Below are positions 1 to 64,000 of a stretch of 64,000 nucleotides of DNA, piece after piece. This DNA is from Minisyncoccota bacterium (GTDB lineage Bacteria; Patescibacteriota; Minisyncoccia; Phycocordibacterales; GWA1-40-21). A program made the translations under genes and the position numbers. Every line of letters begins with the position of its first letter. Position 1 is the first letter of the stretch. The DNA lies in contig JBAZYH010000003.1 in NCBI GenBank assembly GCA_041659365.1, positions 7,678-71,677 on the forward strand, written 5' to 3'. The notes below the pieces were generated by a model. The model saw only the letters and a program-made list of their open reading frames with translations. It made no database searches and was not told where the DNA came from.

Positions 1-982
1 ATATAAGAATAAAATGTGGAAAAAGAAAGTGAAAACTGTTGCTATCGATGGCAGAGGAACACCAATTTTTAATAGTTTACATGCTGAAGGGGAAGTTAGT
101 ACTCCAAGAATGGGAGGAATCGTTATTTGGGCTTCTGTGTTTATTACAACAATTACTTTCTGGATACTTGGTCATATTTTTTCTGGGGGGATTTTTTCAA
201 AGTTAGACTTTTTAAGTAGAGATCAAACTTGGATTCCTCTTTTTATTTTAATATTTGGTGCAATGGTTGGTTTGGTAGATGATGTGCTTGAGATAAAAGG
301 ACTTGGGGGAAATTATGCTGGTGGACTTTCATTAAAAAAAAGACTTATTCTTGTAGGTTTTATATCTTTTGCAATTTCTCTTTGGTTTTATTTTAAGCTT
401 GACGTTAATACTATAAATATCCCATTCATGGAAGGAATAAATCTTGGATTACTTTTTATTCCTATTTTTATTGGTGTTGTATTGCTTATGTATTCTGGAG
501 GAGTTATTGATGGTATAGATGGTCTTTCTGGTGGTGTCTTTGCTTCTATTTTTACTACGTATGCAGGTATAGCTTTTTTCCAAAATCAAATTAATATTGC
601 TGCTTTTTGTGCAGTGGTGTCTGGTTCCATACTTGCTTTCCTTTGGTTTAATATTCCACCAGCAAGATTTTATATGTCAGAAACAGGGAGTATGGCCCTT
701 ACTATTTGTCTAGCGATTGTTGCTTTTATGACAGATTCAATGGGTGGTGGTAGGGGTATTGCTGTCTTACCAATCATTGCTTTTCCACTTATTATTACAA
801 CGGCGTCTGTTGTCATACAAGTTGTATCAAAGAAATTAAGAAATGGTAAAAAAATATTTTTGGTTGCTCCTATACACCATCATTTTGAGGCAAAGGGTTG
901 GCCTGCTTATAAGGTTACTATGAGATATTGGATTGTAAGTTTGATCTGTGCGATTTTTGGTTTAATTTTAGCTCTTATATAA
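1..982 (+). CDS. mraY: Phospho-N-acetylmuramoyl-pentapeptide transferase MraY, 5'-partial (frame open to window start)
   Basis: C-terminal VAPIHHHFEAKGW motif and multi-TM profile typical of MraY. The PRMGGIVIW block lies only ~30 aa from the ORF start (vs ~65 in E. coli) and the frame has no stop back to base 2, so the gene likely begins upstream of the window. Confidence 0.9.
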   Translation, partial: YKNKMWKKKVKTVAIDGRGTPIFNSLHAEGEVSTPRMGGIVIWASVFITTITFWILGHIFSGGIFSKLDFLSRDQTWIPLFILIFGAMVGLVDDVLEIKGLGGNYAGGLSLKKRLILVGFISFAISLWFYFKLDVNTINIPFMEGINLGLLFIPIFIGVVLLMYSGGVIDGIDGLSGGVFASIFTTYAGIAFFQNQINIAAFCAVVSGSILAFLWFNIPPARFYMSETGSMALTICLAIVAFMTDSMGGGRGIAVLPIIAFPLIITTASVVIQVVSKKLRNGKKIFLVAPIHHHFEAKGWPAYKVTMRYWIVSLICAIFGLILALI

Positions 983-985
983 AAA

Positions 986-2083
986 ATGAATAATATCAGG
1001 GGTGTTGATAAAATTTTTCTTTTTACAATTTTAATACTTCTTGGTATTGGTTTTTCTGTTTTTATTTCTGCTTCTATGGGGATACTTGTTAAAGACAGCG
1101 CACTTTTTAATTCTATAACATTTAAACAAGCTTTTTTTGGAATATTACTCGGATTAATAGCTTGTTTTATTACATCAAAAATAAATTATAAAATTTATAA
1201 AAAATATGCTTTATATTTATTTATAATCTCTCTTGCTTTGATGGTTTTAGTTTTTATACCTGGGATTGGAACAACTTTAAATGGTGCAAAAAGATGGATT
1301 TTTATTATGGGAATATCTTTTCAGCCAGTAGCATTGCTTAATATCGGTTTTATTATTTACTGGGCAGCGTGGCTTTCTTTTATAAAAGAAAAAGTTAAAA
1401 CTATTAAGTATGGGTTTTTACCACTGATTATCCTTTTTAGTATTGTTGGACTATCTTTATTGAGTCAGCCTGATACTGATTCTTTTGTGGTTATCTGTGT
1501 TACTGGGATTATAATGTATATTGTTTCTGGGGGTAAATTTAGATATGTAATGTTACTTGGTGTAATAGGAGCTTTTTGTCTTGCCGGTCTTGCTTTTACT
1601 AGACCCTATATAATGTCAAGAATAATGTCGTTTGCTAATCCTTCAGATTATTCTCTAACTTCTGGATATCAAGCACAACAATCACAAATTGCGGTAGGTT
1701 CTGGACAAATATTCGGTCGTGGTTTTGGACAAAGTATACAAAAATTTAAATTTTTACCAGAATCTATAAGTGATTCGATTTTTGCTGTTTTGGGTGAGGA
1801 GATGGGTTTTATTGGTTGTGTTTTTGTTGTCTGTTTGTTCCTATTTTTTATTTTTAGAGGTTTTAGAATATCGATAAGGTCACCAGATCTTTTTGGTGGA
1901 CTTTTGGTACTAGGAATTGTTATACTTATAGCATCCCAGTCTTTTGTGAATATTGCTTCAGCTCTGGGTATAATACCTATTTCTGGCATTCCACTTGCTT
2001 TTTTTAGCCAAGGTGGAACTTCTATGTTTATGATGCTTGTTCAGCTGGGGATAGTTTTGAATGTTTCTCGGTATGTTAAGTAA
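986..2083 (+). CDS. ftsW: SEDS-family cell division/elongation protein (FtsW/RodA)
   Basis: About 10 TM helices and a C-terminal PISGIPLAFFSQGGTS block characteristic of FtsW/RodA. Sits 4 nt after mraY in a dcw-cluster context. Confidence 0.85.
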   Translation: MNNIRGVDKIFLFTILILLGIGFSVFISASMGILVKDSALFNSITFKQAFFGILLGLIACFITSKINYKIYKKYALYLFIISLALMVLVFIPGIGTTLNGAKRWIFIMGISFQPVALLNIGFIIYWAAWLSFIKEKVKTIKYGFLPLIILFSIVGLSLLSQPDTDSFVVICVTGIIMYIVSGGKFRYVMLLGVIGAFCLAGLAFTRPYIMSRIMSFANPSDYSLTSGYQAQQSQIAVGSGQIFGRGFGQSIQKFKFLPESISDSIFAVLGEEMGFIGCVFVVCLFLFFIFRGFRISIRSPDLFGGLLVLGIVILIASQSFVNIASALGIIPISGIPLAFFSQGGTSMFMMLVQLGIVLNVSRYVK

Positions 2084-2131
2084 TAAGAAATTTTACAATA
2101 AAATTATTAGGATTAATTTAATTTATATAGG

Positions 2132-3265
2132 ATGAAAATACTTTTAACAGGTGGTGGATCGGGTGGACATTTTTATCCACTTATAGCAGTGGCAGAAGAA
2201 ATAAATAAAATAGTAAAAGAAGAAAGATTACTTCCTGTACAACTTTACTATATGTCTGATTCTCCTCATGATTCAAATATGCTTTTGGAAAATAATATTG
2301 AATTTATGAAAATTTCTGCGGGTAAATCAAGAAGGTATTTTTCTATATTGAATGTTTTTGATTTTTTTAAAACAGGTTCTGGAATAATGTCTGCTTTGAT
2401 AAAGGTTTTTCGTTTATATCCAGATGTCATCTTCAGTAAGGGAGCGTACTCAAGTTTCCCTGTTTTAGTTGCGGCAAAACTTTTAAACATTCCTCTTTTT
2501 ATACACGAATCTGATAGTTTTCCAGGTAGAACTAATCTTTGGGCTGGTAAATTTGCAAAAAGAATTGCAGTCTCATATCCAGAGGCGGCAAACTTTTTCG
2601 ATTCATCTAAGGTGGCTTTTACGGGTAATCCAATAAGAAATAATATTGAGCTTCCACAAGTGAAAGGTAATGCTAAACAATTTTTAAATTTAAAAGAAGA
2701 AATACCTGTAATTCTTATTTTGGGTGGTTCTCTTGGTGCCCGTATAATAAATGAACAAATAATAAGTATTCTTCCTCAGTTAGTCGAAAAATATTATATT
2801 ATTCATCAGGTTGGTAAAAATAATATAAAAGAAGTTGTCGGAGTTGCGAATGTTATATTGACTGATAATAAAAATAAAGATAGATACAGACCATATGATT
2901 ATTTGGATAGTTTAAATATGAGTATGGCTTCTGGTGCGGCAGATTTGGTGGTATCAAGAGCTGGTTCAGCTATTTTTGAAATAGCAAACTGGGGAAAACC
3001 TAGTATTATTATACCAATAACAGATTCAAATGGAGATCATCAAAGAAAAAATGCTTATTATTACTCAAGAACTTCCGGTGGTGCTATAGTGATAGAAGAG
3101 TCTAATCTTTCACCAAACATACTATTGAGTGAGATAAATAGACTTTTAGACAATGAGGATTTATTAAAGAAAATGTCTGAAGGGGCAAAAGACTTTGTAA
3201 AAGCAGATGCCGCAAAACTTATAGCGAAAGAAATTCTTAATTTAGGTTTGAAACATGAGAAATAA
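2132..3265 (+). CDS. murG: UDP-GlcNAc:lipid I N-acetylglucosaminyltransferase MurG
   Basis: N-terminal MKILLTGGGSGGHFYPLIAVAEE (G-loop) and glycosyltransferase-28 C-terminal region. dcw-cluster context. Confidence 0.9.
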   Translation: MKILLTGGGSGGHFYPLIAVAEEINKIVKEERLLPVQLYYMSDSPHDSNMLLENNIEFMKISAGKSRRYFSILNVFDFFKTGSGIMSALIKVFRLYPDVIFSKGAYSSFPVLVAAKLLNIPLFIHESDSFPGRTNLWAGKFAKRIAVSYPEAANFFDSSKVAFTGNPIRNNIELPQVKGNAKQFLNLKEEIPVILILGGSLGARIINEQIISILPQLVEKYYIIHQVGKNNIKEVVGVANVILTDNKNKDRYRPYDYLDSLNMSMASGAADLVVSRAGSAIFEIANWGKPSIIIPITDSNGDHQRKNAYYYSRTSGGAIVIEESNLSPNILLSEINRLLDNEDLLKKMSEGAKDFVKADAAKLIAKEILNLGLKHEK

Positions 3266-3351
3266 TTAATACTGAAATAATCCTAAACCAAATATCCCTA
3301 TATAAAATATTAATTTTATCGGGTAAATAATTTGGTCGGACAAGTAAAAAA

Positions 3352-4749
3352 ATGACAACAATTTTAGATGAAAAAGAAAGCCTAAACAGTAAAACTGTTG
3401 GCCAAAGAAAGATAATAGCTAGATTTCCACCAAGCCCAACAGGCTGGTTTCATATTGGTAACGCAAGGACTGCTTTGTTTAATTATTTTTTTGTAAAACA
3501 AAATAATGGTGAACTAAAATTTAGACTTGAGGATACAGATAAGGAAAGATCAAAAGATGAATATAGTCTTGATATTGTAGAAGGTTTAAAATGGCTTGGT
3601 ATTGATATTGATTATAATCATCCTTATAAACAATCCGAACACGGCGAAACATACAGAAAATATATTGAAAAGATGATTGCGGAAGATAAAGCTTATATTT
3701 CAAAAGAAGAAGTTAAAGAAGAAGGACAGAGAGCAGAGGTTATAAGACTTAGAAATCCTGGAAAGAAAATTATTTTTGAAGACATGATAAGAGGAAATAT
3801 TGAAGTCGATACAACAGAACTTGGTGATTTTGTTATTGCAAAAAGTATTAATGAACCAATTTATCATCTTGCTGTTGTTGTAGATGATTTTGAAATGGGT
3901 GTAAATCATGTTATTCGTGGTGAAGATGGTATATATAACACACCGAGACAAATTCTTATTCAGGAAGCAATTGGTGCTACAAGACCTATATATGCCCATA
4001 TGCCTTTTATGTTAAATACCGACAGGTCTAAATTATCTAAAAGACAGCAAGGAGAATTAGTGTCATTGAAATATTATAAAAAAAAAGGTTTTTTGCCAGA
4101 AGCAATGCTAAATTATTTAGCTTTTTGTGGTTGGAATCCTGGAGATGAAACAGAGTTAATGTCTATGGATGAAATTATTAAAAAGTTTGATATTATGAAA
4201 GTTCAAAAAGCTGGAGCTATTTTTAATGTAGAAAAACTCCTCTGGTATAACAAAGAATACCTTAAAAAACTCCCCATAGAAAAAGTTGAAGAAGAAATAA
4301 AAAATAGATTACCAAAATCATCTGAATATGAAAACATCTCTTTAATCAAGAAAATAGCGTCAGTAGTCTTAGAAAGGATAAATGTTTGGTCTGATATAGA
4401 TAAGATGGTTGTTGATGGTGAAATTCAATATTTCTTTACTGAACCAGAAGTTGATATGAATATGGTTATCTGGAAAAAAGGTGGAACCATTGAAGAAGCA
4501 AAAATTAACCTCAATTTGGTTTCTGAAATCTTAAAAGATATAAAAGATGAGGATTTTAATTTGGATATCATAAAAGACAGACTTATGAAGCTTGCTGAAG
4601 AAAAAGGGAAGGGGAATGTGCTTTGGCCACTCAGAGTTTCTCTTTCTGGAAAAGAAAAATCTCCAGATCCATTTACTTTAGTTTTTCTTTTGGGTAGGGA
4701 GGTTTCATTAAGAAGAATAGAATCTATAATATTTAAACTCTCAAAATAA
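3352..4749 (+). CDS. gltX: Glutamyl-tRNA synthetase
   Basis: Class I aaRS with the HIGH-like motif PSPTGWFHIGNARTALFNY and the KMSKS-like motif KLSKRQ. Length 465 aa. Confidence 0.9.
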   Translation: MTTILDEKESLNSKTVGQRKIIARFPPSPTGWFHIGNARTALFNYFFVKQNNGELKFRLEDTDKERSKDEYSLDIVEGLKWLGIDIDYNHPYKQSEHGETYRKYIEKMIAEDKAYISKEEVKEEGQRAEVIRLRNPGKKIIFEDMIRGNIEVDTTELGDFVIAKSINEPIYHLAVVVDDFEMGVNHVIRGEDGIYNTPRQILIQEAIGATRPIYAHMPFMLNTDRSKLSKRQQGELVSLKYYKKKGFLPEAMLNYLAFCGWNPGDETELMSMDEIIKKFDIMKVQKAGAIFNVEKLLWYNKEYLKKLPIEKVEEEIKNRLPKSSEYENISLIKKIASVVLERINVWSDIDKMVVDGEIQYFFTEPEVDMNMVIWKKGGTIEEAKINLNLVSEILKDIKDEDFNLDIIKDRLMKLAEEKGKGNVLWPLRVSLSGKEKSPDPFTLVFLLGREVSLRRIESIIFKLSK

Positions 4750-4752
4750 AAA

Positions 4753-6042
4753 ATGTTAAAGAAGGGGAGTAAAACAAAATATTTTATTGTTGCTACCCTA
4801 TTTTTCTATATTATATTATGTAGTATATCTTTATCTCAGTCAATAGGTGAAATAAAAGACAAAATAGAACAGGCGACAGATAGTCAAAAACAATTAGAAA
4901 AAGAAATAGCTTCTTATGAAGCTCAACTGAAAACTATTAATGGTCAGGCAGATTCACTTGCCAATGCAATAAAAATTCTCGACACTACAATCAAGAAAAA
5001 TTCTACGGACATTAAACTAACCCAGAACAATATTAAAAAGACAGAATTGGAAATAGATAAACTTTCTTTAAATATTGATAGAAGTGTTGATGTTATAGAT
5101 CAAAATAGTAAAGTCATTGCTGAGATGATTAGTCAAACAAATAAAGCTGACACTTCAACTTTCATTGAAAATCTCCTTGTGTATGATGATTTTTCTCAAT
5201 TTTTAAATGAGGTTGAATCGCTTTATAAAATACAAAATAAAATAAGAGAAAAGGTGGATGAAACTAAAGTTGCTAAAAAGGGATTGGAGATAGATAAGGA
5301 CGATGCAATTATCGAAAGGAAAAAACTTTTAAGCTATAAGGCTGAGCTGGAAGATAAGAAAGTCATTTTAGAAATGAATAAGAAAGAAAAGAATCAGCTT
5401 TTGGTAAGCACAAAAAATCAAGAGTCTAATTATAAAAGTATGTTAGCTATTACAAAGGCTAAGCAAGAGGCTTTAGAAAAAGAAATAAGTAATTATGAAT
5501 CACAGTTAAGTTCAATCGTTGATATTAAAAGTTTTCCAAGTCCTAAGAGAGGGATTTTGTCATGGCCTTTGTTTAATGTTTATATAACTCAAAAATTTGG
5601 TTATACTGACTTTTCAAAGACTGCTTATACTGGTGGTCAACATACAGGGGTTGATTTTGGAACCTCTATCGGAACAAATGTGAAGGCATCTCTTGATGGT
5701 ATTGTTGAAGGTACTGGTAATACTGATGTGGCTTGTCCAGGTGCTTCTTTTGGTAATTGGATTCTTATAAAGCATAATAATGGACTTTCAACGCTGTATG
5801 GACACTTATCTTTAATTAAAGTAAAAAAAGGGGATAAAGTATCTACTGGTAGTCTAATAGGATATTCTGGTAATACAGGTTTTTCTACAGGACCACATTT
5901 ACATTTTGGATTATATGCAACAGAAGGTGTATCTGTAGATGTTTATAAATTTAATTCTTGTTATGGAGCGAGTGTTAAGATGCCAGTTTTAACAAAGAAA
6001 GAAAGTCGTCTTGATCCACTTAAATACTTACCAACAATTTAA
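4753..6042 (+). CDS. M23 family metallopeptidase with N-terminal signal/TM and long coiled-coil (EnvC/NlpD-like)
   Basis: Coiled-coil N-terminal half. C-terminal GVDFGTSIGTNVKASLDGIV ... HLHFGLY M23/LytM motifs. Confidence 0.8.
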   Translation: MLKKGSKTKYFIVATLFFYIILCSISLSQSIGEIKDKIEQATDSQKQLEKEIASYEAQLKTINGQADSLANAIKILDTTIKKNSTDIKLTQNNIKKTELEIDKLSLNIDRSVDVIDQNSKVIAEMISQTNKADTSTFIENLLVYDDFSQFLNEVESLYKIQNKIREKVDETKVAKKGLEIDKDDAIIERKKLLSYKAELEDKKVILEMNKKEKNQLLVSTKNQESNYKSMLAITKAKQEALEKEISNYESQLSSIVDIKSFPSPKRGILSWPLFNVYITQKFGYTDFSKTAYTGGQHTGVDFGTSIGTNVKASLDGIVEGTGNTDVACPGASFGNWILIKHNNGLSTLYGHLSLIKVKKGDKVSTGSLIGYSGNTGFSTGPHLHFGLYATEGVSVDVYKFNSCYGASVKMPVLTKKESRLDPLKYLPTI

Positions 6043-6130
6043 TTTTATTTTGTAAGTGATATAATTGATAAAAGAATATTGAATGTGGAATGTAGAATAT
6101 AAATAAATATTTAAATTAATAAGAATTAAA

Positions 6131-6388
6131 ATGAATTATCTTAAAGAAGAAAAAAAAGGTTTTATAAAAACAATAATATTAATAATCGTTGCTCTAATAA
6201 TTTTAGGATATTTTGGTTTCGATGTAGAAAATATAATTAAATCAGAAAGAGTTCAAAAAAATCTTAATTATGTGTGGGACATAGTTTCTAAAGTCTGGAC
6301 ACTTTATTTGGCAGCTCCTGTGATGTTTGTATGGGATAAATTCTTTGTTGGGGTTGTTTGGAAGACAATTGTATCTGTATTAAATTAA
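6131..6388 (+). CDS. Small hypothetical membrane protein (85 aa)
   Basis: Single hydrophobic helix. Followed by an intrinsic terminator at 6461-6484. Confidence 0.4.
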   Translation: MNYLKEEKKGFIKTIILIIVALIILGYFGFDVENIIKSERVQKNLNYVWDIVSKVWTLYLAAPVMFVWDKFFVGVVWKTIVSVLN

Positions 6389-6414
6389 TAAGAGTAATCT
6401 AGGTCATATTGTGT

Positions 6415-6446
6415 CTTTGCGAGTGACAGCGAAGCAATCCAGGTTA
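6415..6446. repeat. Family-C palindromic repeat (TCTTTGCGAG...GCGAAGCAATCCAGGTT)
   Basis: Reverse complement of the AACCTGGATTGCTTCGC...CTCGCAAAGA form seen at 9093-9123. Confidence 0.55.
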
Positions 6447-6460
6447 ATTAAATTTTATAA

Positions 6461-6484
6461 AAACCCCTAAAAAGGGGTTTTTGC
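6461..6484 (+). terminator. Rho-independent terminator
   Basis: CCCCTAAAAAGGGG hairpin followed by TTTTT. Confidence 0.7.
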
Positions 6485-6821
6485 TAAAAATATGAAAAAT
6501 GACATTTTAAGGTTTTTTAAGTAAAATTATTTTCATCTGATGGTGGAACAGTAGGGGAAAATATAATAAGTTTAAAGTTAAAAGTAAAAAGTTCATAAAG
6601 TATTATTTATTTACTTTATGAACTTTATAACTTTCAATTTTTTACTTATTCATGGGGGAAGTGCTTAATAGTTATCATAAGGCTTATTGTCGTATATAAT
6701 GCGGGCAAAGATATATTGTGCGACATATATATAATATTAAAACCTCCTATTCCCTATAGATATAAGGGTAAAATAAAACCACCTGATTTTATTCAGGTAG
6801 TTTTATTTTCTTAGTATTAAT

Positions 6822-7355
6822 TTATTTTGCTAGAGCTACTTGTACAGAATCTGTTATGGATTTCTCCGCTTGATTCCAACATGTAGATGAAGCTTTCCAA
6901 GGCTGCCCTCCCTCACGATTATAAAGGTACTCGGCATAGGCCATGTTACCTTCAAGGGTCTCTAGATCAAGTCCAAGCTTCTTTGCAGTGTCTGCATGAT
7001 AAAATTCATTTATCTGCATTAGACCTACATCGCCCTTATTGACCTTACCTCTTAGGACACTACCATCTTTGGTTAAATGTCTGAAGCTTGATTCACATCT
7101 AGCTATCTCAACAAGTAATGGGTCATTCTTAAAGAATTCTCTTGCTTTAGCTTCTAATTCTTTACTTGTCGGTATATTTGTCGTTGTTGTTTCTTCTATC
7201 CTTACAGAAGCACCAGGAGCTGTTGTAGTAGATATATTATCTATTGCAGGAGCTGTGGGTGAACCATAAATTGATGTAAGAACAAAAACTGACGTTGTTA
7301 TAATTTCAATCATATTAAAACCAGAGATGACTCTGATTCCTATATATACTAGCAT
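6822..7355 (-). CDS. Lytic transglycosylase (SLT-domain) protein, membrane-anchored
   Basis: ARCESSFRH...GLMQINEFY...AYAEYLY matches the SLT family-1 catalytic Glu-Ser / GLMQ / AYN-like motifs. N-terminal TM. Minus-strand terminator at ~6778-6808. Confidence 0.6.
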   Translation of the reverse strand: MLVYIGIRVISGFNMIEIITTSVFVLTSIYGSPTAPAIDNISTTTAPGASVRIEETTTTNIPTSKELEAKAREFFKNDPLLVEIARCESSFRHLTKDGSVLRGKVNKGDVGLMQINEFYHADTAKKLGLDLETLEGNMAYAEYLYNREGGQPWKASSTCWNQAEKSITDSVQVALAK

Positions 7356-7567
7356 ACTTGGTTTTAAAAGTCAATGGTTTGACCACCATTTTAATATGTT
7401 GTCAAATATAAAATATGGCTCTGTAGAGCCATATTTTACTTGATTTTACTAGCATTCTATTGTATAAAAAAGATAGTGTAAAATCAAAAATAAGGGTAGA
7501 ATTATGAAGGATGAGTAAAACCCGAAATTGAGATCTAAACAATCTCAATAAAAAGAGGAGGTAGAAG

Positions 7568-7945
7568 ATGATTAAGGATTTTTGTGGTCTTTGTATTAAG
7601 TATTGGAGTCTTTTTCTTTCAGTGGTCTTTGAAAGGGCTGATGATGAGGATGAAGGAGACCCGATAACCCTTAAAAAGGTATTTGGTTTTTGGACAGTAG
7701 TTCTTTCGTTACTATTGTTGTTTGTGATTTTCTTCTTCGACAGCTTTGAGCATTGGGGGTTTGTTGCAAAACTTTTGAGGCTCATTGTTATTCTGACATT
7801 CGTTTCGCGTGTCATTTTGTTTGCTTTGATTTTCTTGAAAGATAGAAAAGATAAGCAGGATGAAATAAAACATGACGTGGTGGAGGAAATTGTGGTGGAG
7901 AAGAAAGTTGAACGATTAACCTCACTTAAGAAGGTGAAAGGTTGA
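7568..7945 (+). CDS. Hypothetical small membrane protein (125 aa)
   Basis: Strong RBS AAAGAGGAGG 7 nt upstream. Two TM segments. Terminator at 7955-7990. Confidence 0.45.
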   Translation: MIKDFCGLCIKYWSLFLSVVFERADDEDEGDPITLKKVFGFWTVVLSLLLLFVIFFFDSFEHWGFVAKLLRLIVILTFVSRVILFALIFLKDRKDKQDEIKHDVVEEIVVEKKVERLTSLKKVKG

Positions 7946-7954
7946 ATGATTGAA

Positions 7955-7990
7955 ACCCGAGTGCCACTAGTGGCTCGGGTTTTGTTTTTG
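7955..7990 (+). terminator. Rho-independent terminator
   Basis: AAACCCGAGTGCCACTAGTGGCTCGGGTTT hairpin followed by TGTTTTTG. Confidence 0.75.
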
Positions 7991-8069
7991 TAAAAATATC
8001 AAACTTAAAAAGATGGATCCCCCTCCTAAGGCGGGCAGGCTGTTTCTCAACAGGATGACACAGACAGCT

Positions 8070-8501
8070 TTATTTAAGTCCTATACACCCAGAAGCCGGG
8101 GTCAGTCCCCTAGCTTTTGCTTCCTCTATGGAGTTGAACCAAACTTTATTTTCTTCTTTAATTCTCACTACACCTGAGCACCAAGGGTAATAATATTTTG
8201 TACCCGATTTTGAGGCAACTACTGTTCCATTTTCTGAAGTACTTTCTTTACTTATTTTTGTACTTTCTAATACAGAAGCATACATTGATTCTTGGCTATT
8301 TAAAATAGAAATAGGAACCTTTTTCTTCTCAAAAGAAGAGAGTTTTCCTAAGCCAAAGGATGCAATACCAACCAAAAAGATCATTATAATAATAAAAAGG
8401 TCATCTTTGATTTTTAGACCTCTTTCTTCGCTATATATTTTATCCTTATTATTAACTAAAAAAGACTTGATTTTTTCTGTAAAATCTTTTATACTCATCA
8501 T
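8070..8501 (-). CDS. Hypothetical membrane-anchored protein with C-terminal Cys-motif domain (YYxPxC...EEAxAxGxxPxxxC)
   Basis: N-terminal TM. C-terminal YYYPWCSG...FNSIEEAKARGLTPASGC resembles a small metal-binding ribbon found in secreted bacterial proteins. The family cannot be named from sequence alone. Confidence 0.45.
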   Translation of the reverse strand: MMSIKDFTEKIKSFLVNNKDKIYSEERGLKIKDDLFIIIMIFLVGIASFGLGKLSSFEKKKVPISILNSQESMYASVLESTKISKESTSENGTVVASKSGTKYYYPWCSGVVRIKEENKVWFNSIEEAKARGLTPASGCIGLK

Positions 8502-8555
8502 TACAAGTTAATTGTAACAAATCCCTGTTAAAAAGGATAATTTAAACATAATAAT

Positions 8556-8831
8556 ATGGCACACAAAAAAGCAGCTGGAGCATCAAAAAACGGTAGAGAT
8601 TCGAATCCAAGATACCTTGGGGTTAAAATCAATGATGGTAAAGCAATCAAAATTGGTCAAATAATTCTAAGACAAAAAGGAAGAAATACTCTTGCTGGTA
8701 AGAATGTTGGAGTAGGAAAAGATCATACACTTTTTGCACTTAAGGATGGTAAGGTAAACTTTGCTACAAAAAGAAAGAATAATTTTGATTCAACAGTTAC
8801 AAGAAGAAATATAGTAAGTATCGCTGAATAA
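8556..8831 (+). CDS. rpmA: 50S ribosomal protein L27
   Basis: [24 protein letters not shown]...[28 protein letters not shown] is a near-canonical L27 sequence. Confidence 0.95.
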
Positions 8832-8839
8832 ATAACAAA

Positions 8840-8866
8840 AAAACTACCTTCTAGGTGGTTTTTTTG
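8840..8866 (+). terminator. Rho-independent terminator after rpmA
   Basis: CTACCTTCTAGGTGG hairpin followed by TTTTTTT. Confidence 0.65.
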
Positions 8867-8868
8867 TT

Positions 8869-9123
8869 GTGTCATTGCGAGGTGAGTGTTGGGATGGGGC
8901 CCAACACGCAAGACTCATTGAGAGCTTTTGTAATCAAAAGATCCAATGAGTGGACAGTCTCTGTAAGAGAGTAATCTGACGCTGTGCCACGTGAATGTAA
9001 TCATTTTTACGTGATCGCAATCCAGGTTAATTTGTTTTAATTTAATACAAACCTGGATTCCTGCCTACGCAGGAATGACAATACAAAAAACAAACCTGGA
9101 TTGCTTCGCCCTGCTCGCAAAGA
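8869..9123. repeat. Cluster of family-C elements (composite GTCATTGCGAG...CGCAATCCAGGTT with internal GTGTTGGGATGGGGCCCAACAC hairpin, followed by two short copies)
   Basis: 8869-9028 composite, 9050-9081 (AACCTGGATTCCTGCCTACGCAGGAATGACAA), and 9093-9123. Confidence 0.55.
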
Positions 9124-9269
9124 TACTTAACAAAAGGGTTTTCGCTTTGCGAAAACCCTTTTGTGTTTATTATATTCAATATTCTACATTCTATATTCTC
9201 AAAAAAAATACCAAGGTCTCTCCTTTCCCCGATGATTACATCTCCTTAAGGAAAGACCTTGGTATTTTT

Positions 9270-9716
9270 TTATTTCTCCCCTATTATGTTTACTATAAGA
9301 TTAAAAGTATTTCCACCAAAAGTTAATTCTACTTTATGTTCACCAATTTCTTTTATAGGTTTTTCTAGATTAAAAATATCTTCATCTAGTTTAAGTCCTG
9401 TCTGTTTTTTGAATTCTTCTATTATTTGATTTATATGAACCCCAGCAAAAAGGTGTCCTTTTTCATTTACTTTTCCTTTTATATTTAATCTTTTATCCTG
9501 TAACTTAGCTATTGCATCCTCAAGTGTCTTCTTGAAATTATCTTTTACTAGGCCAGACTGTTTTTTCTTTTCTTCAATCATCTTCATATAGTTACCAGTA
9601 GCAGGTACTGCTGATCCTGATGGAATAAGAGAATTTAATGCGAACCCATCCGCAACGTCTTTAACGTCATATTTTCTTCCTATTTTTTTAACATCTTTTA
9701 TAAGTATTATTTTCAT
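9270..9716 (-). CDS. rplI: 50S ribosomal protein L9
   Basis: MKIILIKDVKKIGRKYDVKDVADGFALNSLIP N-domain is typical of L9. Length 148 aa. Confidence 0.9.
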   Translation of the reverse strand: MKIILIKDVKKIGRKYDVKDVADGFALNSLIPSGSAVPATGNYMKMIEEKKKQSGLVKDNFKKTLEDAIAKLQDKRLNIKGKVNEKGHLFAGVHINQIIEEFKKQTGLKLDEDIFNLEKPIKEIGEHKVELTFGGNTFNLIVNIIGEK

Positions 9717-9792
9717 ATTTTTTGTAATTTTAATTATTTGAAATTAATAATAATCTTTTAAATTCTAGCTTTAAATAAGATTAAAATATAGC

Positions 9793-9821
9793 TTGACAAA
9801 ATCATAATAGCTTGATATTAT
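9793..9821 (+). promoter_or_regulatory. Sigma70-like promoter (TTGACA-17-TATTAT)
   Basis: TTGACA at 9793-9798 and TATTAT at 9816-9821 with a 17-nt spacer. Drives the two small ORFs below. Confidence 0.45.
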
Positions 9822-9896
9822 TATATATAGAAAAACAGATGTTTGAGGTTTTGATAATCTCGTCTGTTTTGAAAACGTCTTATTAAGAGGTTTGTT

Positions 9897-10076
9897 ATGG
9901 GAAAGAAAATGGTAGTGATTGGTGTCGTGTTTGTGGTCGGGAGTATTCTTTTGGCCGGACTCGATTCGTTATTGGGGATGAGCTACTCGTCTTTTTTTGT
10001 AGCTATCACTCATAAGCTTGCATATATGATTTGGGGAGTATCTCTTTTTATGTCGTGCAAGTATCTTAGTTCGTAA
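9897..10076 (+). CDS. Small hydrophobic membrane peptide (59 aa)
   Basis: ATG with AAGAGG RBS. Two hydrophobic helices. Below the 60-aa ORF-track cutoff. Confidence 0.3.
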   Translation: MGKKMVVIGVVFVVGSILLAGLDSLLGMSYSSFFVAITHKLAYMIWGVSLFMSCKYLSS

Positions 10077-10107
10077 GTTTGGGTAGGTGTTTTTGGAAAG
10101 GAGAAAA

Positions 10108-10215
10108 ATGAAAGTTAATTATTGGATTGCTTTCGGTATCGCAGCAGGTATGTTACTTGCTGGCGGTTTACCTAAAGTAGATGTCAATACGGTGTTGACA
10201 GTTCTTCCTTGGTAG
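10108..10215 (+). CDS. Small hydrophobic membrane peptide (35 aa)
   Basis: Strong RBS AAAGGAGAAAAATG. Single TM helix. Tandem to the previous small ORF. Confidence 0.3.
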   Translation: MKVNYWIAFGIAAGMLLAGGLPKVDVNTVLTVLPW

Positions 10216-10291
10216 GACATAAAATTATAAAACCACACGTCGCGAAGACGATGTGTTTTTACTTTATAAACTTTAAACTTTCACCTTTTAA

Positions 10292-11524
10292 CTAGATAGA
10301 ATTACTAGTAAGTAATTCTATCGCTTTCTCCATCTGTGGGTCTTTACCATCCTTTAAATCTTTTTCTGTGAATTTTACTTCATAATCTGGGGTAAGTCCT
10401 CCATCTGAGATAGATATTCCATTTGGTGTGAACCATCTAGCTATTGTAACCTTTAAAGATGTCTCCGGAGTGATTTTAATAACTTCTTGAACCGAACCTT
10501 TACCGAAAGTCTTTGTACCAACAAGTTTTGCTATTTTATATTCTTGCAATGCCCCCGCAAGTATTTCTGAGGCAGAAGCGGAACCTTCATCTACAAGAAT
10601 AATCATTTTTAACTTATCATTAAATACATCATATCCTTTACTTCTGTAAACAGTTTCTTCCTTCCCTGCCCCAAAATTTTCTCTTACAATCGTTTTACCA
10701 AGTGGGAGGTACCAACTTGCCATACTTACTGCAGCCTCAAGATAGCCACCTGGGTTACCTCTTAGATCTAGAACGAGCCCTGTCTTTTTTGAGAGTATAA
10801 ATTCTCTAATAGCTTCTTTGAATTTTTCAGGAGATGTAGCATAAAAATTATATAATTTTATTATGAAAATATCATCTTTTATCTCAGTATCTATTGTTGG
10901 AACATCTATAATTCCTCTAGTTATTTTTATTTCTATTGGTTCAGTATTTCCTTCTCTTGCAAATTTAATAGTTACAACAGTACCAGCTTTCCCTCTAATA
11001 AGCTTCACCGCTTTGTCTACAGATATTCCAGCCGCGCTTTCTCCATCTATAGATAAAATTATGTCACCTTTTTTTACGCCAGCATTATATGAGGGTGTAC
11101 CTTTTAGAGGTGAAACCACGACAAGATTTTTATCTTTTATAGCAAGCTCCATTCCTACACCCTCAAAGTTGCCACTAATGTCTGTTTCAAAATTCTTACT
11201 TTCTTCTGGTGGCATAAAAACTGTATAAGGGTCACCATAAGAAGCTGTGAGTCCTTCTATTGCTCCCCAAAGTTTACCCTGGTCATCTATTTTTTTTGCA
11301 TCTTTTTTTGTATATACGAACTTATCATCGAGAGTTTTCCATACAAGCCAAAAAGGTTCTAGATTGATTGTTGTAGAGGCATTGTTGTTTGCGCTTATTA
11401 TATTTAGGCTTCTGTTGCTTGGGTTATTGCTTTTTCCTAGATAAAATCCAGCCAAAAGAGCAGTGATTAAAAGTACAGTAAAAATTGATACTACTTTGTA
11501 GTTTTTATAATAATTATTATTCAT
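10292..11524 (-). CDS. ctp: Carboxy-terminal processing protease (S41, tail-specific protease) with PDZ domain
   Basis: PDZ segment, then GNPGGYLEAAVSMASWYL and LVDEGSASASEILAGALQE...TFGKGSVQ S41 catalytic blocks. N-terminal TM. Confidence 0.85.
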   Translation of the reverse strand: MNNNYYKNYKVVSIFTVLLITALLAGFYLGKSNNPSNRSLNIISANNNASTTINLEPFWLVWKTLDDKFVYTKKDAKKIDDQGKLWGAIEGLTASYGDPYTVFMPPEESKNFETDISGNFEGVGMELAIKDKNLVVVSPLKGTPSYNAGVKKGDIILSIDGESAAGISVDKAVKLIRGKAGTVVTIKFAREGNTEPIEIKITRGIIDVPTIDTEIKDDIFIIKLYNFYATSPEKFKEAIREFILSKKTGLVLDLRGNPGGYLEAAVSMASWYLPLGKTIVRENFGAGKEETVYRSKGYDVFNDKLKMIILVDEGSASASEILAGALQEYKIAKLVGTKTFGKGSVQEVIKITPETSLKVTIARWFTPNGISISDGGLTPDYEVKFTEKDLKDGKDPQMEKAIELLTSNSI

Positions 11525-11727
11525 TCACACAATTATCTCAAAATAAAAGCTGTGGGTCAAACTTAGTTTAAAGTTTATAAAGTTCATAAAGTAAAAAGTA
11601 ATATAATTAATACCTTACAAACTTTATGAACTTTCAACTTATACAGCTTGTTATCATTCAAATAAGATATATAATATAATACATATTATATGTGTAATGT
11701 TAGTTTCATTTTATTTAAAATTAAAAG

Positions 11728-12642
11728 ATGATTAAAAAAAATACAAACAAATTAATAACTTGGGTTGATGTAGAAAATCCAACAACAGAAGAAATACGTT
11801 CTTTGATGGAAGAATTTAATTTAACTCCTAGCGTTGCAAGAGAGCTTCAATTGCCTACTTACAAACAAAAAATATCTTTTTATAATGATTATTTATATAT
11901 GGTGATGCATTTCCCTGCTTTTAGACACTCACACAAAGGAGGTGAAGATCAAGAGATAGATTTTATTGTTGGAAAGAATTTTATAATAACAACTAGATAT
12001 GAACAAATAGATGCTTTAGAGAAATTCTCTAAAGATTTTGAAGTAAATAATATTCTTGATAAAGGAATTATGGAAGATAATGCTGGTTATGTGCTTTATT
12101 ATATTATCAAAGAGCTCTATAAAGCTATGTCAGACGAAATAGATAGTATTAAAGATAGTCTTAAGATTATTGAAGATAAAATATTTAAAGGTGAGGAGAA
12201 GGAAATGGTTACAGAAATATCTAAGACAAACCATAAACTTATAAATATTAATCGCACAATACTTTCACATAAGGAAGTTCTTGAATCTTTAGAAAAAACC
12301 GGGGAGAATATTTTTGGTAATAATTTTGTAGAGAATTTTTCTAAGATATTAAATGAATATTATAGAATAGAAAGTAATCTAAAAAGTGATATAGAATTGT
12401 TAAGTGGAATCAGAGGGACGAACGACTCTCTTCTTTCATCAAAACAAAACGGAACAATGAAGATTCTCACGATTATTACCTTTCTCGCCTTACCTTTTTC
12501 TGTAATAACAGGATTTTTTCAGATGAATACAAAAAATACTCCCCTTGTTGGATCAAATTATGATTGGCAAATAGTTGTTGTAACCGAGATAATAGTTGTT
12601 ATACTACTTTTTATTTTGGTTAAGATTAAAAAGTGGATGTAA
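11728..12642 (+). CDS. CorA-family divalent cation transporter (QMN variant of the GMN motif)
   Basis: Soluble N-domain, then two C-terminal TM helices flanking FFQMNTKN, the position of the CorA YGMN signature. Confidence 0.55.
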
Positions 12643-12646
12643 AAAC

Positions 12647-14047
12647 ATGATAGACAAATCTCTGTATTTATATAATACCCTCACAAGAAATAAAGATATT
12701 TTTAAACCTATAAAAGAGGGTGAAGTGGGTTTATATACTTGTGGACCAACAGTCTACAACTTTCCCCATATTGGTAATATGCGCACTTATATCTTTGAGG
12801 ATCTTTTGAAGAGAGTTTTACAATACAATGGTTATAAGGTTAAACATATCATGAATATCACTGACGTAGGGCACCTTACAAATGACCAAGATATGGGTGA
12901 AGACAAGATAGAAAAGGAAGCAAAAAAGGAAGGTAAAACGGCTTGGGATATTGCAGAATTTTACACAGAAGCTTTTAAAAAAGATTTGGGTTATTTAAAT
13001 ATAATTTATCCAGACATATTTTGTAAGGCTACGGATAATATAAAAGAGCAAATAGATCTTATTCTAAAACTTGAAGAAAAAGGTTATACATACAAGACTA
13101 GTGATGGAATATATTTTGATACTTCAAAAGTTTCCGACTACACAAAACTTTCAGGACAAAAAATAGACCAACTCAGAGAAGGTGCCCGTGTAGAAATAAA
13201 TAATGAAAAGAAAAATCCAACAGACTTTGCTCTTTGGAAATTTTCACCAAAAGATACTGTAAGACAAATGGAATGGCCAAGTCCATACGGTGTTGGTTTC
13301 CCTGGATGGCATATAGAATGTTCTGCTATGAGTATGAAGTATCTTGGCGAACAGTTTGATATTCATTGCGGAGGTATAGATCATGTAAATATTCATCATA
13401 CAAATGAGATAGCTCAAACTGAATCTGCTACTGGTAAAAAACCATGGGTAAACTATTGGATACATGGAGCATTTTTAAATATTAAAGACGGAGAAAAGAT
13501 GGCAAAGAGTAGCGGGAATTTTCTTACTGTAGAGAGTACTTTTGTTAATAAAAATATTAATCCCCTAGTTTATCGTTTCTCTACACTCAATACTCATTAT
13601 AGGAAATCTATGGAGTGGAGTGAAGAAATAATGAATTCTGCTAAAAATGGACTCGAGAATCTTTATTCAAAAATAAGTAAACTTGGTAAAACAGTTGGAA
13701 AAGTAAATGAAGAGTGGAAAGAAAAGTTTACCTCTGCTATTAATGATGATTTGAATATTTCACAAGCTATTGGGATACTCAACGAAATGCTTAAGTCTGA
13801 TATTTCAAATGAAGATAAGTTTGCTACGGCGTTAGATTTTGATAAAGTTTTTGGATTAAAGTTTGACTCTATTAAGGATGAAGTAAAAGTAGAAATTCCA
13901 GAAGAAGTTAAAAAACTTGTAGAAGAGAGAGAGGAAGCTAGAAAGGCTAAAGATTGGGCTAAATCTGACGAAATTAGGGCGAAAATAGCTACTTTGGGGT
14001 ATGAAGTGAAGGATATGAAAGAGGGACCCAAAATAGTTATAAAGTAG
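12647..14047 (+). CDS. cysS: Cysteinyl-tRNA synthetase
   Basis: [20 protein letters not shown] (HIGH region) and KMAKSSGN (KMSKS). The likely true start is the ATG at 12647, in frame with track ORF 12596 but downstream of the corA-like stop. Confidence 0.9.
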
Positions 14048-14170
14048 AAAGTTCATAAAGTTTGTAAAGTATTAAAATGCAAAAAATTGACACTATAAAT
14101 ATATGATATATAGTTTATTTAGAATGTTTGTAAACAGTGGTAATAAGCCACAGAAAGAATAAGGTGAAAG

Positions 14171-14437
14171 ATGTCAACAAAACCATTACCTTTTCATGAG
14201 TCAGTCGTACTTGCAATAAGAGATTGCCCTCATGGAAGCAGGTTTGAGATAGCTACATTATTAGAACTCATTAAAGGGACTATAATACCAAAAGGTCACG
14301 ACAAAATCATCAAGGCTATTGATGATCACTATGATTTTCTTGAGAAAAAATTGTGTGAGGATGAAATTCGCGAAGTTAAAGAACACCTTCTTGCTCAGAA
14401 AAAAATGAGTGAACAGAAACCTTCTGCCAAAAGTTGA
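14171..14437 (+). CDS. Hypothetical protein (88 aa)
   Basis: ORF with RBS AAGGTGAAAG. No recognisable motif. Confidence 0.35.
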   Translation: MSTKPLPFHESVVLAIRDCPHGSRFEIATLLELIKGTIIPKGHDKIIKAIDDHYDFLEKKLCEDEIREVKEHLLAQKKMSEQKPSAKS

Positions 14438-14617
14438 GCAAATAATGACCCACTTTCTCAATCCAGGAAACCCCTGTCGAGAGATGGTGGGTTTTCTTTT
14501 TATCAATATTCAACATTCACTATTTTATATTCTCCCCCAAGCTCTCCACAATTTAAACACAGATTATCCTTACTTTCATCATTGCAGTTTCTTTCTACAC
14601 CATGATAAAATAGGCCA

Positions 14618-15976
14618 ATGGTAACAGAAATGAGAAAAATAAATGTTCGTATTCCACCTCAAAATGTTGAGTCGGAAAGAGCCTTGCTTGGTTCTATAAT
14701 GCTCCGTCCTGAAGCTCTTGTGGAAATAATGGACATACTTCGTCCTGAAGCTTTTTATTCTGAAAAACACAAAACTATTTTTGTGGGAATGACAGATCTT
14801 TATGAAAAAAGAGATCCTATAGATTTTCTTACTCTCTCTTCAAAACTTAAAGAAAAAGGTGAGCTTGAACGTATTGGTGGCATGAGTTATCTTACAGAAA
14901 TTGTAAACACAGTTCCCTCTTCTTCAAATGCTGAACACTATGCTGCTATAGTTCAAAAGAAATTCACAATGCGTAGGCTTATAGAAGCCGCTGAAGGTAT
15001 AGCTACCCTAGGATATGATGAAGAAAATGAAATCGAAGAAGTTTTAGATAAAGCTGAAAAAAGAATATATGATGTTACTAGTAAAAACCTTTCTGGAAAA
15101 TATGTAGAGATGAAAGATGTTTTGGGTGAAGCAATGGATCGTTTAGATAGACTTCATAAAACCCAAGGTGAGCTCCGTGGAGTACCTAGCGGTTTCAAAG
15201 ATCTTGATGCCAAGCTTTCTGGTTTTCAAAATTCTGACCTTATTATTCTAGCTGCTCGACCTTCCATGGGAAAAACTTCCTTTGCTCTTGATATTGCGAG
15301 AAACGCAGCTATAAGACATAGTATTCCTACCGCTATTTTTTCTCTTGAAATGAGCACACAACAGCTTGTAGATAGAATGCTTTCTGCTGAGTCTCGTGTT
15401 GACTCTTGGAAGCTTCGTACGGGTAAGCTTACTCTCGATACAGAGTTCGAACAGATTCGTGCATGTCTTGACCCTCTTTCAAAGGCACCTCTCTATATAG
15501 ATGATCAAGCTGCAAACAATATTATTAAAATTCGTTCAATTGTACGAAGACTTAAGCATGAGAAAAAACTCGGGCTTGTGATCATAGATTATTTACAGCT
15601 CATGACACCTGTTCATAGTAAAGGTAATGATAACGTCGTTCAACAAATAACAGAGATTTCCCACTCACTTAAACAGCTTGCTAAAGAGTTTGATGTACCC
15701 GTCATTGCCCTTTCACAGCTTTCAAGAGCTGTTGAACAAAGAGGTGGAAGACCTAGACTTTCAGACTTGAGAGATTCTGGTTCTATTGAGCAGGATGCCG
15801 ATGTTGTTATATTTATTCACAGAGAAATGAATGAAGAAGGTGGTGGAAGAAAACAAACAGCAGAAATACTTATAGAAAAGCACAGAAACGGTCCTACAGG
15901 TAAAGTTGAGTTATACTTTGATCAAGATAAGACTTCTTTCCTTTCGATAGATAAAGCAGACTTCGGGGACTTTTGA
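14618..15976 (+). CDS. dnaB: Replicative DNA helicase DnaB
   Basis: N-terminal ERALLGSIM, a Walker A-like SMGKTSFAL, and RecA-like C-domain motifs. Length 452 aa. Confidence 0.9.
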   Translation: MVTEMRKINVRIPPQNVESERALLGSIMLRPEALVEIMDILRPEAFYSEKHKTIFVGMTDLYEKRDPIDFLTLSSKLKEKGELERIGGMSYLTEIVNTVPSSSNAEHYAAIVQKKFTMRRLIEAAEGIATLGYDEENEIEEVLDKAEKRIYDVTSKNLSGKYVEMKDVLGEAMDRLDRLHKTQGELRGVPSGFKDLDAKLSGFQNSDLIILAARPSMGKTSFALDIARNAAIRHSIPTAIFSLEMSTQQLVDRMLSAESRVDSWKLRTGKLTLDTEFEQIRACLDPLSKAPLYIDDQAANNIIKIRSIVRRLKHEKKLGLVIIDYLQLMTPVHSKGNDNVVQQITEISHSLKQLAKEFDVPVIALSQLSRAVEQRGGRPRLSDLRDSGSIEQDADVVIFIHREMNEEGGGRKQTAEILIEKHRNGPTGKVELYFDQDKTSFLSIDKADFGDF

Positions 15977-16055
15977 TCCAGCAGGATCATGTCGCGTAGT
16001 GTCCATTGAAACGCGACATAAACTAATAGACAATTTCCTTTAATGCATTAAAACA

Positions 16056-16134
16056 AACCTGGATTACGACGCTTTGCTCGTAATGACAGAAAAGTGAGTT
16101 GTCTTTGCGAGGTAATCCGTCGCAAACCAGGTTA
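16056..16134. repeat. Family-C composite element
   Basis: AACCTGGATTACGACGCTTTGCTCGTAATGACAG ... TCTTTGCGAGGTAATCCGTCGCAAACCAGGTT. Confidence 0.55.
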
Positions 16135-16160
16135 ATTGTATAGAGATTAAATAAAATTAG

Positions 16161-16778
16161 ATGAATTCCATAGATAAACTTATAAGAATATTTTCAGAAT
16201 TTCCTGGAATAGGACCAAAGCAAGCGAGAAGGTTTGTCTACTTTCTTATTACAAGACATGAAGGTTATATTGAAGAATTTAAAAGAGAGATAACTGAGCT
16301 TAGGAATGAAATAGAAACTTGTATTGATTGTAAAAGATATTTTTCCAAAGGAACAAATAATAAAAATATTTGTAGTATTTGCGGTGACCCTACTCGTGAT
16401 AATAGTCAGCTTATGATAGTAAGCAGAGATATAGATTTTGAGAACATTGAAAAAAGTCATTTCTTTAATGGTAAATATTTTATTCTTGGAGGTGTTGTAC
16501 CAATACTTGATAAAAATCCAGAACAAAGGATTCGTCTAAAAGAACTTTTAAATCTTGTTGGTAGAATGTCAGAAAATGGATTGAAAGAAATAATAATGGG
16601 TCTTGATGCAAATTCTGAAGGTGAATATACAACCGAGATTATTAAAAATAATCTATCCCCTATTGTCACAAAATATAATATAAAAATATCAGAGCTTGGT
16701 CGTGGACTTTCTACAGGTACCGAGCTTGAATATTCTGATTCGGAGACTATTAAGAATGCATTGAAGAATAGGAGCTAG
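16161..16778 (+). CDS. recR: Recombination protein RecR
   Basis: HhH motif FPGIGPKQARRF, a C4 zinc finger CIDCKRYFSKGTNNKNICSIC, and a Toprim region. Confidence 0.9.
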   Translation: MNSIDKLIRIFSEFPGIGPKQARRFVYFLITRHEGYIEEFKREITELRNEIETCIDCKRYFSKGTNNKNICSICGDPTRDNSQLMIVSRDIDFENIEKSHFFNGKYFILGGVVPILDKNPEQRIRLKELLNLVGRMSENGLKEIIMGLDANSEGEYTTEIIKNNLSPIVTKYNIKISELGRGLSTGTELEYSDSETIKNALKNRS

Positions 16779-17008
16779 TCTGTCGCGGACAAGACGCGGA
16801 AAAATACAAAAAAAGATTCAGGATTTATGAATATTGCAAAAATCTTTAATAAATAAAGTTTAAAATCATGTTTTAGGTACACACATTTGTCACCTACAAT
16901 CCTACCATTTCATGCTGATACTTACGGCTATTGTGATGGTGGATATTGGTATGAATAATATGTCAGTGGTGGCGGTGACCTTTAATTTGTAGAGATGATT
17001 TGTTTGTG

Positions 17009-17046
17009 ACCCCGAAGTTCGCCATGGCGAACTTCGGGGTTTTAAT
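17009..17046 (+). terminator. Strong rho-independent terminator
   Basis: GACCCCGAAGTTCGCCATGGCGAACTTCGGGGTTTT is a 13-bp perfect stem plus a T-run. Confidence 0.8.
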
Positions 17047-17238
17047 TTTTCTTAAATCTTGCCTGCCCGACTGAACAACAAAAATATTCAGTCGTTCAGG
17101 CGGGAATCTTAAATCATGAATCTACCTTTTTCTTTTTACCACCTTCTTTATAAACTCCATGAAAAGTTTGATATATAGTTTTATCCTTGCTATGATAAAA
17201 AAAGAGGTTCTAAACAAGCAAAGAAAGGTGGAGGGTTC

Positions 17239-17523
17239 ATGCCAAACATTGTGATGGTTGGAATAGATGATGAACAGTTTAGAGGAAGGATTCGACAAAT
17301 TTTGCTCTCTATGGATGATGAAGGTGTTTCAACCGACTCAAGGATTACTAAAAATGTGGGTAGTTCATGTAACGAAATCGTTAATGATGAAAAAACTCAC
17401 TACCTCATTGTTCGGGATACAAACAAGACTAGAGGTGCAAGAATTGCTGTAATACTTTCAGGAAAGCTTAAAATCTATGTAGAAATGGAGGTGCTTGCGG
17501 GTTCTTATCCTTGTGTTAAATGA
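17239..17523 (+). CDS. Hypothetical protein (94 aa)
   Basis: RBS AAAGGTGGAGGG. Followed by terminator 17541-17566. GC content above background. Confidence 0.4.
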   Translation: MPNIVMVGIDDEQFRGRIRQILLSMDDEGVSTDSRITKNVGSSCNEIVNDEKTHYLIVRDTNKTRGARIAVILSGKLKIYVEMEVLAGSYPCVK

Positions 17524-17540
17524 TTGAATCTTTTAAAAAG

Positions 17541-17566
17541 GGTCGCGTGTGTACACGCGACCCTTT
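17541..17566 (+). terminator. Rho-independent terminator
   Basis: GGTCGCGTGTGTACACGCGACC hairpin followed by CTTTT. Confidence 0.75.
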
Positions 17567-17752
17567 TATAATTTATTTTTCTTAAATCCTGAATCTTGAA
17601 TCATAAATCTACCCCTTCCTCTTTACCCGTTAAAGTTTTTGCCGACGTATCTGCTTTAGGTAGATACCGAAAAAATCAAAACTTTGATTTTTTTCATCGG
17701 TAAAAATTTTCTCGGGTGAACTGCCTACTTTATAAACTCTTTAGAAATAGGA

Positions 17753-17781
17753 TTGACTTTTAAAGTATTGTTTACTATTCT
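17753..17781 (+). promoter_or_regulatory. Sigma70-like promoter (TTGACT-17-TATTCT)
   Basis: Lies upstream of the small ORF at 17823. Preceded by a CTTTATAAACTC motif that is also found upstream of ORF 17239. Confidence 0.4.
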
Positions 17782-17822
17782 TTAGAAAGAAAATAGTGTG
17801 ATAAAAACAAAAAGGAGTTGAA

Positions 17823-18065
17823 ATGCAAATCCTGCACACAACCAGAGAAGGTGTTATCGTTGAATTGGATGAAAGTAACGGGAGGATTACTGTTTATAGT
17901 AGTAGTGGAAAACTTAATGTTGTTGTTCCACATAGTAGAGAGATTATTGTTAATGGATATAAAGAAAGAGAGATTGTTTTTAAAGAGAATATTTTACACG
18001 GTTCTAAAGTTGAGGTTGGAACAAAAGATCCTTCAATTGGGGTTGAAATTAGGTTTTGCGGATAA
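17823..18065 (+). CDS. Hypothetical protein (80 aa)
   Basis: RBS AAAAAGGAG. Beta-rich small protein with no recognisable family. Confidence 0.4.
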   Translation: MQILHTTREGVIVELDESNGRITVYSSSGKLNVVVPHSREIIVNGYKEREIVFKENILHGSKVEVGTKDPSIGVEIRFCG

Positions 18066-18099
18066 AAATAAGTCCATAAGTAGAAAAGTTCGCTTTTTA

Positions 18100-19767
18100 C
18101 TAGTGGACTTTTCTTTTGTTTGCCTCCTTTATAAACTCTGTAAAAAGTGGGTGAGGTGCAAGAGGTCTTGCGAGGAATTCTGGGTGGAATTGTGTACCTA
18201 GGAAAAAAGGATGAATTTTTTTAGGAAGCTCGGCTATTTCCATAAGTATTCCATTTGGTGATTTACCTGAAAATACCAAACCTGCATCTGTTATTTTTTT
18301 AATAAACTCTGGGTTAACTTCATATCGGTGTCTGTGTCTTTCTTGTATTATTTCTTTACCATAAGCCTTATAAGCTAAGGTATCTTTTTCTATATGTGCA
18401 CTATAAGAACCAAGTCTCATACTTCCACCGTAGTTACATTCTTCAAGCTTTTTCTTTTGATCTGGCATTATATCTATCACAAGAGAGCTTGAACTTTTAT
18501 CTATTTCTGCAGTATTTGCATCTTTAAGTTTTAGTACATTTCTTGCATATTCAATAACCATAAGTTGCATACCATAACAAAGTCCAAAGTATGGTATTTT
18601 GTGTTCTCTTGCATATTTAATTACAGCAAGCTTCCCTTCTATACCAGATTCTCCAAAACCACCAGGGACGATTATTCCTCCAAATTTATCTAATTCTTTA
18701 AACTTTTTTGCCAAGGACGGTCCTCGACAAGTCTCAAAGTCTCTTGAATTTATAGTGTGGATTTTTGCTTTTATACCAAGTTTATAAGCTGAATATTTGA
18801 TAGCTTCAAGAACAGAAACATAAGCATCAGTAAGAACAAAATCACCTGTATTAAAATATTTTCCAACAATAGCGATGTCTACAGTACCTTTTGTATTTTT
18901 TACACTATTTGCAAATTTAATCCACTCACCTATTCCTGTTCCATTTTTCTTCTCTCTTAGATGAAGTATTTTTAAAAGTATCTTGCTTATATTATCTTTT
19001 TCAAAATTTATTGGAACGTCAAAAACACTTTCAATATCTGGAGCTGAGATTATGTGCTCAACAGGTAAACTACAAGAAATAGCAATCTTTTCTTTTCTTC
19101 TATGATCCATAGGTACTTCGCTTCGAGCAATAATAATATCTGCATTTACTCCATAAGAATTTAGCTGACGAAGAGCATTTTGAGTTGGTTTTGATTTCAT
19201 TTCGCCTAGCGCATGAGGCACTGGCATATAGCTCACCATTACAAAAGCAACATCATTTGGGTATCTGACTTTCATTACTCGAGCAGCCTCTATAAACATT
19301 ATATTTTGATAGTCACCTATTGTGCCACCTATTTCAACTACTGTTATGTCTGACTTGTTTACTTTTGCCGATTTTTCGAATCTGTTGATTATTTCATCTC
19401 GAATATGAGGAATTGCTTCTACGCATTTTCCACCGTATTTAAGAGCTCTCTCTGCCTCTATGACGTGTTTATAGACCATACCTGATGTTATATAGTCATT
19501 ACCAGTTAAGTCTCTATTTAGGAACCTTTCGTAGTTTCCCATGTCCTGATCTGTTTCAAGTCCTGAGTTGAGGACAAACACTTCCCCATGCTCTATTGGG
19601 TTCATAGTACCAGCATCTACATTCAAATATGGGTCAACTTTTAAAAGGTTTACAGGGAAACCCTTAGCTTGTAAAAGAGCACCAATAGATGATGTGGCAA
19701 TACCTTTTCCCACACCGGACATTACCCCCCCAACAACAAAAATATATTTATGGGTTTTGTTTTTCAT
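18100..19767 (-). CDS. pyrG: CTP synthase
   Basis: N-terminal IFVVGGVMSGVGKGIATSSIGALL and a C-terminal class-I glutamine amidotransferase domain (GLCYGMQ). Length 555 aa. Confidence 0.95.
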   Translation of the reverse strand: MKNKTHKYIFVVGGVMSGVGKGIATSSIGALLQAKGFPVNLLKVDPYLNVDAGTMNPIEHGEVFVLNSGLETDQDMGNYERFLNRDLTGNDYITSGMVYKHVIEAERALKYGGKCVEAIPHIRDEIINRFEKSAKVNKSDITVVEIGGTIGDYQNIMFIEAARVMKVRYPNDVAFVMVSYMPVPHALGEMKSKPTQNALRQLNSYGVNADIIIARSEVPMDHRRKEKIAISCSLPVEHIISAPDIESVFDVPINFEKDNISKILLKILHLREKKNGTGIGEWIKFANSVKNTKGTVDIAIVGKYFNTGDFVLTDAYVSVLEAIKYSAYKLGIKAKIHTINSRDFETCRGPSLAKKFKELDKFGGIIVPGGFGESGIEGKLAVIKYAREHKIPYFGLCYGMQLMVIEYARNVLKLKDANTAEIDKSSSSLVIDIMPDQKKKLEECNYGGSMRLGSYSAHIEKDTLAYKAYGKEIIQERHRHRYEVNPEFIKKITDAGLVFSGKSPNGILMEIAELPKKIHPFFLGTQFHPEFLARPLAPHPLFTEFIKEANKRKVH

Positions 19768-19800
19768 AGTTATATTTTAACAAATTAATTAATAAATAAA

Positions 19801-19841
19801 ACAATTATTAAAAATTAAAAAACGCACCTTCGGGGTGCGTC
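19801..19841 (-). terminator. Bidirectional intrinsic terminator (downstream of rplU)
   Basis: ACGCACCTTCGGGGTGCGT hairpin flanked by A/T runs on both sides. Confidence 0.65.
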
Positions 19842-19849
19842 TTTCATCT

Positions 19850-20167
19850 TTATTTTATAGAGTCAATTTTTACTTTGAAGTATGGCTGTCTGTGTCCGTT
19901 TTTCTTGAAGTATCTACTTTTCTGTTTGTAGTGGATGACTGTGACTGTCGGTAGTTTTCCTATTTCTTCTATTGTTGCCTCTACTTTAGCACCGTTTATA
20001 AAAGGTGTACCGATAGTTGTATCCTTACCATTATCTACTAGTAAAACATTTTCAAAAGCAACTTTGTCGCCTTCTTTATAGTCTCCTAAAAGCTTTTCTA
20101 TTTTAATAGAGTCACCCTTAGAAACTTTATATTGTTTACCTCCTGTTTTTATTACTGCAAATTCCAT
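19850..20167 (-). CDS. rplU: 50S ribosomal protein L21
   Basis: MEFAVIKTGGKQYKVSKGD...KRRKHYRKKQGHRQPYTK-like C-terminal region. Confidence 0.9.
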   Translation of the reverse strand: MEFAVIKTGGKQYKVSKGDSIKIEKLLGDYKEGDKVAFENVLLVDNGKDTTIGTPFINGAKVEATIEEIGKLPTVTVIHYKQKSRYFKKNGHRQPYFKVKIDSIK

Positions 20168-20208
20168 AGGATGTATATTACACGATTTTTCAAAAAACGC
20201 AATACTTG

Positions 20209-21006
20209 TTATAAGATCAATATTATAATCAAAATAGCGAGTATTAATCTATAGTAAATAAAGACTTTGAGGGAGTACTTTTTAAGAAAATTCATTAAAA
20301 ATTTTATTGCAAACAATCCGACTATGAATGCAGTTAAAGCACCTACTAGTAAGGTTATCCAGTCACTAGATAACTGACCTGATAACCATATTTCATAGAC
20401 TTTTTTTAATCCAGCACCAAGTATAATTGGTATAGAAAGTAAAAAACTAAACCTAGCCGCGTTTCCTCTGTCTAGTCCAGAAAATAGTCCTCCTGATATT
20501 GTTGCACCCGATCTAGAGAAACCTGGCACTAAAGCAAGGCATTGGAAGAGTCCAATGTAAAAACCTTTTTTAATTGTTAAATCTTCGTTTTGTGTTGAAA
20601 ATTTTTCTGCAAGATACATTACTAAACTTCCTACTATTAGAACAAAGGCAACTAATAATGAACTTCTAAAAATGGTCTCCATGTATTTTTCTAAAAATAT
20701 TCCAGCTATTATTGCTGGTACGGTTCCTATTATTATTGCAAGAATAATCGTCTTGTCTTCTTCATCAGTCTTTTTTTTAGTAATAAGATTTAAAAAAGAT
20801 CTGATTAATTTAAATATGTCTTTCCAAAAATAAACTATTATAGCAAGAGCTGTTGCTAGTTGTAATATTGCATCAAAAGATAGGTCTGAACTCGTGTGCC
20901 AACCTAAAATATCTCTAAATATAATAAGATGTCCAGAGGAAGATATAGGTAAAAACTCTGTTAAACCTTGAACAATTCCTAAAATTATTGAGTCAAAAAT
21001 ATTCAT
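20209..21006 (-). CDS. uppP: Undecaprenyl-diphosphatase
   Basis: GLTEFLPISSSGHL and GFSRSGATISGG are BacA/UppP signature blocks. 8-TM protein. Confidence 0.9.
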   Translation of the reverse strand: MNIFDSIILGIVQGLTEFLPISSSGHLIIFRDILGWHTSSDLSFDAILQLATALAIIVYFWKDIFKLIRSFLNLITKKKTDEEDKTIILAIIIGTVPAIIAGIFLEKYMETIFRSSLLVAFVLIVGSLVMYLAEKFSTQNEDLTIKKGFYIGLFQCLALVPGFSRSGATISGGLFSGLDRGNAARFSFLLSIPIILGAGLKKVYEIWLSGQLSSDWITLLVGALTAFIVGLFAIKFLMNFLKKYSLKVFIYYRLILAILIIILIL

Positions 21007-21259
21007 CCCGTTAGAGATAGGAAATGTTTGTAAATTTTATCACAAACTAAATATTCCCATCAAATTTTATTTTTATCGACTTGTTTTTCTATTAAACATT
21101 TCCGTTATTAATAAACAGTATTTTGTTAATAATCAATATAATTTAACATTTTAATCTATTTTTAGAAAACCAACCATATTATCTCTGACGGGATTCATTG
21201 CTTTTAATTAAACTGACATGATATAATATACCCTATTATTAATAATTAATAAACAAATT

Positions 21260-22039
21260 ATGCAAGAACAAAAGAATAATTTATATATTCCAGGTGCAAT
21301 AATCTTAGCTGGATTTTTGATTGCTGGTGGTATATACATGACAAATAATAAAGGTGGTGTAGCCAATGTAGACAATGGTGGCGATGGTGCTAAAAAAACA
21401 GAGATAACTATTAAACCTGTGGGTAAGGATGATAATGTTTTAGGTAGCGTAAGTGCACCTATAACAATAGTTGAATTTAGTGATACTGAGTGTCCTTTTT
21501 GTAAAAGATTTCATACAACCATGCATAGTATAGTAGATACTTATGGTAAGGATGGAAAGGTTGCTTGGGTATACAGACATTTCCCTCTTGATTCATTACA
21601 CCAGAAAACAAGAAAAGAGGCAGAAGCTGTAGAATGTGCCGGTGACCTTGGTGGAGGTGAGGCTTATTGGAAAGTTTTGGATTCAATTTATACAAATACA
21701 ACTTCAAATGATGGTCTTGATGTAAAAAGACTTCCAGAATTTGCAAAAACAGCAGGACTTGATGTAACAAAGTTTAATGAATGTTTATCAAGTGGAAAAA
21801 TGGCAGGTGTTGTAGAAGCTGAATATCAAGACGGTTTGAAATCTGGTGTTCATGGTACACCATACAGTGTAATGATGTTGAGCAAAGCACTTAAATCTAG
21901 TGCAGAGAAGGAAATAAATGATTTTGTACAAAGTAAGGGTTTACAACAAAACGTTACTGTTCTTGATAAAAAAATAGTTCTTAATGGAGCTTTACCGGTT
22001 GAAATAATCAAACCTATTATAGATATAGTATTGAAATAA
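21260..22039 (+). CDS. DsbA-like thiol:disulfide oxidoreductase (thioredoxin fold, CPFC active site), membrane-anchored
   Basis: N-terminal TM, then CPFCKRFH redox motif in a DsbA-like context. Confidence 0.75.
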   Translation: MQEQKNNLYIPGAIILAGFLIAGGIYMTNNKGGVANVDNGGDGAKKTEITIKPVGKDDNVLGSVSAPITIVEFSDTECPFCKRFHTTMHSIVDTYGKDGKVAWVYRHFPLDSLHQKTRKEAEAVECAGDLGGGEAYWKVLDSIYTNTTSNDGLDVKRLPEFAKTAGLDVTKFNECLSSGKMAGVVEAEYQDGLKSGVHGTPYSVMMLSKALKSSAEKEINDFVQSKGLQQNVTVLDKKIVLNGALPVEIIKPIIDIVLK

Positions 22040-22065
22040 ATTTAAAAAGGTAGTGTTTATTTAAA

Positions 22066-22093
22066 AAATAACCCCATATTGGGGTTATTTTTT
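22066..22093. terminator. Bidirectional terminator between the dsbA-like gene and the helicase gene
   Basis: AACCCCATATTGGGGTT hairpin flanked by A- and T-runs. Confidence 0.7.
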
Positions 22094-22139
22094 AAATAAT
22101 AAAAAGTTTCTAATGTCTTTTAAGTAATTTATTTATTTA

Positions 22140-25100
22140 TTATATTTTATCTTCAAGTATGTCCTCTTCGAATTGCTGAATCCCCTTTAAATCTTTAGAA
22201 TATTTGCTTATATCTGGAAAATCTAGATTTATAATTTTTTTGTATATTTTTCCTAGTAGTTTTAATAATCTTTCTAGTTTATTTTTATCTAAAATCAATT
22301 CTAAATCTATAATTTTATCATCAGCTTTTCTCGGTTCAACAAATTCGAGTACTCCCTTTTTAACTTCTTTTTTACCACCAAATTCTCGAGAATTTTCCAC
22401 AAGTATTTTATAGAAAATAAGTTGTCTTTCATATTCATAGATTTTTGTCTTTTCGTAGTCATCTTTACCAGACCATTCGCTTACAACTTTACCTGTTTTA
22501 TAGTCATGAACTTCAATTGTGTTTTGATCAATATTTACAATTCTATCTATTTTACCTGAGAGTTGAGCTTCTTCTACCACAACACCCTGATCTTTAAAAT
22601 TAAATTCAACTATGTCTTCTTTACTAAAACTTCCCTTCTTTTCATTTAAAAATAAATTTAAGGCTTCAACTCCTCTTTCTCTATATTCTTCAAAGTCTTT
22701 TTGAGACATTCTTTCTCTCTTCAAAAAAATAGTAAACCATTCTAGTGCCTCATCTTTCTTAGTTTTGTTGTTTTTCTTTAATTCTAGGACTATTTTTTCT
22801 AGAGTAGAGTGTATTGCAGAACCGTAAGAACCAGAGGGTGTCTTTGCTTGAGGAAACCTAAGTAGGTTTTGTTCTAAAAAGAATTGTGGGCCACCCTTTT
22901 TAACATTTAGGAAATTGTTTAAATGAGTTACTGGCATTTTGTAATCATCAAGAAGTGTTTTTAAAAGATCTTTTTCAGAACCCAAAAATGGTGGTGTGTG
23001 ATAATCAAGCCATGATGCAGTAAGAACCTCGTGTGTTTCTGGTATTGTTTCGTATGGATCAAAAGTTTCGCCCAAATAAATATTTTTTAACGCTTCATTT
23101 TTTAGTATTTCTTCTTCGTCGTTTTGCGTGACTAAAAATCTTAGTTTTTGAGAATCTTTTCCATCTTCTTTTGTTTGATAAGAAGTCATATAAAGAAATC
23201 TTTTTGCACGAGTTATTGCTACATAAAACAATCTTAATTGATCGTCTTCTGTGTCACCAGCCGGTTCTATTGGTAGGTTTGCAGGCAAACTTATCTTTGA
23301 AGGCATTTTTCTACCCGCCCATATGTCATCTTGGCAAGAAAGTACAAAAACAGTCTCAAATTCAAGACCTTTTGCTTTATGTGCCGTTAGTAAATTTACT
23401 GCCCCAGAAAGTTTTGAGAAAGGACTCTGATCATTTAGTGAAATATCATTTTTTTCGTGTAAATCAACAAATTCTACCAAGTCTTTTGAAGTTAATATTT
23501 CCCCATTTTTGTACTCTCTAAGGGCGTTAATAAAAACCCTAAGACTAGACAAGAAGGATAGGTATTCTGCTCTCGAGTGTTCAAATTTTTCTTTGCTAAA
23601 ATAATATTCTTTAAAGGGACTTACAAAATTATTAATATTTTTTCCGCATTTATCCGCGTCTAGTCCGCGATAGTCTGCGTCTTCCCCGTCTTCATTTTCT
23701 TGTGATACGGGTAAATGTGCACCAACCATTTCATCTAAAATTTGTTCAAGAGGTAAACTTTGTGATTCAACACCAAGCTTAATAAGAAACTTTGCAATAT
23801 TTACGATTTCTTTTTCAGACTCAAGCATCACTTCAAGCCATGTTTCTCCAAAACAGTTTGGGTTAGTTGGGTCACCACGTCTTGCTGCTAGAGAAATTTT
23901 CCATATTATTTCTCTGTCGATATTCCAGAAAGGAAAACTTAATATTTTTGGTAGATATTCGTCTGCTTCGTCTTTATTTTTATCAGATAGAGATACTAAA
24001 AATCTAGATATTATAATAAGTTGCGCGATATGTGGTTCTTTAAAGACATTTTGTTCTCTCTCATATCTTATAGGTACTTTTACAGACTGAAAATAAGGAA
24101 CTATTTTTTCTAGTTGGGAATGTTTTCTTGCTATGACAGCAATCTCTTCTGGTTTTTGACCATTATCGATAAGTTTTTTAATTTCTCTTGAAATATAATG
24201 ATATTCGTGGGCAATAGTTTGAAATTCTTTTCTTTTAATAATTCCTTTTGATATTTTTTCATTTGAAGCAATGAGTTTTTTCTCAATTTCTGGTAAAAGC
24301 TTTTCTAGACGTTCTTCTCCTTTTTTAATTATGTGTGAGGCTATATCTAGAATATCTTGGGTTGAGCGGTAGTTTTCTGTCATTGTTACTATTTGCACAT
24401 CTTTAAAAGTATTTTTGAAATTCAAAATATTAGAAAGTTCAGCTCCTTGGAATTTGTAAACGGCTTGATCATCATCACCTACTGCCATAATATTTGGTTT
24501 TCCTTCATTTACTTCTGCATCGGCAATAATCCTGAGTATTCTCATTTGGGCTTCATTTGTGTCTTGGAATTCATCTACGAGGATATACTGATACTGCTCT
24601 TGGATTTCATATTTTAATGCAGGGTTATTTTCTAAAACCCTTAGGCAGTCAAGTATCATGTCATCAAAATCATAGTAACTTCTCTCATGCATTGTCTTTC
24701 TGTATTGTGAATAAATATCATATACAGCGTAAAGTTTTTCTACGTTTATGTAGTCTTTAAAAATATTTTCACCATCATCATTTTTCTTAATCCATTTTGC
24801 TTTCCATGCTGTTATTGGGGTTGTTTTTTCTGCTTCTATTGCCTCTGTATAGGATTTATTTAATGATGTATATATAGAAAAAGCTAGATTATGAAAATAT
24901 GGAGATTTAAAAGTTTTTTCGGACTGCTCCGCTATTTTGGATAGTTTAATAAGAGACTTTTCTACTTTGGAAGTAATTTCTTTACTAACTCTTTCTTCAA
25001 AAGTTGACTGTATGATTTCATTTATTTCTGGAAGTAATTCTTCGTTGTGTTTAAGTATTTTATTGAGTTCATCCGGTTCAATACCAGCTTTTTTAAAATT

Positions 25101-25568
25101 ACCGATTATTCTAAGGGTGTCTCTTAAATATACAAAACCTTCTTCCGGGTGCAAAACTTTTAGAGGATTTTTGGCTGATAAATTTTCAAATATTTCTTGA
25201 AGTATTTGAATCTGAGTAAGTTCATCGGCCGGAGAGTAAAAAGCCCCATCATAAAAATATTCTGGATATTTTTGTATTATTTGAACGCAAAAATTATGAA
25301 AAGTATGAATAGCTACACGGTATGCTTCAGAACCTATAAGTCCTGCGAGACGATTTCTCATGTTTATAGTCGCTGATTCTGTAAAAGTAAGACACAGGAT
25401 GTTTGATGGCAAAATTTGTGTTTCCTTTAATATTTTTCCAACCCTTAAACTTAATATTTCTGTTTTTCCTGACCCCGGGCCAGCAACCACAAGAAGCGGG
25501 CCTTCTATAGTATCTACAGCCCTTTTTTGATTTTTATTGAGTTCTTTGTATCTTTGTTCGAAGTTCAT
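22140..25568 (-). CDS. UvrD/PcrA-family helicase fused to a C-terminal PD-(D/E)xK (RecB-like) nuclease (AddA-like, 1142 aa)
   Basis: N-terminal AGPGSGKT Walker A plus UvrD motifs (TFH, DEFQDT, VGDDDQAVYKFQGA, ENYRST). C-terminal GKIDRIVNIDQNTIEVHDYKTGK matches a RecB-family nuclease core. Confidence 0.8.
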   Translation of the reverse strand: MNFEQRYKELNKNQKRAVDTIEGPLLVVAGPGSGKTEILSLRVGKILKETQILPSNILCLTFTESATINMRNRLAGLIGSEAYRVAIHTFHNFCVQIIQKYPEYFYDGAFYSPADELTQIQILQEIFENLSAKNPLKVLHPEEGFVYLRDTLRIIGNFKKAGIEPDELNKILKHNEELLPEINEIIQSTFEERVSKEITSKVEKSLIKLSKIAEQSEKTFKSPYFHNLAFSIYTSLNKSYTEAIEAEKTTPITAWKAKWIKKNDDGENIFKDYINVEKLYAVYDIYSQYRKTMHERSYYDFDDMILDCLRVLENNPALKYEIQEQYQYILVDEFQDTNEAQMRILRIIADAEVNEGKPNIMAVGDDDQAVYKFQGAELSNILNFKNTFKDVQIVTMTENYRSTQDILDIASHIIKKGEERLEKLLPEIEKKLIASNEKISKGIIKRKEFQTIAHEYHYISREIKKLIDNGQKPEEIAVIARKHSQLEKIVPYFQSVKVPIRYEREQNVFKEPHIAQLIIISRFLVSLSDKNKDEADEYLPKILSFPFWNIDREIIWKISLAARRGDPTNPNCFGETWLEVMLESEKEIVNIAKFLIKLGVESQSLPLEQILDEMVGAHLPVSQENEDGEDADYRGLDADKCGKNINNFVSPFKEYYFSKEKFEHSRAEYLSFLSSLRVFINALREYKNGEILTSKDLVEFVDLHEKNDISLNDQSPFSKLSGAVNLLTAHKAKGLEFETVFVLSCQDDIWAGRKMPSKISLPANLPIEPAGDTEDDQLRLFYVAITRAKRFLYMTSYQTKEDGKDSQKLRFLVTQNDEEEILKNEALKNIYLGETFDPYETIPETHEVLTASWLDYHTPPFLGSEKDLLKTLLDDYKMPVTHLNNFLNVKKGGPQFFLEQNLLRFPQAKTPSGSYGSAIHSTLEKIVLELKKNNKTKKDEALEWFTIFLKRERMSQKDFEEYRERGVEALNLFLNEKKGSFSKEDIVEFNFKDQGVVVEEAQLSGKIDRIVNIDQNTIEVHDYKTGKVVSEWSGKDDYEKTKIYEYERQLIFYKILVENSREFGGKKEVKKGVLEFVEPRKADDKIIDLELILDKNKLERLLKLLGKIYKKIINLDFPDISKYSKDLKGIQQFEEDILEDKI

Positions 25569-25645
25569 AATTACTTAATATGATAACACTTATATAATTA
25601 ATTAAAAATAGAAAAACGTCACTCGCGTGACGTTTTTAAAAATAT

Positions 25646-25960
25646 TCAGGTATCGTAATCGAAGTCATAATGATTAGGTTCTTTACCCTCTTTTATAACC
25701 AACACAGGAACAAATCCATCAATAGTCAAAATAATTATATCTTTATTGCGTACGATCAATTCTTCAAATAAATCTTCAACTACAATTTTGAGTTCTTGTC
25801 CCGGACTAAGCCTGATGGCTTTTTTCTCTATGAAGTCGTATTTTCTTCTGAGAAAAAACATCCTTTCTTTTGTGTTGTTTGTTACGGTGATAACTTTTTT
25901 CTTTTTCTTTTTCCACCAGATGATCAAAAGACGAAACAAGTTTTCACAAGACCATTTCAT
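25646..25960 (-). CDS. Hypothetical protein (104 aa) with poly-Lys tract
   Basis: ORF only, with a KKKKKK run. May be spurious. Confidence 0.25.
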   Translation of the reverse strand: MKWSCENLFRLLIIWWKKKKKKVITVTNNTKERMFFLRRKYDFIEKKAIRLSPGQELKIVVEDLFEELIVRNKDIIILTIDGFVPVLVIKEGKEPNHYDFDYDT

Positions 25961-26032
25961 GATAACCCCCTTTGAACAGTTTGAACTCCTTCATTAATAT
26001 ACATCAAAGTAAAAATACTTCAAATAATATTT

Positions 26033-27067
26033 TTAAATAAAGCTTTCCGCATCTATATTTTCAGGATAGTATTTTAATTCTGTTTTTTGAGATTTGATTT
26101 TGTCTATTATTTTCCAAGAAAGAATTGTTTTATCTACTGTTGGAAAGTTTATTTTCTTTTCAGCTAAAAATTCAGAAATTAATACTTCATAAGAGTTTTT
26201 TTCATTATTTATAATTGTCTTTTCTCCATCAATCTCTATAAAAGAAATCTTTTTATTAAATTTTTTACCAGTAATAAATTCTATTTCTTTTGTCTTTGTT
26301 TTTAATAATATTTTTACAAAAGTTTCTGTTTTTGAGTCTTTGCCAAGTTCTTTTATATACCCGATGTCTTTACCGTTACCGTACTGGGATTTTTCAAATG
26401 AAATTATTTCAAAGTTTTCAAACTCTTCTTCTGGGTTATCAATGAGTTTAAAGACAATATTTAAGAAATGGTTTTGTACCATATCTTTAAGTGCTCCGAC
26501 ATCATCATAATAGCCAACTCTATTTTCTAAACCTACATTTTCTAAAGAAACTATTTTAATTTTTTTAAAATTAGTCTTTTTTAATTTAAGTATTTCATCT
26601 TTAAAAACATAATGATCTGATATAAAAACATCTTCTACTAGATTTACTTTTTCTATCACCTTTTTTAAATTTTCTGCTGATTCAAGATCACCGCCAAAAG
26701 GTTTTTCTATTAGTATTTTTACTTTAAAACCACTTTTTTTTAATTTACCAACATATTCCAATATTATTTCTATGTTTTGTGGTGGCATTGCAGAATAAAA
26801 GAAATTTGTGTTTTCTTTGTCTAGTTCCTCTATACACTTTTCACAAACGATTTCGTCTTTGAAATCTATTTTATTGTATTCTGGTTTTTTATTTAAATGA
26901 TTAAAGCACATACCACTTTCACAAATAAAAGCGTTGTATGATTCATCAATAAAATCTCTTCTACCCAAAGCAATAATTTCTAAATCTGGCATAAAAATAT
27001 TGGATAAGGCAGGAACAACCTTCCTTTTAACTAGATCTCCAGTAGATCCAAAAATAAAGAATTTCAT
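26033..27067 (-). CDS. Glucose-6-phosphate dehydrogenase-like protein, short form (344 aa)
   Basis: N-terminal IFGSTGDLVKRKVVPAL (G6PD NADP-binding fingerprint), EKPFGGDLESA, and DHYVFKDE (cf. RIDHYLGKE). The C-terminal half is about 150 aa shorter than canonical Zwf. Confidence 0.55.
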   Translation of the reverse strand: MKFFIFGSTGDLVKRKVVPALSNIFMPDLEIIALGRRDFIDESYNAFICESGMCFNHLNKKPEYNKIDFKDEIVCEKCIEELDKENTNFFYSAMPPQNIEIILEYVGKLKKSGFKVKILIEKPFGGDLESAENLKKVIEKVNLVEDVFISDHYVFKDEILKLKKTNFKKIKIVSLENVGLENRVGYYDDVGALKDMVQNHFLNIVFKLIDNPEEEFENFEIISFEKSQYGNGKDIGYIKELGKDSKTETFVKILLKTKTKEIEFITGKKFNKKISFIEIDGEKTIINNEKNSYEVLISEFLAEKKINFPTVDKTILSWKIIDKIKSQKTELKYYPENIDAESFI

Positions 27068-27135
27068 ATAAATATATTAACACAAAAGCACCGTATTAGG
27101 GTGCTTTTGTGTATTTAAGTCTATTTAATTATAAT

Positions 27136-27384
27136 TTATCCTTTATAATCAAAATTATTCAATGGAATAGTATTTTTTACAGGAGTTTTAATCGTTGTGG
27201 TTGAAGTCGGTCTTATAATACCATCTTCATCGTTTATGTCTTCTGTCGTTGTTGCGTTATTTTCTAGATTATTAGCTACTTCTGAATTATCTCCCCAATA
27301 CATAAAACCTAAAAATAAAGCTATTACAACTACAACACCTACTATCCAATAAATCATTGTTTTATTATTTAATCCATTATCCAT
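27136..27384 (-). CDS. Hypothetical small secreted/membrane protein (82 aa)
   Basis: N-terminal TM helix followed by a low-complexity Thr/Asn-rich tail. Confidence 0.3.
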   Translation of the reverse strand: MDNGLNNKTMIYWIVGVVVVIALFLGFMYWGDNSEVANNLENNATTTEDINDEDGIIRPTSTTTIKTPVKNTIPLNNFDYKG

Positions 27385-27476
27385 ATATTTTATATATTAA
27401 TTATTCTGGTAAAAAACTCAATTAAATTCCTATATATCTATTATACCATATTATAGTTTTAGAGTAAATGTTATTA

Positions 27477-28880
27477 TTAACAGTTAAATTTATCAATAAA
27501 ATCAGCTCTTTTTTCACATATATCTATTGGATACTCACCAGAAAAACAAGAGGTGCAAAATTTATCTTTAGATATGTTTGTTGCCTCTATCATTCCATCA
27601 AAAGAAAGAAAGTTTAGTGATGTGCATCCTAAATAATCTCTCATCTCTTCAATAGTTTTTCCATCTGCAAGTAAATGTCTCTGAATAGGAAGGTCTATAC
27701 CATAAAAGTCAGGGAATTTTACTGGTGGTGAACTAACTAAAAAATGAACCTCTTTTGCACCAGATTCAAAAAGCATTTTCACAAGTTGTTTTGATGTTGT
27801 TCCTCTAACAATTGAGTCATCTACAATGATAATTCTTTTATTTTCTATTTCTTCCTTGAGTGGAGCAAGTTTTAATTTTACCCCCTGTTCCCGTATGTGT
27901 TGCTCTGGTTCAATAAAAGTTCTGTGAATGTATCTACTTTTAATTAATCCCATTTCAAAAGGTATACCAGATGCATTAGAATAACCAATTGCAACTGGTA
28001 TAGCTGTTTCTGGTACAGGGATTATTACATCAGCATCTATTTTGTATTCTTTTGCAAGCCTTATACCAAATCTTTTCCTTACTTCATAAACTGATTCTCC
28101 TAGAAGATTACTGTCTGGTCGAGAAAAATAAACAAACTCAAAAATATCTAACTTTTGAGTACCTTTCATTATTTGCTTAATTCTTAAACCATTTTCATCT
28201 ACAATAACCATTTCTCCTGGTTCAACATCTCTTATGTAAGTAGCTCCTATTGGATGAAAGGCACAAGTCTCTGAAGCAAAGACATATCCACCATTTAATT
28301 TTGCAATAGAAAGTGGTCGTATTCCAAAACTATCTCTTATTGCAATAATTTTATCCTTATTCATTATTAAAATAGAGAATGAACCAATAAGTAAGGGAAA
28401 AATTTCTTCTACCGCCTTTTCGATTTCTTTTCCCTCTTTTATTAAGGTATAAAGTAACTCTGTAATTATTTTTGAGTCTGAAACATTTGTAAGAATAACT
28501 CCTTTGTTTTTTAATAACTCAACGAGTTTAATTACACTTGGTATATTTCCATTATGAACCAAAGTAATACTATTGTCAGATACTTCAATAGGTTGAGCAT
28601 GTTCTCTGCCTGTACCAGAAGAAGTTGAATATCTATTGTGACCTATTGCTATGTGTCCTTTTAAACTCTTGATTATATCTTCATTAAAAACTTGAGAAAC
28701 TAAACCATTATTTTTATGACAAAATATTTGATTACCATCAGTGGATGATATACCTGAGCTTTCTTGTCCTCTGTGTTGTAGTGCGTATAGTCCGAAAAAT
28801 GTTAGACGGCTTACATCAAGGTCTTTACCATAGATTCCAAAGACTCCACATTTTTCTCCTATTTTTTCCATAGAACTCAT
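27477..28880 (-). CDS. purF: Amidophosphoribosyltransferase
   Basis: Short propeptide, then Ntn-Cys CGVFGIYG, then a type-I PRTase domain (VDDSIVRGTT). Length 467 aa. Confidence 0.9.
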   Translation of the reverse strand: MSSMEKIGEKCGVFGIYGKDLDVSRLTFFGLYALQHRGQESSGISSTDGNQIFCHKNNGLVSQVFNEDIIKSLKGHIAIGHNRYSTSSGTGREHAQPIEVSDNSITLVHNGNIPSVIKLVELLKNKGVILTNVSDSKIITELLYTLIKEGKEIEKAVEEIFPLLIGSFSILIMNKDKIIAIRDSFGIRPLSIAKLNGGYVFASETCAFHPIGATYIRDVEPGEMVIVDENGLRIKQIMKGTQKLDIFEFVYFSRPDSNLLGESVYEVRKRFGIRLAKEYKIDADVIIPVPETAIPVAIGYSNASGIPFEMGLIKSRYIHRTFIEPEQHIREQGVKLKLAPLKEEIENKRIIIVDDSIVRGTTSKQLVKMLFESGAKEVHFLVSSPPVKFPDFYGIDLPIQRHLLADGKTIEEMRDYLGCTSLNFLSFDGMIEATNISKDKFCTSCFSGEYPIDICEKRADFIDKFNC

Positions 28881-28964
28881 TATAGCAAATTTATATGTAA
28901 GATGATAATTGTATGTTTTGTTTACACCTACTCAAAAGGATTCTCCTTGTGTATCTAGTTGGGT

Positions 28965-29070
28965 AATTGGTTTGCGTCCCCCCAATAGGACCCTACTAAA
29001 ACGGGCAAGTAGTTGGGTGACGTATTTTTGAAAAAATAAAACCGCGCCTGCAACATATGCTAAACGCGGT
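28965..29070 (-). repeat. Conserved hairpin module (GTCCCCCC-loop-GGGTGAC + TTTTTGAAAAAAT palindrome) plus the intrinsic terminator of the response-regulator gene
   Basis: Same architecture as the copies at 15991, 60669, 62309-62470, 62784-62858 and 63556-63630. The minus-strand terminator is CCGCGCCTGCAACATATGCTAAACGCGG followed by TTTTATTTTTT. Confidence 0.6.
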
Positions 29071-29078
29071 CTTTAAAA

Positions 29079-29486
29079 TTACTTTTGTTTGATTTGATCG
29101 ATGATAACTTTTACAGCATCGACTTTTGTACAGTCGGTACCTAAGAATACACCCTTGTTACCCAGTTCTTTTAGTAAGATTGATGTGTAATCAGGCAGAA
29201 TCGACATTGGGTAAACTAACCCATGAAAGCCTTCTGTCTCTGCAATTTCCTTTGCAAGAGGAAGTGTTTCTGGTTCTTTAGGAAAAGGAGTGCCTATTTT
29301 TATTGGAGTAAGGCTCCCATCAAGAAGAACATGAGTAATATTGTCTTTGTTTGCCCTAAAAAGAGACAGGGCATCTTCAATATTGTGAGCAATAATGAAG
29401 CTCGCTCCATTTGCTCGTAACATCGAGGATAACAACCGACTCATCATTGGATCGTCTTCAACGACAAACACCAATTTTTCCTTCAT
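29079..29486 (-). CDS. Single-domain response-regulator receiver (CheY-like)
   Basis: VFVVEDDP acidic pocket, phospho-acceptor Asp in VLLDGSL, and a conserved Lys near the C-terminus. Length 135 aa with no output domain. Confidence 0.6.
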   Translation of the reverse strand: MKEKLVFVVEDDPMMSRLLSSMLRANGASFIIAHNIEDALSLFRANKDNITHVLLDGSLTPIKIGTPFPKEPETLPLAKEIAETEGFHGLVYPMSILPDYTSILLKELGNKGVFLGTDCTKVDAVKVIIDQIKQK

Positions 29487-29576
29487 AATCTTAAACCTTT
29501 CAAAATAAAGAGACGAAAAGCCTCTTAATCCACTTTGAATACTATCATAATTTAGTCAGTATGTCAACACATATCA

Positions 29577-30530
29577 GTGCTATTAAAAATAATGTATAAT
29601 ATTTCATATATGAACATTAATTTTTTTCAAAAAATAAGAAATTGGTTTGGTGGTATTTCACTGGCTCATTGGTTTTACACTTCATTGTTTATTATACTGA
29701 TTGTTAGTTTTTCTCTCAGTGGTTGGTATATAGATAAACAGTTTAAAGAAATATCTAATAGTATAGACTCATCTTCTCTAAGAATACTGGCTTTAGAAAA
29801 TAGTTTATCTTCGACTACAAATAATCTTTCAAACCTTTCAATAACTCTTGATCAGGAAAAACAAAATCTTGAAAATAAGATTGGTGATTATCGAGACGAA
29901 GTGAATGATATTACTGGTACAGTAAGTGATCTTGAAAAATTGAGTCAGATTGATCCAGAGCTTTTGCAAAAATATTCTAAAGTTTTTTTCTTAAATGAAC
30001 ATTACTCCCCTGCTCGTCTTACAGAAATACCCTCTGAATATAAATATAGTAATTTAAAGGCATTACAAATAGGTACAGAGACATGGCCTCATCTTGAGAA
30101 AATGATTGATGATGCAAAAGATGATAAGGTAGAAATTTTTGTTTCGTCAGCTTTTCGTTCTTTTGATGAACAGACTGCTTTAAAAACAAATTATTCTGTA
30201 ACTTATGGTATAGGGACAGCAAACCAGTTTTCTGCAGATCAAGGATATTCAGAACACCAGCTTGGTACAACAGTTGACCTTACAACCACAGGCTTAAACG
30301 GAGGACTTGATGGATTTGATAAAACCGAGGCATACAAATGGCTTAATTTAAACGCTTACAAATACGGTTTTGTACTTTCATATCCAAACAACAATACTTA
30401 TTATGTATATGAACCTTGGCATTGGCGTTTTGTTGGTATAAAGCTTGCCAAGTATCTCCATAGTCAAAATAAAAATTTTTATGATTTAGATCAAAGGAAG
30501 ATTGATGAATATTTAATTAATTTATTCTAG
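29577..30530 (+). CDS. D-alanyl-D-alanine carboxypeptidase (peptidase M15B, VanY-like), membrane-anchored with coiled-coil
   Basis: SAFRSFDEQ...SEHQLGTTVDL...EPWHWRFVG are M15/VanY zinc-binding blocks. Confidence 0.8.
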   Translation: MLLKIMYNISYMNINFFQKIRNWFGGISLAHWFYTSLFIILIVSFSLSGWYIDKQFKEISNSIDSSSLRILALENSLSSTTNNLSNLSITLDQEKQNLENKIGDYRDEVNDITGTVSDLEKLSQIDPELLQKYSKVFFLNEHYSPARLTEIPSEYKYSNLKALQIGTETWPHLEKMIDDAKDDKVEIFVSSAFRSFDEQTALKTNYSVTYGIGTANQFSADQGYSEHQLGTTVDLTTTGLNGGLDGFDKTEAYKWLNLNAYKYGFVLSYPNNNTYYVYEPWHWRFVGIKLAKYLHSQNKNFYDLDQRKIDEYLINLF

Positions 30531-30549
30531 TAAAAATTTAGAAAAAAAT

Positions 30550-30588
30550 AAAACCCCATACTACCCGAAAAAGTAGTATGGGGTTTTG
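30550..30588. terminator. Bidirectional intrinsic terminator
   Basis: CCCCATACTACCCGAAAAAGTAGTATGGGG hairpin flanked by A/T runs. Confidence 0.75.
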
Positions 30589-30611
30589 AAAGATTTCTAA
30601 CAAAACAGCGC

Positions 30612-30758
30612 TTAAGGTCTGGTTGTGATTTGTTCTTTGTTACTGGGGCTCTTTTTGTTGGAGAGTACAACTCCCAATATCATAGTTGAAACCACAACCA
30701 CGGTGAGAATCAGGTAAACTCCTTTGATGGTAACTCCCCCATTTTCAAAGATTTTCAT
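30612..30758 (-). CDS. Small membrane peptide (48 aa)
   Basis: RBS-like AAAGGTAAAAAG. Single TM helix. Bracketed by terminator 30550-30588. Confidence 0.3.
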   Translation of the reverse strand: MKIFENGGVTIKGVYLILTVVVVSTMILGVVLSNKKSPSNKEQITTRP

Positions 30759-30856
30759 CTTTTTACCTTTCTTGTTCTAAGGAACGTATTAGTAGGAATC
30801 CTTACCCCTACTTACTCACTGATTATTAAAGCATAATTTAGATTAGATATCAAATA

Positions 30857-31438
30857 TTATAAAATCGGTTGTCCCAACATTTGCCAATTTTTGATTGCCT
30901 CGAAAGGATGTATAAACATGATTATATTTAGTGTTAGATTGTCCCGAACAAAATATGCACAACCCAATTCCATTACTACTATAAGTAGTACACATATCCA
31001 AACTTTTGTACGTGAAGCAAAAATGAAAGCTAAAGACATCCAAACAATATCACTGAGTGAATTTAGTATACTGTCACCAACATATCCTTGGGCTATAGTC
31101 GCCTCTCTATACCTGTTGATTATTAAGGGGGAGTTTTCAAGAATTTCCCAGGTAGATTCAATAATGACTGCCAATATAAATCTATATTTTACTGGTATTT
31201 TTCTAGTTACTAACCAAAGAAAGCCATAGAAGATTAAACCGTGAGCTATGTGCGAAAAAGTATATGGGTCGGCAATACGTTGAGAATTTTCACTACTCCA
31301 AATATTTCCATCCCATAAAGCTATTTTTCCATCAGGTCCAAAAGGCGATCTACCAAAAATAAATTCAGTGATACCAACAATTAAAAGAATTATAAAAGTT
31401 GAAAATATTATAACTCTATATTTTTTAAAAAAATTCAT
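30857..31438 (-). CDS. Hypothetical integral membrane protein (193 aa)
   Basis: 4-5 TM helices with conserved-looking DPYTFSHIAHG. The family cannot be named confidently. Confidence 0.4.
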   Translation of the reverse strand: MNFFKKYRVIIFSTFIILLIVGITEFIFGRSPFGPDGKIALWDGNIWSSENSQRIADPYTFSHIAHGLIFYGFLWLVTRKIPVKYRFILAVIIESTWEILENSPLIINRYREATIAQGYVGDSILNSLSDIVWMSLAFIFASRTKVWICVLLIVVMELGCAYFVRDNLTLNIIMFIHPFEAIKNWQMLGQPIL

Positions 31439-31474
31439 ATGTAATATTATATCAATTTTAAATAATTATAAAAA

Positions 31475-31495
31475 ATCTACCAACAACTGGTAGAT
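31475..31495. terminator. Bidirectional terminator
   Basis: ATCTACCAACAACTGGTAGAT hairpin flanked by A- and T-runs. Confidence 0.65.
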
Positions 31496-31513
31496 TTTTA
31501 TAATCAGTCTTAT

Positions 31514-31948
31514 TTAGCTAGCTTTTGATTTTCTACTAGCTTTTTGTGCAGCCTGAGAAGCTGCTAAGGCTTCTTGTTGAGCTAGTTTGTCGGCAGCTAG
31601 CTTTGCATCAGCTTGTTGTTGAACTAATGTTGCTATTTCAGCTTGTTTGATGGCGATAGCTTTTTGTTGTGCATCATATATTACCTGTTGTTGAAGTGAT
31701 GCATATTCTTCTTGTTGTATTCTTAACTGATCTTTTTTTAATTTATCATTTTCCGAAACGATTTTTAGTCTTAATTGTTCTTTAAGTTGATCTGCCAGAA
31801 TTTGTTTTTCTTTTAAATTTTTTTCCTCAGCTATTTTGGTTGCAATATTTTCAGCTATAACTTTTTTATTATAGAAAAATGAACCACTCAAAAGCATTAG
31901 TGTTATTAGAGAAAATACAATTATTATGTTAATAAGATCTTTTTTCAT
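31514..31948 (-). CDS. Secreted/membrane-anchored coiled-coil protein with Q/A-rich repeats
   Basis: N-terminal TM, then a long heptad-like Q/A/K-rich region. Confidence 0.4.
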   Translation of the reverse strand: MKKDLINIIIVFSLITLMLLSGSFFYNKKVIAENIATKIAEEKNLKEKQILADQLKEQLRLKIVSENDKLKKDQLRIQQEEYASLQQQVIYDAQQKAIAIKQAEIATLVQQQADAKLAADKLAQQEALAASQAAQKASRKSKAS

Positions 31949-31972
31949 TTAAATATAGACATCCTTTTAATC

Positions 31973-32137
31973 TATTTTTTGCCACATATCAGTATCACTT
32001 TTTCTAATACTACAGTCCTCACACTTAAAATCATCAGGTAATTCTTCCCACTTTGTACCTGGTACTATACCCTTTTCAGGTAAACCTTTAGTCTCATCAT
32101 AAATCCAACCACACTCTAAACATATATATTGTGACAT
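31973..32137 (-). CDS. Rubredoxin (54 aa)
   Basis: MSQYICLECGWIYDETKGLPEKGIVPGTKWEELPDDFKCEDCSIRKSDTD has two CxxC(G) knuckles with rubredoxin spacing and the conserved GxxPGTxFxxLPDDWxCP-like core. Below the 60-aa ORF-track cutoff. Confidence 0.8.
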
Positions 32138-32247
32138 TTTTTTAATTTATTTAATAACTTCTACATTTAACATAATATCATGTAAATATGAAAATTAGAT
32201 GAAGAATAGAAAAGTGTAAAGGTAGTGTTTAAAATAGATTTTAATAG

Positions 32248-33201
32248 TTGTTCATCTATTCTTCATCTCAGAATGATATACTTGTTAGTGTTATGAAGGA
32301 ATACGAATATACAGGTAAGGCGATGGGAACAGACTTTTCTATTTCAATAGTTTCTGATTCTAAGGATTTAGCAGATAAGATTGCGAAGGAGAGTATTATA
32401 GAAATTGATAAATATGAGAAAGAATTCTCTAGATTTTTATCTGAAAGTGAATTATCTAAATTAAATTATAGAAAGGAGATGTTGGTTTCTGAAACTTTTA
32501 TCAAAGTGATTGAGGAAGCCTATAAGCTTTATGTTATTACTAATGGTATTTTTAACCCATTAGTACAAATAGAGAGGTTTGGGTATGACAGAGATTTTCC
32601 TAAAATAAACTATAATTATAAAATAGAAGAAAAAGATTATGACATTGATTTTTCTTCGGTGATTATTGATAAAAAAGAAAATAGAATAATTTTGCGTGTG
32701 GGACAAAAGCTTGATTTCGGTGGTTTTTTAAAGGGATACTTAGCTGAATTTATATGTAAAAAGATCAAAAGCCAATCAGAAAATATTAAAGGAGTTATTG
32801 TTAATATTGGTGGGGATATACATACTCAGGGTTTGGATGAATCTAGTAATAAATTTATTTTTAATATTTATAATCCAGTTACCCAAAAAGATGATATTTC
32901 AATACCCCTTTATAATCAGAGTTTAGCCACAAGTGGTATATATAAAAGAAACTGGAAAATAAATAACACTAAGATACATCATATTCTTGATGCTTCTGGT
33001 AAAAGGAATCCAATTTCTGATATTATATCTGTGAGTATTATTCATGAAAATGGTGGAAAGTCAGAGGCATATACAAAAGTCTTTTTATCCATTGGACCAG
33101 AAGAAGCTTTGAAAAGCTTAAAAGATGATAGTATTAAGTTTGTTATTATTAAGAAAGATGGTCAAATAATTGATAATTGTATCGAATGTTTGTGTAGATA
33201 G
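32248..33201 (+). CDS. apbE: FAD:protein FMN transferase (ApbE family)
   Basis: N-terminal AMGT motif and C-terminal ATSGIYKRNW...HHILDASGKRNP (cf. ApbE ATSGDYER...HHIIDPRTG). The real start may be the internal Met at 32293. Confidence 0.7.
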   Translation: MFIYSSSQNDILVSVMKEYEYTGKAMGTDFSISIVSDSKDLADKIAKESIIEIDKYEKEFSRFLSESELSKLNYRKEMLVSETFIKVIEEAYKLYVITNGIFNPLVQIERFGYDRDFPKINYNYKIEEKDYDIDFSSVIIDKKENRIILRVGQKLDFGGFLKGYLAEFICKKIKSQSENIKGVIVNIGGDIHTQGLDESSNKFIFNIYNPVTQKDDISIPLYNQSLATSGIYKRNWKINNTKIHHILDASGKRNPISDIISVSIIHENGGKSEAYTKVFLSIGPEEALKSLKDDSIKFVIIKKDGQIIDNCIECLCR

Positions 33202-33231
33202 TCACTGTGCGACAGAAATTTAAAAAATCAA

Positions 33232-33831
33232 ATGAAAAATTATTTATATACAATTCAATTTTTACAAAAGTTTTTGTTAGGTATATCAATCTTAATAATG
33301 CTTATTTTGCCATTATTAATAGTTTTTTTACCAAATGGATTATCAGAAAGTATAACATTTCGTCTATATGATTTATCTCACTTAACTATTTTTCTTGTAA
33401 TGATAATCAGACCACTGGCTGATATTTTAACAAAAACAAAACTTATAAGACCACTTGTTATTCTAAGAAAAAGTGTAGGAGTTTTATCAGCTTCTGTGAT
33501 TATCTCATTTATATTTGCCAAAATAATTATTGATCCAACAAATTATTTTGCTTCTTTTTTTACAGCCAACTATTGGTCTTTAAATAATTATTTGATTTTA
33601 GCTCACCTTGCAGATATATCAGCGATTTTACTTTTAATTACCTCAAATAATTTTTCTAAAAGAATTTTGGGTGTTTGGTGGAAGAGAATTCAAAAGCTCT
33701 CATATCTGTATTTTTACGCGAGTTCTTTTTATGTATTCTATACACTAGATAATAATATAGTTTTGTTTTCTATTATAATAGTCACGGTTTTGACAACAAT
33801 CGCCTATATTATAAATAGAAAAAAATATTAA
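33232..33831 (+). CDS. Ferric-reductase-like (MsrQ/YedZ-type) transmembrane protein
   Basis: About 6 TM helices with His in alternate helices and an RPLxxxxK..IRPLVILRKSVG motif, as in heme-b FRD domains. Tentative. Confidence 0.4.
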   Translation: MKNYLYTIQFLQKFLLGISILIMLILPLLIVFLPNGLSESITFRLYDLSHLTIFLVMIIRPLADILTKTKLIRPLVILRKSVGVLSASVIISFIFAKIIIDPTNYFASFFTANYWSLNNYLILAHLADISAILLLITSNNFSKRILGVWWKRIQKLSYLYFYASSFYVFYTLDNNIVLFSIIIVTVLTTIAYIINRKKY

Positions 33832-33843
33832 AATATAAAGAAT

Positions 33844-34545
33844 ATGGGTGTTAAAAAAACTTTTGGAAAAATTATTGAGATAGTTGATCTATCAAAGACG
33901 GCGAAAGAAATTAAGGTTAAATTAGAAGAACCAATAAATTTTATTGCAGGTAGTTTTATAAATATATTTTTGGATATAGACGGAGAAAAAGTTAGAAGGG
34001 CTTATTCTATATCTTCATCAGATCAAGAACAAAATATTATTTCTTTTTCTATGAGATTAATCCCTAAAGGTAGAATCACTTCTGTTTTTTGGAATAGAAA
34101 TATGTTAGACGAAAGAATCGAAATAATGGGACCACTCGGTTTAAATACAGCTGAAAAGATGAATAATAAAAAGATATATCTTTTTGCTTTTGGTATTGGC
34201 GCTGGGGTTGTAAAATCATTGGCAAATCATTTTTACAATAAAGATAAAACAGAAGATTTGATGATTATGACTGGTAGTCGATTTGAAGATGAGATTATTC
34301 ATAAAAAATATTTTGATAATCTTGCCAGAACAAATAAAAAAGTAAAAGTATCACACATTGTCTCTCGTACACAAGAAGGTTCTTTATTTAAAAAGGGTTA
34401 TGTTCAAGATTATGTAAATGATCTTTCTTTTGATGATTCAGACGTGTATGTTTGTGGTCAGAAATCAGCTTGTAATGATTTAATACAAAAAATAAGAGAA
34501 AAAAAACCTGTTAATTGCAATTTCTTTATTGAAGGATTTAACTAA
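33844..34545 (+). CDS. FNR-like FAD/NAD(P)-binding oxidoreductase
   Basis: RAYSISS (the RxYS FAD-binding motif) and a GIGAGV NAD(P)-binding segment. Length 233 aa. Partner of the upstream FRD-like membrane protein. Confidence 0.65.
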   Translation: MGVKKTFGKIIEIVDLSKTAKEIKVKLEEPINFIAGSFINIFLDIDGEKVRRAYSISSSDQEQNIISFSMRLIPKGRITSVFWNRNMLDERIEIMGPLGLNTAEKMNNKKIYLFAFGIGAGVVKSLANHFYNKDKTEDLMIMTGSRFEDEIIHKKYFDNLARTNKKVKVSHIVSRTQEGSLFKKGYVQDYVNDLSFDDSDVYVCGQKSACNDLIQKIREKKPVNCNFFIEGFN

Positions 34546-34948
34546 TCTTATTTAAATCACCATCAATAAGTATTGGATTAAAACCAATTATTTCATCTTT
34601 TAATATACCCTCTGGGATATCATTATATAAGAATATTTTTTTCTCAAATTTGAATGCATCATACATTTCTAAAAAGGTCGCTCCACCTATATAGTTTTTA
34701 TATTCTCCTTTATCAAAATTCAATACCAAGACAGCATCTTGTTTTTCGATTTCTCCAATACTTTGTTTAAACATATTTGATTTCCACTTTGCGTGTTCTT
34801 CTCTGCCTAATTCTCTAAGTCTTGCTTCAGTTCCAGGGTCTTCAAAACAATTTGGTAGCGTTATCTCATGATTATTTTTCTCTAAGACATCTTTAATTTC
34901 AGGAATTTTATCATAAAATCTCTTACTACAGATTATAAAAATTTTCAT
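34538..34948 (-). CDS. Hypothetical Rossmann-like protein (possible nucleoside 2-deoxyribosyltransferase-like fold)
   Basis: MKIFIICSKRF start is consistent with the RBS. Weak resemblance to NDT/YtoQ-like folds. The true start is probably the Met at 34948 rather than the track start at 35005. Confidence 0.3.
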   Translation of the reverse strand: MKIFIICSKRFYDKIPEIKDVLEKNNHEITLPNCFEDPGTEARLRELGREEHAKWKSNMFKQSIGEIEKQDAVLVLNFDKGEYKNYIGGATFLEMYDAFKFEKKIFLYNDIPEGILKDEIIGFNPILIDGDLNKIS

Positions 34949-34987
34949 ATATGAAATTATATCAAATTTTATGTTAAAATAAATATT

Positions 34988-35599
34988 ATGGATCAAAACA
35001 AACAAGAACTAATTAAAAAAATAGAACATTTAAATCTGCCAGATTATATTATAATTACCTCTGCAAGTTCTATTAAGGTAGAAACAGTTAAAAAAACCTT
35101 TAAACAATTATTCCCCAATAGAGAATTTAATATCATCGGTGTTAAGGCTAATTCATCTATAAATGAACAACCTGTTGGTGATGAGACTAAACAAGGAGCA
35201 CTAAATAGAATTATTGATGCAGAAAGGATAAAAAAAGAAGAAGGTTATATTACTCCAAGCACTTTTATAAGTATTGAAAATGGAATATTTAAAACTAATG
35301 ATGGTAAATATGAGGATAAGGCAGTAGTTGTTATAAAATTATCCAATGGACAAATATTTTCTGAGATTTCATCTCGCGGAGTAATCTTCCCTACTGAAGC
35401 AGTAGAGGCTACTATTAGAAAAGAAGGTGGTTTCAAAGATCATACCGTTGGTTCAACAATTGCAGAAATTTTTGCAGAAAAAGGTATTATTATAAACAAA
35501 CAAGATCCACACAGTGCTTTAACTAGTGGTGAATTTTCTAGAGAAGATCAAATAACTTCTACTATTGAAGAATTATTTGAGAGAATACCTAATAATTAA
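34988..35599 (+). CDS. Non-canonical purine NTP phosphatase (YjjX/DUF84, ITPase/XTPase)
   Basis: SSIKVETV...SSINEQPVGDETKQGALNR parallels the YjjX [24 protein letters not shown] block. Confidence 0.6.
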   Translation: MDQNKQELIKKIEHLNLPDYIIITSASSIKVETVKKTFKQLFPNREFNIIGVKANSSINEQPVGDETKQGALNRIIDAERIKKEEGYITPSTFISIENGIFKTNDGKYEDKAVVVIKLSNGQIFSEISSRGVIFPTEAVEATIRKEGGFKDHTVGSTIAEIFAEKGIIINKQDPHSALTSGEFSREDQITSTIEELFERIPNN

Positions 35600-36682
35600 T
35601 ATTTTCTTTATTATCCATCCTATAAAAATAAAAAATAATAAATATAATACTGTAGCAAGCCATGCAGGTAAAAAACGATAAAAAATATCAAATCTAGATA
35701 AAATCGGCCAATGAATCAAATAAATTTCATAAGAGAATATACCAAACCAATAGAATAAACGATTTTCAAATTTTGAAATTAAAAATAAAAGAATTATTAC
35801 TCCACTAGTTAGCAAACTAGTTAATTGTTCGTACCAGTAAAAATCACCAACATGAGAATAATAAGCAGTGTAGCCCATTAAGCAAACTAAAAATATTACA
35901 AATAAGTAGTAACTAATTTTCTTAATAATTTTATAATATTTACTATTTTTCCAGTTTTGTTTAGTAATTACTTCAAATAGATTATCTTTATATTTGAAAA
36001 CTAGACCACCAATAAAAACGCCTGAAGGAAAAGCTAAGAAATGTAACTTATATAAATACATAACCTGTTTTAATATTTGTGGATTCCAGAGTGTCATTAA
36101 ATAGCCTATTATAGCTAAGGTCATTCCAGTTATCCAAGGGTGTTTACGATAAAAGACTAAAGGAAACAATAAATAATAAAAGACAATAAAAGTAAAATAC
36201 CAAAGTGGCGAGTTTATATCTAAAAATAGATCAGCACGTGGAAAGAAACCTAAAAGCGATTGTCCTATATAGCTAAAACTATAGATTTTATTTAAAACTA
36301 AGAAATCTAGGATGAAGAAAAATAGAAGTGTTAACCAAAATGGTTTGTAAAGTTTTAATAACTGATGTTTGTAAAAATTTGGTATAGATATTTCTTTTGA
36401 TAGATTACTAGTAACCATGCCATAACCAGATAAGAGTAAAAATATATTAACCCCAACACCACCAAGAATAGAAAGTGGAAATAAGAAACTATGGTCACTG
36501 ACTAGTGAATACCCCAGATGAGAAAAAACAACAGCAAGAATACTAAGACCTTTTAGTTCTTGAGTGAGAACTAAAGAAAAACCACTGGTTGTCTTTTTCC
36601 GAAAAGTAAAAATAAAAATAATTATAAAAAGTATTAGAAAAATTTGTGTCGATTGAACTACATTACTTATTTCGATAATCAT
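35573..36682 (-). CDS. Acyltransferase family 3 (OafA-like) membrane O-acyltransferase
   Basis: LKGLSILAVVFSHLGY (cf. GLRGIAALLVVLFH), about 10 TM helices, 369 aa. Confidence 0.6.
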   Translation of the reverse strand: MIIEISNVVQSTQIFLILFIIIFIFTFRKKTTSGFSLVLTQELKGLSILAVVFSHLGYSLVSDHSFLFPLSILGGVGVNIFLLLSGYGMVTSNLSKEISIPNFYKHQLLKLYKPFWLTLLFFFILDFLVLNKIYSFSYIGQSLLGFFPRADLFLDINSPLWYFTFIVFYYLLFPLVFYRKHPWITGMTLAIIGYLMTLWNPQILKQVMYLYKLHFLAFPSGVFIGGLVFKYKDNLFEVITKQNWKNSKYYKIIKKISYYLFVIFLVCLMGYTAYYSHVGDFYWYEQLTSLLTSGVIILLFLISKFENRLFYWFGIFSYEIYLIHWPILSRFDIFYRFLPAWLATVLYLLFFIFIGWIIKKILIIRYSLK

Positions 36683-36690
36683 ATAATTAT

Positions 36691-37539
36691 TTATTTAAAC
36701 AAATCTAAAAATTTCATTGGATCAATAGAAATATTGTTAATCCTTATTGTAAGATGTAAATGTGGTTGCTCTGCATAGCCTGTCTGACCCGCGTATCCTA
36801 TAAGTTGTCCTGGTAAGACCAATTCTCCTTGATTTACTTTAATTTTTGATAGATGCATATAGAAGCTCATTAAACCTAATCCATGGTCTACAACGACCGT
36901 TTTACCGTAATTACGGAAGGTTTTAACAAGTCTTACCACCCCTCTATTAACCGCTGTAACTTTAGTTGTCTCATTTGCTCGAAAATCTACACCTTTGTGT
37001 GCTATTGAATATTGTCCTGTAATCCTTGTGTAGCCATATGGGTCTGTTACGAAAGGTTTTAATACTGGATAGATAAAATCATTTGTCCAAAAAGATTTTT
37101 TACCAGTATTTAATGATGCTAATTGTTTATTTTCAATAGCTAGAGTGTTGACCAAATTAGTCTGACTCGTTGTAGAATTACCGCCAAGCTTTTCTGGTAT
37201 ACCTAGTGGTGCCTCATATTTTTTACTTGCACCTACAACAATTTTTTTCTCAAGTTTTGTGCCGTTTGGAAAATCAACAGATAAAAGATATTCACCTGAT
37301 TTAAAATTTAAATCAACACCATAAAGTGCAGTAACAGTATTTTTAAATAAGAAAGGTTTAAGTATTTGTTTATTGAAAGTTATTTGGGAAATTTTAGATA
37401 AATCATTTAGGTTTTCAATTTTTATTATCATGGGCTCACCTTGCAACGGCTTTTCTGGTGTAACTGTTAAAACCGGTAACATTGCAAAAGTAATAGTCGG
37501 AGTAAAAATTAACATTAGTATTATAATTATACTTTTCAT
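36691..37539 (-). CDS. M23 family metallopeptidase (secreted)
   Basis: Signal/TM, then HKGVDFRANETTKVTAVNRGVV...HLHLTI M23 motifs. Confidence 0.8.
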   Translation of the reverse strand: MKSIIIILMLIFTPTITFAMLPVLTVTPEKPLQGEPMIIKIENLNDLSKISQITFNKQILKPFLFKNTVTALYGVDLNFKSGEYLLSVDFPNGTKLEKKIVVGASKKYEAPLGIPEKLGGNSTTSQTNLVNTLAIENKQLASLNTGKKSFWTNDFIYPVLKPFVTDPYGYTRITGQYSIAHKGVDFRANETTKVTAVNRGVVRLVKTFRNYGKTVVVDHGLGLMSFYMHLSKIKVNQGELVLPGQLIGYAGQTGYAEQPHLHLTIRINNISIDPMKFLDLFK

Positions 37540-37588
37540 TACATAATTATATACCTATTTTAATAAAACATGATATATTTATGACACA

Positions 37589-38038
37589 ATGAAAGTACAA
37601 AAAATTCCCTTTGATGAGTTTAAAAAAATCTATAGTAGGGTTCCCAGATTGTGTGTTGAGGTGGTCTTTATAAGAAATAATTCACTCTTACTTATCAAGA
37701 GAACTATTGAGCCGGCGGTAGGACAATGGCACACACCTGGGGGTACAGTATTAAAAGGAGAAGATTTAGAAAATGCTGTAAAAAGAGTTGCTTATGAAGA
37801 GCTCGGTATAAAAATAAAAGTTTTAAAATTTATTGGTATTATTGAATATAAGTCTTATATAAATCATTATAGTCAAGATATAAGTCTCGCTTTTCTTGTA
37901 GAATCAAAAAGTAAGGATATTAACCTAGATGGACATGCTGATGAATACAATTTCTTTTCAGAAATTCCTAAAAATACTATTTTAGAACAAAAAAAGTTTT
38001 ATTTTAAAAATCTTGATATTAAAATATCAAAAAAATAA
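37589..38038 (+). CDS. NUDIX hydrolase
   Basis: Nudix box GGTVLKGEDLENAVKRVAYEELGI. Confidence 0.75.
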   Translation: MKVQKIPFDEFKKIYSRVPRLCVEVVFIRNNSLLLIKRTIEPAVGQWHTPGGTVLKGEDLENAVKRVAYEELGIKIKVLKFIGIIEYKSYINHYSQDISLAFLVESKSKDINLDGHADEYNFFSEIPKNTILEQKKFYFKNLDIKISKK

Positions 38039-38042
38039 TATT

Positions 38043-38477
38043 TTAATGTATTTTTCCTAAGTAAAATAATGAAAAGATTTCATTAATACTTTTTATTTTA
38101 TTGAGTTTTGTAGATGGTAGTATTTCTTCTGACAAGAAGTTGGCTTCCTCGATTGTTTCTTCTAGTAGACGTTTACCTCCTGATGCAAGTTTTACGTAGC
38201 TTACGCGAGCATCTTCTCCACTAGCTTCTCTTTTTACTAAACCAGACTTTTCCATAGGAAGAAGCATCCTTGTTATACCAGAAGGAGTTATACCTATCTT
38301 ATCTGCAAGATCAATTCTCCTCATTTTCTCATCTGGAGTCTGGCTTAAATGATAAAGTATTATTAGATCATTAAAACCGAGGCCTCCTATGAGATGTCTA
38401 TCAAAAGCTTGATTTATTTTTGCATAGGCTTGGGCTAACGTAATAAAAAAATTTAATTGTGTATTTATTGTTTTCAT
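38043..38477 (-). CDS. MarR-family transcriptional regulator
   Basis: Winged-helix core IDLADKIGITPSGITRMLLPMEKSGLV. Length 144 aa. Confidence 0.75.
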   Translation of the reverse strand: MKTINTQLNFFITLAQAYAKINQAFDRHLIGGLGFNDLIILYHLSQTPDEKMRRIDLADKIGITPSGITRMLLPMEKSGLVKREASGEDARVSYVKLASGGKRLLEETIEEANFLSEEILPSTKLNKIKSINEIFSLFYLGKIH

Positions 38478-38565
38478 AATGTTTGATTAGTCAATGATAT
38501 ATCAAACATTTATAAAAGTCAATAAAAAAAGAATAGATACCTTATTTGTATTTTGTCTTTGCGAG

Positions 38566-38758
38566 CGAATGCGAAGCAATCCAGGATTCAAATTAAGATG
38601 GATTGCTTCCTTACAGGAACTGTGACACAGGGTTACTTCTTGTTTACTAATTCGCTTTGCTCATAAGAAAACAAAGTCGTACACTTTTCACATTTTAATT
38701 ACAAAACGTTCAAGGTCTTTCATTTGGGCCCCACCCCAAATTTCAACTCGCAAAGACG
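38566..38758. repeat. Family-C composite element with internal TTTGGGCCCCACCCCAAA hairpin
   Basis: TCTTTGCGAGCGAATGCGAAGCAATCCAGG ... CTCGCAAAGACGCC. The internal hairpin is the reverse complement of the one at 8889-8904. Confidence 0.55.
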
Positions 38759-38821
38759 CCAAAAAGATAATAAATACTCCCTCATGCTTTCTATTGAGGG
38801 TAGTTTTATTAGTTAATATTT

Positions 38822-39718
38822 TTATTTAGCAATATTGTAATACTGAAATAGTGCTTTGATTCCTGCTAAGTTTTTGTCCCATTCTATAGTTTCGTGCGTT
38901 TTTAGCTCTACTGTAATGGCTGGAATGTTTATAGAAGCTAGCCATCCTTCTGCATCCCCTATTATTGCATAACTATCGAAAACGTCTGATGTTGAGTATC
39001 CAGAAGCTTTTGCGTATGCATTCATAATATTGCGTGTATCCGAAAGAATACCGTTGTTACATTCTGATGCATATACTGTGCCTGATTGACTATGAAAGAA
39101 TACGACAGCCTTAGGATTATTTTCTAAAACAAAACTCTGAATGGCTTTAGTTTCTGGTTCAGAAAAAGCACTTGTTCCTGCACTTACAATATTTCCCTTC
39201 CAAGTACTTGTTGCTTTCCAGTTACAATTAAAGTTACGGTTAAGATCTACTTTGTGAGCATTAAATCGTGCTAAAGAAGCTTGTGACTCGTCTTTGGGTA
39301 GATCAGCGACTGTAAACTTCCCTTCCTTGCCTATTAGTTTATATAAACCATCTGGATTGGCTGAAGGTATTATTGTAACTGTTAGATTAGCCGGAATAAT
39401 AGTTGGGTTTGCATCAATATGGTCTATAAATCTATAAGCTAGAAAAACACTGTTCCATTCATATCCACCGTGTATTCCACCAACGAAAGCTATATGATTT
39501 TTTCCACTTCCATATGTATAAGATTCAATCTTTCTGCCTTCTACAGAATATCCAATTATTTTATATTTTGGACCAACTTCTTTTTGTTCAACTGGAGGTG
39601 TAGATGTTATTTCGGGATGATAGTGTTTATATATAAAAGTAGATACAAATAAAACTAAACTAAATACAACAATTGCAATAATTGTTGTAATAGCTTTTTT
39701 AGAAAAAACAGATCTCAT
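38822..39718 (-). CDS. M14-family zinc carboxypeptidase-like (gamma-D-Glu-DAP / murein peptide amidase-like), membrane-anchored; paralog 1
   Basis: GGIHGGYEWN (HxxE-like zinc site), NPDGL, DLNRNF, and a later His. N-terminal TM. Confidence 0.65.
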   Translation of the reverse strand: MRSVFSKKAITTIIAIVVFSLVLFVSTFIYKHYHPEITSTPPVEQKEVGPKYKIIGYSVEGRKIESYTYGSGKNHIAFVGGIHGGYEWNSVFLAYRFIDHIDANPTIIPANLTVTIIPSANPDGLYKLIGKEGKFTVADLPKDESQASLARFNAHKVDLNRNFNCNWKATSTWKGNIVSAGTSAFSEPETKAIQSFVLENNPKAVVFFHSQSGTVYASECNNGILSDTRNIMNAYAKASGYSTSDVFDSYAIIGDAEGWLASINIPAITVELKTHETIEWDKNLAGIKALFQYYNIAK

Positions 39719-40626
39719 TATTTAGTATAGTATTTAAGTAGTGCATCTATACCAGCTTTGTTTTTTGTCCATTCAGTATCACTGTGGTTTGTAAGAAGTA
39801 CACTGATAGCTGGGATTTTTTCTTTTGCGAGCCAATTTACCATATCTCCAGTTATTTCATAAGAATCAAATTCGTCATATGCTTTATATCCAGAAGCTTT
39901 TGCAAAAGTATTTGTAAGGGTTTTTGTTTCAGCTAGTATTCCATTGTGACAGCTTGAAGAATATACTCCACCGGCAGCACTATACCAAACTACAACCGCG
40001 CTTAGTTTATTTGTAGCTACGTAATTCTTAATAGCCTGACTTTCTGATTCAGAAAATACTTCATCTCCACCACTTACAGTTTTGCTCTGCCATTTACCTG
40101 TAGACTGCCAATCACAATCAAAGTTACGGTTTAGATCTACATCATTTGCATTAAAACGTCCAGAAGTTACTACTGTTTGTGATTTCGATACATCTCCTGC
40201 TGTAAATCTTCCTGAAGTACCTACAACCTTATTTAAACCATCAGGATTTAATACTGGGATAATAGTTACTTTTAAATTACTAGGAAGAATACTAGGATTT
40301 GCTTTTAGATAATCCATTGCTTCATAAGCAACAAGTGTTGTGTTCCATTCATATCCGCCATGTATTCCTCCAACGAGTAAGAGCTCTTTGGTACCAGTAC
40401 CATAGTGATATGCGATAATATCTCTACCCTCGGTAGATTTTCCAATAATTGTTTTCTCTTTATCAATAGGTTTTGTATTTGTGGCGTTATTTTCCACATC
40501 GACTGTGGTAGTTGCTAAGTTTTGATCATTTTCAACAACTACATTATTAGATGAATTTTTAATAAAATAATAAACCCCAACACCAACAAGAATAATAACT
40601 ACCAATGCAATAATTGTCTTTTTCAT
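39718..40626 (-). CDS. M14-family zinc carboxypeptidase-like; paralog 2 (tandem duplicate)
   Basis: Same motif set (GGIHGGYEWN, NPDGL, DLNRNF). About 45% identical to the downstream paralog. Confidence 0.65.
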   Translation of the reverse strand: MKKTIIALVVIILVGVGVYYFIKNSSNNVVVENDQNLATTTVDVENNATNTKPIDKEKTIIGKSTEGRDIIAYHYGTGTKELLLVGGIHGGYEWNTTLVAYEAMDYLKANPSILPSNLKVTIIPVLNPDGLNKVVGTSGRFTAGDVSKSQTVVTSGRFNANDVDLNRNFDCDWQSTGKWQSKTVSGGDEVFSESESQAIKNYVATNKLSAVVVWYSAAGGVYSSSCHNGILAETKTLTNTFAKASGYKAYDEFDSYEITGDMVNWLAKEKIPAISVLLTNHSDTEWTKNKAGIDALLKYYTK

Positions 40627-40725
40627 AATACTACTATTTTACCATATTTTTGTCTTTAAATCAGCAAGTAAAGATACAAAAAAGCTCACAACTTTTTGTC
40701 CTTATATATCAATATAAAAAAGAAT

Positions 40726-41649
40726 CTATTTAAAAATCATAGAGCCACCATCAACTAGATTTAAAATTAACTCTCCTTTTGAGGTAAAGTTGTAACTTCT
40801 TACTTCGCTAGTCATTTTTGAAAAATCACTTTCTTGCGAACCTTCGCAATACATTAAAGTAGACATCATTTTATCAAAAGTTATTTCTTTACCTTTTACA
40901 ACATATTCTCCACCTACACCATTACAGTCTGTTGTAGCAGAAAAAGTTTTATCATTTTTAAAAGTAAGAGTAAAACTTTTTCCACTATTAGGTTTAACTT
41001 GTGTCCCGTTAGTGTATATAGTATTTATCCAAGTCCAAGTCTTCATATTTAGAGTCATTCTTGCTGGATCAGCTTCACCTTCAAAATTTTGAACAACTTC
41101 TCCAAACTGTAATGTTTTTGTATCTAATAATAAATATAAACTTTTTCCAAATGATGGTTGTATAACAAAACTTTCTCCAGATTTTCTATCTGCATAATTT
41201 ACAATAATTATTTTTCCTTTGCCTAGCGCAGTAGTTTGTGGAGCGATTCTATCACCTAAAAATAAACCTTGAGAACCAATAATTCCATTTATTGTATTTA
41301 ATCTGGCAACGACATAGTAAAAGATTCCACTTCCACCAGTTTCTTGGGTTAAAATAAAGGCGGTGTCTTCCCTGCCGTCTCCATCAAAATCACCCTTAAC
41401 TTCATTTCCAAAATAACGAGTTATTATCTTTGATGCAGATCTAGGAGTTATTTCTTTGACTGATATTCCATTTTTAAGGGTAACTTTTTCACCATTTATA
41501 ATATATGTTCCGTCGTAAGTATTTATTTGTCTACCATTTGAAAGATATATATCTTTATTTGTAAAATTAAATTTATATATTCCTAAACCTAAAATTATTA
41601 TTGCCAATAATATAAATAAACTGATAATAATTAATAATATTTTTTTCAT
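40726..41649 (-). CDS. Hypothetical secreted/membrane-anchored protein with FG-GAP/VCBS-like motif
   Basis: N-terminal TM. GDFDGDGREDTAFIL is a Ca-binding FG-GAP-like repeat. Confidence 0.4.
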   Translation of the reverse strand: MKKILLIIISLFILLAIIILGLGIYKFNFTNKDIYLSNGRQINTYDGTYIINGEKVTLKNGISVKEITPRSASKIITRYFGNEVKGDFDGDGREDTAFILTQETGGSGIFYYVVARLNTINGIIGSQGLFLGDRIAPQTTALGKGKIIIVNYADRKSGESFVIQPSFGKSLYLLLDTKTLQFGEVVQNFEGEADPARMTLNMKTWTWINTIYTNGTQVKPNSGKSFTLTFKNDKTFSATTDCNGVGGEYVVKGKEITFDKMMSTLMYCEGSQESDFSKMTSEVRSYNFTSKGELILNLVDGGSMIFK

Positions 41650-41757
41650 AATACCACTAATATTATCACATAATTTAATATATTAATTTAATAAAAAGAC
41701 ACGACCATATTATGTACCGTGTCTTAAAGTCTCGTCGAAGTGAACTCCTCCAGAAGT

Positions 41758-42399
41758 CTAACCGATAAAATGAGTGCCTGCTAGACCAATAAGGCTATTG
41801 GGGTTCTTACCATCCCAATGGACTGTTCCCTTAACAACTTCATTGGTAACAGACCATTGAAACAGGTGCTCGGCTTTATTTACCCGAACAGCAAGACTGT
41901 CTGCAGTATCACTTGAACGAATATCCACAGAACACCGAAAGAACACAGGACCTTGATCATATTTCTCTGTAACAAAGTGCATACACACTTCAGAGTATAC
42001 GATTTCATCACGCTTGAATGCAGCCAAGACTGCTTCATGAACATGATGACCATACATTCCTGGTCCACCAAATCGCGGAAGTGGTCCAGGGTGAATGTTG
42101 ATTGTCTTGTCCGGCGGAAGTCCAGTTACGAGCTTCAGCCAACCAGATAAGGCAACAAAGTCTGCCCCAGTTTCTTTGATATATCGCTGATAATTCTCTG
42201 CTGTCCAAGGACCAGCAAAATGGAAGAAAGGGACACAAAGTTTTTGTGCCCGATTGTAAACCCCACCATTGGCATAGTTCGAAACTACGCCAACAATGTG
42301 TGCTTCCAGTTTACCTTCACGTGACGCTTCGACAAGCTTTTGAAATCCAGAACCACCACCAGTACTATCACCTGACGCAAAAACAAGTAGATTTTTCAT
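41758..42399 (-). CDS. purN: Phosphoribosylglycinamide formyltransferase (PurN-like); foreign GC composition (~45%)
   Basis: VFASGDSTGG N-terminus and formyl-transferase core INIHPGPLPRFGGPGMYGHHVHEAVL (cf. NIHPSLLP...H). GC content is well above the window background. Confidence 0.7.
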   Translation of the reverse strand: MKNLLVFASGDSTGGGSGFQKLVEASREGKLEAHIVGVVSNYANGGVYNRAQKLCVPFFHFAGPWTAENYQRYIKETGADFVALSGWLKLVTGLPPDKTINIHPGPLPRFGGPGMYGHHVHEAVLAAFKRDEIVYSEVCMHFVTEKYDQGPVFFRCSVDIRSSDTADSLAVRVNKAEHLFQWSVTNEVVKGTVHWDGKNPNSLIGLAGTHFIG

Positions 42400-42568
42400 C
42401 TGCTAGTTTCCTTTCATTGTTTAAAAAACATTTAATCTCAGAGCTAACTCTACCAAAGGTTTTTATATAAATCAATTAAACAAAAAGAACCCCTAAGCCG
42501 CCATTACAGCAAGCTTAGGGGTTCATAGAGAACATCAAGGATTAAAAACCTTCGAACCTCACAATAAC

Positions 42569-43351
42569 TTAACGATTTTTCAGACACCATTCTCTGGCAT
42601 TCTGAAACATCTTAAGCCACGGCGAAGCTTCCAGATCCTTCTTCCATGATTCGGGCATATATGACCATTGCCACTTCAAGAAACACCTTTCAGGATGAGG
42701 CATCATTGCAAGATGCCGTCCATCAGGCGAACAGAGAGCCGTCAATCCGTGTCCCGAACCATTCGGGTTAAACGGATATTTTTCTGTCGGCTCATTATTC
42801 GAATCCACATAGACGAGAGGTGCAAGATTTTTCTCAAACACTTCATCTAGTATTTTCAAATTGGGAAACACCAACTTTCCTTCACCATGAGCAATATGGA
42901 TACCAAGTGTTGATCCTTCCATATCCGCAAGTAGTACTGACGGACTTGGTTGAATCTTCACTTGACTCCACCTGGACTCAAATCGCCCAGACTTGTTGTG
43001 AATAAACCGCGGTTGAATTGTTTCGTCCAATCCTTTCCACGGCACCCAACCAAGTAATGCAAACAACTGACACCCGTTACAGACTCCCAAGGAGAACGTA
43101 TCTTTCCGGTCGTAAAACCGGTCAAACATTTCTCTGAGAATCGGGTTGAACTTAATTACTCCAGCCCAACCTTTGGCACTCTCAAAGACATCCATGTACG
43201 AGAACCCGCCGGTAGCGACAATACCCTGGAATTCCTCCAGACTTATCCTTCCCGCCAGTAAGTCACTCATTGTGATGTCATAAGGATCCAAACCAGCGGC
43301 AAAAAATGCCGCCGACATTTCACGATCACCGTTCGAGCCTTCTTCACGCAA
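42569..43351 (-). pseudogene. purL: 3' fragment of a large-type FGAM synthase (purL) gene: C-terminal class-I glutamine amidotransferase domain only
   Basis: REEGSNGDREMSAAFFAAGL...GVCNGCQ...MMPHPER is collinear with the last ~255 aa of ~1300-aa PurL. The reading frame is abruptly replaced at 43352 by recombinase-derived sequence. GC content ~45%. Confidence 0.8.
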
Positions 43352-43356
43352 GACGG

Positions 43357-43701
43357 CAAATAAATATGTTTACTACGGCTGTACTCGAGCAAGAAATATT
43401 AATTGCAAAGAAGGTTATATTGAAGAAAAAGTTCTTATTAATCAGCTTTTAGAGATAATAGACAAAATTGATTTAGATTCTTCAGGAATAAAGAAAAAAC
43501 TCAGTGCAGAAATTGAACGCCACAAAAAATTCCATTCAAATATAATGGGTAAAAAGAATGAAGTGTATGAAGCAAAGGATGTTGATGTAAGAAACTATGC
43601 AAAGTACCTATTAACTGATGGAACAATGTTTGAAAAACGGGACTTGTTGGTGTGTTTAAGGAGTAAGCTTTTACTTAAGAATAAATTTATTGATTTAGAT
43701 T
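43357..43701 (+). pseudogene. 3' fragment of a large serine recombinase gene (near-identical copy of the last ~115 codons of CDS 48113-49417)
   Basis: Translates to KYVYYGCTRARNINCKEGYIEEKVLINQLLEIIDKIDLDSSGIKKKLSAEIERHKKFHSNIMGKKNEVYEAKDVDVRNYAKYLLTDGTMFEKRDLL, near-identical to residues ~320-434 of the intact recombinase. Confidence 0.8.
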
Positions 43702-45491
43702 AATGATCTATCATTTAAATCAACACCATCTAATGCTGATATAGATCCTGTTGGGGGTTCAGTAATTTCTACTTCTGGACCACGTCCAAAACCCATAGTA
43801 TAGAAGAATTTTCCATACCTGTATTTCATATCATCAGGTAACAAAACATCTTTCATAAACTTTTCATTAACCATCAGAGTATCGGTATCTAAAAGAGGTT
43901 TTAGATCAATATAAAGAAGCCGTCTCATTCGTTCAGTTTGTTCATATTTCCATCCTCTCCCTTTTCTATCTGCACTTGTAGCGAGCGCAAACCCAAAAAA
44001 AGTTAGGTAGCTTCTTAATACACCTGGATAATGTTTTTTAATAACATTGATGGCTATCTGTTCCCAAATTCTTTTTTCAAATGGTGCTATATAACCTTGC
44101 TTATACTGACTTTCATAAATCATACCGTGTAATAATTCTAGTACGGTATGGTATGTATCATTTGTATGTTTAATGTAGTCTAAATGTGTAAAAGCTTGAT
44201 ATAAAGTAGCGGCAATCCCCTCATTAATAGTTGAGTTAGAGTAAAATCCCGCTTCTGTAGCAGTTTTCTCACGTTCAATTACTACTTGATTAAATTCATC
44301 TTCATAAGCAAGAAACGGGTAATCATGACCAAGAAAATTAGCAATTATGTGTAGCGACCACCATTTGTCTTTCAATACATATTTTGTATCAACACCACGT
44401 TCCTCTTCAGTATTAATTTCCAAACATAAATTATTAAATATTGAACTCAAATGAGAGAGTCCGTCATTGATATGACGAGCAGGAGCTAAACCCGTTTTTA
44501 AATATGCTTCTATTGCCTGTGAGAGAGCTTCTATAAAAACTTCAATCTGTATATTATTTAAACCAGATTGCATTTTGTAATCAATGGATGGCCAACTAAA
44601 TATATTAAAATTTGAAAGAATAAATGTAGATCCAAAAAGACTCCCGTAAAGATTAGTGGAAAGTGCGAGCCCACTCTTATCAAGGTGTGTATAGAGATAA
44701 GAATTTTGGTCAGAAAATAAATTTCTTACAATTCTGGGGAACCCTCGCACTCGCTGTTCAGTCAATTTATGTTCTTCTAGTATAAATATTATGTAACGAA
44801 GCGCATCTAATCTTTTTGTGGTTATTAAATCTACTATAGAAGCTTCGCCAAGAATCACATCAAGAATATTAATTGCAGATTGAGTTCCTTTGTTGTTGTA
44901 ATCTTGTTTTGCAAATTGACAGATATTATCCAAATTTTCTAAAAGTGCATTTAAAATTACATTGAGTCGTTCAGGGTTTGATCTAGATAATTCTCTAACC
45001 ATAACTTCATAAAATTTTCTTGAATTCTCTACCTTAAAAAGTTTTTTATTCGTGGCTTGTACAAAAAGAAACAATATTGAAAATGCTATTAAAATACTTG
45101 CTAAAATTTGCCAAAAAATCGATAATTGAAATACATACACAGGATTCTCAATAAGAATTATAGAAGAAATTATTGAAAATATAACTCCCAATGAAAGAGT
45201 TATAAAAACAACAGGTTGAATATAACTTTTAACTCGTAGTGCAATAAACCACTCTTCTTTTCTAAATTGATAAATTGCAAGCAAAATTGCTATGGAAGCT
45301 AATGCTTCGCCGACAGAGAAAAATATTGGTGGGTTTTGATAAGGATAGTTTGTTAAATTAAGAGTTAGAAAATGCATAATTGATTCAGCTACAGTTCCTA
45401 AACTATTTTTCGGAAGATAAATTAGTATAAAGAAAAAAACACAAGCAATAAGTTTGTAAAAATCGGCTTTTGTAATTTTTTCGTCTTCCAT
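43695..45491 (-). CDS. Hypothetical 598-aa protein: N-terminal 4-TM region plus large cytoplasmic alpha-helical domain
   Basis: No recognisable catalytic motif. Located inside the island next to the recombinase fragment. Confidence 0.45.
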   Translation of the reverse strand: MEDEKITKADFYKLIACVFFFILIYLPKNSLGTVAESIMHFLTLNLTNYPYQNPPIFFSVGEALASIAILLAIYQFRKEEWFIALRVKSYIQPVVFITLSLGVIFSIISSIILIENPVYVFQLSIFWQILASILIAFSILFLFVQATNKKLFKVENSRKFYEVMVRELSRSNPERLNVILNALLENLDNICQFAKQDYNNKGTQSAINILDVILGEASIVDLITTKRLDALRYIIFILEEHKLTEQRVRGFPRIVRNLFSDQNSYLYTHLDKSGLALSTNLYGSLFGSTFILSNFNIFSWPSIDYKMQSGLNNIQIEVFIEALSQAIEAYLKTGLAPARHINDGLSHLSSIFNNLCLEINTEEERGVDTKYVLKDKWWSLHIIANFLGHDYPFLAYEDEFNQVVIEREKTATEAGFYSNSTINEGIAATLYQAFTHLDYIKHTNDTYHTVLELLHGMIYESQYKQGYIAPFEKRIWEQIAINVIKKHYPGVLRSYLTFFGFALATSADRKGRGWKYEQTERMRRLLYIDLKPLLDTDTLMVNEKFMKDVLLPDDMKYRYGKFFYTMGFGRGPEVEITEPPTGSISALDGVDLNDRSLI

Positions 45492-45521
45492 GAAATGGAT
45501 TATACCAGAATAACCCCTTTA

Positions 45522-45551
45522 GGTCTTTCGATACTTTTATTCTTTGCTGCG
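45522..45551. repeat. att-like direct repeat copy 1 (GGTCTTTCGATACTTTTATTCTTTGCTGCG)
   Basis: Shares GGTC(C/T)TTCGATACT...CTTTGCTG with the copies at 54781 and 55588. Confidence 0.55.
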
Positions 45552-45655
45552 ATGTCTGGTCTAGTACGTACTGCACTAGATGTGATAAAGCTATTTTAGC
45601 ATATTCTAGACTCAGTCCCTAACCTGTTTAGGTCTATAATTATTCACGATAGCTT

Positions 45656-45865
45656 TAACAGTAAATACTGTTAATTTACTGTTAAAACCTTATTTTTACG
45701 CTATCACTTTTTTTATACTATTTTATGACCTTCTTGCAGTATTAACTGCATATTTACTGCAAGAACTACAAAATGACTTTTTATAAAATTGATGATTTTA
45801 GTCTATTTTTTATCTATTCTTAAAAAGCTGCTTTGCCAGTATTTACTGGCGATTTACTGGCAAAA
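45656..45865. repeat. Three related operator/iteron-like sites, each an inverted repeat followed by a direct repeat of TTTACTG(GC)
   Basis: CAGTAAATACTGTTAATTTACTG (45656-45690), GCAGTATTAACTGCATATTTACTGC (45738-45768), and GCCAGTATTTACTGGCGATTTACTGGC (45832-45865). Confidence 0.5.
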
Positions 45866-46027
45866 TAATAAAAAACACTTTTTATTATTAAACATGTTTT
45901 TTGATTACTTTTTAGGCAGTGTTCTAACACGTTTACAACATATATGTCAAATTAGTTGTTATGATTAATACAAAAATACCGTTCCCTATTTCAGAAACAG
46001 TATCTCTGTATTAATATATATTATAGA

Positions 46028-46693
46028 TTATTTATATACTTCCAATGATCCAGAAAATGCAGTAACTTCAGCAACTTTTTCATTTGAATATGCATCTAGA
46101 ACTTGGAAATGATGATATCCGGTTATTTTCTCTTTAAGAGTTGCTATTTTAGCCAAAAAGTCTTTCTTAAAAGCTACTGTTTGTGTATACCAAATTTTTC
46201 CTACATATATAACATTCGCTTTATTAGAAAACTCATATGAAGTTACAAGTCCCGCTTGTTTAGCTAAAGAAAATACAGAATCTAATTCTTTTTGTGCTTT
46301 TTGTTTTTCTTCTTCAGAAATAACATTTTTTGTAGTTGTACTTTTTACTACCTCTTTATTAGTATTTTGTATATTACTGTTATTAATTTGATTATTTACA
46401 CTACTAGTAAAACCAGGATTTCCATTAAATCCAGAAAAAGAAAGTAGTATTAACACAATAGCAACTAGAAAAACTTCTTGTTTGCCAGATAATATAAAAT
46501 TATATTTTTCTTTTATTTTCTTAGATACTGGAGGTAATAATATAAGACCTACAATTATTAGTATGACCTTATAAAATAAATTCATTCCTATACCACCTAA
46601 CCCTGACAACACAAAAAATATTCCAAATATCCAATTCCATTTTGAAGTTTTTGGTTGAACCTTAACTTCAGAAGGCTGATTTTCATTATTCAT
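46028..46693 (-). CDS. Hypothetical membrane protein (221 aa)
   Basis: Two N-terminal TM helices, an Asn/Ser-rich linker, and a C-terminal soluble domain. Confidence 0.4.
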   Translation of the reverse strand: MNNENQPSEVKVQPKTSKWNWIFGIFFVLSGLGGIGMNLFYKVILIIVGLILLPPVSKKIKEKYNFILSGKQEVFLVAIVLILLSFSGFNGNPGFTSSVNNQINNSNIQNTNKEVVKSTTTKNVISEEEKQKAQKELDSVFSLAKQAGLVTSYEFSNKANVIYVGKIWYTQTVAFKKDFLAKIATLKEKITGYHHFQVLDAYSNEKVAEVTAFSGSLEVYK

Positions 46694-46958
46694 AAAACTC
46701 TAGCGGGTTTTAATCGATAGAGGTAGAGCCTTCGTGAACAAAGAGCTCCCCGCCATCGCGATAGAACCTTTCGGCCCTACCCATACCAGTTTCCCGATAT
46801 GACCCGCTAGAGTGACTCTGACGAGGAGTCCTTTGTTCTCTAGCGGGTTTTGCAACCATATCCTTATTTCTAAGGGGTTAGGTCGACTTTTATTAAATTG
46901 TTATTGATATGATAGCACAATAAAAGCTATCATAAAAGTATACTAGCTTAAATTAAAA

Positions 46959-48065
46959 TTATTGTGTAGTAAAATTATCTACTTCTTCAAAAAAAGATTC
47001 AATTATTTTATCTTTCCTGTCAGAATAAGCAAACTCAAATATACTACTTAGTATTGCTTCTTCAATAATTCCGCCTATTATATATGGTTTAATATCACTA
47101 TTGGGTTTTATATAATACAGACATCTATTTATAGTAATTGGTAAGTAAATTAAAAAATTTTGATTTAATTCCCACAAAAAAATACCCAAAGATCTAAATT
47201 CATTAATATCATAAATATTAGCTGGGCTATCGGATAAATAAAAGAAAGCAGGTTCTTTTGATTCTAACATTCTTAATTCATATTTATACAACAACCCTGA
47301 TAAATAGTCAGCCGTTAATATTGATATTTTAATAATTAAATTTTCCATTCCAACTAAAGATTGATTGTTTTTATTTGTAAATTTAAAATATTCTACTGGA
47401 TTTATATTATAATAATTATCAAAAAGTGCTTTTTTAAAAAAATCTTTTTTTGTCATTTCCTCTATATTAATCTTTTTTTCTAAACTTAAATATTCTAAAA
47501 TTAATCTAATTTGAAGAAAAAATTTTGGAGTTCTTGTATATTGAAAAGCAATAAAAGAAGTCAAAATGCTTCTCTCAAAATTCGTCAAATTTATTTCATC
47601 ATTTTTAATTATTTTATTAATTATTCTTGACGTATATTTTTCTAAGGTTAAAGCAAAAATTTGCTTTTCTATAAAGTCACTTTGTTGCTTAGTTTCTTTA
47701 TCTCTAAAAGAATATAAATTAGGTGTACAAGCAGCCTCCTTATAGATTGAAATTGGATTATTTTTTTTAAAATATCCGTACTGATAAATTTGTCCTGTTC
47801 TAGGAATACTAAATCTTTTTAATAAAAATTTAGGAATATAGTGGTGAACAGCTTTTTTGTGTTCCAAAACATATACATCCTTTATTAACTTATTATAAAT
47901 ATTAAAAATAAACTTAGCTAAAAAAACTTTATCGATTTCCTTATCTAGACAATAAGACATAATTTTATCTGCTAAGATTAATCTTTGGTGATTAATTATC
48001 TTATTAATCTTATTAAAAATAATCATATACAATATATTATACTTTAATATAAAAATAGTTATCAA
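46959..48065 (-). CDS. DUF4238-like protein
   Basis: HHYIPKFLLKRFS resembles the DUF4238 N-terminal HYVPQFYLKNF signature. The true start is probably the internal Met at ~47960. Confidence 0.45.
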   Translation of the reverse strand: MITIFILKYNILYMIIFNKINKIINHQRLILADKIMSYCLDKEIDKVFLAKFIFNIYNKLIKDVYVLEHKKAVHHYIPKFLLKRFSIPRTGQIYQYGYFKKNNPISIYKEAACTPNLYSFRDKETKQQSDFIEKQIFALTLEKYTSRIINKIIKNDEINLTNFERSILTSFIAFQYTRTPKFFLQIRLILEYLSLEKKINIEEMTKKDFFKKALFDNYYNINPVEYFKFTNKNNQSLVGMENLIIKISILTADYLSGLLYKYELRMLESKEPAFFYLSDSPANIYDINEFRSLGIFLWELNQNFLIYLPITINRCLYYIKPNSDIKPYIIGGIIEEAILSSIFEFAYSDRKDKIIESFFEEVDNFTTQ

Positions 48066-48112
48066 CTCCTCAAAACTAGACTTCTCAACTTTCTTAGAGT
48101 ATTTGTGTTGTC

Positions 48113-49417
48113 ATGCAAACGCAAAACCCGCTAAATGTGACTCTAGACGAAACAAAGGCCGTAAATTACTGCTTATATGCCCGTAAATCAAGCGAGGCCG
48201 AGGAGAGACAAGCTTTATCGATAGATTCTCAGCTTAAGGAAATGTTAACCATTGCACAGCGAGATGGACTCAATATAATCGAAATTTATAGAGAATCTCA
48301 CTCAGCAAAAGATTGCGGGCAAAGACCAGTTTTTAATCAATTAATTTTAGACTTAAAATCAGGAAAGTTTAATGGAATACTTGTATGGCACCCAGACCGA
48401 TTATCAAGAAACGCTGGTGACCTCGGAGCTCTTGTAGATTTACTTGATCAAAAGAAACTGGTTGAGATAAGAACTTTTAGTCAAAGATTTACAAACAATC
48501 CAAATGAAAAGTTTCTATTAATGATTCTTGGTTCCCAAGCAAAACTTGAAAATGATAATAAAAGTGTAAATGTAAAACGTGGATTAAAAGCAAAGTGTGA
48601 AATGGGACTTTGGCCAGCACAAGCACCAACCGGATATCTAAATTCAAAAAATAGAGATCAAACAGGTATAGTTTTTGTTGATCCAGATAGAGCACTTGTT
48701 ATAAAAGAAATATTCCGAAAAGTAGCTTACGAAGGTTTAAGTGGTAGAAAAATATTTAAATGGCTAAAGGATATAAAATTTGTAACAAAAAATAATAAAT
48801 CACTGACACTAAGTAATATCTATACAATATTAAACAATCACTTTTATTATGGAAGCTTTGAATATCCAAAAGAAAGCGGTAGATGGTTTCAAGGTAAACA
48901 TATTTCTTTAATATCAAAAGATCTATTTGATGATGTACAAAGACAGTTACATACACAAATAAAAACTAATGTAAAAAATAAGGAATTTACTTTTACTAAA
49001 ATGCTCACATGCGGAGGTTGTGGTTCTGGAGTAACAGCTCAAGAAAAGTATAAAACACTAAAAGATGGGACGATAAATAAATATGTTTACTATGGTTGTA
49101 CTCGAGCTAGAAATATTAGTTGTAAAGAAGGTTATATTGAAGAAAAAATCCTTATAAATCAACTTTTAGAAATAATAGATAATCTAGATTTAGATTCTTC
49201 AGGAATAAAGAAAAAACTTTCGTTTGAGATTGAAAGACATAAAAAGTTTCATTCGAATATAATGGGGAAGAAAAATGAGCTATATGAAGCAAAGGATGTA
49301 GATATAAGAAACTATGCTAAGTATTTATTAACCGAGGGAACAATGTTTGAAAAAAGAGATTTATTAGGATGTTTGAAATCTAAAATTATCTTAAAAAATA
49401 AAATAGTATTTATTTAA
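48113..49417 (+). CDS. Large serine recombinase (resolvase N-domain + recombinase domain + zinc-ribbon)
   Basis: Catalytic YARKSSEAEERQALSIDSQ (Ser nucleophile) and DRLSR. C-terminal Cys cluster CGGCGS...YYGC. Length 434 aa. Confidence 0.85.
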   Translation: MQTQNPLNVTLDETKAVNYCLYARKSSEAEERQALSIDSQLKEMLTIAQRDGLNIIEIYRESHSAKDCGQRPVFNQLILDLKSGKFNGILVWHPDRLSRNAGDLGALVDLLDQKKLVEIRTFSQRFTNNPNEKFLLMILGSQAKLENDNKSVNVKRGLKAKCEMGLWPAQAPTGYLNSKNRDQTGIVFVDPDRALVIKEIFRKVAYEGLSGRKIFKWLKDIKFVTKNNKSLTLSNIYTILNNHFYYGSFEYPKESGRWFQGKHISLISKDLFDDVQRQLHTQIKTNVKNKEFTFTKMLTCGGCGSGVTAQEKYKTLKDGTINKYVYYGCTRARNISCKEGYIEEKILINQLLEIIDNLDLDSSGIKKKLSFEIERHKKFHSNIMGKKNELYEAKDVDIRNYAKYLLTEGTMFEKRDLLGCLKSKIILKNKIVFI

Positions 49418-51039
49418 AGTGTTCTTATATCAACTTTTAATCGCCTGTTAACCAATTTTTGATATATATTTTTTATACTAACAATATCCTTTTTTGATAA
49501 TTTTAAATTCTTTTTAAGAATAACGTTATCTGTAAAATTTAAAATATCTTCTTTCGACTCTTTATTTCTCAGCATTGTATCGAGTTTATTAAAATCTGAT
49601 TGATTAATTTTTATATATGGTACAGGTATATTCTTAAATTCATTTGGTATTAGTTCCAATACTCCACCGCCGTAATATCTACCCTCAAGTTCCGTAAAAA
49701 TTAAACTTAATGTATTTAAGAAACAAAAAGATAAATTTTTAATATCATAACCATCTTTCATCATAATCCGATAGAAAGCATCTGTAACATTAACTTTTGC
49801 ATCATTTACAACTATCCTTGGGAAAAAATTACTTCTTTTAATAAAAAACCCCTCGGATGGCCATATACTTGAAACATGAAACCAATTATTTCTTATTTTG
49901 CATTTATATCCATTATTAACACCATTATTTTCACCAAGTTTTATATATTTTTTAATTTTTTTTGGAAAATAATTTTCCGATTTATCTTCTAAAGATAGTA
50001 GAAATACTGGTTTATCTCTTTCTTTTAAAAACGAAAAATCAGTACGGGTTATAATTAGAGAAGTGGGAATAAAAGAACTTTTTTGTAAAATTGGTTTGCA
50101 ATATTTTTTAATATTAAACTTATCAGCTGTAGTTTTATTTATAATAAAAAAATCATTGGCGGCAGTAACAATACCAACTTGGACTTTTGAATAATCTTTT
50201 ATAGCCAAAAGATCTTTCTTGAACTTATCTAAAAAAGACAGTTCTTTTTGTGACAAAATATAATTGGTCCATTTATCTAGAGTATCTCTGTCAATATTAG
50301 TATTACCAGGAATAAGATCCGGTTTTTTTAAATCATCAAGTCTGTTTGCTTGAAAAAAAGAAACCTCTTTGTTTTTTGATGATTTAGTCCCAATAATTAT
50401 TATTACATCCTGTTCAATCCCATCAAAAACAAGTTCATTAAATGCAAATATTTCAATTTTATTTAATTTTTTTCTTAGATAGTCCCTTATTTCTTTTGCA
50501 TAAGAAACTTGTAGTAATTCAGCAGGTAAAACAAATGAAACAATACCATTATCATTTAGTGATTCTACAGATCCAATTAAAAAAGCTGTCCAGACATTCT
50601 TTATTTTTTTATTTGAAAGATTAGCTTTAGCGTGAATTTTTTCACATAAATCAAGCTGTTTTTTTGTAAGATGATTTTTTTTAATATAAGGCGGATTACC
50701 TATAACAAGATCATATTTTTGTGAATTATTTTTTTCAAATTCTAAATAATCAATTAAATGAGGTATAATTTTTGTATCTTTATCTTTAAAATTACTAGGA
50801 ATTATTATTGATTTTTTTAGCTCGGATTCCTCTCGTTCAACAATTTCTAATGTTATTTTTTTATTGTTTTTGTTATTTTTTATAAGAGAACTAACAAAAA
50901 TACCATCTCCAACACTTGGTTCTAAAATTTTAATCTCATTAGGAAGAGAGTAATGTTTGGTATTAAAAATTCGCTTAACTATAAAGTTAGAAATTATTTC
51001 TGGCGTATAGTATGATCCATTTTTCTTTTGATTTATCAT
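49414..51039 (-). CDS. N6-adenine DNA methyltransferase (gamma class, Eco57I/TaqI-like) with C-terminal target-recognition domain
   Basis: GSYYTPE (motif X), EPSVGDGIF (motif I), and GNPPYIKK (motif IV). Length 541 aa. Overlaps the HNH gene by 4 nt. Confidence 0.8.
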   Translation of the reverse strand: MINQKKNGSYYTPEIISNFIVKRIFNTKHYSLPNEIKILEPSVGDGIFVSSLIKNNKNNKKITLEIVEREESELKKSIIIPSNFKDKDTKIIPHLIDYLEFEKNNSQKYDLVIGNPPYIKKNHLTKKQLDLCEKIHAKANLSNKKIKNVWTAFLIGSVESLNDNGIVSFVLPAELLQVSYAKEIRDYLRKKLNKIEIFAFNELVFDGIEQDVIIIIGTKSSKNKEVSFFQANRLDDLKKPDLIPGNTNIDRDTLDKWTNYILSQKELSFLDKFKKDLLAIKDYSKVQVGIVTAANDFFIINKTTADKFNIKKYCKPILQKSSFIPTSLIITRTDFSFLKERDKPVFLLSLEDKSENYFPKKIKKYIKLGENNGVNNGYKCKIRNNWFHVSSIWPSEGFFIKRSNFFPRIVVNDAKVNVTDAFYRIMMKDGYDIKNLSFCFLNTLSLIFTELEGRYYGGGVLELIPNEFKNIPVPYIKINQSDFNKLDTMLRNKESKEDILNFTDNVILKKNLKLSKKDIVSIKNIYQKLVNRRLKVDIRTL

Positions 51040-51683
51040 TTATGTTTTCGACTAACATCAGTAATCTCATACGACGGTATTTTTTTAAGATCAAGGATAA
51101 GTTTATTTATATCCCCACTCAATTTAGCGAGTGTTTTTAAATATTTAATTGATTTTTTATTTCCCAAAACACCAAGATCTTTAATTAAGTTCATATAATT
51201 TTGATTTAATTTATTTAAATCTTGATCTAAAAAATATTGTCTGCGTTCTAAAATCAATTGTGGCCTATTAAAATATAATCTTTCTACCATGTATCTTGAT
51301 GCAATATATTTGCCAGAAACAATTCCAGTATTTGTATTAAGATTAAAGATGTTTGAGTAATCAATTTTTGAAGGATCTGGATAAGAACTGTTATTTAAAT
51401 GTCTGTTTGGTTCAGCTGGCCAATCATTTAATTTAAAACGGTTACAAATTGGGCAAGAATAAAAGAGGTTTTCTAAGATATGTTCCAATGTTGGGAATTT
51501 TGATTTAGGTTTATAATGTTCAACATGAAAAGCCTGGATACCGCCTAATGCATTTTCATGAATCGCACAATATACACAACGAAAACCCCCTTCTTGTCTC
51601 AGGAATTCTTTAACTCTAGAATCATGACATCCGTAAGACTCAACCGTGAGATTCGTTGTTTTCTGAATTTTTGACCATTTCAT
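51036..51683 (-). CDS. HNH endonuclease
   Basis: CVYCAIHEN...FHVEHYKPKS...CPICNRFK gives the Cys4 plus His-Asn-His (HNH) core. Length 215 aa. Confidence 0.75.
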   Translation of the reverse strand: MKWSKIQKTTNLTVESYGCHDSRVKEFLRQEGGFRCVYCAIHENALGGIQAFHVEHYKPKSKFPTLEHILENLFYSCPICNRFKLNDWPAEPNRHLNNSSYPDPSKIDYSNIFNLNTNTGIVSGKYIASRYMVERLYFNRPQLILERRQYFLDQDLNKLNQNYMNLIKDLGVLGNKKSIKYLKTLAKLSGDINKLILDLKKIPSYEITDVSRKHK

Positions 51684-51685
51684 TT

Positions 51686-52366
51686 TTATTTCTTATTTTT
51701 TTGATTTAAATATCTTTTTGCTTCTTTTTGTGCCATTTTAAAACTATCTATAACTTCCTGATATGCATCGAGCCATTCTTTTCTACTATTTAAAGCAATC
51801 GTGGTAACAGGTATCTCAAGATTTTTTTGTATTGCCTCCGCCCTCTTTTTTTGTTTCGTTGTAGCTTTTCCAATTGCGATTCTTTTTGAAATCATAGAAA
51901 GTTCCGTTAATTCTTTTTCGTTAGATTCTAAAAAGTTTTTATAAGTTCGAAGAAATCTTTCCACATAGAGGCTAGCTTTACTTGAAAAATCTTCGCGTTT
52001 CATTACTTCATCAAATAATGCAAAGTGTTGTTGCATAGATGGATCATCTGGATAAGAAGTGACTCCGTAAATTGGCATCCCTTTAAATTGTGTTCGAAGT
52101 ATGTTAACTAGATCACTACCTTTATAATTTACAGATTTTCCTGAAGTACCAGGAACCTCACCTAATCTTTCATCAAGAATTAAAACTCCTATTTGCTCAT
52201 TATTTATCCACTTTGAATAATCTCCTAGGTTTAAAAATGGTGTGGTTTCAATAACAGACCAATTATTTTTTATATCTAAATTAATGATTGCATCTTCAAT
52301 AACATCTGCAACCATTTTTCTTGCGTCATCACGATCGTCTACTACAGCGATTTTTGTTGTTTTCAT
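51686..52366 (-). CDS. Orphan receiver (REC)-like domain protein with helical C-terminal extension
   Basis: KIAVVDDRDD acidic pair, a candidate phospho-acceptor Asp in VLILDERLG, and a T/S in GVTSYP. About 100-aa C-terminal region with no DNA-binding motif recognised. Confidence 0.45.
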   Translation of the reverse strand: MKTTKIAVVDDRDDARKMVADVIEDAIINLDIKNNWSVIETTPFLNLGDYSKWINNEQIGVLILDERLGEVPGTSGKSVNYKGSDLVNILRTQFKGMPIYGVTSYPDDPSMQQHFALFDEVMKREDFSSKASLYVERFLRTYKNFLESNEKELTELSMISKRIAIGKATTKQKKRAEAIQKNLEIPVTTIALNSRKEWLDAYQEVIDSFKMAQKEAKRYLNQKNKK

Positions 52367-52370
52367 ATTT

Positions 52371-54569
52371 TTAATTTGATGGTAACCAGATACGAAATTT
52401 AGCTCCTTTTAATTTTTGATCTTTTGTTACTTCTCGATCTCCACCTAATTCGTCGACGGTAGATTTAACAATTGTAAGTCCCAATCCTGTACCTTCTTCT
52501 TTACCATTTTTATCTTTCTTTGTAGTAAATAATGGTTCCCAAATTATATCTGTTATTGTTTTATCAACACCGACTCCACTGTCTGCAACTACAATTTCAA
52601 AACCTTTTTTTAATCCAATATTTTTTTCATAAAGTTCAATACGAACTTTTCTGTTATTCGAAATCTGACTACAGGCAGTATATGCATTTGTTAAAAGATT
52701 CAAAACTATAGATTCAAGATCCATAACAAAAACTTTTGCGTCAACCTCTTTCAAGTCCTTTATTATCTCAATTTTAATTACCTTAAAGGCTTCTTCAACT
52801 TCATTGATTACAACCTCTACAGCGCTTTTTACATTTACTTTTTGACGGGTTCTTTTATCTTTTCTAACACGGGCCATGGCAAATGCACCCCAAGAAGAAA
52901 CTTGCTTTGCATATCCAAGAGAAGTACTTAATTGATCTAAAGCTCTTTTTACATTTGGTCCCGTTTTAAGTGAAAGAGAAGATTGTGCAGCTGAAACCCC
53001 CGAACGGAAAAGTGATACTGCTGTTTGAGTCTCGTGTCCAAAAACGGCAGCCGCTATACCAACAGTAGCAAGGCCACTCAAAACTCGATTATTATCAAGT
53101 AACTCCTCAAATCTTTTTTTTGTTTCCTCTGTTCTTTTAATAACATCGGCAATTTGTCCGATAGATTCTTTATTTTCTTTTCCAATTCCAGACCCAAGTT
53201 TATTACTTAGACTTTCAAGATCTTTTTGGAAAGTTTCAAGATTTTGTCTATAATTATCTACCTCTTCAATTAATCCGGCTTTATTATTTTTTTCATTTTG
53301 TTTTTTTTCAATTAATGCTTTTTCGTGTCTATGTTTTTCAATCAAAGTGACGCAAGCGAGAGTTAATGCTCTTAAATCATAAAAAGCATCACTTTCAATA
53401 AGACCCTCTCTTGAAGCACCGTCTATTAGTTGTGGATTAGTATCTCTACCAATAGCAACTGCTCCAACTATTTGATGGGATGAGACTTTATAAGAAGGTC
53501 GAAGTAAACCAGCAGGATCTCTTTCTTTTCTTTGGGCAAGCCCTAACCAATCACCGGCAGGTTCATTATTATAACCATAAGGTTTTACACTGATCTGATC
53601 CCTGTATATTTTAATACCAAGATTTTTATCTAAAAAGTTTCTTAGTCCAGAAAAACTAAGTCCTTTTTCTAAAAGCAATGGGTTATTTTTTGTTCGTCCA
53701 AAAAATAAAATATCAATTGATACTGGTCCACATTTAAGAGTGTTGTTGAATCCTATATCTGTATTTACTCTTTGTGAAAGTTTATCCCAGGATATTTCGT
53801 TTTTATAATAAAGATTTTTAGAATTAATTTTTTCAATTATTTTATATTTTATTTTTTGTGTTTTTTCATCAAAAATTGCTTGAAGAGAGATTTCCGACGC
53901 CTCATAATATGAAGATTTTACTACTCCATTTAATTCTTCAACAAGATGATTATGAAATCGTATTTCAAAATCTTTTACAGCTGAAAAGGGTGAGATGAGA
54001 GCAGTAAGTTCACTGTAAACCTGTTCGATATCTACTTTTAACCATGTTTGTCTTAAATTTGAAATCAATATTTCTGTACCAGTATTTCGATCAGATTTGG
54101 GTATTTTTATGTTCTGAGTATTTAATATACTAACCTGTATATCTGAAAGATCCTTGCCGTCAACATTAAACTGTTCCCAGTTAACAGAAAGTTTTAATGG
54201 TGTGATTTCGCTAGTTTTAGTTATAAGTGAAAGTTTTTCACCTAATCTATCCGCAGAAAGACGCCCGATGCCTTTTTCACCAGTTTTACGTCTTGATTTT
54301 TTAGTAAGTTTTATTAATTTTTTATCAGAAAAACCAATACGTAACCAATTTTCTTCAAGTTGAGGACCTGTCATACCAATACCATTATCAGCGACACGGA
54401 TATTATCCTTATTTATTTCTACTTCCACGACAGTAGCATCTGCGTCATAGCTGTTTTTTACCAATTCTAAAAGAGCTGTTGTTGGATTTTTAATACTATC
54501 ACGTCCTAGATTAATAACTGTCCGTGCATCAATAGTAAACGATTTATTTTTTTTATTTTCTTTAAACAT
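52371..54569 (-). CDS. 732-aa protein with two GHKL ATPase domains: N-terminal MORC/HATPase_c_3-like and C-terminal histidine-kinase-type HATPase_c preceded by a possible degenerate H-box
   Basis: N-terminal ELVKNSYDADA (N-box), DNGIGM (G1), GEKGIGRLS (G2). Central FGHETQ (H-box candidate). C-terminal LLTNAYTA (N), VADSGVGV (G1), GTGLGLTIVK (G2). Confidence 0.65.
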   Translation of the reverse strand: MFKENKKNKSFTIDARTVINLGRDSIKNPTTALLELVKNSYDADATVVEVEINKDNIRVADNGIGMTGPQLEENWLRIGFSDKKLIKLTKKSRRKTGEKGIGRLSADRLGEKLSLITKTSEITPLKLSVNWEQFNVDGKDLSDIQVSILNTQNIKIPKSDRNTGTEILISNLRQTWLKVDIEQVYSELTALISPFSAVKDFEIRFHNHLVEELNGVVKSSYYEASEISLQAIFDEKTQKIKYKIIEKINSKNLYYKNEISWDKLSQRVNTDIGFNNTLKCGPVSIDILFFGRTKNNPLLLEKGLSFSGLRNFLDKNLGIKIYRDQISVKPYGYNNEPAGDWLGLAQRKERDPAGLLRPSYKVSSHQIVGAVAIGRDTNPQLIDGASREGLIESDAFYDLRALTLACVTLIEKHRHEKALIEKKQNEKNNKAGLIEEVDNYRQNLETFQKDLESLSNKLGSGIGKENKESIGQIADVIKRTEETKKRFEELLDNNRVLSGLATVGIAAAVFGHETQTAVSLFRSGVSAAQSSLSLKTGPNVKRALDQLSTSLGYAKQVSSWGAFAMARVRKDKRTRQKVNVKSAVEVVINEVEEAFKVIKIEIIKDLKEVDAKVFVMDLESIVLNLLTNAYTACSQISNNRKVRIELYEKNIGLKKGFEIVVADSGVGVDKTITDIIWEPLFTTKKDKNGKEEGTGLGLTIVKSTVDELGGDREVTKDQKLKGAKFRIWLPSN

Positions 54570-54780
54570 ATTAAAACTATTTACTCTAAAATATTAAAAT
54601 ACTCTGCATACTGCAGTTTCACCTGAAGAATCAACTAACCTGATATATCATCTCATATTTTATGACTTTTCTCAATTAATTTACAACAACACATAATATT
54701 ATGGATGTGTTTAATTTTAATATAATAGAAATCAAACTTAGATAGAATCTTATACCAAATTTTAAAATTCTACCGCTCAT

Positions 54781-54819
54781 GGTCCTTCGATACTAATTTC
54801 CTTTGCTGCTGCTCTAGGA
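54781..54819. repeat. att-like direct repeat copy 2
   Basis: GGTCCTTCGATACTAATTTCCTTTGCTGCTGCTCTAGGA. Confidence 0.55.
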
Positions 54820-54904
54820 CTGTCACTAGGTCTAGTACTGGCTATAAATATACACCTAATTAAAAAATTCGCTAGTTTTTTTAGTTCTAGTCCTAAGTTT
54901 AAAA

Positions 54905-55414
54905 TTAATTTAAAAATGTTTTAATTTTTTCAACAGCTTCGTTAAAATCATCTCCAACTTTAATAACCACTAATGGTAATTGAGCTTCTTTTAATATTTC
55001 TATTTTTTCGTTATCAGTTTCAATCTGCTTGAGTTTGTTATGATACCCTCCATTTAATTCTACCGCGACAACTGGTTTGAAATATAAATCACAGATTATA
55101 AAATCTATATGTTTGGGCATAATTTTTCTTGCCATATTTTTATATCCATAGTATTCATTGGTTTTTATTGGCTCAACAATATCAGCCAAGCGCATATTCG
55201 GGAAAATATGATAGTTGTGTGGTAACTTATTTTGTAATTCAAAAAATAGAGCAGATTCTGTTTTGTTCATTAAACTAAATTTTTTATTATATCTAGCTAA
55301 TTTTGGTTCTGGTGTTTTTACTAAAATATCAGAATTGTTTATACTATGCCATTTCCTGTTTAGTATATAAATAAGAAAAAGTAATATTACTACCCACATT
55401 AAAAATATATTCAT
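54905..55414 (-). CDS. DUF2726-like (restriction-endonuclease-fold) membrane-anchored protein
   Basis: ESALFFELQNKLPHNYHIFPNMRLADIV...HIDFIICD...PVVAVELNGGYH matches the DUF2726 pattern (E..Y..L......V.PQV.LADV...HVDFVLCD..P.LAIELDD.SH). Confidence 0.5.
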   Translation of the reverse strand: MNIFLMWVVILLFLIYILNRKWHSINNSDILVKTPEPKLARYNKKFSLMNKTESALFFELQNKLPHNYHIFPNMRLADIVEPIKTNEYYGYKNMARKIMPKHIDFIICDLYFKPVVAVELNGGYHNKLKQIETDNEKIEILKEAQLPLVVIKVGDDFNEAVEKIKTFLN

Positions 55415-55587
55415 ATTTTAATTGTAACATTTTTGTAATAATTAACTATTTTGAGAATATATAAACCAAAAAAAAGGAACTTGGTCTAGAACCAAAATGA
55501 CGGCTTAAAACATATAAATTAAAAAGTAACGGCTTTAGGACCAGAAACGGTGATTTTAAAATACATTGAAAAATATAGACCATTTCT

Positions 55588-55661
55588 GGTCCTTCGATAC
55601 TTTTTTACTTTGCTGTGGAACTAGGAATCGAACCGAATTCATTATAACACAAAGCTTTTCA
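55588..55661 (-). repeat. att-like direct repeat copy 3 fused to a tRNA 3'-end-like fragment (T-arm GGTTCGATTCC + acceptor-like TAGTTCCACAG)
   Basis: Minus-strand reading is ...GGTTCGATTCCTAGTTCCACAGCAAAGTAAAAAAGTATCGAAGGACC. No complete cloverleaf could be folded. Confidence 0.45.
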
Positions 55662-55727
55662 GAGATCAGGCTATCTAGCTCTAGTTGCATAGGTACTTGA
55701 GCATAACTCAAGTTGCCTTATCTAGGT

Positions 55728-56495
55728 TTATTTCTCGTGTTGTTCAGACATACCCCACAGACCATCAAACCATGCTTGCATAGTGTCATGATGTTCCTTC
55801 GAAGTTATAAGCACACAATAACAGTCTTTCATTGAAGATATATAAAGTGTTTTATCATCATATAAAAAAACAGTACTTTTAAAATTACCTCTCATTACTT
55901 CTGGTACAATTCTAACATCTGAAACTCCTTTGTAATATTCATTAAATGTTTTTTTATCGATACTTCTTTCCCAAAGATTTTTTGTTTTAATTCCACGCTT
56001 TTTCCTTTCTTCCACAAAGAGTTTTACAAATTCACCACCTACTTGCCAAAAAAAGTTTTCTTTAGGTGCAACAGAATTTATTTGTTTACTTTTACAATAG
56101 AGCATATCCATAATCAGACTTTTTACTGCTCCAACTCCTTCATAAAAAGCAACTACCGGTCTTTGACTTTCTGAAGAGTTCTCAACTTTAAGGGAATCAA
56201 CAAGATCAGATATATTATCTTTAAGCTGTTTGGTTTCAAGATTTTTTTCTTCAGCGAGTGTATTTAATTTTTCAATAGATTCCAGAGAAAAACGTTTATC
56301 ACCTTCAAGACCTGTTTTACTTATCAAACCACGTTTTTCCAAACAACCTAAAGCATAATAAACCGTAGGTCTTTTTTGACGAGTTATTTTTACTAAGTCT
56401 CTAGCAGTCCTTGCTCCAGATACCATGGCCAAATATATAGTGACTTCTGAATCACTCAATCCTAAATCTAAAAGATGTTTTCTTGGTTCTTGCAT
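55728..56495 (-). CDS. TrmB-family transcriptional regulator
   Basis: N-terminal LGLSDSEVTIYLAMVSGARTARDLVKITRQKRPTVYYALGCLEKRGLI winged-helix typical of TrmB, plus a C-terminal effector domain. Confidence 0.7.
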   Translation of the reverse strand: MQEPRKHLLDLGLSDSEVTIYLAMVSGARTARDLVKITRQKRPTVYYALGCLEKRGLISKTGLEGDKRFSLESIEKLNTLAEEKNLETKQLKDNISDLVDSLKVENSSESQRPVVAFYEGVGAVKSLIMDMLYCKSKQINSVAPKENFFWQVGGEFVKLFVEERKKRGIKTKNLWERSIDKKTFNEYYKGVSDVRIVPEVMRGNFKSTVFLYDDKTLYISSMKDCYCVLITSKEHHDTMQAWFDGLWGMSEQHEK

Positions 56496-56602
56496 AATGA
56501 TTATTTATTATTTGTATAATGGTTATTATACACGATTGACTCTTTTTGTCAAATCAATAGACTTGTAATAGAAACAGTTCATTGAAAAGAAAGGATTCTC
56601 TT

Positions 56603-57211
56603 ATGAAAGCTTTTGGATTAACGGGTAACGCTGGTTGTGGTAAAAGCACTGTTGCTTCCCTATTTTCAAGGTATCAGGATGTCTTGATTATTGATTGTGA
56701 TCGTGTGGCTAAAGAAATTCTATCTAACCAAACATTACAAAGAGAAATCAACTCTATTCTTGGTACGGATGTTTTTCCAGATGGCAAAGTAAATCGGAAA
56801 CTCATCGCAAACATAATCTTCAAACAACCAGAAAAGAAACGACTGATGGAGGAATTAGTTCATCCTATTGTATGGGCAACTGTACAAAAGATGATTCAAG
56901 AAACATCTAAAGGAACAGTTTGTATCGTAGAGTCAGCTATTATCTACGAGACAAAAAGTGAAAATCTTTTTGAAGCTGTTATTGATGTAACTTGTGATTA
57001 TGAGGAACAAGTTCGTCGGCTTCGAGAAAATCGTAAGATGGAAGATTCTGACATTCAAGCTCTGCTTACTAGTCAGCTTTCATCATTTGAAAAAGAAAGG
57101 AGAAGTCATTTTGTGATAAACACAAACTGTACTTTAGAACAACTGAGTGAAAGGGTTGAAAAACTCTACAGAGAACTCAAACAGAAAGGAACGAACCATG
57201 AAAACGCGTAA
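56603..57211 (+). CDS. coaE: Dephospho-CoA kinase
   Basis: MKAFGLTGNAGCGKSTVASLF P-loop and CoaE architecture. ATG at 56603 with AAGGA RBS (the track ORF starts at a TTG 21 nt upstream). Confidence 0.8.
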   Translation: MKAFGLTGNAGCGKSTVASLFSRYQDVLIIDCDRVAKEILSNQTLQREINSILGTDVFPDGKVNRKLIANIIFKQPEKKRLMEELVHPIVWATVQKMIQETSKGTVCIVESAIIYETKSENLFEAVIDVTCDYEEQVRRLRENRKMEDSDIQALLTSQLSSFEKERRSHFVINTNCTLEQLSERVEKLYRELKQKGTNHENA

Positions 57212-58334
57212 AGTTGTGTACGCAGCAAGTCTCGATCCCATCACAAATGGACATCTAAATGTTATCGAGCGTTTTGCACCACTATACGACGAATTTATCG
57301 TTGTTGTGGCTGTAGATGCTCGCAAGACATACATGTTCACTCCAGAAGAACGAGTGAGTATGACTAAGTCGGCTGTCGCTCACATTTCAAATGTTACGGT
57401 TGATGTCTGTATTGGCCGTTATGTTGTGAAATATGCCGAATCAGTTGGTGCACAGGTCATAATTCGTGGTTTGCGAAATTTCAAAGACCTCGAAGACGAA
57501 CAGGTTCTTGCGGAAGAAAATCGTAGGATATGTTCGACAATCGAAACCATCTGGGTACCTTGCTTGCCGAATCTTATGCATATAAGTTCGAGTATGGTTA
57601 AGGGACACGTTGGTATTGACCCTGACTGGGAAGAACAAGTTGTGCGTTCAGTACCCAGTATCGTAGTTACCAAACTCAAGGAGAAGTACATGCTTAACAG
57701 AGCAAAGAAACATTGGGCTTCACTAATGGCTTTACTTGGAAATCCAAAAGGATCAGAATTGGTCTTTGCGGAACTCCTTTTGAAATATAGTGAACCTCAT
57801 CGTGCTTACCATACACTCGAGCATGTTGTAAATATGCTCGATGAATTGGAATCGGTCGTCGATAAACTGAATGATAAAGACGCTGTAAAAATGGCCGTCT
57901 GGTATCATGACGTTGTTTACGATCCGATGACTAAAGATCATCACGTAGTCGCCGACAATGAAGTGAGAAGTGCATATCGAGCCGAGCTTGATCTCGAAAA
58001 GCTCGGTTTGTCTTCAAACTTTAGTGAGAGAGTTCAAGCTTTAATCATGGCAACAACACACACAGAGAAAGTCACTGACTCTGATACCATGTTTATGGTT
58101 GATCTCGATCTTGCCATTCTCGGTAAATCAGAAAAGGAATTCGAAAGTTACGAAAAAGGAATCCGCAAAGAGTATGACTGGGTATCAGAAGCCGACTTTT
58201 GTGTAGGTCGAAGCAAGGTACTTGAGTCATTTTTGAATCGTGAGACGGTATATTCTACTGAAGTCTTTCGGAGTCGGTATGAAAATACCGCTAGAAAGAA
58301 TATGGAGAAATCACTCACATTACTGAAACAGTAA
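57198..58334 (+). CDS. coaD: Phosphopantetheine adenylyltransferase (CoaD) fused to a C-terminal HD-domain phosphohydrolase
   Basis: VVYAASLDPITNGHLNVIE (PPAT HxGH-type motif), then ~230 aa with YHTLEHV...VWYHDVVYDP (HD motif). Overlaps the coaE 3' end by 14 nt. Confidence 0.7.
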   Translation: MKTRKVVYAASLDPITNGHLNVIERFAPLYDEFIVVVAVDARKTYMFTPEERVSMTKSAVAHISNVTVDVCIGRYVVKYAESVGAQVIIRGLRNFKDLEDEQVLAEENRRICSTIETIWVPCLPNLMHISSSMVKGHVGIDPDWEEQVVRSVPSIVVTKLKEKYMLNRAKKHWASLMALLGNPKGSELVFAELLLKYSEPHRAYHTLEHVVNMLDELESVVDKLNDKDAVKMAVWYHDVVYDPMTKDHHVVADNEVRSAYRAELDLEKLGLSSNFSERVQALIMATTHTEKVTDSDTMFMVDLDLAILGKSEKEFESYEKGIRKEYDWVSEADFCVGRSKVLESFLNRETVYSTEVFRSRYENTARKNMEKSLTLLKQ

Positions 58335-58341
58335 AAGCTCA

Positions 58342-58379
58342 AGAGCCTACAAAATAGAAATATTTTGTAGGCTCTTTTT
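58342..58379 (+). terminator. Rho-independent terminator
   Basis: AGAGCCTACAAAATA...TATTTTGTAGGCTCT hairpin followed by TTTTT. Confidence 0.75.
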
Positions 58380-58608
58380 AAATATATATTATATTTTATA
58401 ACTAATTTACATCATTGGTTCTATTCCTAGTCCCATCATGCAAAAAACGCTCTATGCAGAGCTAAAAAATCCTTATATTATCGCGTCTCGAGCTACGCAC
58501 GAGTTGGCTGGACGTATGGTATGAAGTTGGAACATTTTTAATACTTAAGTAATAGAAAAGGCCGACAGAAGATTAAACTCCTGTCGGCCCAAAAACCTTC
58601 CTTCCTCT

Positions 58609-59073
58609 TCACTTCTCCTTGTATTCTTCCAGAACTTGAATGAATGGGTACTGCTTTGCACTGTAAGCATAACCACGCATGATATCCCTCATACCCCGAT
58701 ATTCTTCTTTGTATCCGAGGTTAAAGGAAATGCGATTTGCCCACCAGTAGTAGTACCACCCTTCCGTTTCAATAAATTCTCTCCAGTGTCCTGGATCGAA
58801 CTGAACCAGCTTTGCACTGGCTCCACGACCCGCAGACATTACAGCCACACGAACTGGCCGGACATCCACACGAACCACAAAAACCCACGGTGGTGTTATG
58901 TGTATGCCACCTTTTTCTTGAATCCACATTTCGCCAGTAATCTTATTCCTGGCGATACCGATCTGGGTAGGTTCTGTATAGTTCACAAAACCAATGTAAA
59001 AGAAAAAGGTAATGGTCAAAGAAACAACGATCGTCTTTGACCATTTCTTTTCAAAGAGTTGATGTACGTTCAT
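58609..59073 (-). CDS. Membrane-anchored hypothetical protein, GC-rich paralog B (possible SPFH/band-7-like fold)
   Basis: Start Met shares an ATGA overlap with the upstream paralog's stop codon. Contains VRVDVRPVRVAVMSAGRGASAKLVQFDPGHWREFIE. GC content ~50%. Confidence 0.45.
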   Translation of the reverse strand: MNVHQLFEKKWSKTIVVSLTITFFFYIGFVNYTEPTQIGIARNKITGEMWIQEKGGIHITPPWVFVVRVDVRPVRVAVMSAGRGASAKLVQFDPGHWREFIETEGWYYYWWANRISFNLGYKEEYRGMRDIMRGYAYSAKQYPFIQVLEEYKEK

Positions 59074-59567
59074 TTTGTCACACTGAACATTTTGTTCGTC
59101 GAAGCTTCTGCACATTGATTTGGGGCAATTTCTTGGATTACCTCCAAAAACGGGCAATCCCTTCCACCGGCCAGATCAAAGGCATAGCATTTTAGGATCT
59201 CCAACAACCAAGTCGTGTTGTCACCAGCATCACGACCATGCCACTCAACGAATGTCTCCAGCCCGTCCGGATTGAACCGTACAAGCTTGGCATTCAACAC
59301 ACGCTGATTTGCACTGATTGTGAGCTGATAAGGACGAAGGTCAATCGCGTGCACGCTGTAACGAATCGGCGTGCGAATGACCCAGCCCGTATGGTTGACC
59401 GTCTCGATCTTGCCGGTAGCCTTGTCGAAGACGAAGCCCATCTGGTAATTGTCGACGAGCGTAACCCACAAGGCAAACCAGATGAGAAACCCGATGAAAG
59501 CGACAACCAAAGAAACAGCGAGACCAATCACGATGTTTTTAACCATATTCCTGTTAATGAATTTCAT
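59070..59567 (-). CDS. Membrane-anchored hypothetical protein, GC-rich paralog A
   Basis: N-terminal TM. VHAIDLRPYQLTISANQRVLNAKLVRFNPDGLETFVE parallels the downstream paralog. GC content ~50%. Confidence 0.45.
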   Translation of the reverse strand: MKFINRNMVKNIVIGLAVSLVVAFIGFLIWFALWVTLVDNYQMGFVFDKATGKIETVNHTGWVIRTPIRYSVHAIDLRPYQLTISANQRVLNAKLVRFNPDGLETFVEWHGRDAGDNTTWLLEILKCYAFDLAGGRDCPFLEVIQEIAPNQCAEASTNKMFSVTK

Positions 59568-59678
59568 CTTTCCTTGAACCTTTCTTTTCTTCCTAGAAAC
59601 TGCTAGGACAGTTATACCTTACAAGGTACTATAAGAATCTATATCTAATTATACACATAATTATATATATGTCAAGTG

Positions 59679-59749
59679 CTGGGGGACTTGGATTCGAACC
59701 AAAATAAACGGATTCAAAATCCGTTGTCCTACCATTAGACGATCCCCCA
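59679..59749 (-). tRNA. tRNA-Gln (anticodon UUG)
   Basis: Minus-strand sequence is TGGGGGATCGTCTAATGGTAGGACAACGGATTTTGAATCCGTTTATTTTGGTTCGAATCCAAGTCCCCCAG. It has a 7-bp acceptor stem, D-arm TAATGGTAG, anticodon stem ACGGA/TCCGT with loop TTTTGAA, and T-loop TTCGAAT. Confidence 0.8.
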
Positions 59750-59753
59750 ATAT

Positions 59754-60443
59754 TTAACCTTTCAATATACCATTAACCCAACCCTGAACCTTCCTATTTA
59801 ATGTTGAGCTCTTCAATACTTTAACGCGTAATAAGCCAAAATACAAGTCCCCTATGTTTTTTCTTTTTGTTTTTATTATATTTTTCTTAAAATAAACTGT
59901 ATCAAAAAATTTAATATCAAAACCAGTCATATTTGACCAATATTCTTTAAATCTCTGCACTTCATTTCTATGATTATCATGAATATATATTTCAAAACCC
60001 ATTTGACCTTCTTGTATTTTACATATTTTAGTTAACCATTTTAAAAATACAATAATCATCTTTGGATCAGAATTTGAAAATTTTATCCCTGAACCCGGAG
60101 CATATTCTTTCTCTTTTGAACCTTCAGCCCAGTATAAAGCTGTGCCAATAAGCCAAAGTTCTCTATCTGAGATTTTTCCGATCTCTGTTTCTGAAGAATT
60201 CAATATTCCTTTTGAAAGTTCTATTCTTTGTCTTTTTCTAGCTAAACCACCACTCAAACTTGCGAGTCTTCTCTTTTCGGTAAAAGCTTGTTTTTGATGT
60301 TTTGCTATACCCACATCTCTGAGCCATTCAGAAAGAGTCGATTTTGCTACAGGAATAATCTTGAGAATTTCCGAATAAGTTTTCCCAGATTTTCTAAGAT
60401 TAATCGCTCTAATATTTAATTCTTTTTTACGAACATTTATCAT
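59754..60443 (-). CDS. Hypothetical HTH-containing protein with possible LAGLIDADG-like motif, abutting tRNA-Gln
   Basis: N-terminal KSGKTYSEILKIIPVAKSTLSEWL (HTH). LWLIGTALYWAEGS resembles a LAGLIDADG block. Tentative. Confidence 0.35.
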   Translation of the reverse strand: MINVRKKELNIRAINLRKSGKTYSEILKIIPVAKSTLSEWLRDVGIAKHQKQAFTEKRRLASLSGGLARKRQRIELSKGILNSSETEIGKISDRELWLIGTALYWAEGSKEKEYAPGSGIKFSNSDPKMIIVFLKWLTKICKIQEGQMGFEIYIHDNHRNEVQRFKEYWSNMTGFDIKFFDTVYFKKNIIKTKRKNIGDLYFGLLRVKVLKSSTLNRKVQGWVNGILKG

Positions 60444-60487
60444 TAGTTCTAGTATACATGAATAATGTTCATAAGTATATCAATATC

Positions 60488-60518
60488 AACCTGGACTGCT
60501 TCATCATGTTCGCAAAGA
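60488..60518. repeat. Family-C palindromic repeat copy (AACCTGGA...CGCAAAGA)
   Basis: Matches the copies at 6415, 9093, 16056-16134, 38566 and 60757. Confidence 0.55.
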
Positions 60519-60574
60519 CATACAAAAATCTGTATAATAAAAAAGAATTGTACAAACAAAAGAAAGGGGGTTGC

Positions 60575-60601
60575 GATGGCAACTGCGAAGAAGACGAGAT
60601 A
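60575..60601 (+). other. Tiny ORF (MATAKKTR, 8 aa) with strong RBS inside a ~110-nt promoter-to-terminator unit
   Basis: TATAAT at 60533-60538, RBS GAAAGGGGG, then ATG. Terminator GGGTCGTTTACGACCC followed by TCTTTTTT at 60623-60652. Confidence 0.3.
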
Positions 60602-60668
60602 AGAAGTTCTCGCTAACGAGAAGGGTGGGTCGTTTACGACCCACTCTTTTTTACTTTAGCGAAAGTAT

Positions 60669-60748
60669 GTCGCGTAGTGCTTGCCCGAAACATTTGTATT
60701 CAAATAGGCGGGTCCATTGAAGCGCGACACAAACTAATAGAAAATTCC
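60669..60748 (+). repeat. Conserved hairpin module copy (expanded loop), GTCGCGT...GCGCGAC + ACAAACTAATAGAAAATTCC
   Basis: Same stem and tail as the copies at 15991 and 62309. Confidence 0.55.
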
Positions 60749-60860
60749 TTATAATTAACCTGGATTGCGACGCTTTGCTCGCAATGACAATGCAAATACT
60801 GGATTCCCCCTCCTGAGGCGGGCAGGCTATCTTCGCGGGAATAACAACACAAACTAAAAC

Positions 60861-61895
60861 CTAGTTTTTCTCGATTAGTTTCACTAAAACAAGTTCAAGT
60901 GGAAGCTCTGGAATATAAGCCTTTGTCACCATATCATAATAATTTAAGAGAGTGAGTAAAGAGTCAGAATTAATCTTTGATGGTTTTTTATCGGCAAGTC
61001 CTTTCAAGAAAATAAAATCTGAGTCAGAAAGTTCCTCTTTCAACTTCCCTTCTGCACTTTTTAGATTTCTTAAAAGTAAGATTGAGCGCATTTTGTGTAA
61101 TACTAGTCTAAAATACAAAAGCATATCTATATTTAGATCAGTAGCCTTTGATACAGCCCCTAAACCTAGTTCTAAGTTCCCTTCATCTATTGATCTAATA
61201 AAATCATTTACTATCTCGGCTCGTGGTGCACCTGTTACGAGCTCTACTTCTTCAGGAGAAACTTTATTGTCTTTTGAAGAGCTTATTACTTTCTGTAAAA
61301 TACTTTCTGCATCACGAAAAGATCCATCACCAAGTAAAGCTATGAGCTCGGCAGATGAAGGTTCTATTTTAAAATTCTCTTTTTTAGCAATAGAGATAAT
61401 TACATCCTTTAAAACCTTTTGGGTTGGTTTTTTAAAAACAAATGTCTGACATCTGGAAACTATTGTTTCTGGAATTTTGTTTGATTCAGTAGTAGCAAGT
61501 ATAAAAATAACATGACTTGGTGGTTCCTCAAGCGTTTTCAAGAGTGCATTCCAAGCTGACTTTGAAAGCATGTGTGCTTCATCTAGTATATAAACTTTAT
61601 ATTTTGATTCAAAAGGAAGACTGTTTACAGATTCATTTAGTGCGCGTATATCATCCACACCAGTATTTGATGCTGCATCTATTTCTGTAACATCATTTGA
61701 AGTTGTACCTATTTCTTTTGCAAAGATTCTTGCAATACTTGTCTTTCCTGTACCTCGTGAACCAGAAAATATATAAGCATGAGCAATATTTCCAAGTTTG
61801 ATAGATGATTCCAAAACTTTTACTATATGATCCTGACCCAATACTTCACCGAAATTTTGTGGGCGATATTTTCTATATAATGTTGTTTCTGACAT
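60861..61895 (-). CDS. dnaX: DNA polymerase III subunit gamma/tau (short form)
   Basis: YRPQNFGEVLGQ, GSRGTGKTSIARIFAKE (Walker A), and DEAHMLS (Walker B). Length 344 aa. Confidence 0.85.
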   Translation of the reverse strand: MSETTLYRKYRPQNFGEVLGQDHIVKVLESSIKLGNIAHAYIFSGSRGTGKTSIARIFAKEIGTTSNDVTEIDAASNTGVDDIRALNESVNSLPFESKYKVYILDEAHMLSKSAWNALLKTLEEPPSHVIFILATTESNKIPETIVSRCQTFVFKKPTQKVLKDVIISIAKKENFKIEPSSAELIALLGDGSFRDAESILQKVISSSKDNKVSPEEVELVTGAPRAEIVNDFIRSIDEGNLELGLGAVSKATDLNIDMLLYFRLVLHKMRSILLLRNLKSAEGKLKEELSDSDFIFLKGLADKKPSKINSDSLLTLLNYYDMVTKAYIPELPLELVLVKLIEKN

Positions 61896-62044
61896 AGGGA
61901 GATTATATCATATGAGATTAAGAATGTTGAATAGTGAATGTAGAATGTAGAATCATTATTCATAAATGGTTAAGCTACATTATTTTGTAAAATAAAAATA
62001 CCGTACTTCTCATGAAGTAAGGTATTAAGTAGTAAGTTTCATCC

Positions 62045-62185
62045 TCAAGACTCAGGTGACACAAGAAGTTCATCACCCTTACCTTCTTGCCAAATTTCGG
62101 TAATAACTTCTGCAGACACAGTGACCAAACTCAGATCTGATTCACCATCTTCTTTTGCATTTTTGTCAGGTTCTCTTTTTTTCAT
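62045..62185 (-). CDS. Small acidic protein (46 aa)
   Basis: Strong RBS AAAAAGGAGAATCTTATG. Possible promoter TTAACT-16-TATTAT upstream. Minus-strand terminator at ~61993-62015. Confidence 0.3.
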   Translation of the reverse strand: MKKREPDKNAKEDGESDLSLVTVSAEVITEIWQEGKGDELLVSPES

Positions 62186-62308
62186 AAGATTCTCCTTTTT
62201 AAAACATTCCTTAAAAATAGTAACAGATAAAAGGAAAAATACAAATAATATTATTAGAGATACTTTAGTTAATTTTAATACATTAAAGGAGGTTTCTATT
62301 TAGTTTTC

Positions 62309-62470
62309 GTCGCGCTTCAATGGACGGTGCGCGACGTGATAAAATTAATTACACAAAATTCATATATGGAAGTTGTCTATTAGTTTGCGTCCCCCTAATC
62401 GGACAGTTGGGTGACGTACTTTTGCAAAAGTAAAAATAGCACCCACCGAGAAAGTCTCAGGGGGTGCTAT
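62309..62470 (-). repeat. Composite conserved hairpin module: GTCGCGC-TTCAATGGACGGT-GCGCGAC, GTCCCCC-loop-GGGTGAC, CTTTTGCAAAAG palindrome, and a minus-strand terminator
   Basis: Two hairpin variants in tandem, then a perfect 12-bp palindrome, then ATAGCACCC...GGGTGCTAT hairpin with a T-run on the minus strand. Confidence 0.6.
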
Positions 62471-62651
62471 TGGGTTCGGCTTACGAACCCGGGCGCCGGC
62501 AGGTCAGATCAGATTAAGGGTGTAACCCCAGATCGGACCCGCACGAGCGGTGCCGTGGTTTGTCTTTTTCATTGTGTTTCCCTTTTTGCCTTTTACCGCA
62601 GGTTCATCACGATGAAGCGAGGTTTCATCAACCAAGCCTTGTACTGATTCA
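62436..62651 (-). ncRNA. Candidate ~215-nt GC-rich structured small RNA of unknown family
   Basis: Minus-strand sigma70 promoter TTGACA (62685-62680), 16-nt spacer, TATACT (62663-62658). Intrinsic terminator at 62470-62436. GC content ~55% versus ~30% background. The only ORF inside is 22 aa. Confidence 0.35.
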
Positions 62652-62657
62652 TATACA

Positions 62658-62685
62658 AGTATAGCATACCTAGTTTTTTTGTCAA
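62658..62685 (-). promoter_or_regulatory. Sigma70 promoter TTGACA-16-TATACT (minus strand)
   Basis: Perfect -35 and a near-consensus -10 with a 16-nt spacer. Confidence 0.6.
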
Positions 62686-62783
62686 GCTTTTTTGCATTTC
62701 ATCTTGTTAAGAAGTTTAAATACGTTGATAAATAAGGATATTTATGGGTAGTAATTAAAATATAAAAACATCTATTTATTTGC

Positions 62784-62858
62784 GTCGCGCTTCAATGGAC
62801 AGTGCGCGACGTGCTTCTGCTGAAGCAAAAAAAGAAGGGCGGTTCTGCTGAACCGCCC
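62784..62858 (-). repeat. Conserved hairpin module copy + minus-strand terminator
   Basis: GTCGCGCTTCAATGGACAGTGCGCGAC, then GGGCGGTTCTGCTGAACCGCCC with a T-run on the minus strand. Confidence 0.6.
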
Positions 62859-63212
62859 GTTAGAAAAGACTCGTATGTTGCTCAACTTATTACCTATCTC
62901 AAGTTTTTCCAACATTCATACAATCATAAGCTGCGTTGTTGATAAGTAAATTCAGAAGAACAGCTTACAGACAAACGAGTTAGGTGTCTGCACGTTTTTT
63001 AAAGTGGAACTTACCACTCAAAAAGTTTGTAGTCAGGAACTATCAAACACCTTGTCACTTTGCATAGTAACCTTCCTTTCTTTGAGATCTGTCTAAAGTT
63101 GATACTAATTTATTTTAAACAAAAGTCAATAAAAAAGAGGACGGAGTAAACTCCGCCCTCACCTTGTCCTTGATCTCGGTATCGGTCTTTCACCCCGTTC
63201 AGTGCGGTGGGA

Positions 63213-63320
63213 TTACAGACCTTCCTTGGCCGTGATCGAAGTCTTCATGAACGTGCCGTCAGCCGTCTTAGCCACGATGCACTCAATACCAACCATCGAA
63301 TGAGCTGTTAACTTGGGCAT
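63213..63320 (-). CDS. Small GC-rich ORF (35 aa, MPKLTAHSMVGIECIVAKTADGTFMKTSITAKEGL); may instead be part of a structured RNA
   Basis: RBS AAAGGA 10 nt upstream. Minus-strand terminator at 63128-63165. GC content far above background. Confidence 0.25.
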   Translation of the reverse strand: MPKLTAHSMVGIECIVAKTADGTFMKTSITAKEGL

Positions 63321-63555
63321 AGTCAGTTTTCCTTTAGAGAACCGATAACACACCATTACCCTAGACAAAACCGTATTTTATCAAAGCTATACTTTAACAA
63401 AACCTTTGTTACCACCAAAGGTATCTAGAGTAAGAAAATTATTACATAAGAGAAAATTTTATGCAAATTTGAAATATATAAAACAGATTCAAGATTTATG
63501 ATTCAGGATTTAAGATGAATTAAAATTCGTATAAGGAAGTTGTCTACTAGTTTGT

Positions 63556-63630
63556 GTCGCGCTTCAATGGACATTACGCGACATATTTTCGCAAAAATAA
63601 AAACGGCGGGAGTACATGACTCTCGCCGTT
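63556..63630 (-). repeat. Conserved hairpin module copy + minus-strand terminator
   Basis: GTCGCGCTTCAATGGACATTACGCGAC, then ATTTTCGCAAAAAT, then ACGGCGGGAGTACATGACTCTCGCCGT with a T-run on the minus strand. Confidence 0.6.
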
Positions 63631-63665
63631 TGGTCCTTTTAGAACCATCCATCAGCTTTCTTTGC

Positions 63666-63785
63666 CTAGGAGGTGCTGAGGGCCGTCATCGCGCCGCCGG
63701 TTGAAGTTGTCATCGAGTGTCTTACCCGACAGGTTGCCGTTGATACCGCCGTTGTGCGACCGTGTCGCTTCAGTGATCTGGCCAT
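63666..63785 (-). other. Small GC-rich unit (39-aa ORF with AAAGGAG RBS, or a structured RNA)
   Basis: ATG at 63785 lies 7 nt after AAAGGAG. An alternative out-of-frame 52-aa ORF starts at 63810. Coding status unresolved. Confidence 0.2.
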
Positions 63786-64000
63786 AATGTGCTCCTTTCA
63801 GAAACACCATTTTTTGTTTTGACCCAACTCAGTCGAGACCAATGTCCGACTCGTGCTTTGACCAAATAATTATTGCATAGGACAAAAATAATGCAAATTA
63901 AGAATGTGGATATTTTTTTAGTTTATGTTATTTCAAGAGAACTTTCGTACAGGTAAACATCGGGTGACGTGAGAAAATTCAATGGATAATGTCATCTTCT

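Follow-up and report, generated by a model that had tools for sequence, protein, structure and literature searches.

A two-hairpin palindromic repeat, probably mobile, in a Candidatus Paceibacterota genome and other Patescibacteria

Hairpin modules between the genes of the window

The window, i.e., the whole 64-kb stretch of DNA that was analysed, derived from a Candidatus Paceibacterota MAG and harbored seven hairpin units at six reported sites, which was far above chance. Allowing at most 3 mismatches, a search for the 27-nt hairpin gave four matches (0.00 expected in the 64-kb window), and the 20-nt "leader" gave three (0.01 expected). Regular-expression and covariance-model scans of the 64 kb recovered every copy of the original prediction as seven units (c1 to c7), with no further convincing copy. 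The hairpin GTCGCGT-GTGTAC-ACGCGAC at 17542-17561 had only the stem in common and was rejected as a further copy. The conserved core consisted of two adjacent hairpins, hp1 and hp2, that form a unit of about 45 nt, and in the lineage of the window this unit carried a 20-nt 5' extension, the "leader". The modules and an adjoining element were located as follows (bits refer to the covariance-model scan).

c1, 15974-16038, minus strand: whole module (72.6 bits; fold -20.5 kcal/mol, z -3.2); hp2 15974-15990, containing the dnaB stop codon TGA (15974-15976); hp1 15991-16017, minus strand (regular-expression and covariance-model scans); leader 16019-16038, GGAAATTGTCTATTAGTTTA
c2, 60652-60748, minus strand: whole module (19.1 bits, hp1 only); hp2 60652-60668; hp1 60669-60728, with a 46-nt loop containing an extra inserted stem-loop; leader 60729-60748; immediately after the plus-strand terminator 60623-60652
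c3, 62309-62335, plus strand: hp1 alone, without hp2 (47.8 bits), in tandem with c4; flank 62291-62308 merely degenerate leader-like
c4, 62368-62433, plus strand: whole module (27.9 bits); leader 62368-62387; hp1 62389-62415, variant stem GTCCCCC-TAATCGGACAGTT-GGGTGAC; hp2 62418-62433, TACTTTTGCAAAAGTA; adjoined by the minus-strand terminator 62439-62471
c5, 62765-62827, plus strand: whole module (71.7 bits; fold z -3.6); degenerate leader 62765-62783; hp1 62784-62810; hp2 62811-62827, GTGCTTCTGCTGAAGCA; adjoined by the minus-strand terminator 62837-62858
c6, 63535-63598, plus strand: whole module (66 bits); leader 63535-63554; hp1 63556-63582, closing pair a C.A mismatch that would be U.G on the complement; hp2 63583-63598, ATATTTTCGCAAAAAT; adjoined by a hairpin/terminator at 63601-63631
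c7, 28955-29039, plus strand: whole module (regular-expression scan); weak leader-like flank 28955-28975; hp1 28976-29021, variant stem GTCCCCC…GGGTGAC with a 32-nt loop and inserted stem-loop; hp2 29022-29039, GTATTTTTGAAAAAATA; adjoining the terminator of the minus-strand ORF 29079-29486
Second, different inverted-repeat element, 16057-16135, plus strand: AACCTGGATTRCGACG…CTCGYAATGACA and its reverse complement, a long hairpin (z -4.7) adjoining c1

All seven modules adjoined the stop codon or terminator of the preceding gene, lay about 75-215 nt from the next ORF, and were antisense relative to the flanking genes. The original prediction of a genuine structured family with consistent placement stands, although several of its details do not. 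The order of terminator, palindrome, hairpin, leader and next gene, said to hold always on the minus strand, did so for c3 to c7, whereas c1 and c2 are on the opposite strand and follow it on the plus strand. A terminator was missing at c1, where the dnaB stop codon lies within the palindrome instead. The palindrome, which corresponds to hp2, was absent at c3, and the 20-nt leader was well conserved at c1, c2, c4 and c6 only. The genes that follow the modules are unrelated to each other (purF, recR and small ORFs). Promoter-like sites were found beyond the module for the small ORF 62504-62572 that follows c5 (62685-62658) and for purF, which follows c7 (28935-28879), and both modules were 20-80 nt upstream of a predicted -35 of sigma-70 type. 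Because the predicted promoter of the next gene is downstream of the module, c5 and c7 are predicted to sit in the gap between terminator and promoter and not in a 5' UTR, which argues against the 5'-UTR RNA structure proposed earlier. A half copy of the second inverted-repeat element adjoined c2 (60758-60790), and module and element were also adjacent in three other loci (L041, L073 and L223); modules and element belong to a single mosaic of intergenic repeats.

Pairing, distribution and contexts of the two-hairpin unit

The first hairpin, GTCGCGY-TTCAATGGAC-N3-4-RCGCGAC, has a GC-rich stem of 7-8 bp and a loop of 13-46 nt that is conserved in sequence (TTCAATGGAC-N3-4) and tolerates inserted stem-loops. 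The second, RYGATTYYGCWRAATCR, is AT-rich, with a stem of 6-8 bp and a 4-nt loop. Compensatory stem changes, which had been put forward as a check on the family, were found in both: 35 copies had CG at pair 7 of hp1 and 26 had UA, double changes occurred at five of the six hp2 pairs, and other stem variants were detected (GCCGCGC/GCGCGGC, GTCGCAC/GTGCGAC and CCGGGC/GCCCGG). Pairing was present in 97.7% of cells, compared with 17-51% when the partner was slid. The GTCCCCC/GGGTGAC stem contained one internal mismatch in whichever orientation it was read, and G.U pairs in hp1 numbered 13 on the motif strand and 22 on the complement (672 pairs). The stem mismatches favour neither RNA strand, and there is no strand-specific wobble signal. 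Rfam covariance models, including TwoAYGGAY, gave no hit to any module at the gathering score or at E ≤10.

Exact-pattern scans, in which the loop and most of hp1 were held fixed, identified the core in at least about 190 further loci, nearly all of them from Patescibacteria. The genome scan returned 73 loci, of which two were apparent chance matches and the other 71 belonged to Patescibacteria or to unclassified MAGs, and the metagenome scan returned at least 120; viral contigs gave chance matches only. The range comprised many Paceibacteria/Parcubacteria and two MAGs labelled Magasanikbacteria. About one quarter of the 71 genome-scan copies were antisense intergenic. One public short-read contig ended exactly within hp1, and such a break is what a repeat would give.

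Contexts were counted for 149 distinct copies among the matches listed. Intragenic copies accounted for 39 of these, with 33 in sense frame 3 (…RASMDTARHDSAES…) and six in other frames or orientations; sense copies outnumbered antisense copies by 34 to 5. The hosts of the 33 copies in sense frame 3 resembled LeuRS/IleRS, MsrA, MsrB, Mur ligase, FtsK and XerC/D (judged by eye from the translations, except MsrA), and the host protein was readable on either side of the insert. In another 33 copies, all in sense orientation, the foot of hp2 was 0-3 nt before an ATG; the genes concerned, again identified by eye from translations, included dnaK, tatA, rpsG, rplW, rplV, iscS and a glutaredoxin, and in three pairs of loci the same gene bore such a copy in different species (L019/L033, L006/L060 and L055/L062). 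The remaining 77 were otherwise intergenic, in either orientation. Nested, tandem and extended copies also exist. Orientation was non-random relative to genes in the genome scan and among the 149 listed copies, as had been expected. No Shine-Dalgarno sequences were found upstream of start codons in these genomes.

Gain, loss and likeness to known repeats

Close relatives differ by presence or absence of the unit at msrA, the rplD-rplW spacer, the pyrG start and the dnaB-recR spacer. One MsrA (P0001) carried the insert and a 93%-identical one (P0002) did not, and the alignment confirmed an in-frame insertion, in which 6 nt of the empty site were replaced (CAC-CCAGGK-CAC, versus CAC-G[45 nt]-CAC when filled). 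Decayed msrA inserts were found in P0012, P0058 and P0063. The identical msrA junction in separate sublineages may reflect either recombinational spread or a strong preference for that site. The rplD-rplW spacer was empty (4-9 nt), filled, or occupied by hp2 alone, depending on the relative, and comparison of empty with filled sites showed no target-site duplication there or at msrA. An unrelated insert in L214 did have a duplication, CAAAAC. Relatives of the window organism also differed from it. L223, whose PyrG is 95% identical, harbored leader, hp1 and hp2 in sense orientation immediately before the pyrG ATG, where the window has none, and its spacer orthologous to c7 contained two modules in tandem, neither of them with the loop insert. 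Because of this pyrG copy, the leader is regarded as extending the element at its 5' end, in the element's own orientation, and not, as first proposed, as the leader of the next minus-strand gene. L221 kept the ortholog of c1 in the dnaB-recR spacer and had an extra copy after rplI, whereas L222 lacked the c1 ortholog and contained no copies in 21.6 kb, compared with seven in the 64 kb of the window. At particular sites, gain and loss of the unit thus take place between closely related lineages, and old copies decay.

These features are shared with several families of small repeats. REP/BIME sequences (GTAG- and CGTC-tagged superfamilies; Di Nocera et al., 2013; PMC3733652) are likewise short dispersed palindromes, single, tandem or combined with other motifs into mosaics. 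Most of them follow closely on the upstream ORF, with a variable distance to the next ORF, which fits all seven window copies. REP families are documented to include intragenic members and to favour the 3' side of upstream ORFs (PMC3733652). tRNA synthetases are among the intragenic hosts, the stop codon is sometimes supplied by the element, as by c1 for dnaB, and for some families (CGTC) no mobilising enzyme is known. However, the present unit contains two different hairpins, is conserved across a candidate phylum instead of a species or genus, and has a large class of copies abutting start codons. The REP tag GTAG/CGTC (TGTC/CCTC) is unpaired and the palindrome is 20-40 bp, whereas here GTC pairs with the terminal GAC; a C precedes this GTC (i.e., CGTC) in 42% of copies. 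CGTC REPs have a stem of 8-9 bp, a loop of 4-5 nt and a CCA-like tail. In contrast, hp1 has 7-8 bp and a loop of 13-46 nt, conserved in sequence in its 13-nt form, and hp2 lacks a CCA tail. A tblastn search of the window with approximate query sequences (IS200 TnpA and E. coli RAYT) gave no match to a RAYT/Y1 transposase. In one lineage, that of L157 and the CAZVEC01 MAG, a pair of inverted GAGGTCGGACCTC-type repeats encloses the hp1-hp2 core, an arrangement similar to REPIN/RAYT systems. A Y1_Tnp (PF01797) gene of the same lineage, found in L157, has related GAGGTTCAACCTC palindromes on its flanks, not hp1/hp2; the core there looks like cargo of another REP doublet.

Rickettsia palindromic elements (RPE) also occur between genes and in frame in essential genes, where they add a peptide to tolerated loops, and they belong to small AT-rich genomes of host-dependent bacteria. 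Insertion without disruption of the ORF was likewise seen in the 39 intragenic listed copies, with 33 in sense frame 3. On the other hand, RPE-1 is 100-150 bp long (about 45 nt here), its sequence is presumably unrelated and its phylum is another one, and here one sense frame dominates and many copies are at start codons. MITEs (Correia/NEMIS, ERIC) are similarly non-autonomous, hairpin-forming, dispersed and polymorphic for presence, and can alter the ends of neighbouring genes; the present unit is much shorter, its ends are not mutual inverted repeats and none matches an IS, and msrA and rplW showed no target-site duplication. No tandem array was present at the modules, and a CRISPR/TIGR array was rejected. 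Integron attC sites (RYYYAAC…GTTRRRY) were also rejected, as the GTCGCGC/GCGCGAC stems are without AAC/GTT cores.

Interpretation of the modules

The modules probably represent a small mobile palindromic repeat that is non-autonomous and of the REP/BIME/RPE kind, widespread in Patescibacteria and mainly in Paceibacteria/Parcubacteria, because the core is found in frame in unrelated genes, abutting start codons, nested or in tandem, and present or absent in close relatives. The core thus behaves like REP, RPE or MITE-like repeats, from which the original prediction had set it apart as more than REP-like debris. Insertion occurs where a 45-nt insert is tolerated, namely in the gap between a stop codon or terminator and the next promoter, as for all seven window copies, directly before start codons, and in frame in surface loops of proteins. 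A putative trans-acting enzyme would probably recognise and copy the unit as folded DNA, since the pairing constraint is strand-symmetric and the loop is sequence-specific. The unit also moves in mosaics with the second inverted-repeat element. Counting against a mobile repeat, msrA and rplW gave no target-site duplication, the window gave no Y1-transposase match, and loop and stem are near-identical across many Paceibacteria and two MAGs labelled Magasanikbacteria, a similarity that is unusual for selfish repeats, although the fixed scan patterns inflate it.

It is rather unlikely that hp1-hp2 is instead a cis-acting host RNA, i.e., a transferable module of 5' UTRs or translation starts, or else a site bound by a conserved RNase or other RNA-binding protein, set in Paceibacteria without Shine-Dalgarno sequences, with mobility merely its means of spread. 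The 33 of 149 listed copies that end 0-3 nt ahead of an ATG, in diverse genes and without exception in sense, their recurrence at the same genes in different species, the absence of Shine-Dalgarno sequences in these genomes and the intragenic sense bias (34 to 5) all favour such a module, and the AUGGAC within the hp1 loop presumably resembles the AYGGAY/ANGGA motif. However, all seven window copies are antisense to their flanking genes and follow terminators, about one quarter of the 71 genome-scan copies are antisense intergenic, G.U pairs are not enriched on the sense strand, near-identical genes carry the unit only patchily, and Rfam, TwoAYGGAY included, had no match at E ≤10.

Less likely still is a transcription barrier, in which the GC stem of hp1, followed in motif orientation by the U-rich 5' half of hp2, would serve as a terminator, either bidirectional or as a back-up, and so keep antisense transcription out of the preceding gene in this AT-rich genome, a role compatible with mobility. 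In the window, hp1 is followed by the U-rich stretch AUAUUUUC, GUACUUUU, AUACUUUC or GUAUUUUU, modules are always paired with the neighbouring gene's own terminator, and roles in termination and mRNA stability are reported for REPs (PMC3733652). Intrinsic terminators have a short loop, that of hp1 is at least 13 nt, and the terminator scan did not call hp1; no promoter consistently faces the modules, and start-abutting or intragenic copies cannot terminate efficiently.

The originally proposed regulator or insulator, a transcription-factor DNA operator (the AT-rich palindrome, the GC inverted repeat or both) coupled to a 5'-UTR hairpin, is very improbable: the gene order is constant in the window and palindrome and stem are conserved, but the half-sites covary and the arms are spaced 13-46 nt apart, which argues against a dimeric operator, the predicted c5 and c7 promoters are downstream of the module, the genes that follow are unrelated, and the core elsewhere lies in frame within coding regions and in either orientation. 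A DNA-uptake sequence or chromosome-organisation site is equally improbable: sequence conservation is phylum-wide, coding regions included, and Patescibacteria are reported to be naturally competent, but stem covariation indicates a folded structure and not a duplex word, density is low and variable (seven in 64 kb versus none in 21.6 kb of the close relative), and loop lengths vary.

The mobile palindromic repeat is the best reading. A dedicated regulatory role of the window copies is unlikely, and any effect there would be that of a stable hairpin between transcription units. The abutment on ATG codons and the single sense frame of the intragenic copies could be due not to tolerance but to a function in RNA or in translation. 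A host function is possible, given that mobility does not account for the loop being conserved throughout the phylum or for the copies abutting start codons. Taken as a family, these two-hairpin repeats look like a previously undescribed one.

Hairpin modules and the conserved unit

Direct reading of the sequence confirmed the hairpins described by the original prediction at their stated coordinates, along with their 20-mer flank and the AT-rich palindromes. The window belongs to a CPR/Patescibacteria genome, since its PyrG shares 100% identity with a protein of a "Candidatus Paceibacterota" MAG. The pattern GTCGCGCTTCAATGGACAGTGCGCGAC matched the window four times with up to three mismatches (0.00 expected), the 20-mer leader matched three times (0.01 expected), and a regular-expression scan added a long-loop unit at 60669-60728 and two GTCCCCC…GGGTGAC units. 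The total was seven hairpin units (c1 to c7) at six sites, and a covariance-model scan of the whole 64 kb found no further convincing copy. Five units lie on the plus strand and two (c1 at 15991, and 60669) on the minus strand. Along the motif strand, the order is leader (where present), a GC-rich hairpin with a sequence-conserved loop (hp1), an adjacent AT-rich hairpin (hp2, the predicted palindrome), an A-run and a GC hairpin. At every window module, hp2 points toward the 3' end of the preceding gene, which is that gene's terminator except at c1, where the dnaB stop codon itself lies inside hp2. The leader is part of the hairpin element, not of the next gene, and outside the window is restricted to its close relatives (L041, L073, L098, L221, and L223). 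A hairpin at 17542-17561 (GTCGCGT-GTGTAC-ACGCGAC), directly after the ORF 17239-17523 (+), has the hp1 stem but a 6-nt loop and no other module parts.

When one genome per species was scanned for the exact pattern, 73 loci matched, 71 of which were in Patescibacteria-type or unclassified MAGs (labels including Nomura-, Yonath-, Kaiser-, Taylor-, and Magasanikbacteria, Paceibacteria, Minisyncoccia, and "Saccharibacteria"); the remaining two were high-GC chance matches. In the flanks of these loci, the widely conserved unit is hp1 followed without a gap by hp2 (RYGATTYYGCWRAATCR). Among 63 copies, hp1 pair 7 was C-G in 35 and U-A in 26, double changes occurred in five of the six hp2 pairs, and paired cells made up 97.7%, vs. 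17-51% with a slid partner. A metagenome scan that allowed stem transitions gave at least 120 loci and, among the matches listed, a second covarying hp1 pair (pair 2, U-A and C-G) and more variants. The compensatory stem substitutions expected under the original prediction were thus found in both hairpins. Divergent copies carried wholly different stems around the same loop (e.g., CCGGGC/GCCCGG and GTCGCAC/GTGCGAC). Because pairs covary and different stems frame the same loop, these results indicate that the hairpins are real and that recognition of the loop is sequence-based. The loop is strictly conserved over many Paceibacteria lineages, a conservation that is biased upward by scan patterns in which the loop was fixed.

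A phage origin was rejected, since the viral contigs scanned gave only chance matches without stems. A known RNA family was likewise rejected, as Rfam placed no family on the modules at the gathering score or at E up to 10. Elsewhere in the window, 46760-46884 (-) is a full-length match to LOOT RNA (RF03000; 76.9 bits vs. a gathering score of 46.4). A pseudoknot between leader UUGUCUAUU and loop AAUGGACAG was set aside because the pairing is possible in some copies only and the leader is lineage-specific.

Mobility of the element and neighbouring features

Four comparisons that were independent of the search pattern indicated that the hp1-hp2 element is mobile. The nearest homologues of the filled MsrA (93% identity) lack the insert, which is patchy in the clade and present as a decayed version in an older clade. 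In the DNA, CAC-CCAGGK-CAC at the empty site corresponds to CAC-G[GTCGCGC…AATCG]-CAC in the filled gene, a 6-nt replacement, and no target duplications were seen at the insertion sites compared. The rplD-rplW spacer is 4-9 nt long in some relatives, contains hp1 and hp2 in the Nomurabacteria MAG L046 and only hp2 in L220, and holds unrelated palindromic inserts in further relatives. In this spacer, L214 (276-400) contained an unrelated 116-nt insert with a CAAAAC duplication, and L218 and L219 (343-400) contained an unrelated AAGGACAGTCCTT…AAGGACTGTCCTT hairpin insert. Several repeat families thus seem to insert preferentially in the short spacers that precede start codons. Tandem AAGCCT/TAAAGCC-type short repeats filled ribosomal-protein intergenic spacers of L046 (4640-4722, 7160-7232).

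The relative L223, whose PyrG is 95% identical to that of the window, carried leader, hp1, hp2, and second-repeat copies immediately 5' of the pyrG ATG, vs. only a 55-nt AT-rich spacer without a module in the window. Its purF spacer contained a tandem pair of modules, neither of which has the loop insert seen in c7. The relative L221 kept the c1 ortholog and had an additional copy after rplI, and L222 had no copy across 21.6 kb; the dnaB C-terminus in L222 was …DFGNAG-stop vs. …DFGDF-stop. The fourth comparison concerned assembly: the only match in a recR look-up was a 1-kb short-read contig that ended exactly within hp1, as is typical of repeats. An exact record look-up for the window's holB product found none. 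Among orthologous inserts, the element seems more conserved than its flanks, but the search pattern biases this comparison.

Hairpin modules are often adjoined (several in the window, and in L041, L073, L221, and L223) by a second family of inverted repeats, AACCTGGATTRCGACG…CTCGYAATGACA with its reverse complement, which forms a long predicted hairpin and translates as …RFARND…. This second family occupies at least six intergenic sites.

Sites of the second repeat family in the window
6412-6446
8870-9030, arms flanking ~130 nt of GC-richer sequence
9050-9125
16057-16135
38554-38590
60758-60790

In L157, a Y1_Tnp gene (IS200/RAYT-like, PF01797; 7200-8060) lies between GAGGTTCAACCTC-type palindromes, which also occur within its coding sequence. 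In this lineage, the hp1-hp2 core is amplified between two GAGGTTCAACCTC-type arms, with at least 10 copies in the MAG CAZVEC01.

The small GC-rich units amid the modules, which are either short ORFs or structured segments, each have a terminator of their own and an apparent ribosome-binding site (by eye) or promoter.

Small GC-rich units interleaved with the modules
62436-62580, minus strand
63213-63320, minus strand
63652-63810, minus strand
60577-60603, plus strand

Their candidate peptides include MKKTNHGTARAGPIWGYTLNLI, MPKLTAHSMVGIECIVAKTADGTFMKTSITAKEGL, and MARSLKRHGRTTAVSTATCRVRHSMTTSTGGAMTALSTS, and the small ORFs had no match in Pfam or NCBIfam. The predicted fold of the segment 62436-62580 is unusually good (z -5.6), and this segment may be an RNA instead of a gene. 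The region 57000-60450, with a GC content of ~0.40-0.42 vs. ~0.30 elsewhere, adjoins tRNA-Gln (59678-59749, -) and may be an acquired island; the ORF 59754-60443 (-) showed only a faint similarity to the N-terminus of IS3 transposase, and no family was found for the ORFs 59070-59567 (-) and 58609-59157 (-). At ~17000-21000, the cumulative GC skew peaks and genes switch from mostly plus to mostly minus, converging; a replication terminus would fit there.

Insertion context, transcription and translation

The context of 149 distinct copies from outside the window, among the matches listed, was classified as follows.

Context of the 149 copies, among the matches listed
Within long ORFs, sense frame 3: 33 copies
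Within ORFs, other frame or orientation: 6 copies
hp2 end 0-3 nt upstream of an ATG, ORF of at least 60 codons, sense: 33 copies
Other intergenic, both orientations: 77 copies

Among the matches listed, 38 of the 39 intragenic copies had a 27-nt hp1, so the insert length, 45 nt, is divisible by three. Hosts recognised by eye from the translations include LeuRS/IleRS-like synthetases, MsrA, MsrB, Mur ligase, FtsK, and XerC/D. Frame-3 copies encode …R/H-A/V-S-M-D-x-A/T-R-H-D-S/F-A/V-E/K-S…; the peptide RASMDTARHDSAES, used as a query for a census of translated inserts, was too short for a protein search. Compensatory hp2 changes turn S…E into F…K in the encoded peptide, which places the constraint on nucleic-acid pairing and not on the peptide. 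Copies also occur nested, in tandem, and in extended form, and the sites exactly abutted by the element include start codons of ribosomal-protein genes. No Shine-Dalgarno sequences were found in the Paceibacteria examined; thus, start-abutting copies displace none.

The original prediction raised the question of whether the hairpin is in the 5' UTR. For c5 and c7, which abut the upstream terminator, the next gene's best predicted sigma-70-like promoter is located downstream of the module (c5, TTGACA-16-TATACT at 62685-62658; c7, TTGAGT-16-TACAAT at 28935-28908), which places these copies in the gap between transcription units, outside any 5' UTR. Single mismatches in hp1 were G.U in 13 cases on the motif strand vs. 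22 on the complement, of 672 pairs; wobble pairs were enriched on neither strand, so they did not identify an RNA strand and gave no sign that selection acts on one strand as RNA. A promoter within the element (TGGACA-18-YAAAAT) was rejected by inspection because hp2 shows covariation and just 3-4 nt would separate the -10-like hexamer from the ATG. A translated N-terminal extension or a start codon in the hp1 loop was rejected since the frames misfit for 28-nt hp1 variants and for ACG variants. A SECIS-like element, an idea raised by the hosts MsrA, MsrB, and glutaredoxin, was dismissed because there is no UGA and many hosts are unrelated.

Relation to known repeats and significance

The behaviour of the hp1-hp2 element, as analysed here, appears to match that of small non-autonomous palindromic repeats. 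It resembles REPs and BIMEs in its placement after ORFs, its mosaics, and its supply of stop codons, and Rickettsia RPEs in its in-frame insertions in coding sequence; however, it fits none of the formal definitions of GTAG and CGTC REPs, RPE families, and MITEs (PMC3733652). Frequently unwound sites would be the predicted targets of an enzyme that acts on single-stranded DNA. Full-text searches of a paper library found neither a description of the element nor any work on small repeat families of Patescibacteria.

The strict loop conservation, the exact abutment of start codons, the pronounced preference for a single sense frame, and the absent target duplications leave some scope for a function at the host level, as RNA or in translation, which we consider unlikely. 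In one such version, doubtful to a similar degree, the sequence-invariant loop would be the docking site of a Paceibacteria-wide protein or RNA, and start-abutting copies would be portable translation-start or mRNA-processing modules in organisms that lack SD sequences. If this were true, a mobile element would rewire essential-gene expression throughout a candidate phylum.

Patescibacteria genomes are tiny and gene-dense. The element breaks short-read assemblies, creates spurious ORFs and false N-terminal extensions in gene calls (e.g., L23 called MILLNH-M…), and adds 13-15 residues to conserved proteins through its insert. Because its loop and stem are the same over many Paceibacteria lineages, the 45-nt element can serve as a marker for following genome dynamics in an uncultivated group. 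Discovery of a trans-acting partner, if one exists, would bring to light either a novel system of mobilisation or a novel signal acting after transcription.

Follow-up and report, generated by a model that had tools for sequence, protein, structure and literature searches.

A composite genomic island beside tRNA-Gln of a Candidatus Paceibacterota bacterium, probably built by serial insertions of the large serine recombinase type

In staphylococci, SCC elements insert at the 3'-end of rlmH and accrete there in tandem, with short repeats of the target between the elements and with pseudo-SCC segments that carry no recombinase. Classical tRNA islands and prophages, which use tyrosine integrases, share several traits with the locus described here: they adjoin a tRNA gene, carry a partial direct repeat of its 3'-end on the far side, occur in tandem arrays, decay, and are atypical in composition. 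The phage integrases of the phiC31, Bxb1 and A118 type combine a Resolvase domain, a Recombinase domain and a Zn-ribbon with coiled coil. Composite islands of the SCCmec type, with Ccr large serine recombinases (LSRs) and tandems of SCCmec, ACME and COMER, are described in three papers (PMC7029739, PMC9430635, PMC5964201). For Patescibacteria, hundreds of islands, including one restriction-modification island, have been predicted by composition, with at most 13% of genome length attributed to horizontal gene transfer and most individual gene transfers taking place between Patescibacteria; tRNA, integrase and recombinase are absent as words from the main text of that study (PMC12455944).

The locus analysed here belongs to the window, by which we mean the whole stretch of 64,000 nucleotides under study, and comprises ~18 kb (~41.7-59.68 kb) at the 3' side of a tRNA-Gln(ttg) gene (59678-59749, minus strand; ARAGORN and Rfam). 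This gene is the right boundary and the integration target; its 3'-end points into the island, which immediately adjoins it. The ~18 kb are a genomic island of an ordinary kind in which decayed mobile elements have piled up, with an integrase of phage type, genes for defence and stray genes of foreign origin. We consider it probable that 41.7-59.68 kb grew by accretion at tRNA-Gln into a composite island of this Candidatus Paceibacterota genome, which belongs to an uncultured bacterium of the CPR, through serial insertions of the LSR type. The features listed by a preceding sequence-only reading were all recovered in place by Pfam, ARAGORN, Rfam and repeat searches. The site-specific recombinases of the island are an intact LSR and the 3' fragment of a second one; the Pfam search found no tyrosine integrase in it, only recombinases of the serine type, and the island proteins scanned gave no PHROG match to prophage structural, packaging or lysis genes. 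The earlier framing as a classic tRNA island needs a correction: since the integrase is a phage-type LSR and no tyrosine integrase, an SCCmec-like composite island comes closer as an analogue than a classical tRNA island.

The window has an average GC content of ~31%, which is raised at 41.8-43.3 kb (44-48%), 57.1-58.3 kb (41-43%) and 58.6-59.5 kb (41-53%). Calculated per gene, GC3 lies between 0.13 and 0.25 in all large backbone ORFs, compared with purN (0.32), purL' (0.46), coaE (about 0.25-0.27), coaD-HD (0.39), mem182 (0.45) and mem165 (0.58), and the gene boundaries form steps in GC3. The sliding-window GC and tetranucleotide check that had been proposed did reveal a deviation, the tetranucleotide distance from the 1-41 kb background peaking at z=4.9 (42-44 kb) and z=6.6 (57-59 kb); two windows outside the island, 14-16 kb and 62-64 kb, deviate too (z=3-3.6). 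From 43.7 to 56.5 kb GC3 is native-like, and the most AT-rich genes there deviate only moderately (z=2-3.5). The claim that GC rises in blocks is therefore correct for three sub-blocks, namely purN/purL', coaD and the membrane genes, and fails for most of the island, since the central 12 kb are not atypical; their native-like GC3 counts against the island reading. All six island proteins present in the collection, purL' aside, form singleton clusters at 90% identity.

The insertion history is probably recorded in three direct repeats of 40 nt on the minus strand, for which the number expected in shuffles is 0. The best preserved, R3 (55587-55634), consists of 22 nt of the tRNA-Gln 3'-end followed by a flank motif; its GGTTCGATTCCTAGTTCCACAG (55613-55634) agrees with the tRNA-Gln of the window in 18 of 22 nt and with that of the related locus L003 in 19 of 22 nt, 0 such matches being expected by chance. 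R2 (54780-54819) has the repeat with the flank motif, R1 (45521-45560) has kept the motif with a degenerate tRNA part, both retain the terminal CAG, and all three copies are oriented as tRNA-Gln. The motif CAGCAAAG-N6-AGTATCGAAGGACC (three copies, 0 expected) occurs only within the island and nowhere in the window outside these relics. In three related genomes AAGTATCGAAGGACC directly follows the intact tRNA-Gln, and the flank motif stands 13 nt past the intact gene in L179, L016 and L035; the R3 flank can be aligned to the native flanks of L179 and L016, and L035 shows this motif after its tRNA as well. The tRNA-Gln flank of L003 has AAAGTAAAAAA in common, and the present flank in the window is without the motif. 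Throughout 2.1 Mb of related loci the motif is confined to the three tRNA-Gln flanks and two other approximate matches (L043, L175). The three att-like repeats are relics of the tRNA-Gln 3'-end with its native downstream flank. Three points count against the island reading: a search for a relic at the left end of the island, between purN and the META-domain gene, came up empty, no crossover site could be defined within the relics, and serine recombinases normally leave no direct repeats of 40 nt. The relics and the intact target delimit four segments, numbered S1 to S4 outward from the tRNA, with two LSR genes or remnants, which is an arrangement of the SCC-like tandem kind.

In the build-up that we propose, phage-type LSR elements would have inserted repeatedly at the tRNA-Gln 3'-end or its flank, each insertion displacing the previous copy of tRNA 3'-end and flank outward, and the outcome would be the co-oriented relics R3, R2 and R1, which part the four segments from one another. 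TrmB, coaE, coaD-HD and the phage-like pair of membrane-protein genes make up S1 (55635-59677), a compositional mosaic, and S2 (54820-55586) is a stub with DUF2726 alone. An intact LSR is present only in S3 (45561-54779; 9.2 kb); this segment, which may still be mobile, also has a LOOT RNA, the genes of DUF4238 and of a membrane protein, and a defence-type operon. S4 (41.7-45.5 kb) would be what is left of an older element of related type, namely the gene of a 598-aa protein and an LSR 3'-end; the rest of its LSR gene would have given way to the GC-rich purN-purL' piece by illegitimate recombination at a microhomology. The anatomy, what the relics are, the return of LSRs to this site in relatives, the truncated purL and the outliers in composition are direct results; the order of the insertion events, their catalysis by the LSRs and the possible mobility of S3 we infer.

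The intact LSR of S3, LSR-II (48113-49417, plus strand), belongs to a phage integrase family by Pfam and phrog_95 (1e-66) and carries the domains Resolvase (PF00239, 4.7e-24), Recombinase (PF07508, 1.2e-15) and Zn_ribbon_recom (PF13408, 5.5e-7), as in the integrases of the phiC31 type. It shows 47-60% amino acid identity to LSRs of 21 IMG/VR contigs, among which a large terminase subunit adjoins in L184 and L193, and a homologue stands beside tRNA-Gln in L186. Judged by architecture and relatives it is a phage-type integrase; in contrast to phiC31-type phages, the window is without phage structural genes. An SSV-type partitioned integrase, with attP within the gene, was considered and disfavoured: among 19 homologues, synonymous-site identity around codons 300-330 (0.39-0.55) does not differ from that in the rest of the gene, and the breakpoints of LSR fragments are scattered over residues 239-374. 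Divergent from LSR-II is a DUF4238 gene (46959-48065, minus strand; Pfam 2.9e-27). The LOOT RNA (RF03000; 46760-46884, minus strand) matches its model in full length (positions 1-121) and scores 76.9 bits, where the gathering threshold is 46.4, and the gene of a 221-aa membrane protein (46028-46693, minus strand) lies 66 nt downstream of it. In four phage-like contigs, LOOT RNA was seen to co-occur with the LSR-II subfamily, placed with respect to the LSR as it is here.

The defence-type operon of S3 is encoded on the minus strand. It consists of an Eco57I-like type II N6-adenine DNA methyltransferase (49414-51039; Pfam, and PADLOC MTase_II PDLC03267 at 2.9e-152 over the full length), a PtuB-like HNH nuclease (51036-51683; HNH 4.5e-6, PtuB models down to 1.2e-20, NCBIfam PtuB below cutoff), a receiver-like protein (51686-52366; a weak Response_reg match of 0.0039) and a hybrid (52371-54569) of an N-terminal GHKL ATPase (HATPase_c_3, residues 30-150) and a C-terminal histidine-kinase core (HATPase_c, 617-731). 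The N-terminus of the hybrid resembles the BbrUII/HgiDII restriction-enzyme family, and its residues 465-731 resemble sensor-kinase cores. As to restriction-modification content, the methyltransferase is clear, and the nuclease candidates are the PtuB-like HNH protein and the protein with the BbrUII/HgiDII-like GHKL N-terminus. GHKL/MORC-type ATPases in restriction-modification operons were reportedly described by Iyer, Abhiman and Aravind in 2008. With such operons and with Detocs-like two-component defence the present operon shares a GHKL ATPase with nuclease and methyltransferase, a kinase core and a receiver-like partner; it differs in that none of the PADLOC system models accounts for the operon as a whole and that the receiver match lies below the Pfam cutoff.

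At the left end, in S4, a purN-like formyltransferase gene (41758-42399, minus strand; Formyl_trans_N 1.2e-20), GC-rich and foreign, has a match to the PurN model below cutoff. It is followed by purL' (42569-43351, minus strand; GATase_5 3e-102), the C-terminal glutamine amidotransferase domain, 260 aa in length, of a large PurL. This truncated foreign gene is cut N-terminally: L170 has a full-length PurL of ~1190 aa with whose C-terminus it shares 80% amino acid identity, and the identity is 86% with P0124, where the sequence runs on upstream into an AIRS_C domain. The foreign purN/purL' DNA abuts the interior of a second LSR gene, at an abrupt junction with the microhomology GACGnnAA (~8-10 nt). 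What is present of that gene, LSR-I (43352-43703, plus strand), is a related 3' fragment (residues 320-434) with an open frame, which compared with 49069-49402 of LSR-II shows 89%/78% nucleotide identity and, over LSR-II residues 320-432, 87% amino acid identity; no 5' remnant was found anywhere in the window. Convergent with it is the gene of the 598-aa protein (43695-45491, minus strand), a singleton cluster at 90% identity that has no match in Pfam, PADLOC, PHROG or NCBIfam.

S2 holds the DUF2726 gene (54905-55414, minus strand; Pfam 2.4e-20). In S1, a TrmB-family regulator of native composition (55728-56495, minus strand; Pfam; GC3 0.18) shows 68-70% amino acid identity to the TrmB beside coaE-coaD in L172-L174, and coaE-coaD of L175 is likewise preceded by a TrmB gene. 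The dephospho-CoA kinase gene coaE (56582-57211, plus strand; Pfam 6.9e-37) is followed by coaD fused to an HD domain (57198-58334, plus strand; Pfam; GC3 uniform at 0.33-0.42). The tandem paralogous membrane genes mem182 (58609-59157) and mem165 (59070-59567), both on the minus strand, are the most GC-rich genes of the window, with GC3 locally up to 0.8; they have no family match in Pfam, PHROG or NCBIfam, and the tandem recurs in the 636-kb phage LR756504.1 (47% and 40% amino acid identity).

On the right the backbone resumes with a 229-aa protein and dnaX (59754-61895, minus strand; Pfam and comparison), and the adjacency of dnaX and tRNA-Gln is kept in most relatives. The left flank has two paralogous M14 metallopeptidase genes (38822-40626, minus strand; M14 family by NCBI name), with homologues directly after tRNA-Gln in L003 and L096 and beside dnaX in L127; next to them the META-domain gene (40726-41649, minus strand; Pfam META 1.1e-16; GC3 0.15), with a homologue 8 kb downstream of dnaX in L016, is probably backbone. 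The 'empty site' of L003 and L096, in which M14 follows tRNA-Gln, is only indicative, because a search for a strain-level comparator found none, the best relatives have 75-82% DnaX identity, and synteny in the group is generally poor. An LSR gene or 3' remnant, convergent with tRNA-Gln and downstream of dnaX-tRNA-Gln, occurs in at least eight other lineages (L013, L018, L022, L032, L100, L127, L172/L173, L179-L182, L186), and in L005 the tRNA-Gln 3'-end is partially repeated at two places, 5.2 and 6.3 kb downstream. The unit of flank, cargo and convergent LSR recurs as well, as R1, the 598-aa protein and LSR-I, as R2, the operon and LSR-II, and in L179 as tRNA flank, two genes and an LSR fragment. 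The suggestion of serial integration and decay made from the sequence alone thus gains support from the tRNA-Gln relics, the relatives with M14 after the tRNA, the LSRs in other lineages and the truncated purL'.

How far the island extends to the right depends on TrmB-coaE-coaD/HD, a lineage-typical Paceibacterial cluster (TrmB-coaE-coaD in L174 and L175, coaE-coaD in L178). Since the cluster is conserved and stands beside tRNA-Gln-dnaX elsewhere in the same order, as TrmB-coaE-coaD-(small gene)-tRNA-Gln-dnaX in L172/L173 and a 108-kb contig, it may be backbone despite its position between the tRNA and R3. It is even possible, if on the unlikely side, that the right-hand 4 kb, with or without the membrane genes, are ancestral backbone, that only ~14 kb (41.7-55.6 kb) are mobile, and that coaD and the membrane genes owe their raised GC to alleles gained from a GC-richer Paceibacterium by homologous recombination; the native GC3 of TrmB, the stepwise rise of GC3 at gene boundaries and the 288 coaD-HD homologues, of which all named ones are Paceibacterota or Patescibacteria, would agree with this. 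However, with R3 left of TrmB the coa block lies between the tRNA and a displaced old flank, the closer relatives L002-L004 (DnaX 75-78%) are without a coa block near dnaX, and in L172, which is without the membrane-gene pair, TrmB borders on an LSR 3' fragment, as it should if the block travels as LSR-element cargo. The ancestral gene order that the sequence-only reading had set against its own proposal is thus found in part, for the 2.6-kb TrmB-coaE-coaD/HD sub-block, though R3 lies beyond it. Another reading takes the three 40-nt repeats as a shared promoter/operator or 5' leader of three transcription units, with no bearing on integration history. Each of them lies 30-210 nt upstream of the point where a minus-strand gene or operon starts, with a -10-like box after it, and the L179 motif sits between the tRNA and the start of the next gene; but the contiguity of R3 with 22 nt of the tRNA-Gln 3'-end, the fixed offset of the motif from the intact tRNA-Gln in three relatives and its restricted occurrence in the window and in the related loci make it improbable that this is all they are. 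The promoter and relic readings are compatible, for a displaced flank can carry a promoter, and the relic flank may also, or instead, act as promoter or operator.

A single prophage or ICE of ~18 kb in place of several elements would suit a contiguous block with an integrase gene beside a tRNA, yet two different LSR 3'-ends (~15% diverged), three internal att relics and at least four compositional classes, in the absence of phage structural or conjugation genes (Pfam, PHROG), make such an origin very improbable. As the source is a MAG contig and the purL'/LSR junction is abrupt, assembly or binning could also be blamed, with the GC-rich blocks as chimeric joins from other organisms of the metagenome; this is scarcely credible for blocks of 1-2 kb each with low-GC sequence on both sides, for a junction whose microhomology is shorter than assembly k-mers, and for a coaD block syntenic with other Paceibacteria.

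Read as serial accretion at tRNA-Gln, the locus has in common with SCCmec-type islands the LSR-type recombinases, the insertion at the 3'-end of one conserved gene, the tandem accretion with short direct target repeats between elements, some segments without recombinase and the accessory or defence-type cargo. It differs in that the target is the tRNA-Gln 3'-end and flank, not rlmH, that the repeats reach ~30 nt past the gene, that the LSR is of a phage-integrase family with terminase-adjoining relatives and not Ccr, and that the host is a Patescibacterium; with neither a Ccr-family recombinase nor an rlmH target, the likeness is one of analogy and not of membership. From classical tRNA islands it is set apart by serine-type recombinases only, and from the composition-predicted Patescibacteria islands (PMC12455944) by the target site, scars and recombinase family, which are resolved here; the insertion scars of this tRNA-Gln island are unusually readable. 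We advance, as a rather doubtful conjecture, that such accretion might be Patescibacteria-wide: a family of temperate phages or satellites with a large serine integrase would stack cassettes at the tRNA-Gln flank, as SCC does at rlmH, and LOOT would be a cis-acting leader in which the 3' strand of the second helix would have a choice of partners, one within LOOT, the other a copy of the 5' strand that sits at the start codon of the downstream cargo. If this were true, LOOT, so far an orphan RNA, would be a portable expression switch for exchangeable cargo.

The stretch derives from a contig of 73,165 nt in a metagenome-assembled Candidatus Paceibacterota genome, its proteins matching NCBI MFA5934545 onward exactly, and has a mean GC content of about 31%, with a GC3 of 0.13-0.25 in the large open reading frames (ORFs) outside the island. 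Blocks of raised GC had been proposed by the sequence-only reading at 41.7-43.35, 56.6-58.3 and 58.6-59.6 kb, and rises were indeed measured at 41.8-43.3 kb (44-48%), 57.1-58.3 kb (41-43%) and 58.6-59.5 kb (41-53%). The GC3 outliers are purN (0.32), the C-terminal PurL piece purL' (0.46), coaE (0.27), coaD-HD (0.39) and the paralogous membrane-protein genes mem182 (0.45) and mem165 (0.58), and the stepwise shifts of GC3 coincide with gene boundaries. The sliding GC and tetranucleotide check proposed with that reading bore it out in part: the tetranucleotide distance, with 1-41 kb as background, is greatest at 42-44 kb (z=4.9) and 57-59 kb (z=6.6), while the central 43.7-56.5 kb is native-like in GC3 and deviates moderately only in its most AT-rich genes. 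As to gene content, Pfam agrees with the intact large serine recombinase (LSR), DUF4238, DUF2726 and restriction-modification-like operon read there before, assigning an intact LSR gene (LSR-II, 48113-49417, plus strand), both DUF genes, TrmB, CoaE, a CoaD-HD fusion, and an Eco57I-type methyltransferase with an HNH protein, a receiver-like protein and a double-HATPase protein. The duplicated recombinase 3' fragment was recovered as LSR-I (43352-43703, plus strand), with 87% amino acid identity to LSR-II residues 320-432; its 5' remnant was sought across the rest of the window and none was found. The sole tRNA of the window is the minus-strand tRNA-Gln(ttg) (59678-59749), and it lies where the island had been said to end (59679-59749).

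The att-like direct repeats claimed for the island correspond to a 40-nt repeat with exactly three copies in the window, all within the island (R1, 45521-45560; R2, 54780-54819; R3, 55587-55634, minus strand), and 0 in shuffled sequences. On the minus strand, which is that of tRNA-Gln, their common core reads CAGCAAAG-N6-AGTATCGAAGGACC, and R3 is gaplessly preceded by GGTTCGATTCCTAGTTCCACAG, a tRNA-3'-end-like fragment of the kind anticipated, which matches the 3' 22 nt of tRNA-Gln at 18/22 positions in the window and at 19/22 in the related locus L003, no such match arising in shuffles. Moreover, the motif AAGTATCGAAGGACC follows the intact tRNA-Gln directly and at equal offset in the related loci L179, L016 and L035, the flanks of L179 and L016 being those taken into the alignment with the relics, and AAAGTAAAAAA is common to the flank of L003. 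Across 2.1 Mb of related loci, the flank motif is confined to the tRNA-Gln flanks of L179, L016 and L035 and two other approximate matches; the present tRNA-Gln flank of the window differs from it. Because R3 has the tRNA-end match and the flank motif is shared by relatives, R1, R2 and R3 are, as judged by this sequence comparison, displaced copies of the tRNA-Gln 3' end plus its native downstream flank, which is what repeated insertion at the 3' side of the tRNA predicts. The intact target for which the repeats were to be searched is tRNA-Gln itself.

Several related observations can be set beside these relics. Another tRNA-3'-end-like fragment, GGTTCTATTCCTAGTCCCATCA, lies between coaD and mem182 at 58416-58440 on the plus strand, in an orientation opposite to tRNA-Gln and R3, and forms with R3 an inverted pair bracketing TrmB-coaE-coaD; a tRNA-Gln fragment flanking the mem182/mem165 pair was looked for and none was found. 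With the flank seen in the relics called type A, two further conserved hairpin-forming sequence types, e.g. CCAACTTGAGCGAGGTTCGAGCGCACGAGTCGCGTCGAAC and ATGCTAAGTCAGGTGACTGACACGCAT, stand directly downstream of tRNA-Gln in Patescibacteria, type B in L004, L015, L023-L026, L090, L155, L168 and L172, and type C in L129, L134, L157 and L186. For the repeat designated D4, the 17-base core has 8 exact matches in IMG/VR, which by estimate is about the chance level, and none of them shows flanking similarity.

The relics partition the island into four segments. Next to tRNA-Gln, S1 (55635-59677) carries TrmB, coaE, coaD-HD and the two paralogous membrane-protein genes, and S2 (54820-55586) carries DUF2726 only. 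S3 (45561-54779), read from R2, starts with a hybrid of GHKL ATPase and histidine kinase, followed by a receiver-like protein, a candidate HNH nuclease of PtuB type and a type II methyltransferase (PADLOC PDLC03267, 2.9e-152); LSR-II, intact and convergent with these genes, comes next, and after it DUF4238, the LOOT RNA and a membrane protein. S4 (about 41.7-45.5 kb) comprises an orphan protein of 598 aa, the LSR-I 3' fragment convergent with it, purL' and purN. The unit of flank, cargo and convergent LSR is found twice in the window, at R1 and R2, and once more in L179. The defence-type operon of S3 (49414-54569, minus strand) is unusual in that its GHKL hybrid has a BbrUII/HgiDII-like ATPase at the N-terminus and a histidine-kinase core at the C-terminus; no PADLOC system model matched the whole GHKL-receiver-HNH-methyltransferase operon. 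Homologues of LSR-II with 47-60% identity occur in 21 IMG/VR contigs; in two of these, L184 and L193, the LSR gene comes after a large terminase subunit and ParB-methyltransferases, and in L186 it faces tRNA-Gln(ctg) at a distance of 120 bp. The island proteins scanned include no phage structural ones, and therefore the resident elements are remnants or satellites, not prophages.

No strain-level relative was present in the genome and metagenome collections scanned, the best DnaX identity being 82%, and exact-protein look-ups with DnaX, META and purL' returned no other contig. Across the clade the order dnaX, 229-aa gene, tRNA-Gln is kept. Homologues of the M14 metallopeptidase pair lie 40 nt to 1.1 kb after the tRNA in L003 and L096 and 19 kb away in the window (38.8-40.6 kb), which may point to an empty site of the kind that the proposed comparison with related genomes was to find. 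In L013, L018, L022, L032, L100, L127 and L186, tRNA-Gln and an LSR gene converge, the LSR gene lying 0.1-0.65 kb downstream, and lone LSR 3' fragments stand 1-4 genes from the tRNA in L179-L182 and L172/L173. In the Taylorbacteria-like L005, two partial tRNA-Gln 3' direct repeats (16311-16332 and 17409-17430), at 5.2 and 6.3 kb from the tRNA on its downstream side, bracket cargo genes with no integrase between them, an arrangement suggestive of a further decayed island here. With LSR genes and LSR fragments near tRNA-Gln in these relatives, the downstream side of this tRNA is therefore a recurrent hot spot of LSR elements in Paceibacteria.

On the dnaX side of the tRNA, the 229-aa protein (59754-60443, minus strand) has, judged by eye, a helix-turn-helix at its N-terminus as well as a LAGLIDADG-like motif (YWAEGSKE); it had no match in any family search. 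Its gene lies between dnaX and tRNA-Gln in the window, L002, L017 and L024, with relatives in 263 metagenome stretches. Further on, an approximately 60-nt repeat, TCTAyTAGTTTGyGTCGCGCTTCAATGGAC...GCGCGAC followed by a second hairpin and an A-run, occurs five times (60648-60744, minus strand; 62296-62356, 62376-62436, 62771-62831 and 63543-63603, plus strand), mostly within 61.9-64 kb, a nearly ORF-free region of 38-43% GC without Rfam match, and these may be repeated small-RNA genes or leaders.

We consider it quite probable that LSR-type elements would have inserted serially at the tRNA-Gln 3' flank, that the insertions would then have undergone deletion and illegitimate recombination, and that foreign DNA would have been captured into the island; the serial integration and decay surmised earlier fits the three tRNA-Gln relics, the hot spot in relatives and the truncated purL'. 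Scars, hot spot, truncated genes and compositional classes are observed directly in the locus and its relatives; the insertions would have been performed by LSRs, presumably in the order S4, S3, S2, S1, and S3, whose intact LSR is bounded by R2 and R1, may still be mobile. A long direct repeat such as that of the relics is unusual for serine recombinases, and no crossover site could be defined. The 5.7-kb unit between the two LSR 3' ends might also be read as a Campbell-type insertion, although a tandem of related elements is the simpler account of this arrangement.

An attP inside the LSR gene, with partitioning like that of SSV-type archaeal integrases, was suggested by the lone 3' fragments of the window, L172 (2923-3249) and L179 (7001-7351), which start within about 5 codons of one another, and by an att-like 15-mer in the LSR ORF of L196. 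It was ruled out, with synonymous-site conservation among 19 homologues showing no excess there and breakpoints in 81 short homologues scattered from residue 239 to residue 374 and clustering only mildly at 320-330. Paceibacterota contigs, some of them as long as 854 kb, widely carry short ORFs of 63-197 aa (P0251-P0331) whose homology is to the C-terminus of the LSR, at up to 84% identity; P0283, P0288 and P0319 are internal-deletion derivatives keeping only the first 25-70 and last 100-140 residues. As the homology search seems to list too few of the targets that far exceed the query in length, with no full-length PurL or LSR among the matches listed, no inference is drawn from all fragment matches being short.

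For TrmB-coaE-coaD the comparison with relatives went partly against the sequence-only reading, since L172/L173 and a 108-kb contig carry the block in the same order as the window beside tRNA-Gln-dnaX. The cluster is conserved also in L174 and L175, with coaE-coaD in L178, and every named one among 288 homologues of the CoaD-HD fusion belongs to Paceibacterota or Patescibacteria; because of this conservation, homologue range and placement, the sub-block is lineage-typical. It could then be backbone partly replaced by GC-richer alleles, GC3 being native in TrmB, intermediate in coaE and uniform at about 0.39 in coaD. The block, however, lies between the tRNA and the relic R3, and is absent near dnaX in the closer relatives L002-L004. 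In L172/L173 an LSR 3' fragment abuts TrmB where the block adjoins tRNA-Gln-dnaX. The position between tRNA and R3 and the absence near dnaX in L002-L004 tentatively favour cargo travelling with LSR elements.

The other GC-rich blocks are taken as foreign. purL' corresponds to the C-terminal 260 residues of a PurL of the large type; it is 80% identical to the full-length PurL of L170 (about 1190 aa) and 86% identical to P0124, which extends upstream into the AIRS_C domain. Its product is probably non-functional because the ORF begins three residues inside the amidotransferase domain. The homology junction of PurL and LSR-I lies at GACGGCAA / GACGATAA (43340-43365) with a microhomology of 8-10 nt, typical of illegitimate recombination, which indicates that the join probably arose in this way and not by site-specific recombination. 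The mem182/mem165 pair (58609-59567) has no family match and the highest GC3 in the window, locally up to 0.8; the identical tandem order occurs in L169, a 636-kb uncultured huge phage (LR756504.1, 9995-11061), with 47% and 40% amino acid identity. A small gene beside tRNA-Gln in L172, considered as a mem165 relative, was found unrelated.

LOOT RNA (RF03000) has been named among metagenome-based families (PMC7779021). Here it is oriented divergently to the LSR gene and located 0.16-4.4 kb upstream of it, in the window (46760-46884, minus strand) and in 4 of the 21 IMG/VR phage-like contigs (L184, 3457-3571; L186, 3454-3581; L187, 7717-7838; L194, 5676-5810), and it is absent from 20 other loci scanned. 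In all five loci it is followed by a GC hairpin, a T-run and then, at a total distance of 55-84 nt, a co-oriented but unrelated gene. In four of them (window, L184, L186, L187), a stretch of 8-14 nt just ahead of the start codon repeats the LOOT AAAA linker and the 5' strand of its second helix; this repeat co-varies with the helix between loci, with the hairpin and T-run lying between them, and in the window an exact 14-nt repeat, AAAACCCGCTAGAG, is shared by 46694-46759 and LOOT, thus present twice. The predicted pairing of the start-codon repeat with the helix 3' strand is stronger than in shuffled sequences for the window (z=-4.3, 0/500) and L186 (z=-2.8, 2/500), and is not better than shuffles in the remaining 3/5 loci. 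This suggests, short of proof, that LOOT may be a cis-regulatory switch acting through alternative pairing on exchangeable cargo.

Genomic islands of Patescibacteria, restriction-modification ones included, have already been reported (PMC12455944). By analogy, the closest counterpart would be the SCCmec-type composite island, with a working principle apparently common to both, whereas the Ccr recombinase and rlmH target, its hallmarks, are not those of the island here.

The genomes of Patescibacteria (CPR) are tiny, we know of no genetic tools for these bacteria, and their mobile elements have been little characterised. In the tRNA-Gln flank downstream of dnaX, the locus supplies a defined hot spot of recurrent integration, together with a candidate active serine integrase and sequences testable as att sites, and through its link with this integrase family LOOT, an orphan RNA from metagenomes only, acquires a genomic setting and a function that can be tested. 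The locus also illustrates in detail the entry of defence genes and stray metabolic genes (purN/purL', possibly coaD) into genomes of this kind, and the serine integrase with its att candidates could seed integration vectors for CPR bacteria.

Follow-up and report, generated by a model that had tools for sequence, protein, structure and literature searches.

The locus considered here raises the question of how the 3′ part of a large-type purL gene came to lie directly against the 3′ part of a large serine recombinase gene in a CPR genome. It is part of a 64-kb stretch of DNA, which is referred to below as the window and to which all coordinates refer. The junction is probably an ordinary deletion scar between the remains of two pseudogenes, on the border of a tRNA-Gln island.

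Structure and Authenticity of the Junction

The junction and the genes involved are the following.

43352..43363, no strand: junction; last base of purL homology 43357, first base of certain recombinase homology 43358
42569..43357, minus strand: 3′ fragment of large-type purL, consisting of the glutaminase domain (last 262 codons and stop), without the 5′ part, an ATG or a ribosome-binding site
43358..43703, plus strand: remaining 3′ part of another large serine recombinase gene (codons ~321-434 and stop), with the C-terminal region and one half of the zinc ribbon
48113..49417, plus strand: intact large serine recombinase gene, 434 aa, with Pfam Resolvase, Recombinase and Zn_ribbon_recom; PHROG 95

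The two remnants, purL on the minus strand and the recombinase on the plus strand, stand head-to-head and point apart, and each of them lacks its 5′ part. In blastn alignments, the homology to full-length purL begins exactly at 43357, which is the last base before the join. The recombinase homology starts at 43358, or possibly at 43352, as GACG at 43352-43355 fits the recombinase parent too and two mismatches come after it. Clean microhomology at the join amounts to 0-2 nt. A clean overlap as short as this, adjoined by an imperfect match (GACG, 4 of 6), is typical of illegitimate recombination, which had been proposed in a preliminary description of this DNA. The recombinase gene is joined at codon ~321, within the coding sequence and not at an element end or att site. 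The same description had let the purL frame end at 43351/43352, six bases before the recombinase. The truncation stands, but the six bases are still purL: the frame extends two codons beyond the open reading frame, through the A-V of the conserved KVAVLREEG, to 43357.

The junction of purL and serine recombinase is genuine. The Logan contig L001 (run SRR18595301, 2429 nt) is identical to positions 41071-43499 of the window (100% identity, no mismatch). It crosses both the junction and the left edge of a GC-rich block, continuing into a native META-domain gene, and since it spans the junction, the latter is carried by reads. A second Logan contig (L128) corresponds to positions 43472-46822. The two contigs meet within 43470-43501, which is the sole exact repeat of at least 31 nt shared with the intact recombinase copy, and L001 ends there because a k=31 graph must break at an exact repeat of this kind (32 nt). 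The link across the 32-nt repeat comes from the JGI assembly alone. The Logan and JGI assemblies were produced by different methods, possibly from the same sample. An assembly or library chimera might be suspected in a metagenome contig with an abrupt composition change at the join. However, the same 2,429 nt, with both block edges, came out of a second assembly for which another method was used, and the contig break is explained by the 32-nt exact repeat. A chimera is therefore extremely improbable, the little room left being for one formed in the library, should the two assemblies share a sample.

The purL Fragment

The open reading frame at 42569-43351 (minus strand) matches Pfam GATase_5 (PF13507) over model positions 8-260 of 260 (E 3e-102). 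In the alignment with Salmonella PurL (chain 1t3t_A, 1303 residues), the fragment covers residues 1051-1300, in agreement with the earlier placing of its beginning at the equivalent of E. coli residue ~1040. It thus resembles the large-type PurL of Salmonella (PDB 1T3T) over the whole C-terminal glutaminase domain. The catalytic motifs are kept, with the Cys in GVCNGCQ and the His and Glu in HPER, so that the Cys-His-Glu triad is present. The fragment differs from the large-type enzyme by the loss of ~1,040 residues, which make up the N-terminal, linker and synthetase domains, and it belongs to a Patescibacteria clade, not to proteobacteria. When the 815-aa N-terminal part of a relative's PurL (from L003) was used as tblastn query, no N-terminal, linker or AIRS-like synthetase domain was found in the 64-kb window.

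The preliminary description regarded the open reading frame as a truncated 3′ fragment without its own start and ribosome-binding site, and not as a stand-alone gene. The evidence bears this out, as the homology to full-length purL reaches the join. The only start codon is a TTG at 43351, which is not preceded by a purine-rich stretch; an ATG is absent. Upstream, the frame reads two stop codons and then TYLFAVLREEG, the stops standing four codons upstream of the purL frame. The own start, ribosome-binding site and independent 5′ boundary of a stand-alone PurQ-type protein are all lacking.

The 262 codons contain neither stop nor frameshift, and their dN/dS of 0.08 equals the value between intact genes, which means that purL was truncated recently or that the fragment remains under constraint. 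A functional reading could be built on these features. The 260-aa open reading frame would be a stand-alone PurQ-like glutaminase working with the neighbouring PurN-like enzyme. Its codons and catalytic motifs are intact, and the cut in purL lies only a few codons from the boundary of the glutaminase domain, where some database proteins start (MAVIREEG or MAIIREEG). The window also holds a purF of native composition (27477-28880). Against this stand the TTG as the only start, the missing ribosome-binding site and the stops just upstream. Furthermore, nucleotide homology to full-length purL continues up to the join, most of the first beta-strand of the domain is missing, the synthetase part is absent from the window and a terminator lies between the open reading frame and purN. 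Judged from these sequence features, a working glutaminase would be very unlikely.

Origin of the purL and purN Block

The purL fragment belongs to a short block of distinct composition.

41696..43357, no strand: foreign 1,662-bp block, GC 0.44, in which a conserved terminator lies between the 3′ purL fragment and purN; collinear with a purine gene cluster of Patescibacteria
41758..42399, minus strand: intact PurN-like formyltransferase gene, 213 aa, with its own ribosome-binding site
42486..42526, minus strand: GC-rich hairpin and T-run directly downstream of the purL stop, conserved with L007

The GC content of 41696-43357 is 0.443, as compared to 0.30 in the left flank and 0.32 in the right flank, with sharp steps at ~41700 and 43357. 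GC3 is 0.46 in the purL fragment and 0.32 in purN, against 0.12-0.27 in the remaining genes of the window outside 57147-59567. The earlier view that the purN and purL block is foreign by composition is upheld by these values. A second GC-rich block is present in the window at 57147-59567; it was also searched as a possible seat of the purL 5′ part, and nothing was found.

The PurN-like protein matches Pfam Formyl_trans_N (PF00551) above the cut-off (74.4 bits, E 1e-20), and its score against NCBIfam TIGR00639 PurN is 82.7 bits, under the cut-off of 150.1. Its translation contains the NIHP and YDQGP motifs. It is 75% identical in amino acids to the purN of an unclassified MAG, here L007, where the gene itself lies within a pur cluster. 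The hairpin at 42486-42526, which has its counterpart within 10790-10876 of L007, is probably the purL terminator, and the left edge of the block falls directly after the purN terminator.

The preliminary description considered large PurL alien to CPR lineages and called for the donor to be identified. The search with the purL fragment, in a scan with one genome per species, led to a different result: the closest relatives are full-length large purL genes in Patescibacteria MAGs, with 76-87% amino acid identity, and not proteobacterial genes. The closest is that of L007 (87% amino acid and 81% nucleotide identity), and those of Candidatus Staskawiczbacteria, Falkowbacteria, Uhrbacteria and one Patescibacteria group bacterium are 76-77% identical in amino acids. 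In L007 the cluster has the order purL, purM-like gene, purC/purE fusion and purN. Blastn aligns 43357..42482 of the window with 10001..10876 of L007 (81%), and 42428..41800 with 14028..14656 (70%). The homology continues 87 nt beyond the purL stop, through the terminator, and restarts 29 nt upstream of purN. The intervening 3.15 kb of L007, with the purM-like and purC/E genes, is missing from the window.

The host is Paceibacteria-like, with a GC content of ~30%, and its dnaX shares 80-82% identity with proteins under the name Candidatus Paceibacterota. On sequence comparison, the donor of the pur genes would be another Parcubacteria-type bacterium of higher GC. Among CPR loci, the GC3 of the purL clade lies between 0.38 and 0.62, while that of hosts or neighbouring genes ranges from 0.20 to 0.62. 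Decayed purL genes occur in relatives, one with two frameshifts (L004) and one with an in-frame stop (L003). Large-type purL thus occurs in Parcubacteria-type CPR, and its pattern fits a gene which appears to move among Parcubacteria lineages of very different GC and then to decay. Such movement and decay bear on the gain and loss of nucleotide synthesis in reduced genomes.

The Serine Recombinase Copies

The intact recombinase has the architecture of phage serine integrases, like the enzymes of phiC31, Bxb1, TP901-1 and A118, in which Resolvase, Recombinase and zinc-ribbon parts follow each other. The catalytic domain (Pfam PF00239) covers residues 21-165 with 85.6 bits, followed by PF07508 at residues 191-280 and the zinc ribbon PF13408 at residues 294-353; the Ser-containing motif YARKSSEAE is present in the translation. 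The protein matches PHROG 95 integrase with 227 bits, and IMG/VR contigs carry relatives which are 47-60% identical. To annotated phage integrases, however, the intact copy is only ~25% identical. The fragment has no catalytic domain. It reads TANKYVYYGCTR...KFIDLD from 43358, and its first in-frame start is an ATG at 43545.

The preliminary description saw in the plus-strand segment a repeat of the last ~115 codons of the intact recombinase with ~9 amino acid differences. It is indeed the 3′ fragment of a second, related gene, but the divergence is larger. The fragment and the intact 3′ end share 86.7% protein identity over 113 residues, with ~15 differences and a divergent tail. The nucleotide alignment that had been suggested shows 89% identity over the first 150 nt and 78% over the next 177 nt, in register and with a spacing of 5717 nt. 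The comparison gives a dN/dS of 0.08 and a dS of ~1.4, and for this reason the two copies are taken to derive from different elements or functional genes, and not from a recent duplication. No residual recombinase homology was detected within 1.5 kb upstream of the fragment, and no 5′ remnant elsewhere in the window.

A first protein search had returned short proteins only, and a family of stand-alone small proteins was considered. This was abandoned after the metagenome scan, in which most loci are full-length (about three quarters of 80 related loci); that the first list held short proteins only is due to the way in which such a search gathers its candidates.

The tRNA-Gln Island

The surroundings of the two recombinase copies contain the following features.

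43695..48065, minus strand: region between the recombinase copies, with orf598, orf221, LOOT RNA and DUF4238
43695-45491, minus strand: orf598, between the recombinase copies
46028-46693, minus strand: orf221, between the recombinase copies
46760-46884, minus strand: LOOT RNA, between the recombinase copies
46959-48065, minus strand: DUF4238 protein gene, between the recombinase copies
49414..56495, minus strand: island cargo between the intact recombinase and the tRNA
59678..59749, minus strand: tRNA-Gln(TTG), on the strand opposite to the recombinase genes, as in close relatives

The tRNA-Gln(TTG) gene at 59678-59749 is the probable anchor of an island array. Most of the scanned loci with sufficient downstream flank have an opposite-strand tRNA gene downstream of the recombinase. 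Among close relatives (at least 66% identity, sufficient flank) it is tRNA-Gln in 9/9, at a distance of 136 nt to 2.5 kb, and more distant relatives are found at other tRNAs (Arg, Lys, Ser, Ile, Trp, Glu). This family of CPR serine integrases therefore sits beside tRNA genes, and tRNA identity tracks integrase similarity; its elements could be mined for new integrase/att pairs. In the window, the tRNA-Gln is 10.3 kb from the intact recombinase and 16 kb to the right of the fragment, in the same orientation. An integrase near a tRNA gene, in an orientation conserved in relatives, is the arrangement of a tRNA-anchored integrative island. The recombinase fragment thus stands at the edge farthest from the tRNA in an island array that comprises at least two element generations. 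The cargo genes encode a type II methyltransferase, a PtuB-like HNH protein, a receiver-like protein, a GHKL/BbrUII-like ATPase, a DUF2726 protein and a TrmB-like regulator.

The locus resembles known tRNA-anchored islands and prophage arrays in its integrases directed towards an opposite-strand tRNA and in its variable cargo including defence genes. More than one element generation, foreign DNA at the edge and a truncated older integrase are further points of likeness. It differs in that the host is a CPR bacterium and the enzyme a large serine recombinase, whereas islands usually carry a tyrosine integrase. No tRNA-Gln fragment repeats marking element ends were found in the window, as expected for serine integrases; the absence of such direct repeats is attributed to the integrase being a serine and not the usual tyrosine enzyme. 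Likewise, no conserved motif was found downstream of the recombinase stop codons which could serve as a candidate att half-site.

The orphan LOOT RNA is associated with this recombinase family and is thereby tied to CPR serine-integrase elements. In L067, too, the recombinase is directly preceded by an orf221-like gene and a LOOT RNA. When orf598 was looked up by its exact protein sequence, no arrangement other than the present one came up, and the META-domain neighbour gave no match. Homologues of o229 near purL in L008 and L011 were considered as a link between the island ends and discarded, as they lie merely among tRNA genes.

The repeated recombinase 3′ ends allow another history of this region. 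A resident scar of purL and recombinase would have been the landing pad for a 5.7-kb circle carrying recombinase, orf598, orf221, LOOT RNA and DUF4238, which integrated through the 345-nt homology. The direct repeats are in register from 43352/49069, the segment between them holds the module of LOOT and orf221 that is found upstream of this recombinase elsewhere, and a k=31 graph cannot distinguish the integrated form from a circle plus an empty site. However, copies which are 78-89% identical are a poor substrate for homologous recombination, and no circular or empty-site contig was seen. Moreover, the circle accounts for the repeat and not for the initial joining of purL and recombinase. This history is considered unlikely.

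Formation of the Junction

The tRNA data bear directly on the mechanism suggested in the preliminary description, namely that the element formerly sat in the purL of another host. An integrase element in the purL of a higher-GC host would have excised imprecisely, taking along the purL 3′ end and purN, and its integrase would have been truncated later. This would place a block of foreign composition directly against a mobile-element gene at an island edge, as is seen here. It would also agree with a left edge just after the purN terminator, as for a discrete imported piece. The recombinase family, however, adjoins tRNA genes (tRNA-Gln in all nine close relatives) and never lies in purL, and it was present in 0/15 purL loci. 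IMG/VR contains no close relative of purL or purN on viral contigs, and the element's own genes are host-like (GC3 0.12-0.25). Imprecise excision alone cannot yield the junction, because the join is at codon ~321 and not at an element end; an extra illegitimate event within the integrase coding sequence would be required regardless. A former seat in purL is thus not borne out, and capture by excision is considered unlikely.

The junction is more probably the scar of an illegitimate recombination, most simply of a single deletion, at the far edge of the island by tRNA-Gln. A single illegitimate deletion across divergent genes suffices, because the remnants face apart and both lack their 5′ parts. 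According to this model, the cluster of purL, purM-like gene, purC-E and purN would have arrived from another, higher-GC bacterium of the Parcubacteria type. It would have adjoined, or belonged to, an integrated element with an oppositely pointing large serine integrase gene. A deletion from purL codon ~1043 to integrase codon ~321 would then have removed both 5′ portions and everything between them, leaving two dead 3′ remnants back to back. A second loss would have removed the genes between purL and purN, with purN staying intact. A second, related element with an intact integrase would lie 4.4 kb to the right, towards the tRNA. We infer this order of events, a deletion in the host lineage and the inactivity of both remnants; neither the recombinase remnant nor that of purL looks functional. 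The resulting annotation comprises two remnants of pseudogenes and one foreign PurN-like gene.

As to how the pur block came to this place, arrival on mobile DNA is slightly favoured over host DNA flanking the island, since its left edge is sharp and directly follows the purN terminator, and since the block lies at an integration hot spot. Against the single deletion it must be said that the pre-deletion state is absent from the relatives and strain variants searched. The unbroken purL frame and the cut so close to a domain boundary count against it as well. Neither this state nor an empty site was found in host relatives reached through the neighbours of dnaX, in which the region downstream of dnaX is variable and has no synteny with the left flank of the window.

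The scar can be compared with two known processes. In deletional decay after transfer, as described for reduced genomes, an acquired biosynthetic cluster is lost piecemeal, and frameshifts or an in-frame stop in relatives belong to the same picture; the difference is that here one end of the deletion lies inside a mobile-element gene, leaving back-to-back 3′ remnants. In captures similar to specialised transduction, foreign chromosomal DNA adjoins mobile-element DNA as it does here, but the present join is not at an attachment site and the recombinase family does not target purL.

Clustering of Recombinase Breakpoints

This recombinase has left 3′ remnants in other CPR genomes too. They are broken off cleanly at residues 260, 288, 290, 310, 311, 317, 322 and 370, and the DNA upstream of the remnants is unrelated in the different genomes. 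When the window is included (residue 320), 7/9 breaks fall within 35 codons in the first half of the zinc-ribbon coding region, the outliers being 260 and 370. If breaks were uniform over residues 1-323, the probability that all eight in-range breaks lie at 260 or beyond would be ~2e-6, for a sample which is small and was obtained in a scan that favoured fragments covering the whole 116-residue query. A single breakpoint nucleotide common to all remnants was considered and rejected, as the breaks are spread over ~35 codons.

That remnants elsewhere break in the same 35-codon stretch hints that the process may be less random than a single deletion. The break might then be non-random, owing to a recombination-prone stretch or to the retention of the coiled-coil tail, although this is regarded as quite unlikely. 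If true, the purL junction would be one product of a recurrent process and not a one-off deletion. Elements or enzymes which attack resident integrase genes would be an example of the recombination-prone site, and a selected tail could act, for example, as a decoy blocking incoming related integrases. Among database open reading frames, some have an ATG at precisely codon 321, and some have lost residues ~46-285 in frame.

Recombinase family, tRNA genes and LOOT RNA

The identity of the tRNA gene 3′ of the recombinase gene tracks recombinase similarity, both in the window (59678-59749) and in the CPR and metagenome loci used for comparison (L018, L022, L023, L027-L030, L032, L036 and others). 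All recombinase relatives with at least 66% identity are followed by tRNA-Gln (TTG or CTG), and those at 50-62% identity by a tRNA for Arg, Lys, Ser, Ile, Trp or Glu. The downstream tRNA gene lies on the strand opposite the recombinase in every case. This tracking of tRNA identity, together with the constant orientation, suggests that CPR bacteria hold a family of serine integrases targeting tRNA neighbourhoods.

The 3′ remnants of the recombinase gene are recurrent in CPR genomes, and their clean breakpoints cluster at residues ~288-323. They are found at L018 10010, L022 9968, L037 127, L055 4185, L056 2024, L079 2560, L082 6834 and L094 9908, and the set includes the database proteins P0125, P0126, P0130, P0149, P0153, P0154, P0164 and P0169. 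Some ORFs begin with an ATG at codon 321. In two proteins, residues 1-45 of the recombinase are joined in frame to its zinc ribbon and tail.

The recombinase is also accompanied by an RNA:

46760-46884, minus strand, LOOT RNA (Rfam RF03000, 76.9 bits)

LOOT RNA is present in 11 of the 18 scanned loci of this recombinase family (L023, L038, L044, L048, L049, L052, L054, L058, L067, L077 and L079) whereas a control set of 10 CPR loci with a comparable total length contains none. Usually, it is either divergent from the recombinase gene and placed 0.2-0.3 kb upstream or lies ~46 nt downstream. The window's serine recombinase family and LOOT RNA travel together. LOOT is not discussed in the main text of the 2017 paper that reported its discovery.

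Island cargo

Directly after the intact recombinase, the genes of 49414-54569 (minus strand) are likely to form a defence cluster:

Eco57I-like type II methyltransferase, minus strand (506 bits to a PADLOC model)
PtuB-like HNH protein, minus strand
receiver-like protein, minus strand
732-aa protein, minus strand; its N-terminal GHKL domain is BbrUII/HgiDII-like and its C-terminal ATPase domain is of the histidine-kinase type

A 40-nt motif, whose core on the minus strand reads CAGCAAAG..A....AGTATCGAAGGACC, occurs three times in the window (45521-45560, 54780-54819 and 55587-55626). The copies precede the island genes for orf598 (43695-45491, minus strand), the GHKL ATPase and DUF2726 by 30-210 nt.

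Purine genes and GC-rich DNA

The window carries an intact purine gene of native composition:

27477-28880, minus strand, purF (amidophosphoribosyltransferase), GC3 0.16

Therefore, some of the de novo purine pathway exists, or once existed, in the host lineage independently of the purL/purN import. Damage to the purL clade of the window is also seen in other low-GC CPR contigs, where members of the same clade are represented by:

L004 2-3198, purL with two frameshifts
L003 843-4607, purL with a single in-frame stop (GGSALL*ALNQ)
L002 7602-11173, purL whose sole interruption is a run of N

The GC3 of purL in low-GC hosts exceeds that of its neighbours by 0.12-0.21.

A second GC-rich block is located immediately left of tRNA-Gln:

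57147-59567, GC 0.40-0.42, GC3 0.39-0.58

It contains an ORF of 395 aa, which matches CoaD over its first 180 residues and adjoins CoaE, as well as two ORFs that overlap, match no family and share weak mutual similarity.

Further genes of the window

Two other places in the window hold:

59754-60443, minus strand, 229-aa protein with no family match
38822-40626, minus strand, a pair of paralogous genes in tandem, coding for 298 and 302 aa, immediately to the left of the META-domain gene

Other CPR contigs encode homologues of the 229-aa protein with 31-33% identity (L008 11451-12074, L011 3607-4251 and L055 2871-3413), always in the midst of tRNA genes; two adjoin purL and one adjoins a recombinase remnant. 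The tandem paralogues share 47-50% identity and carry N-terminal membrane anchors.
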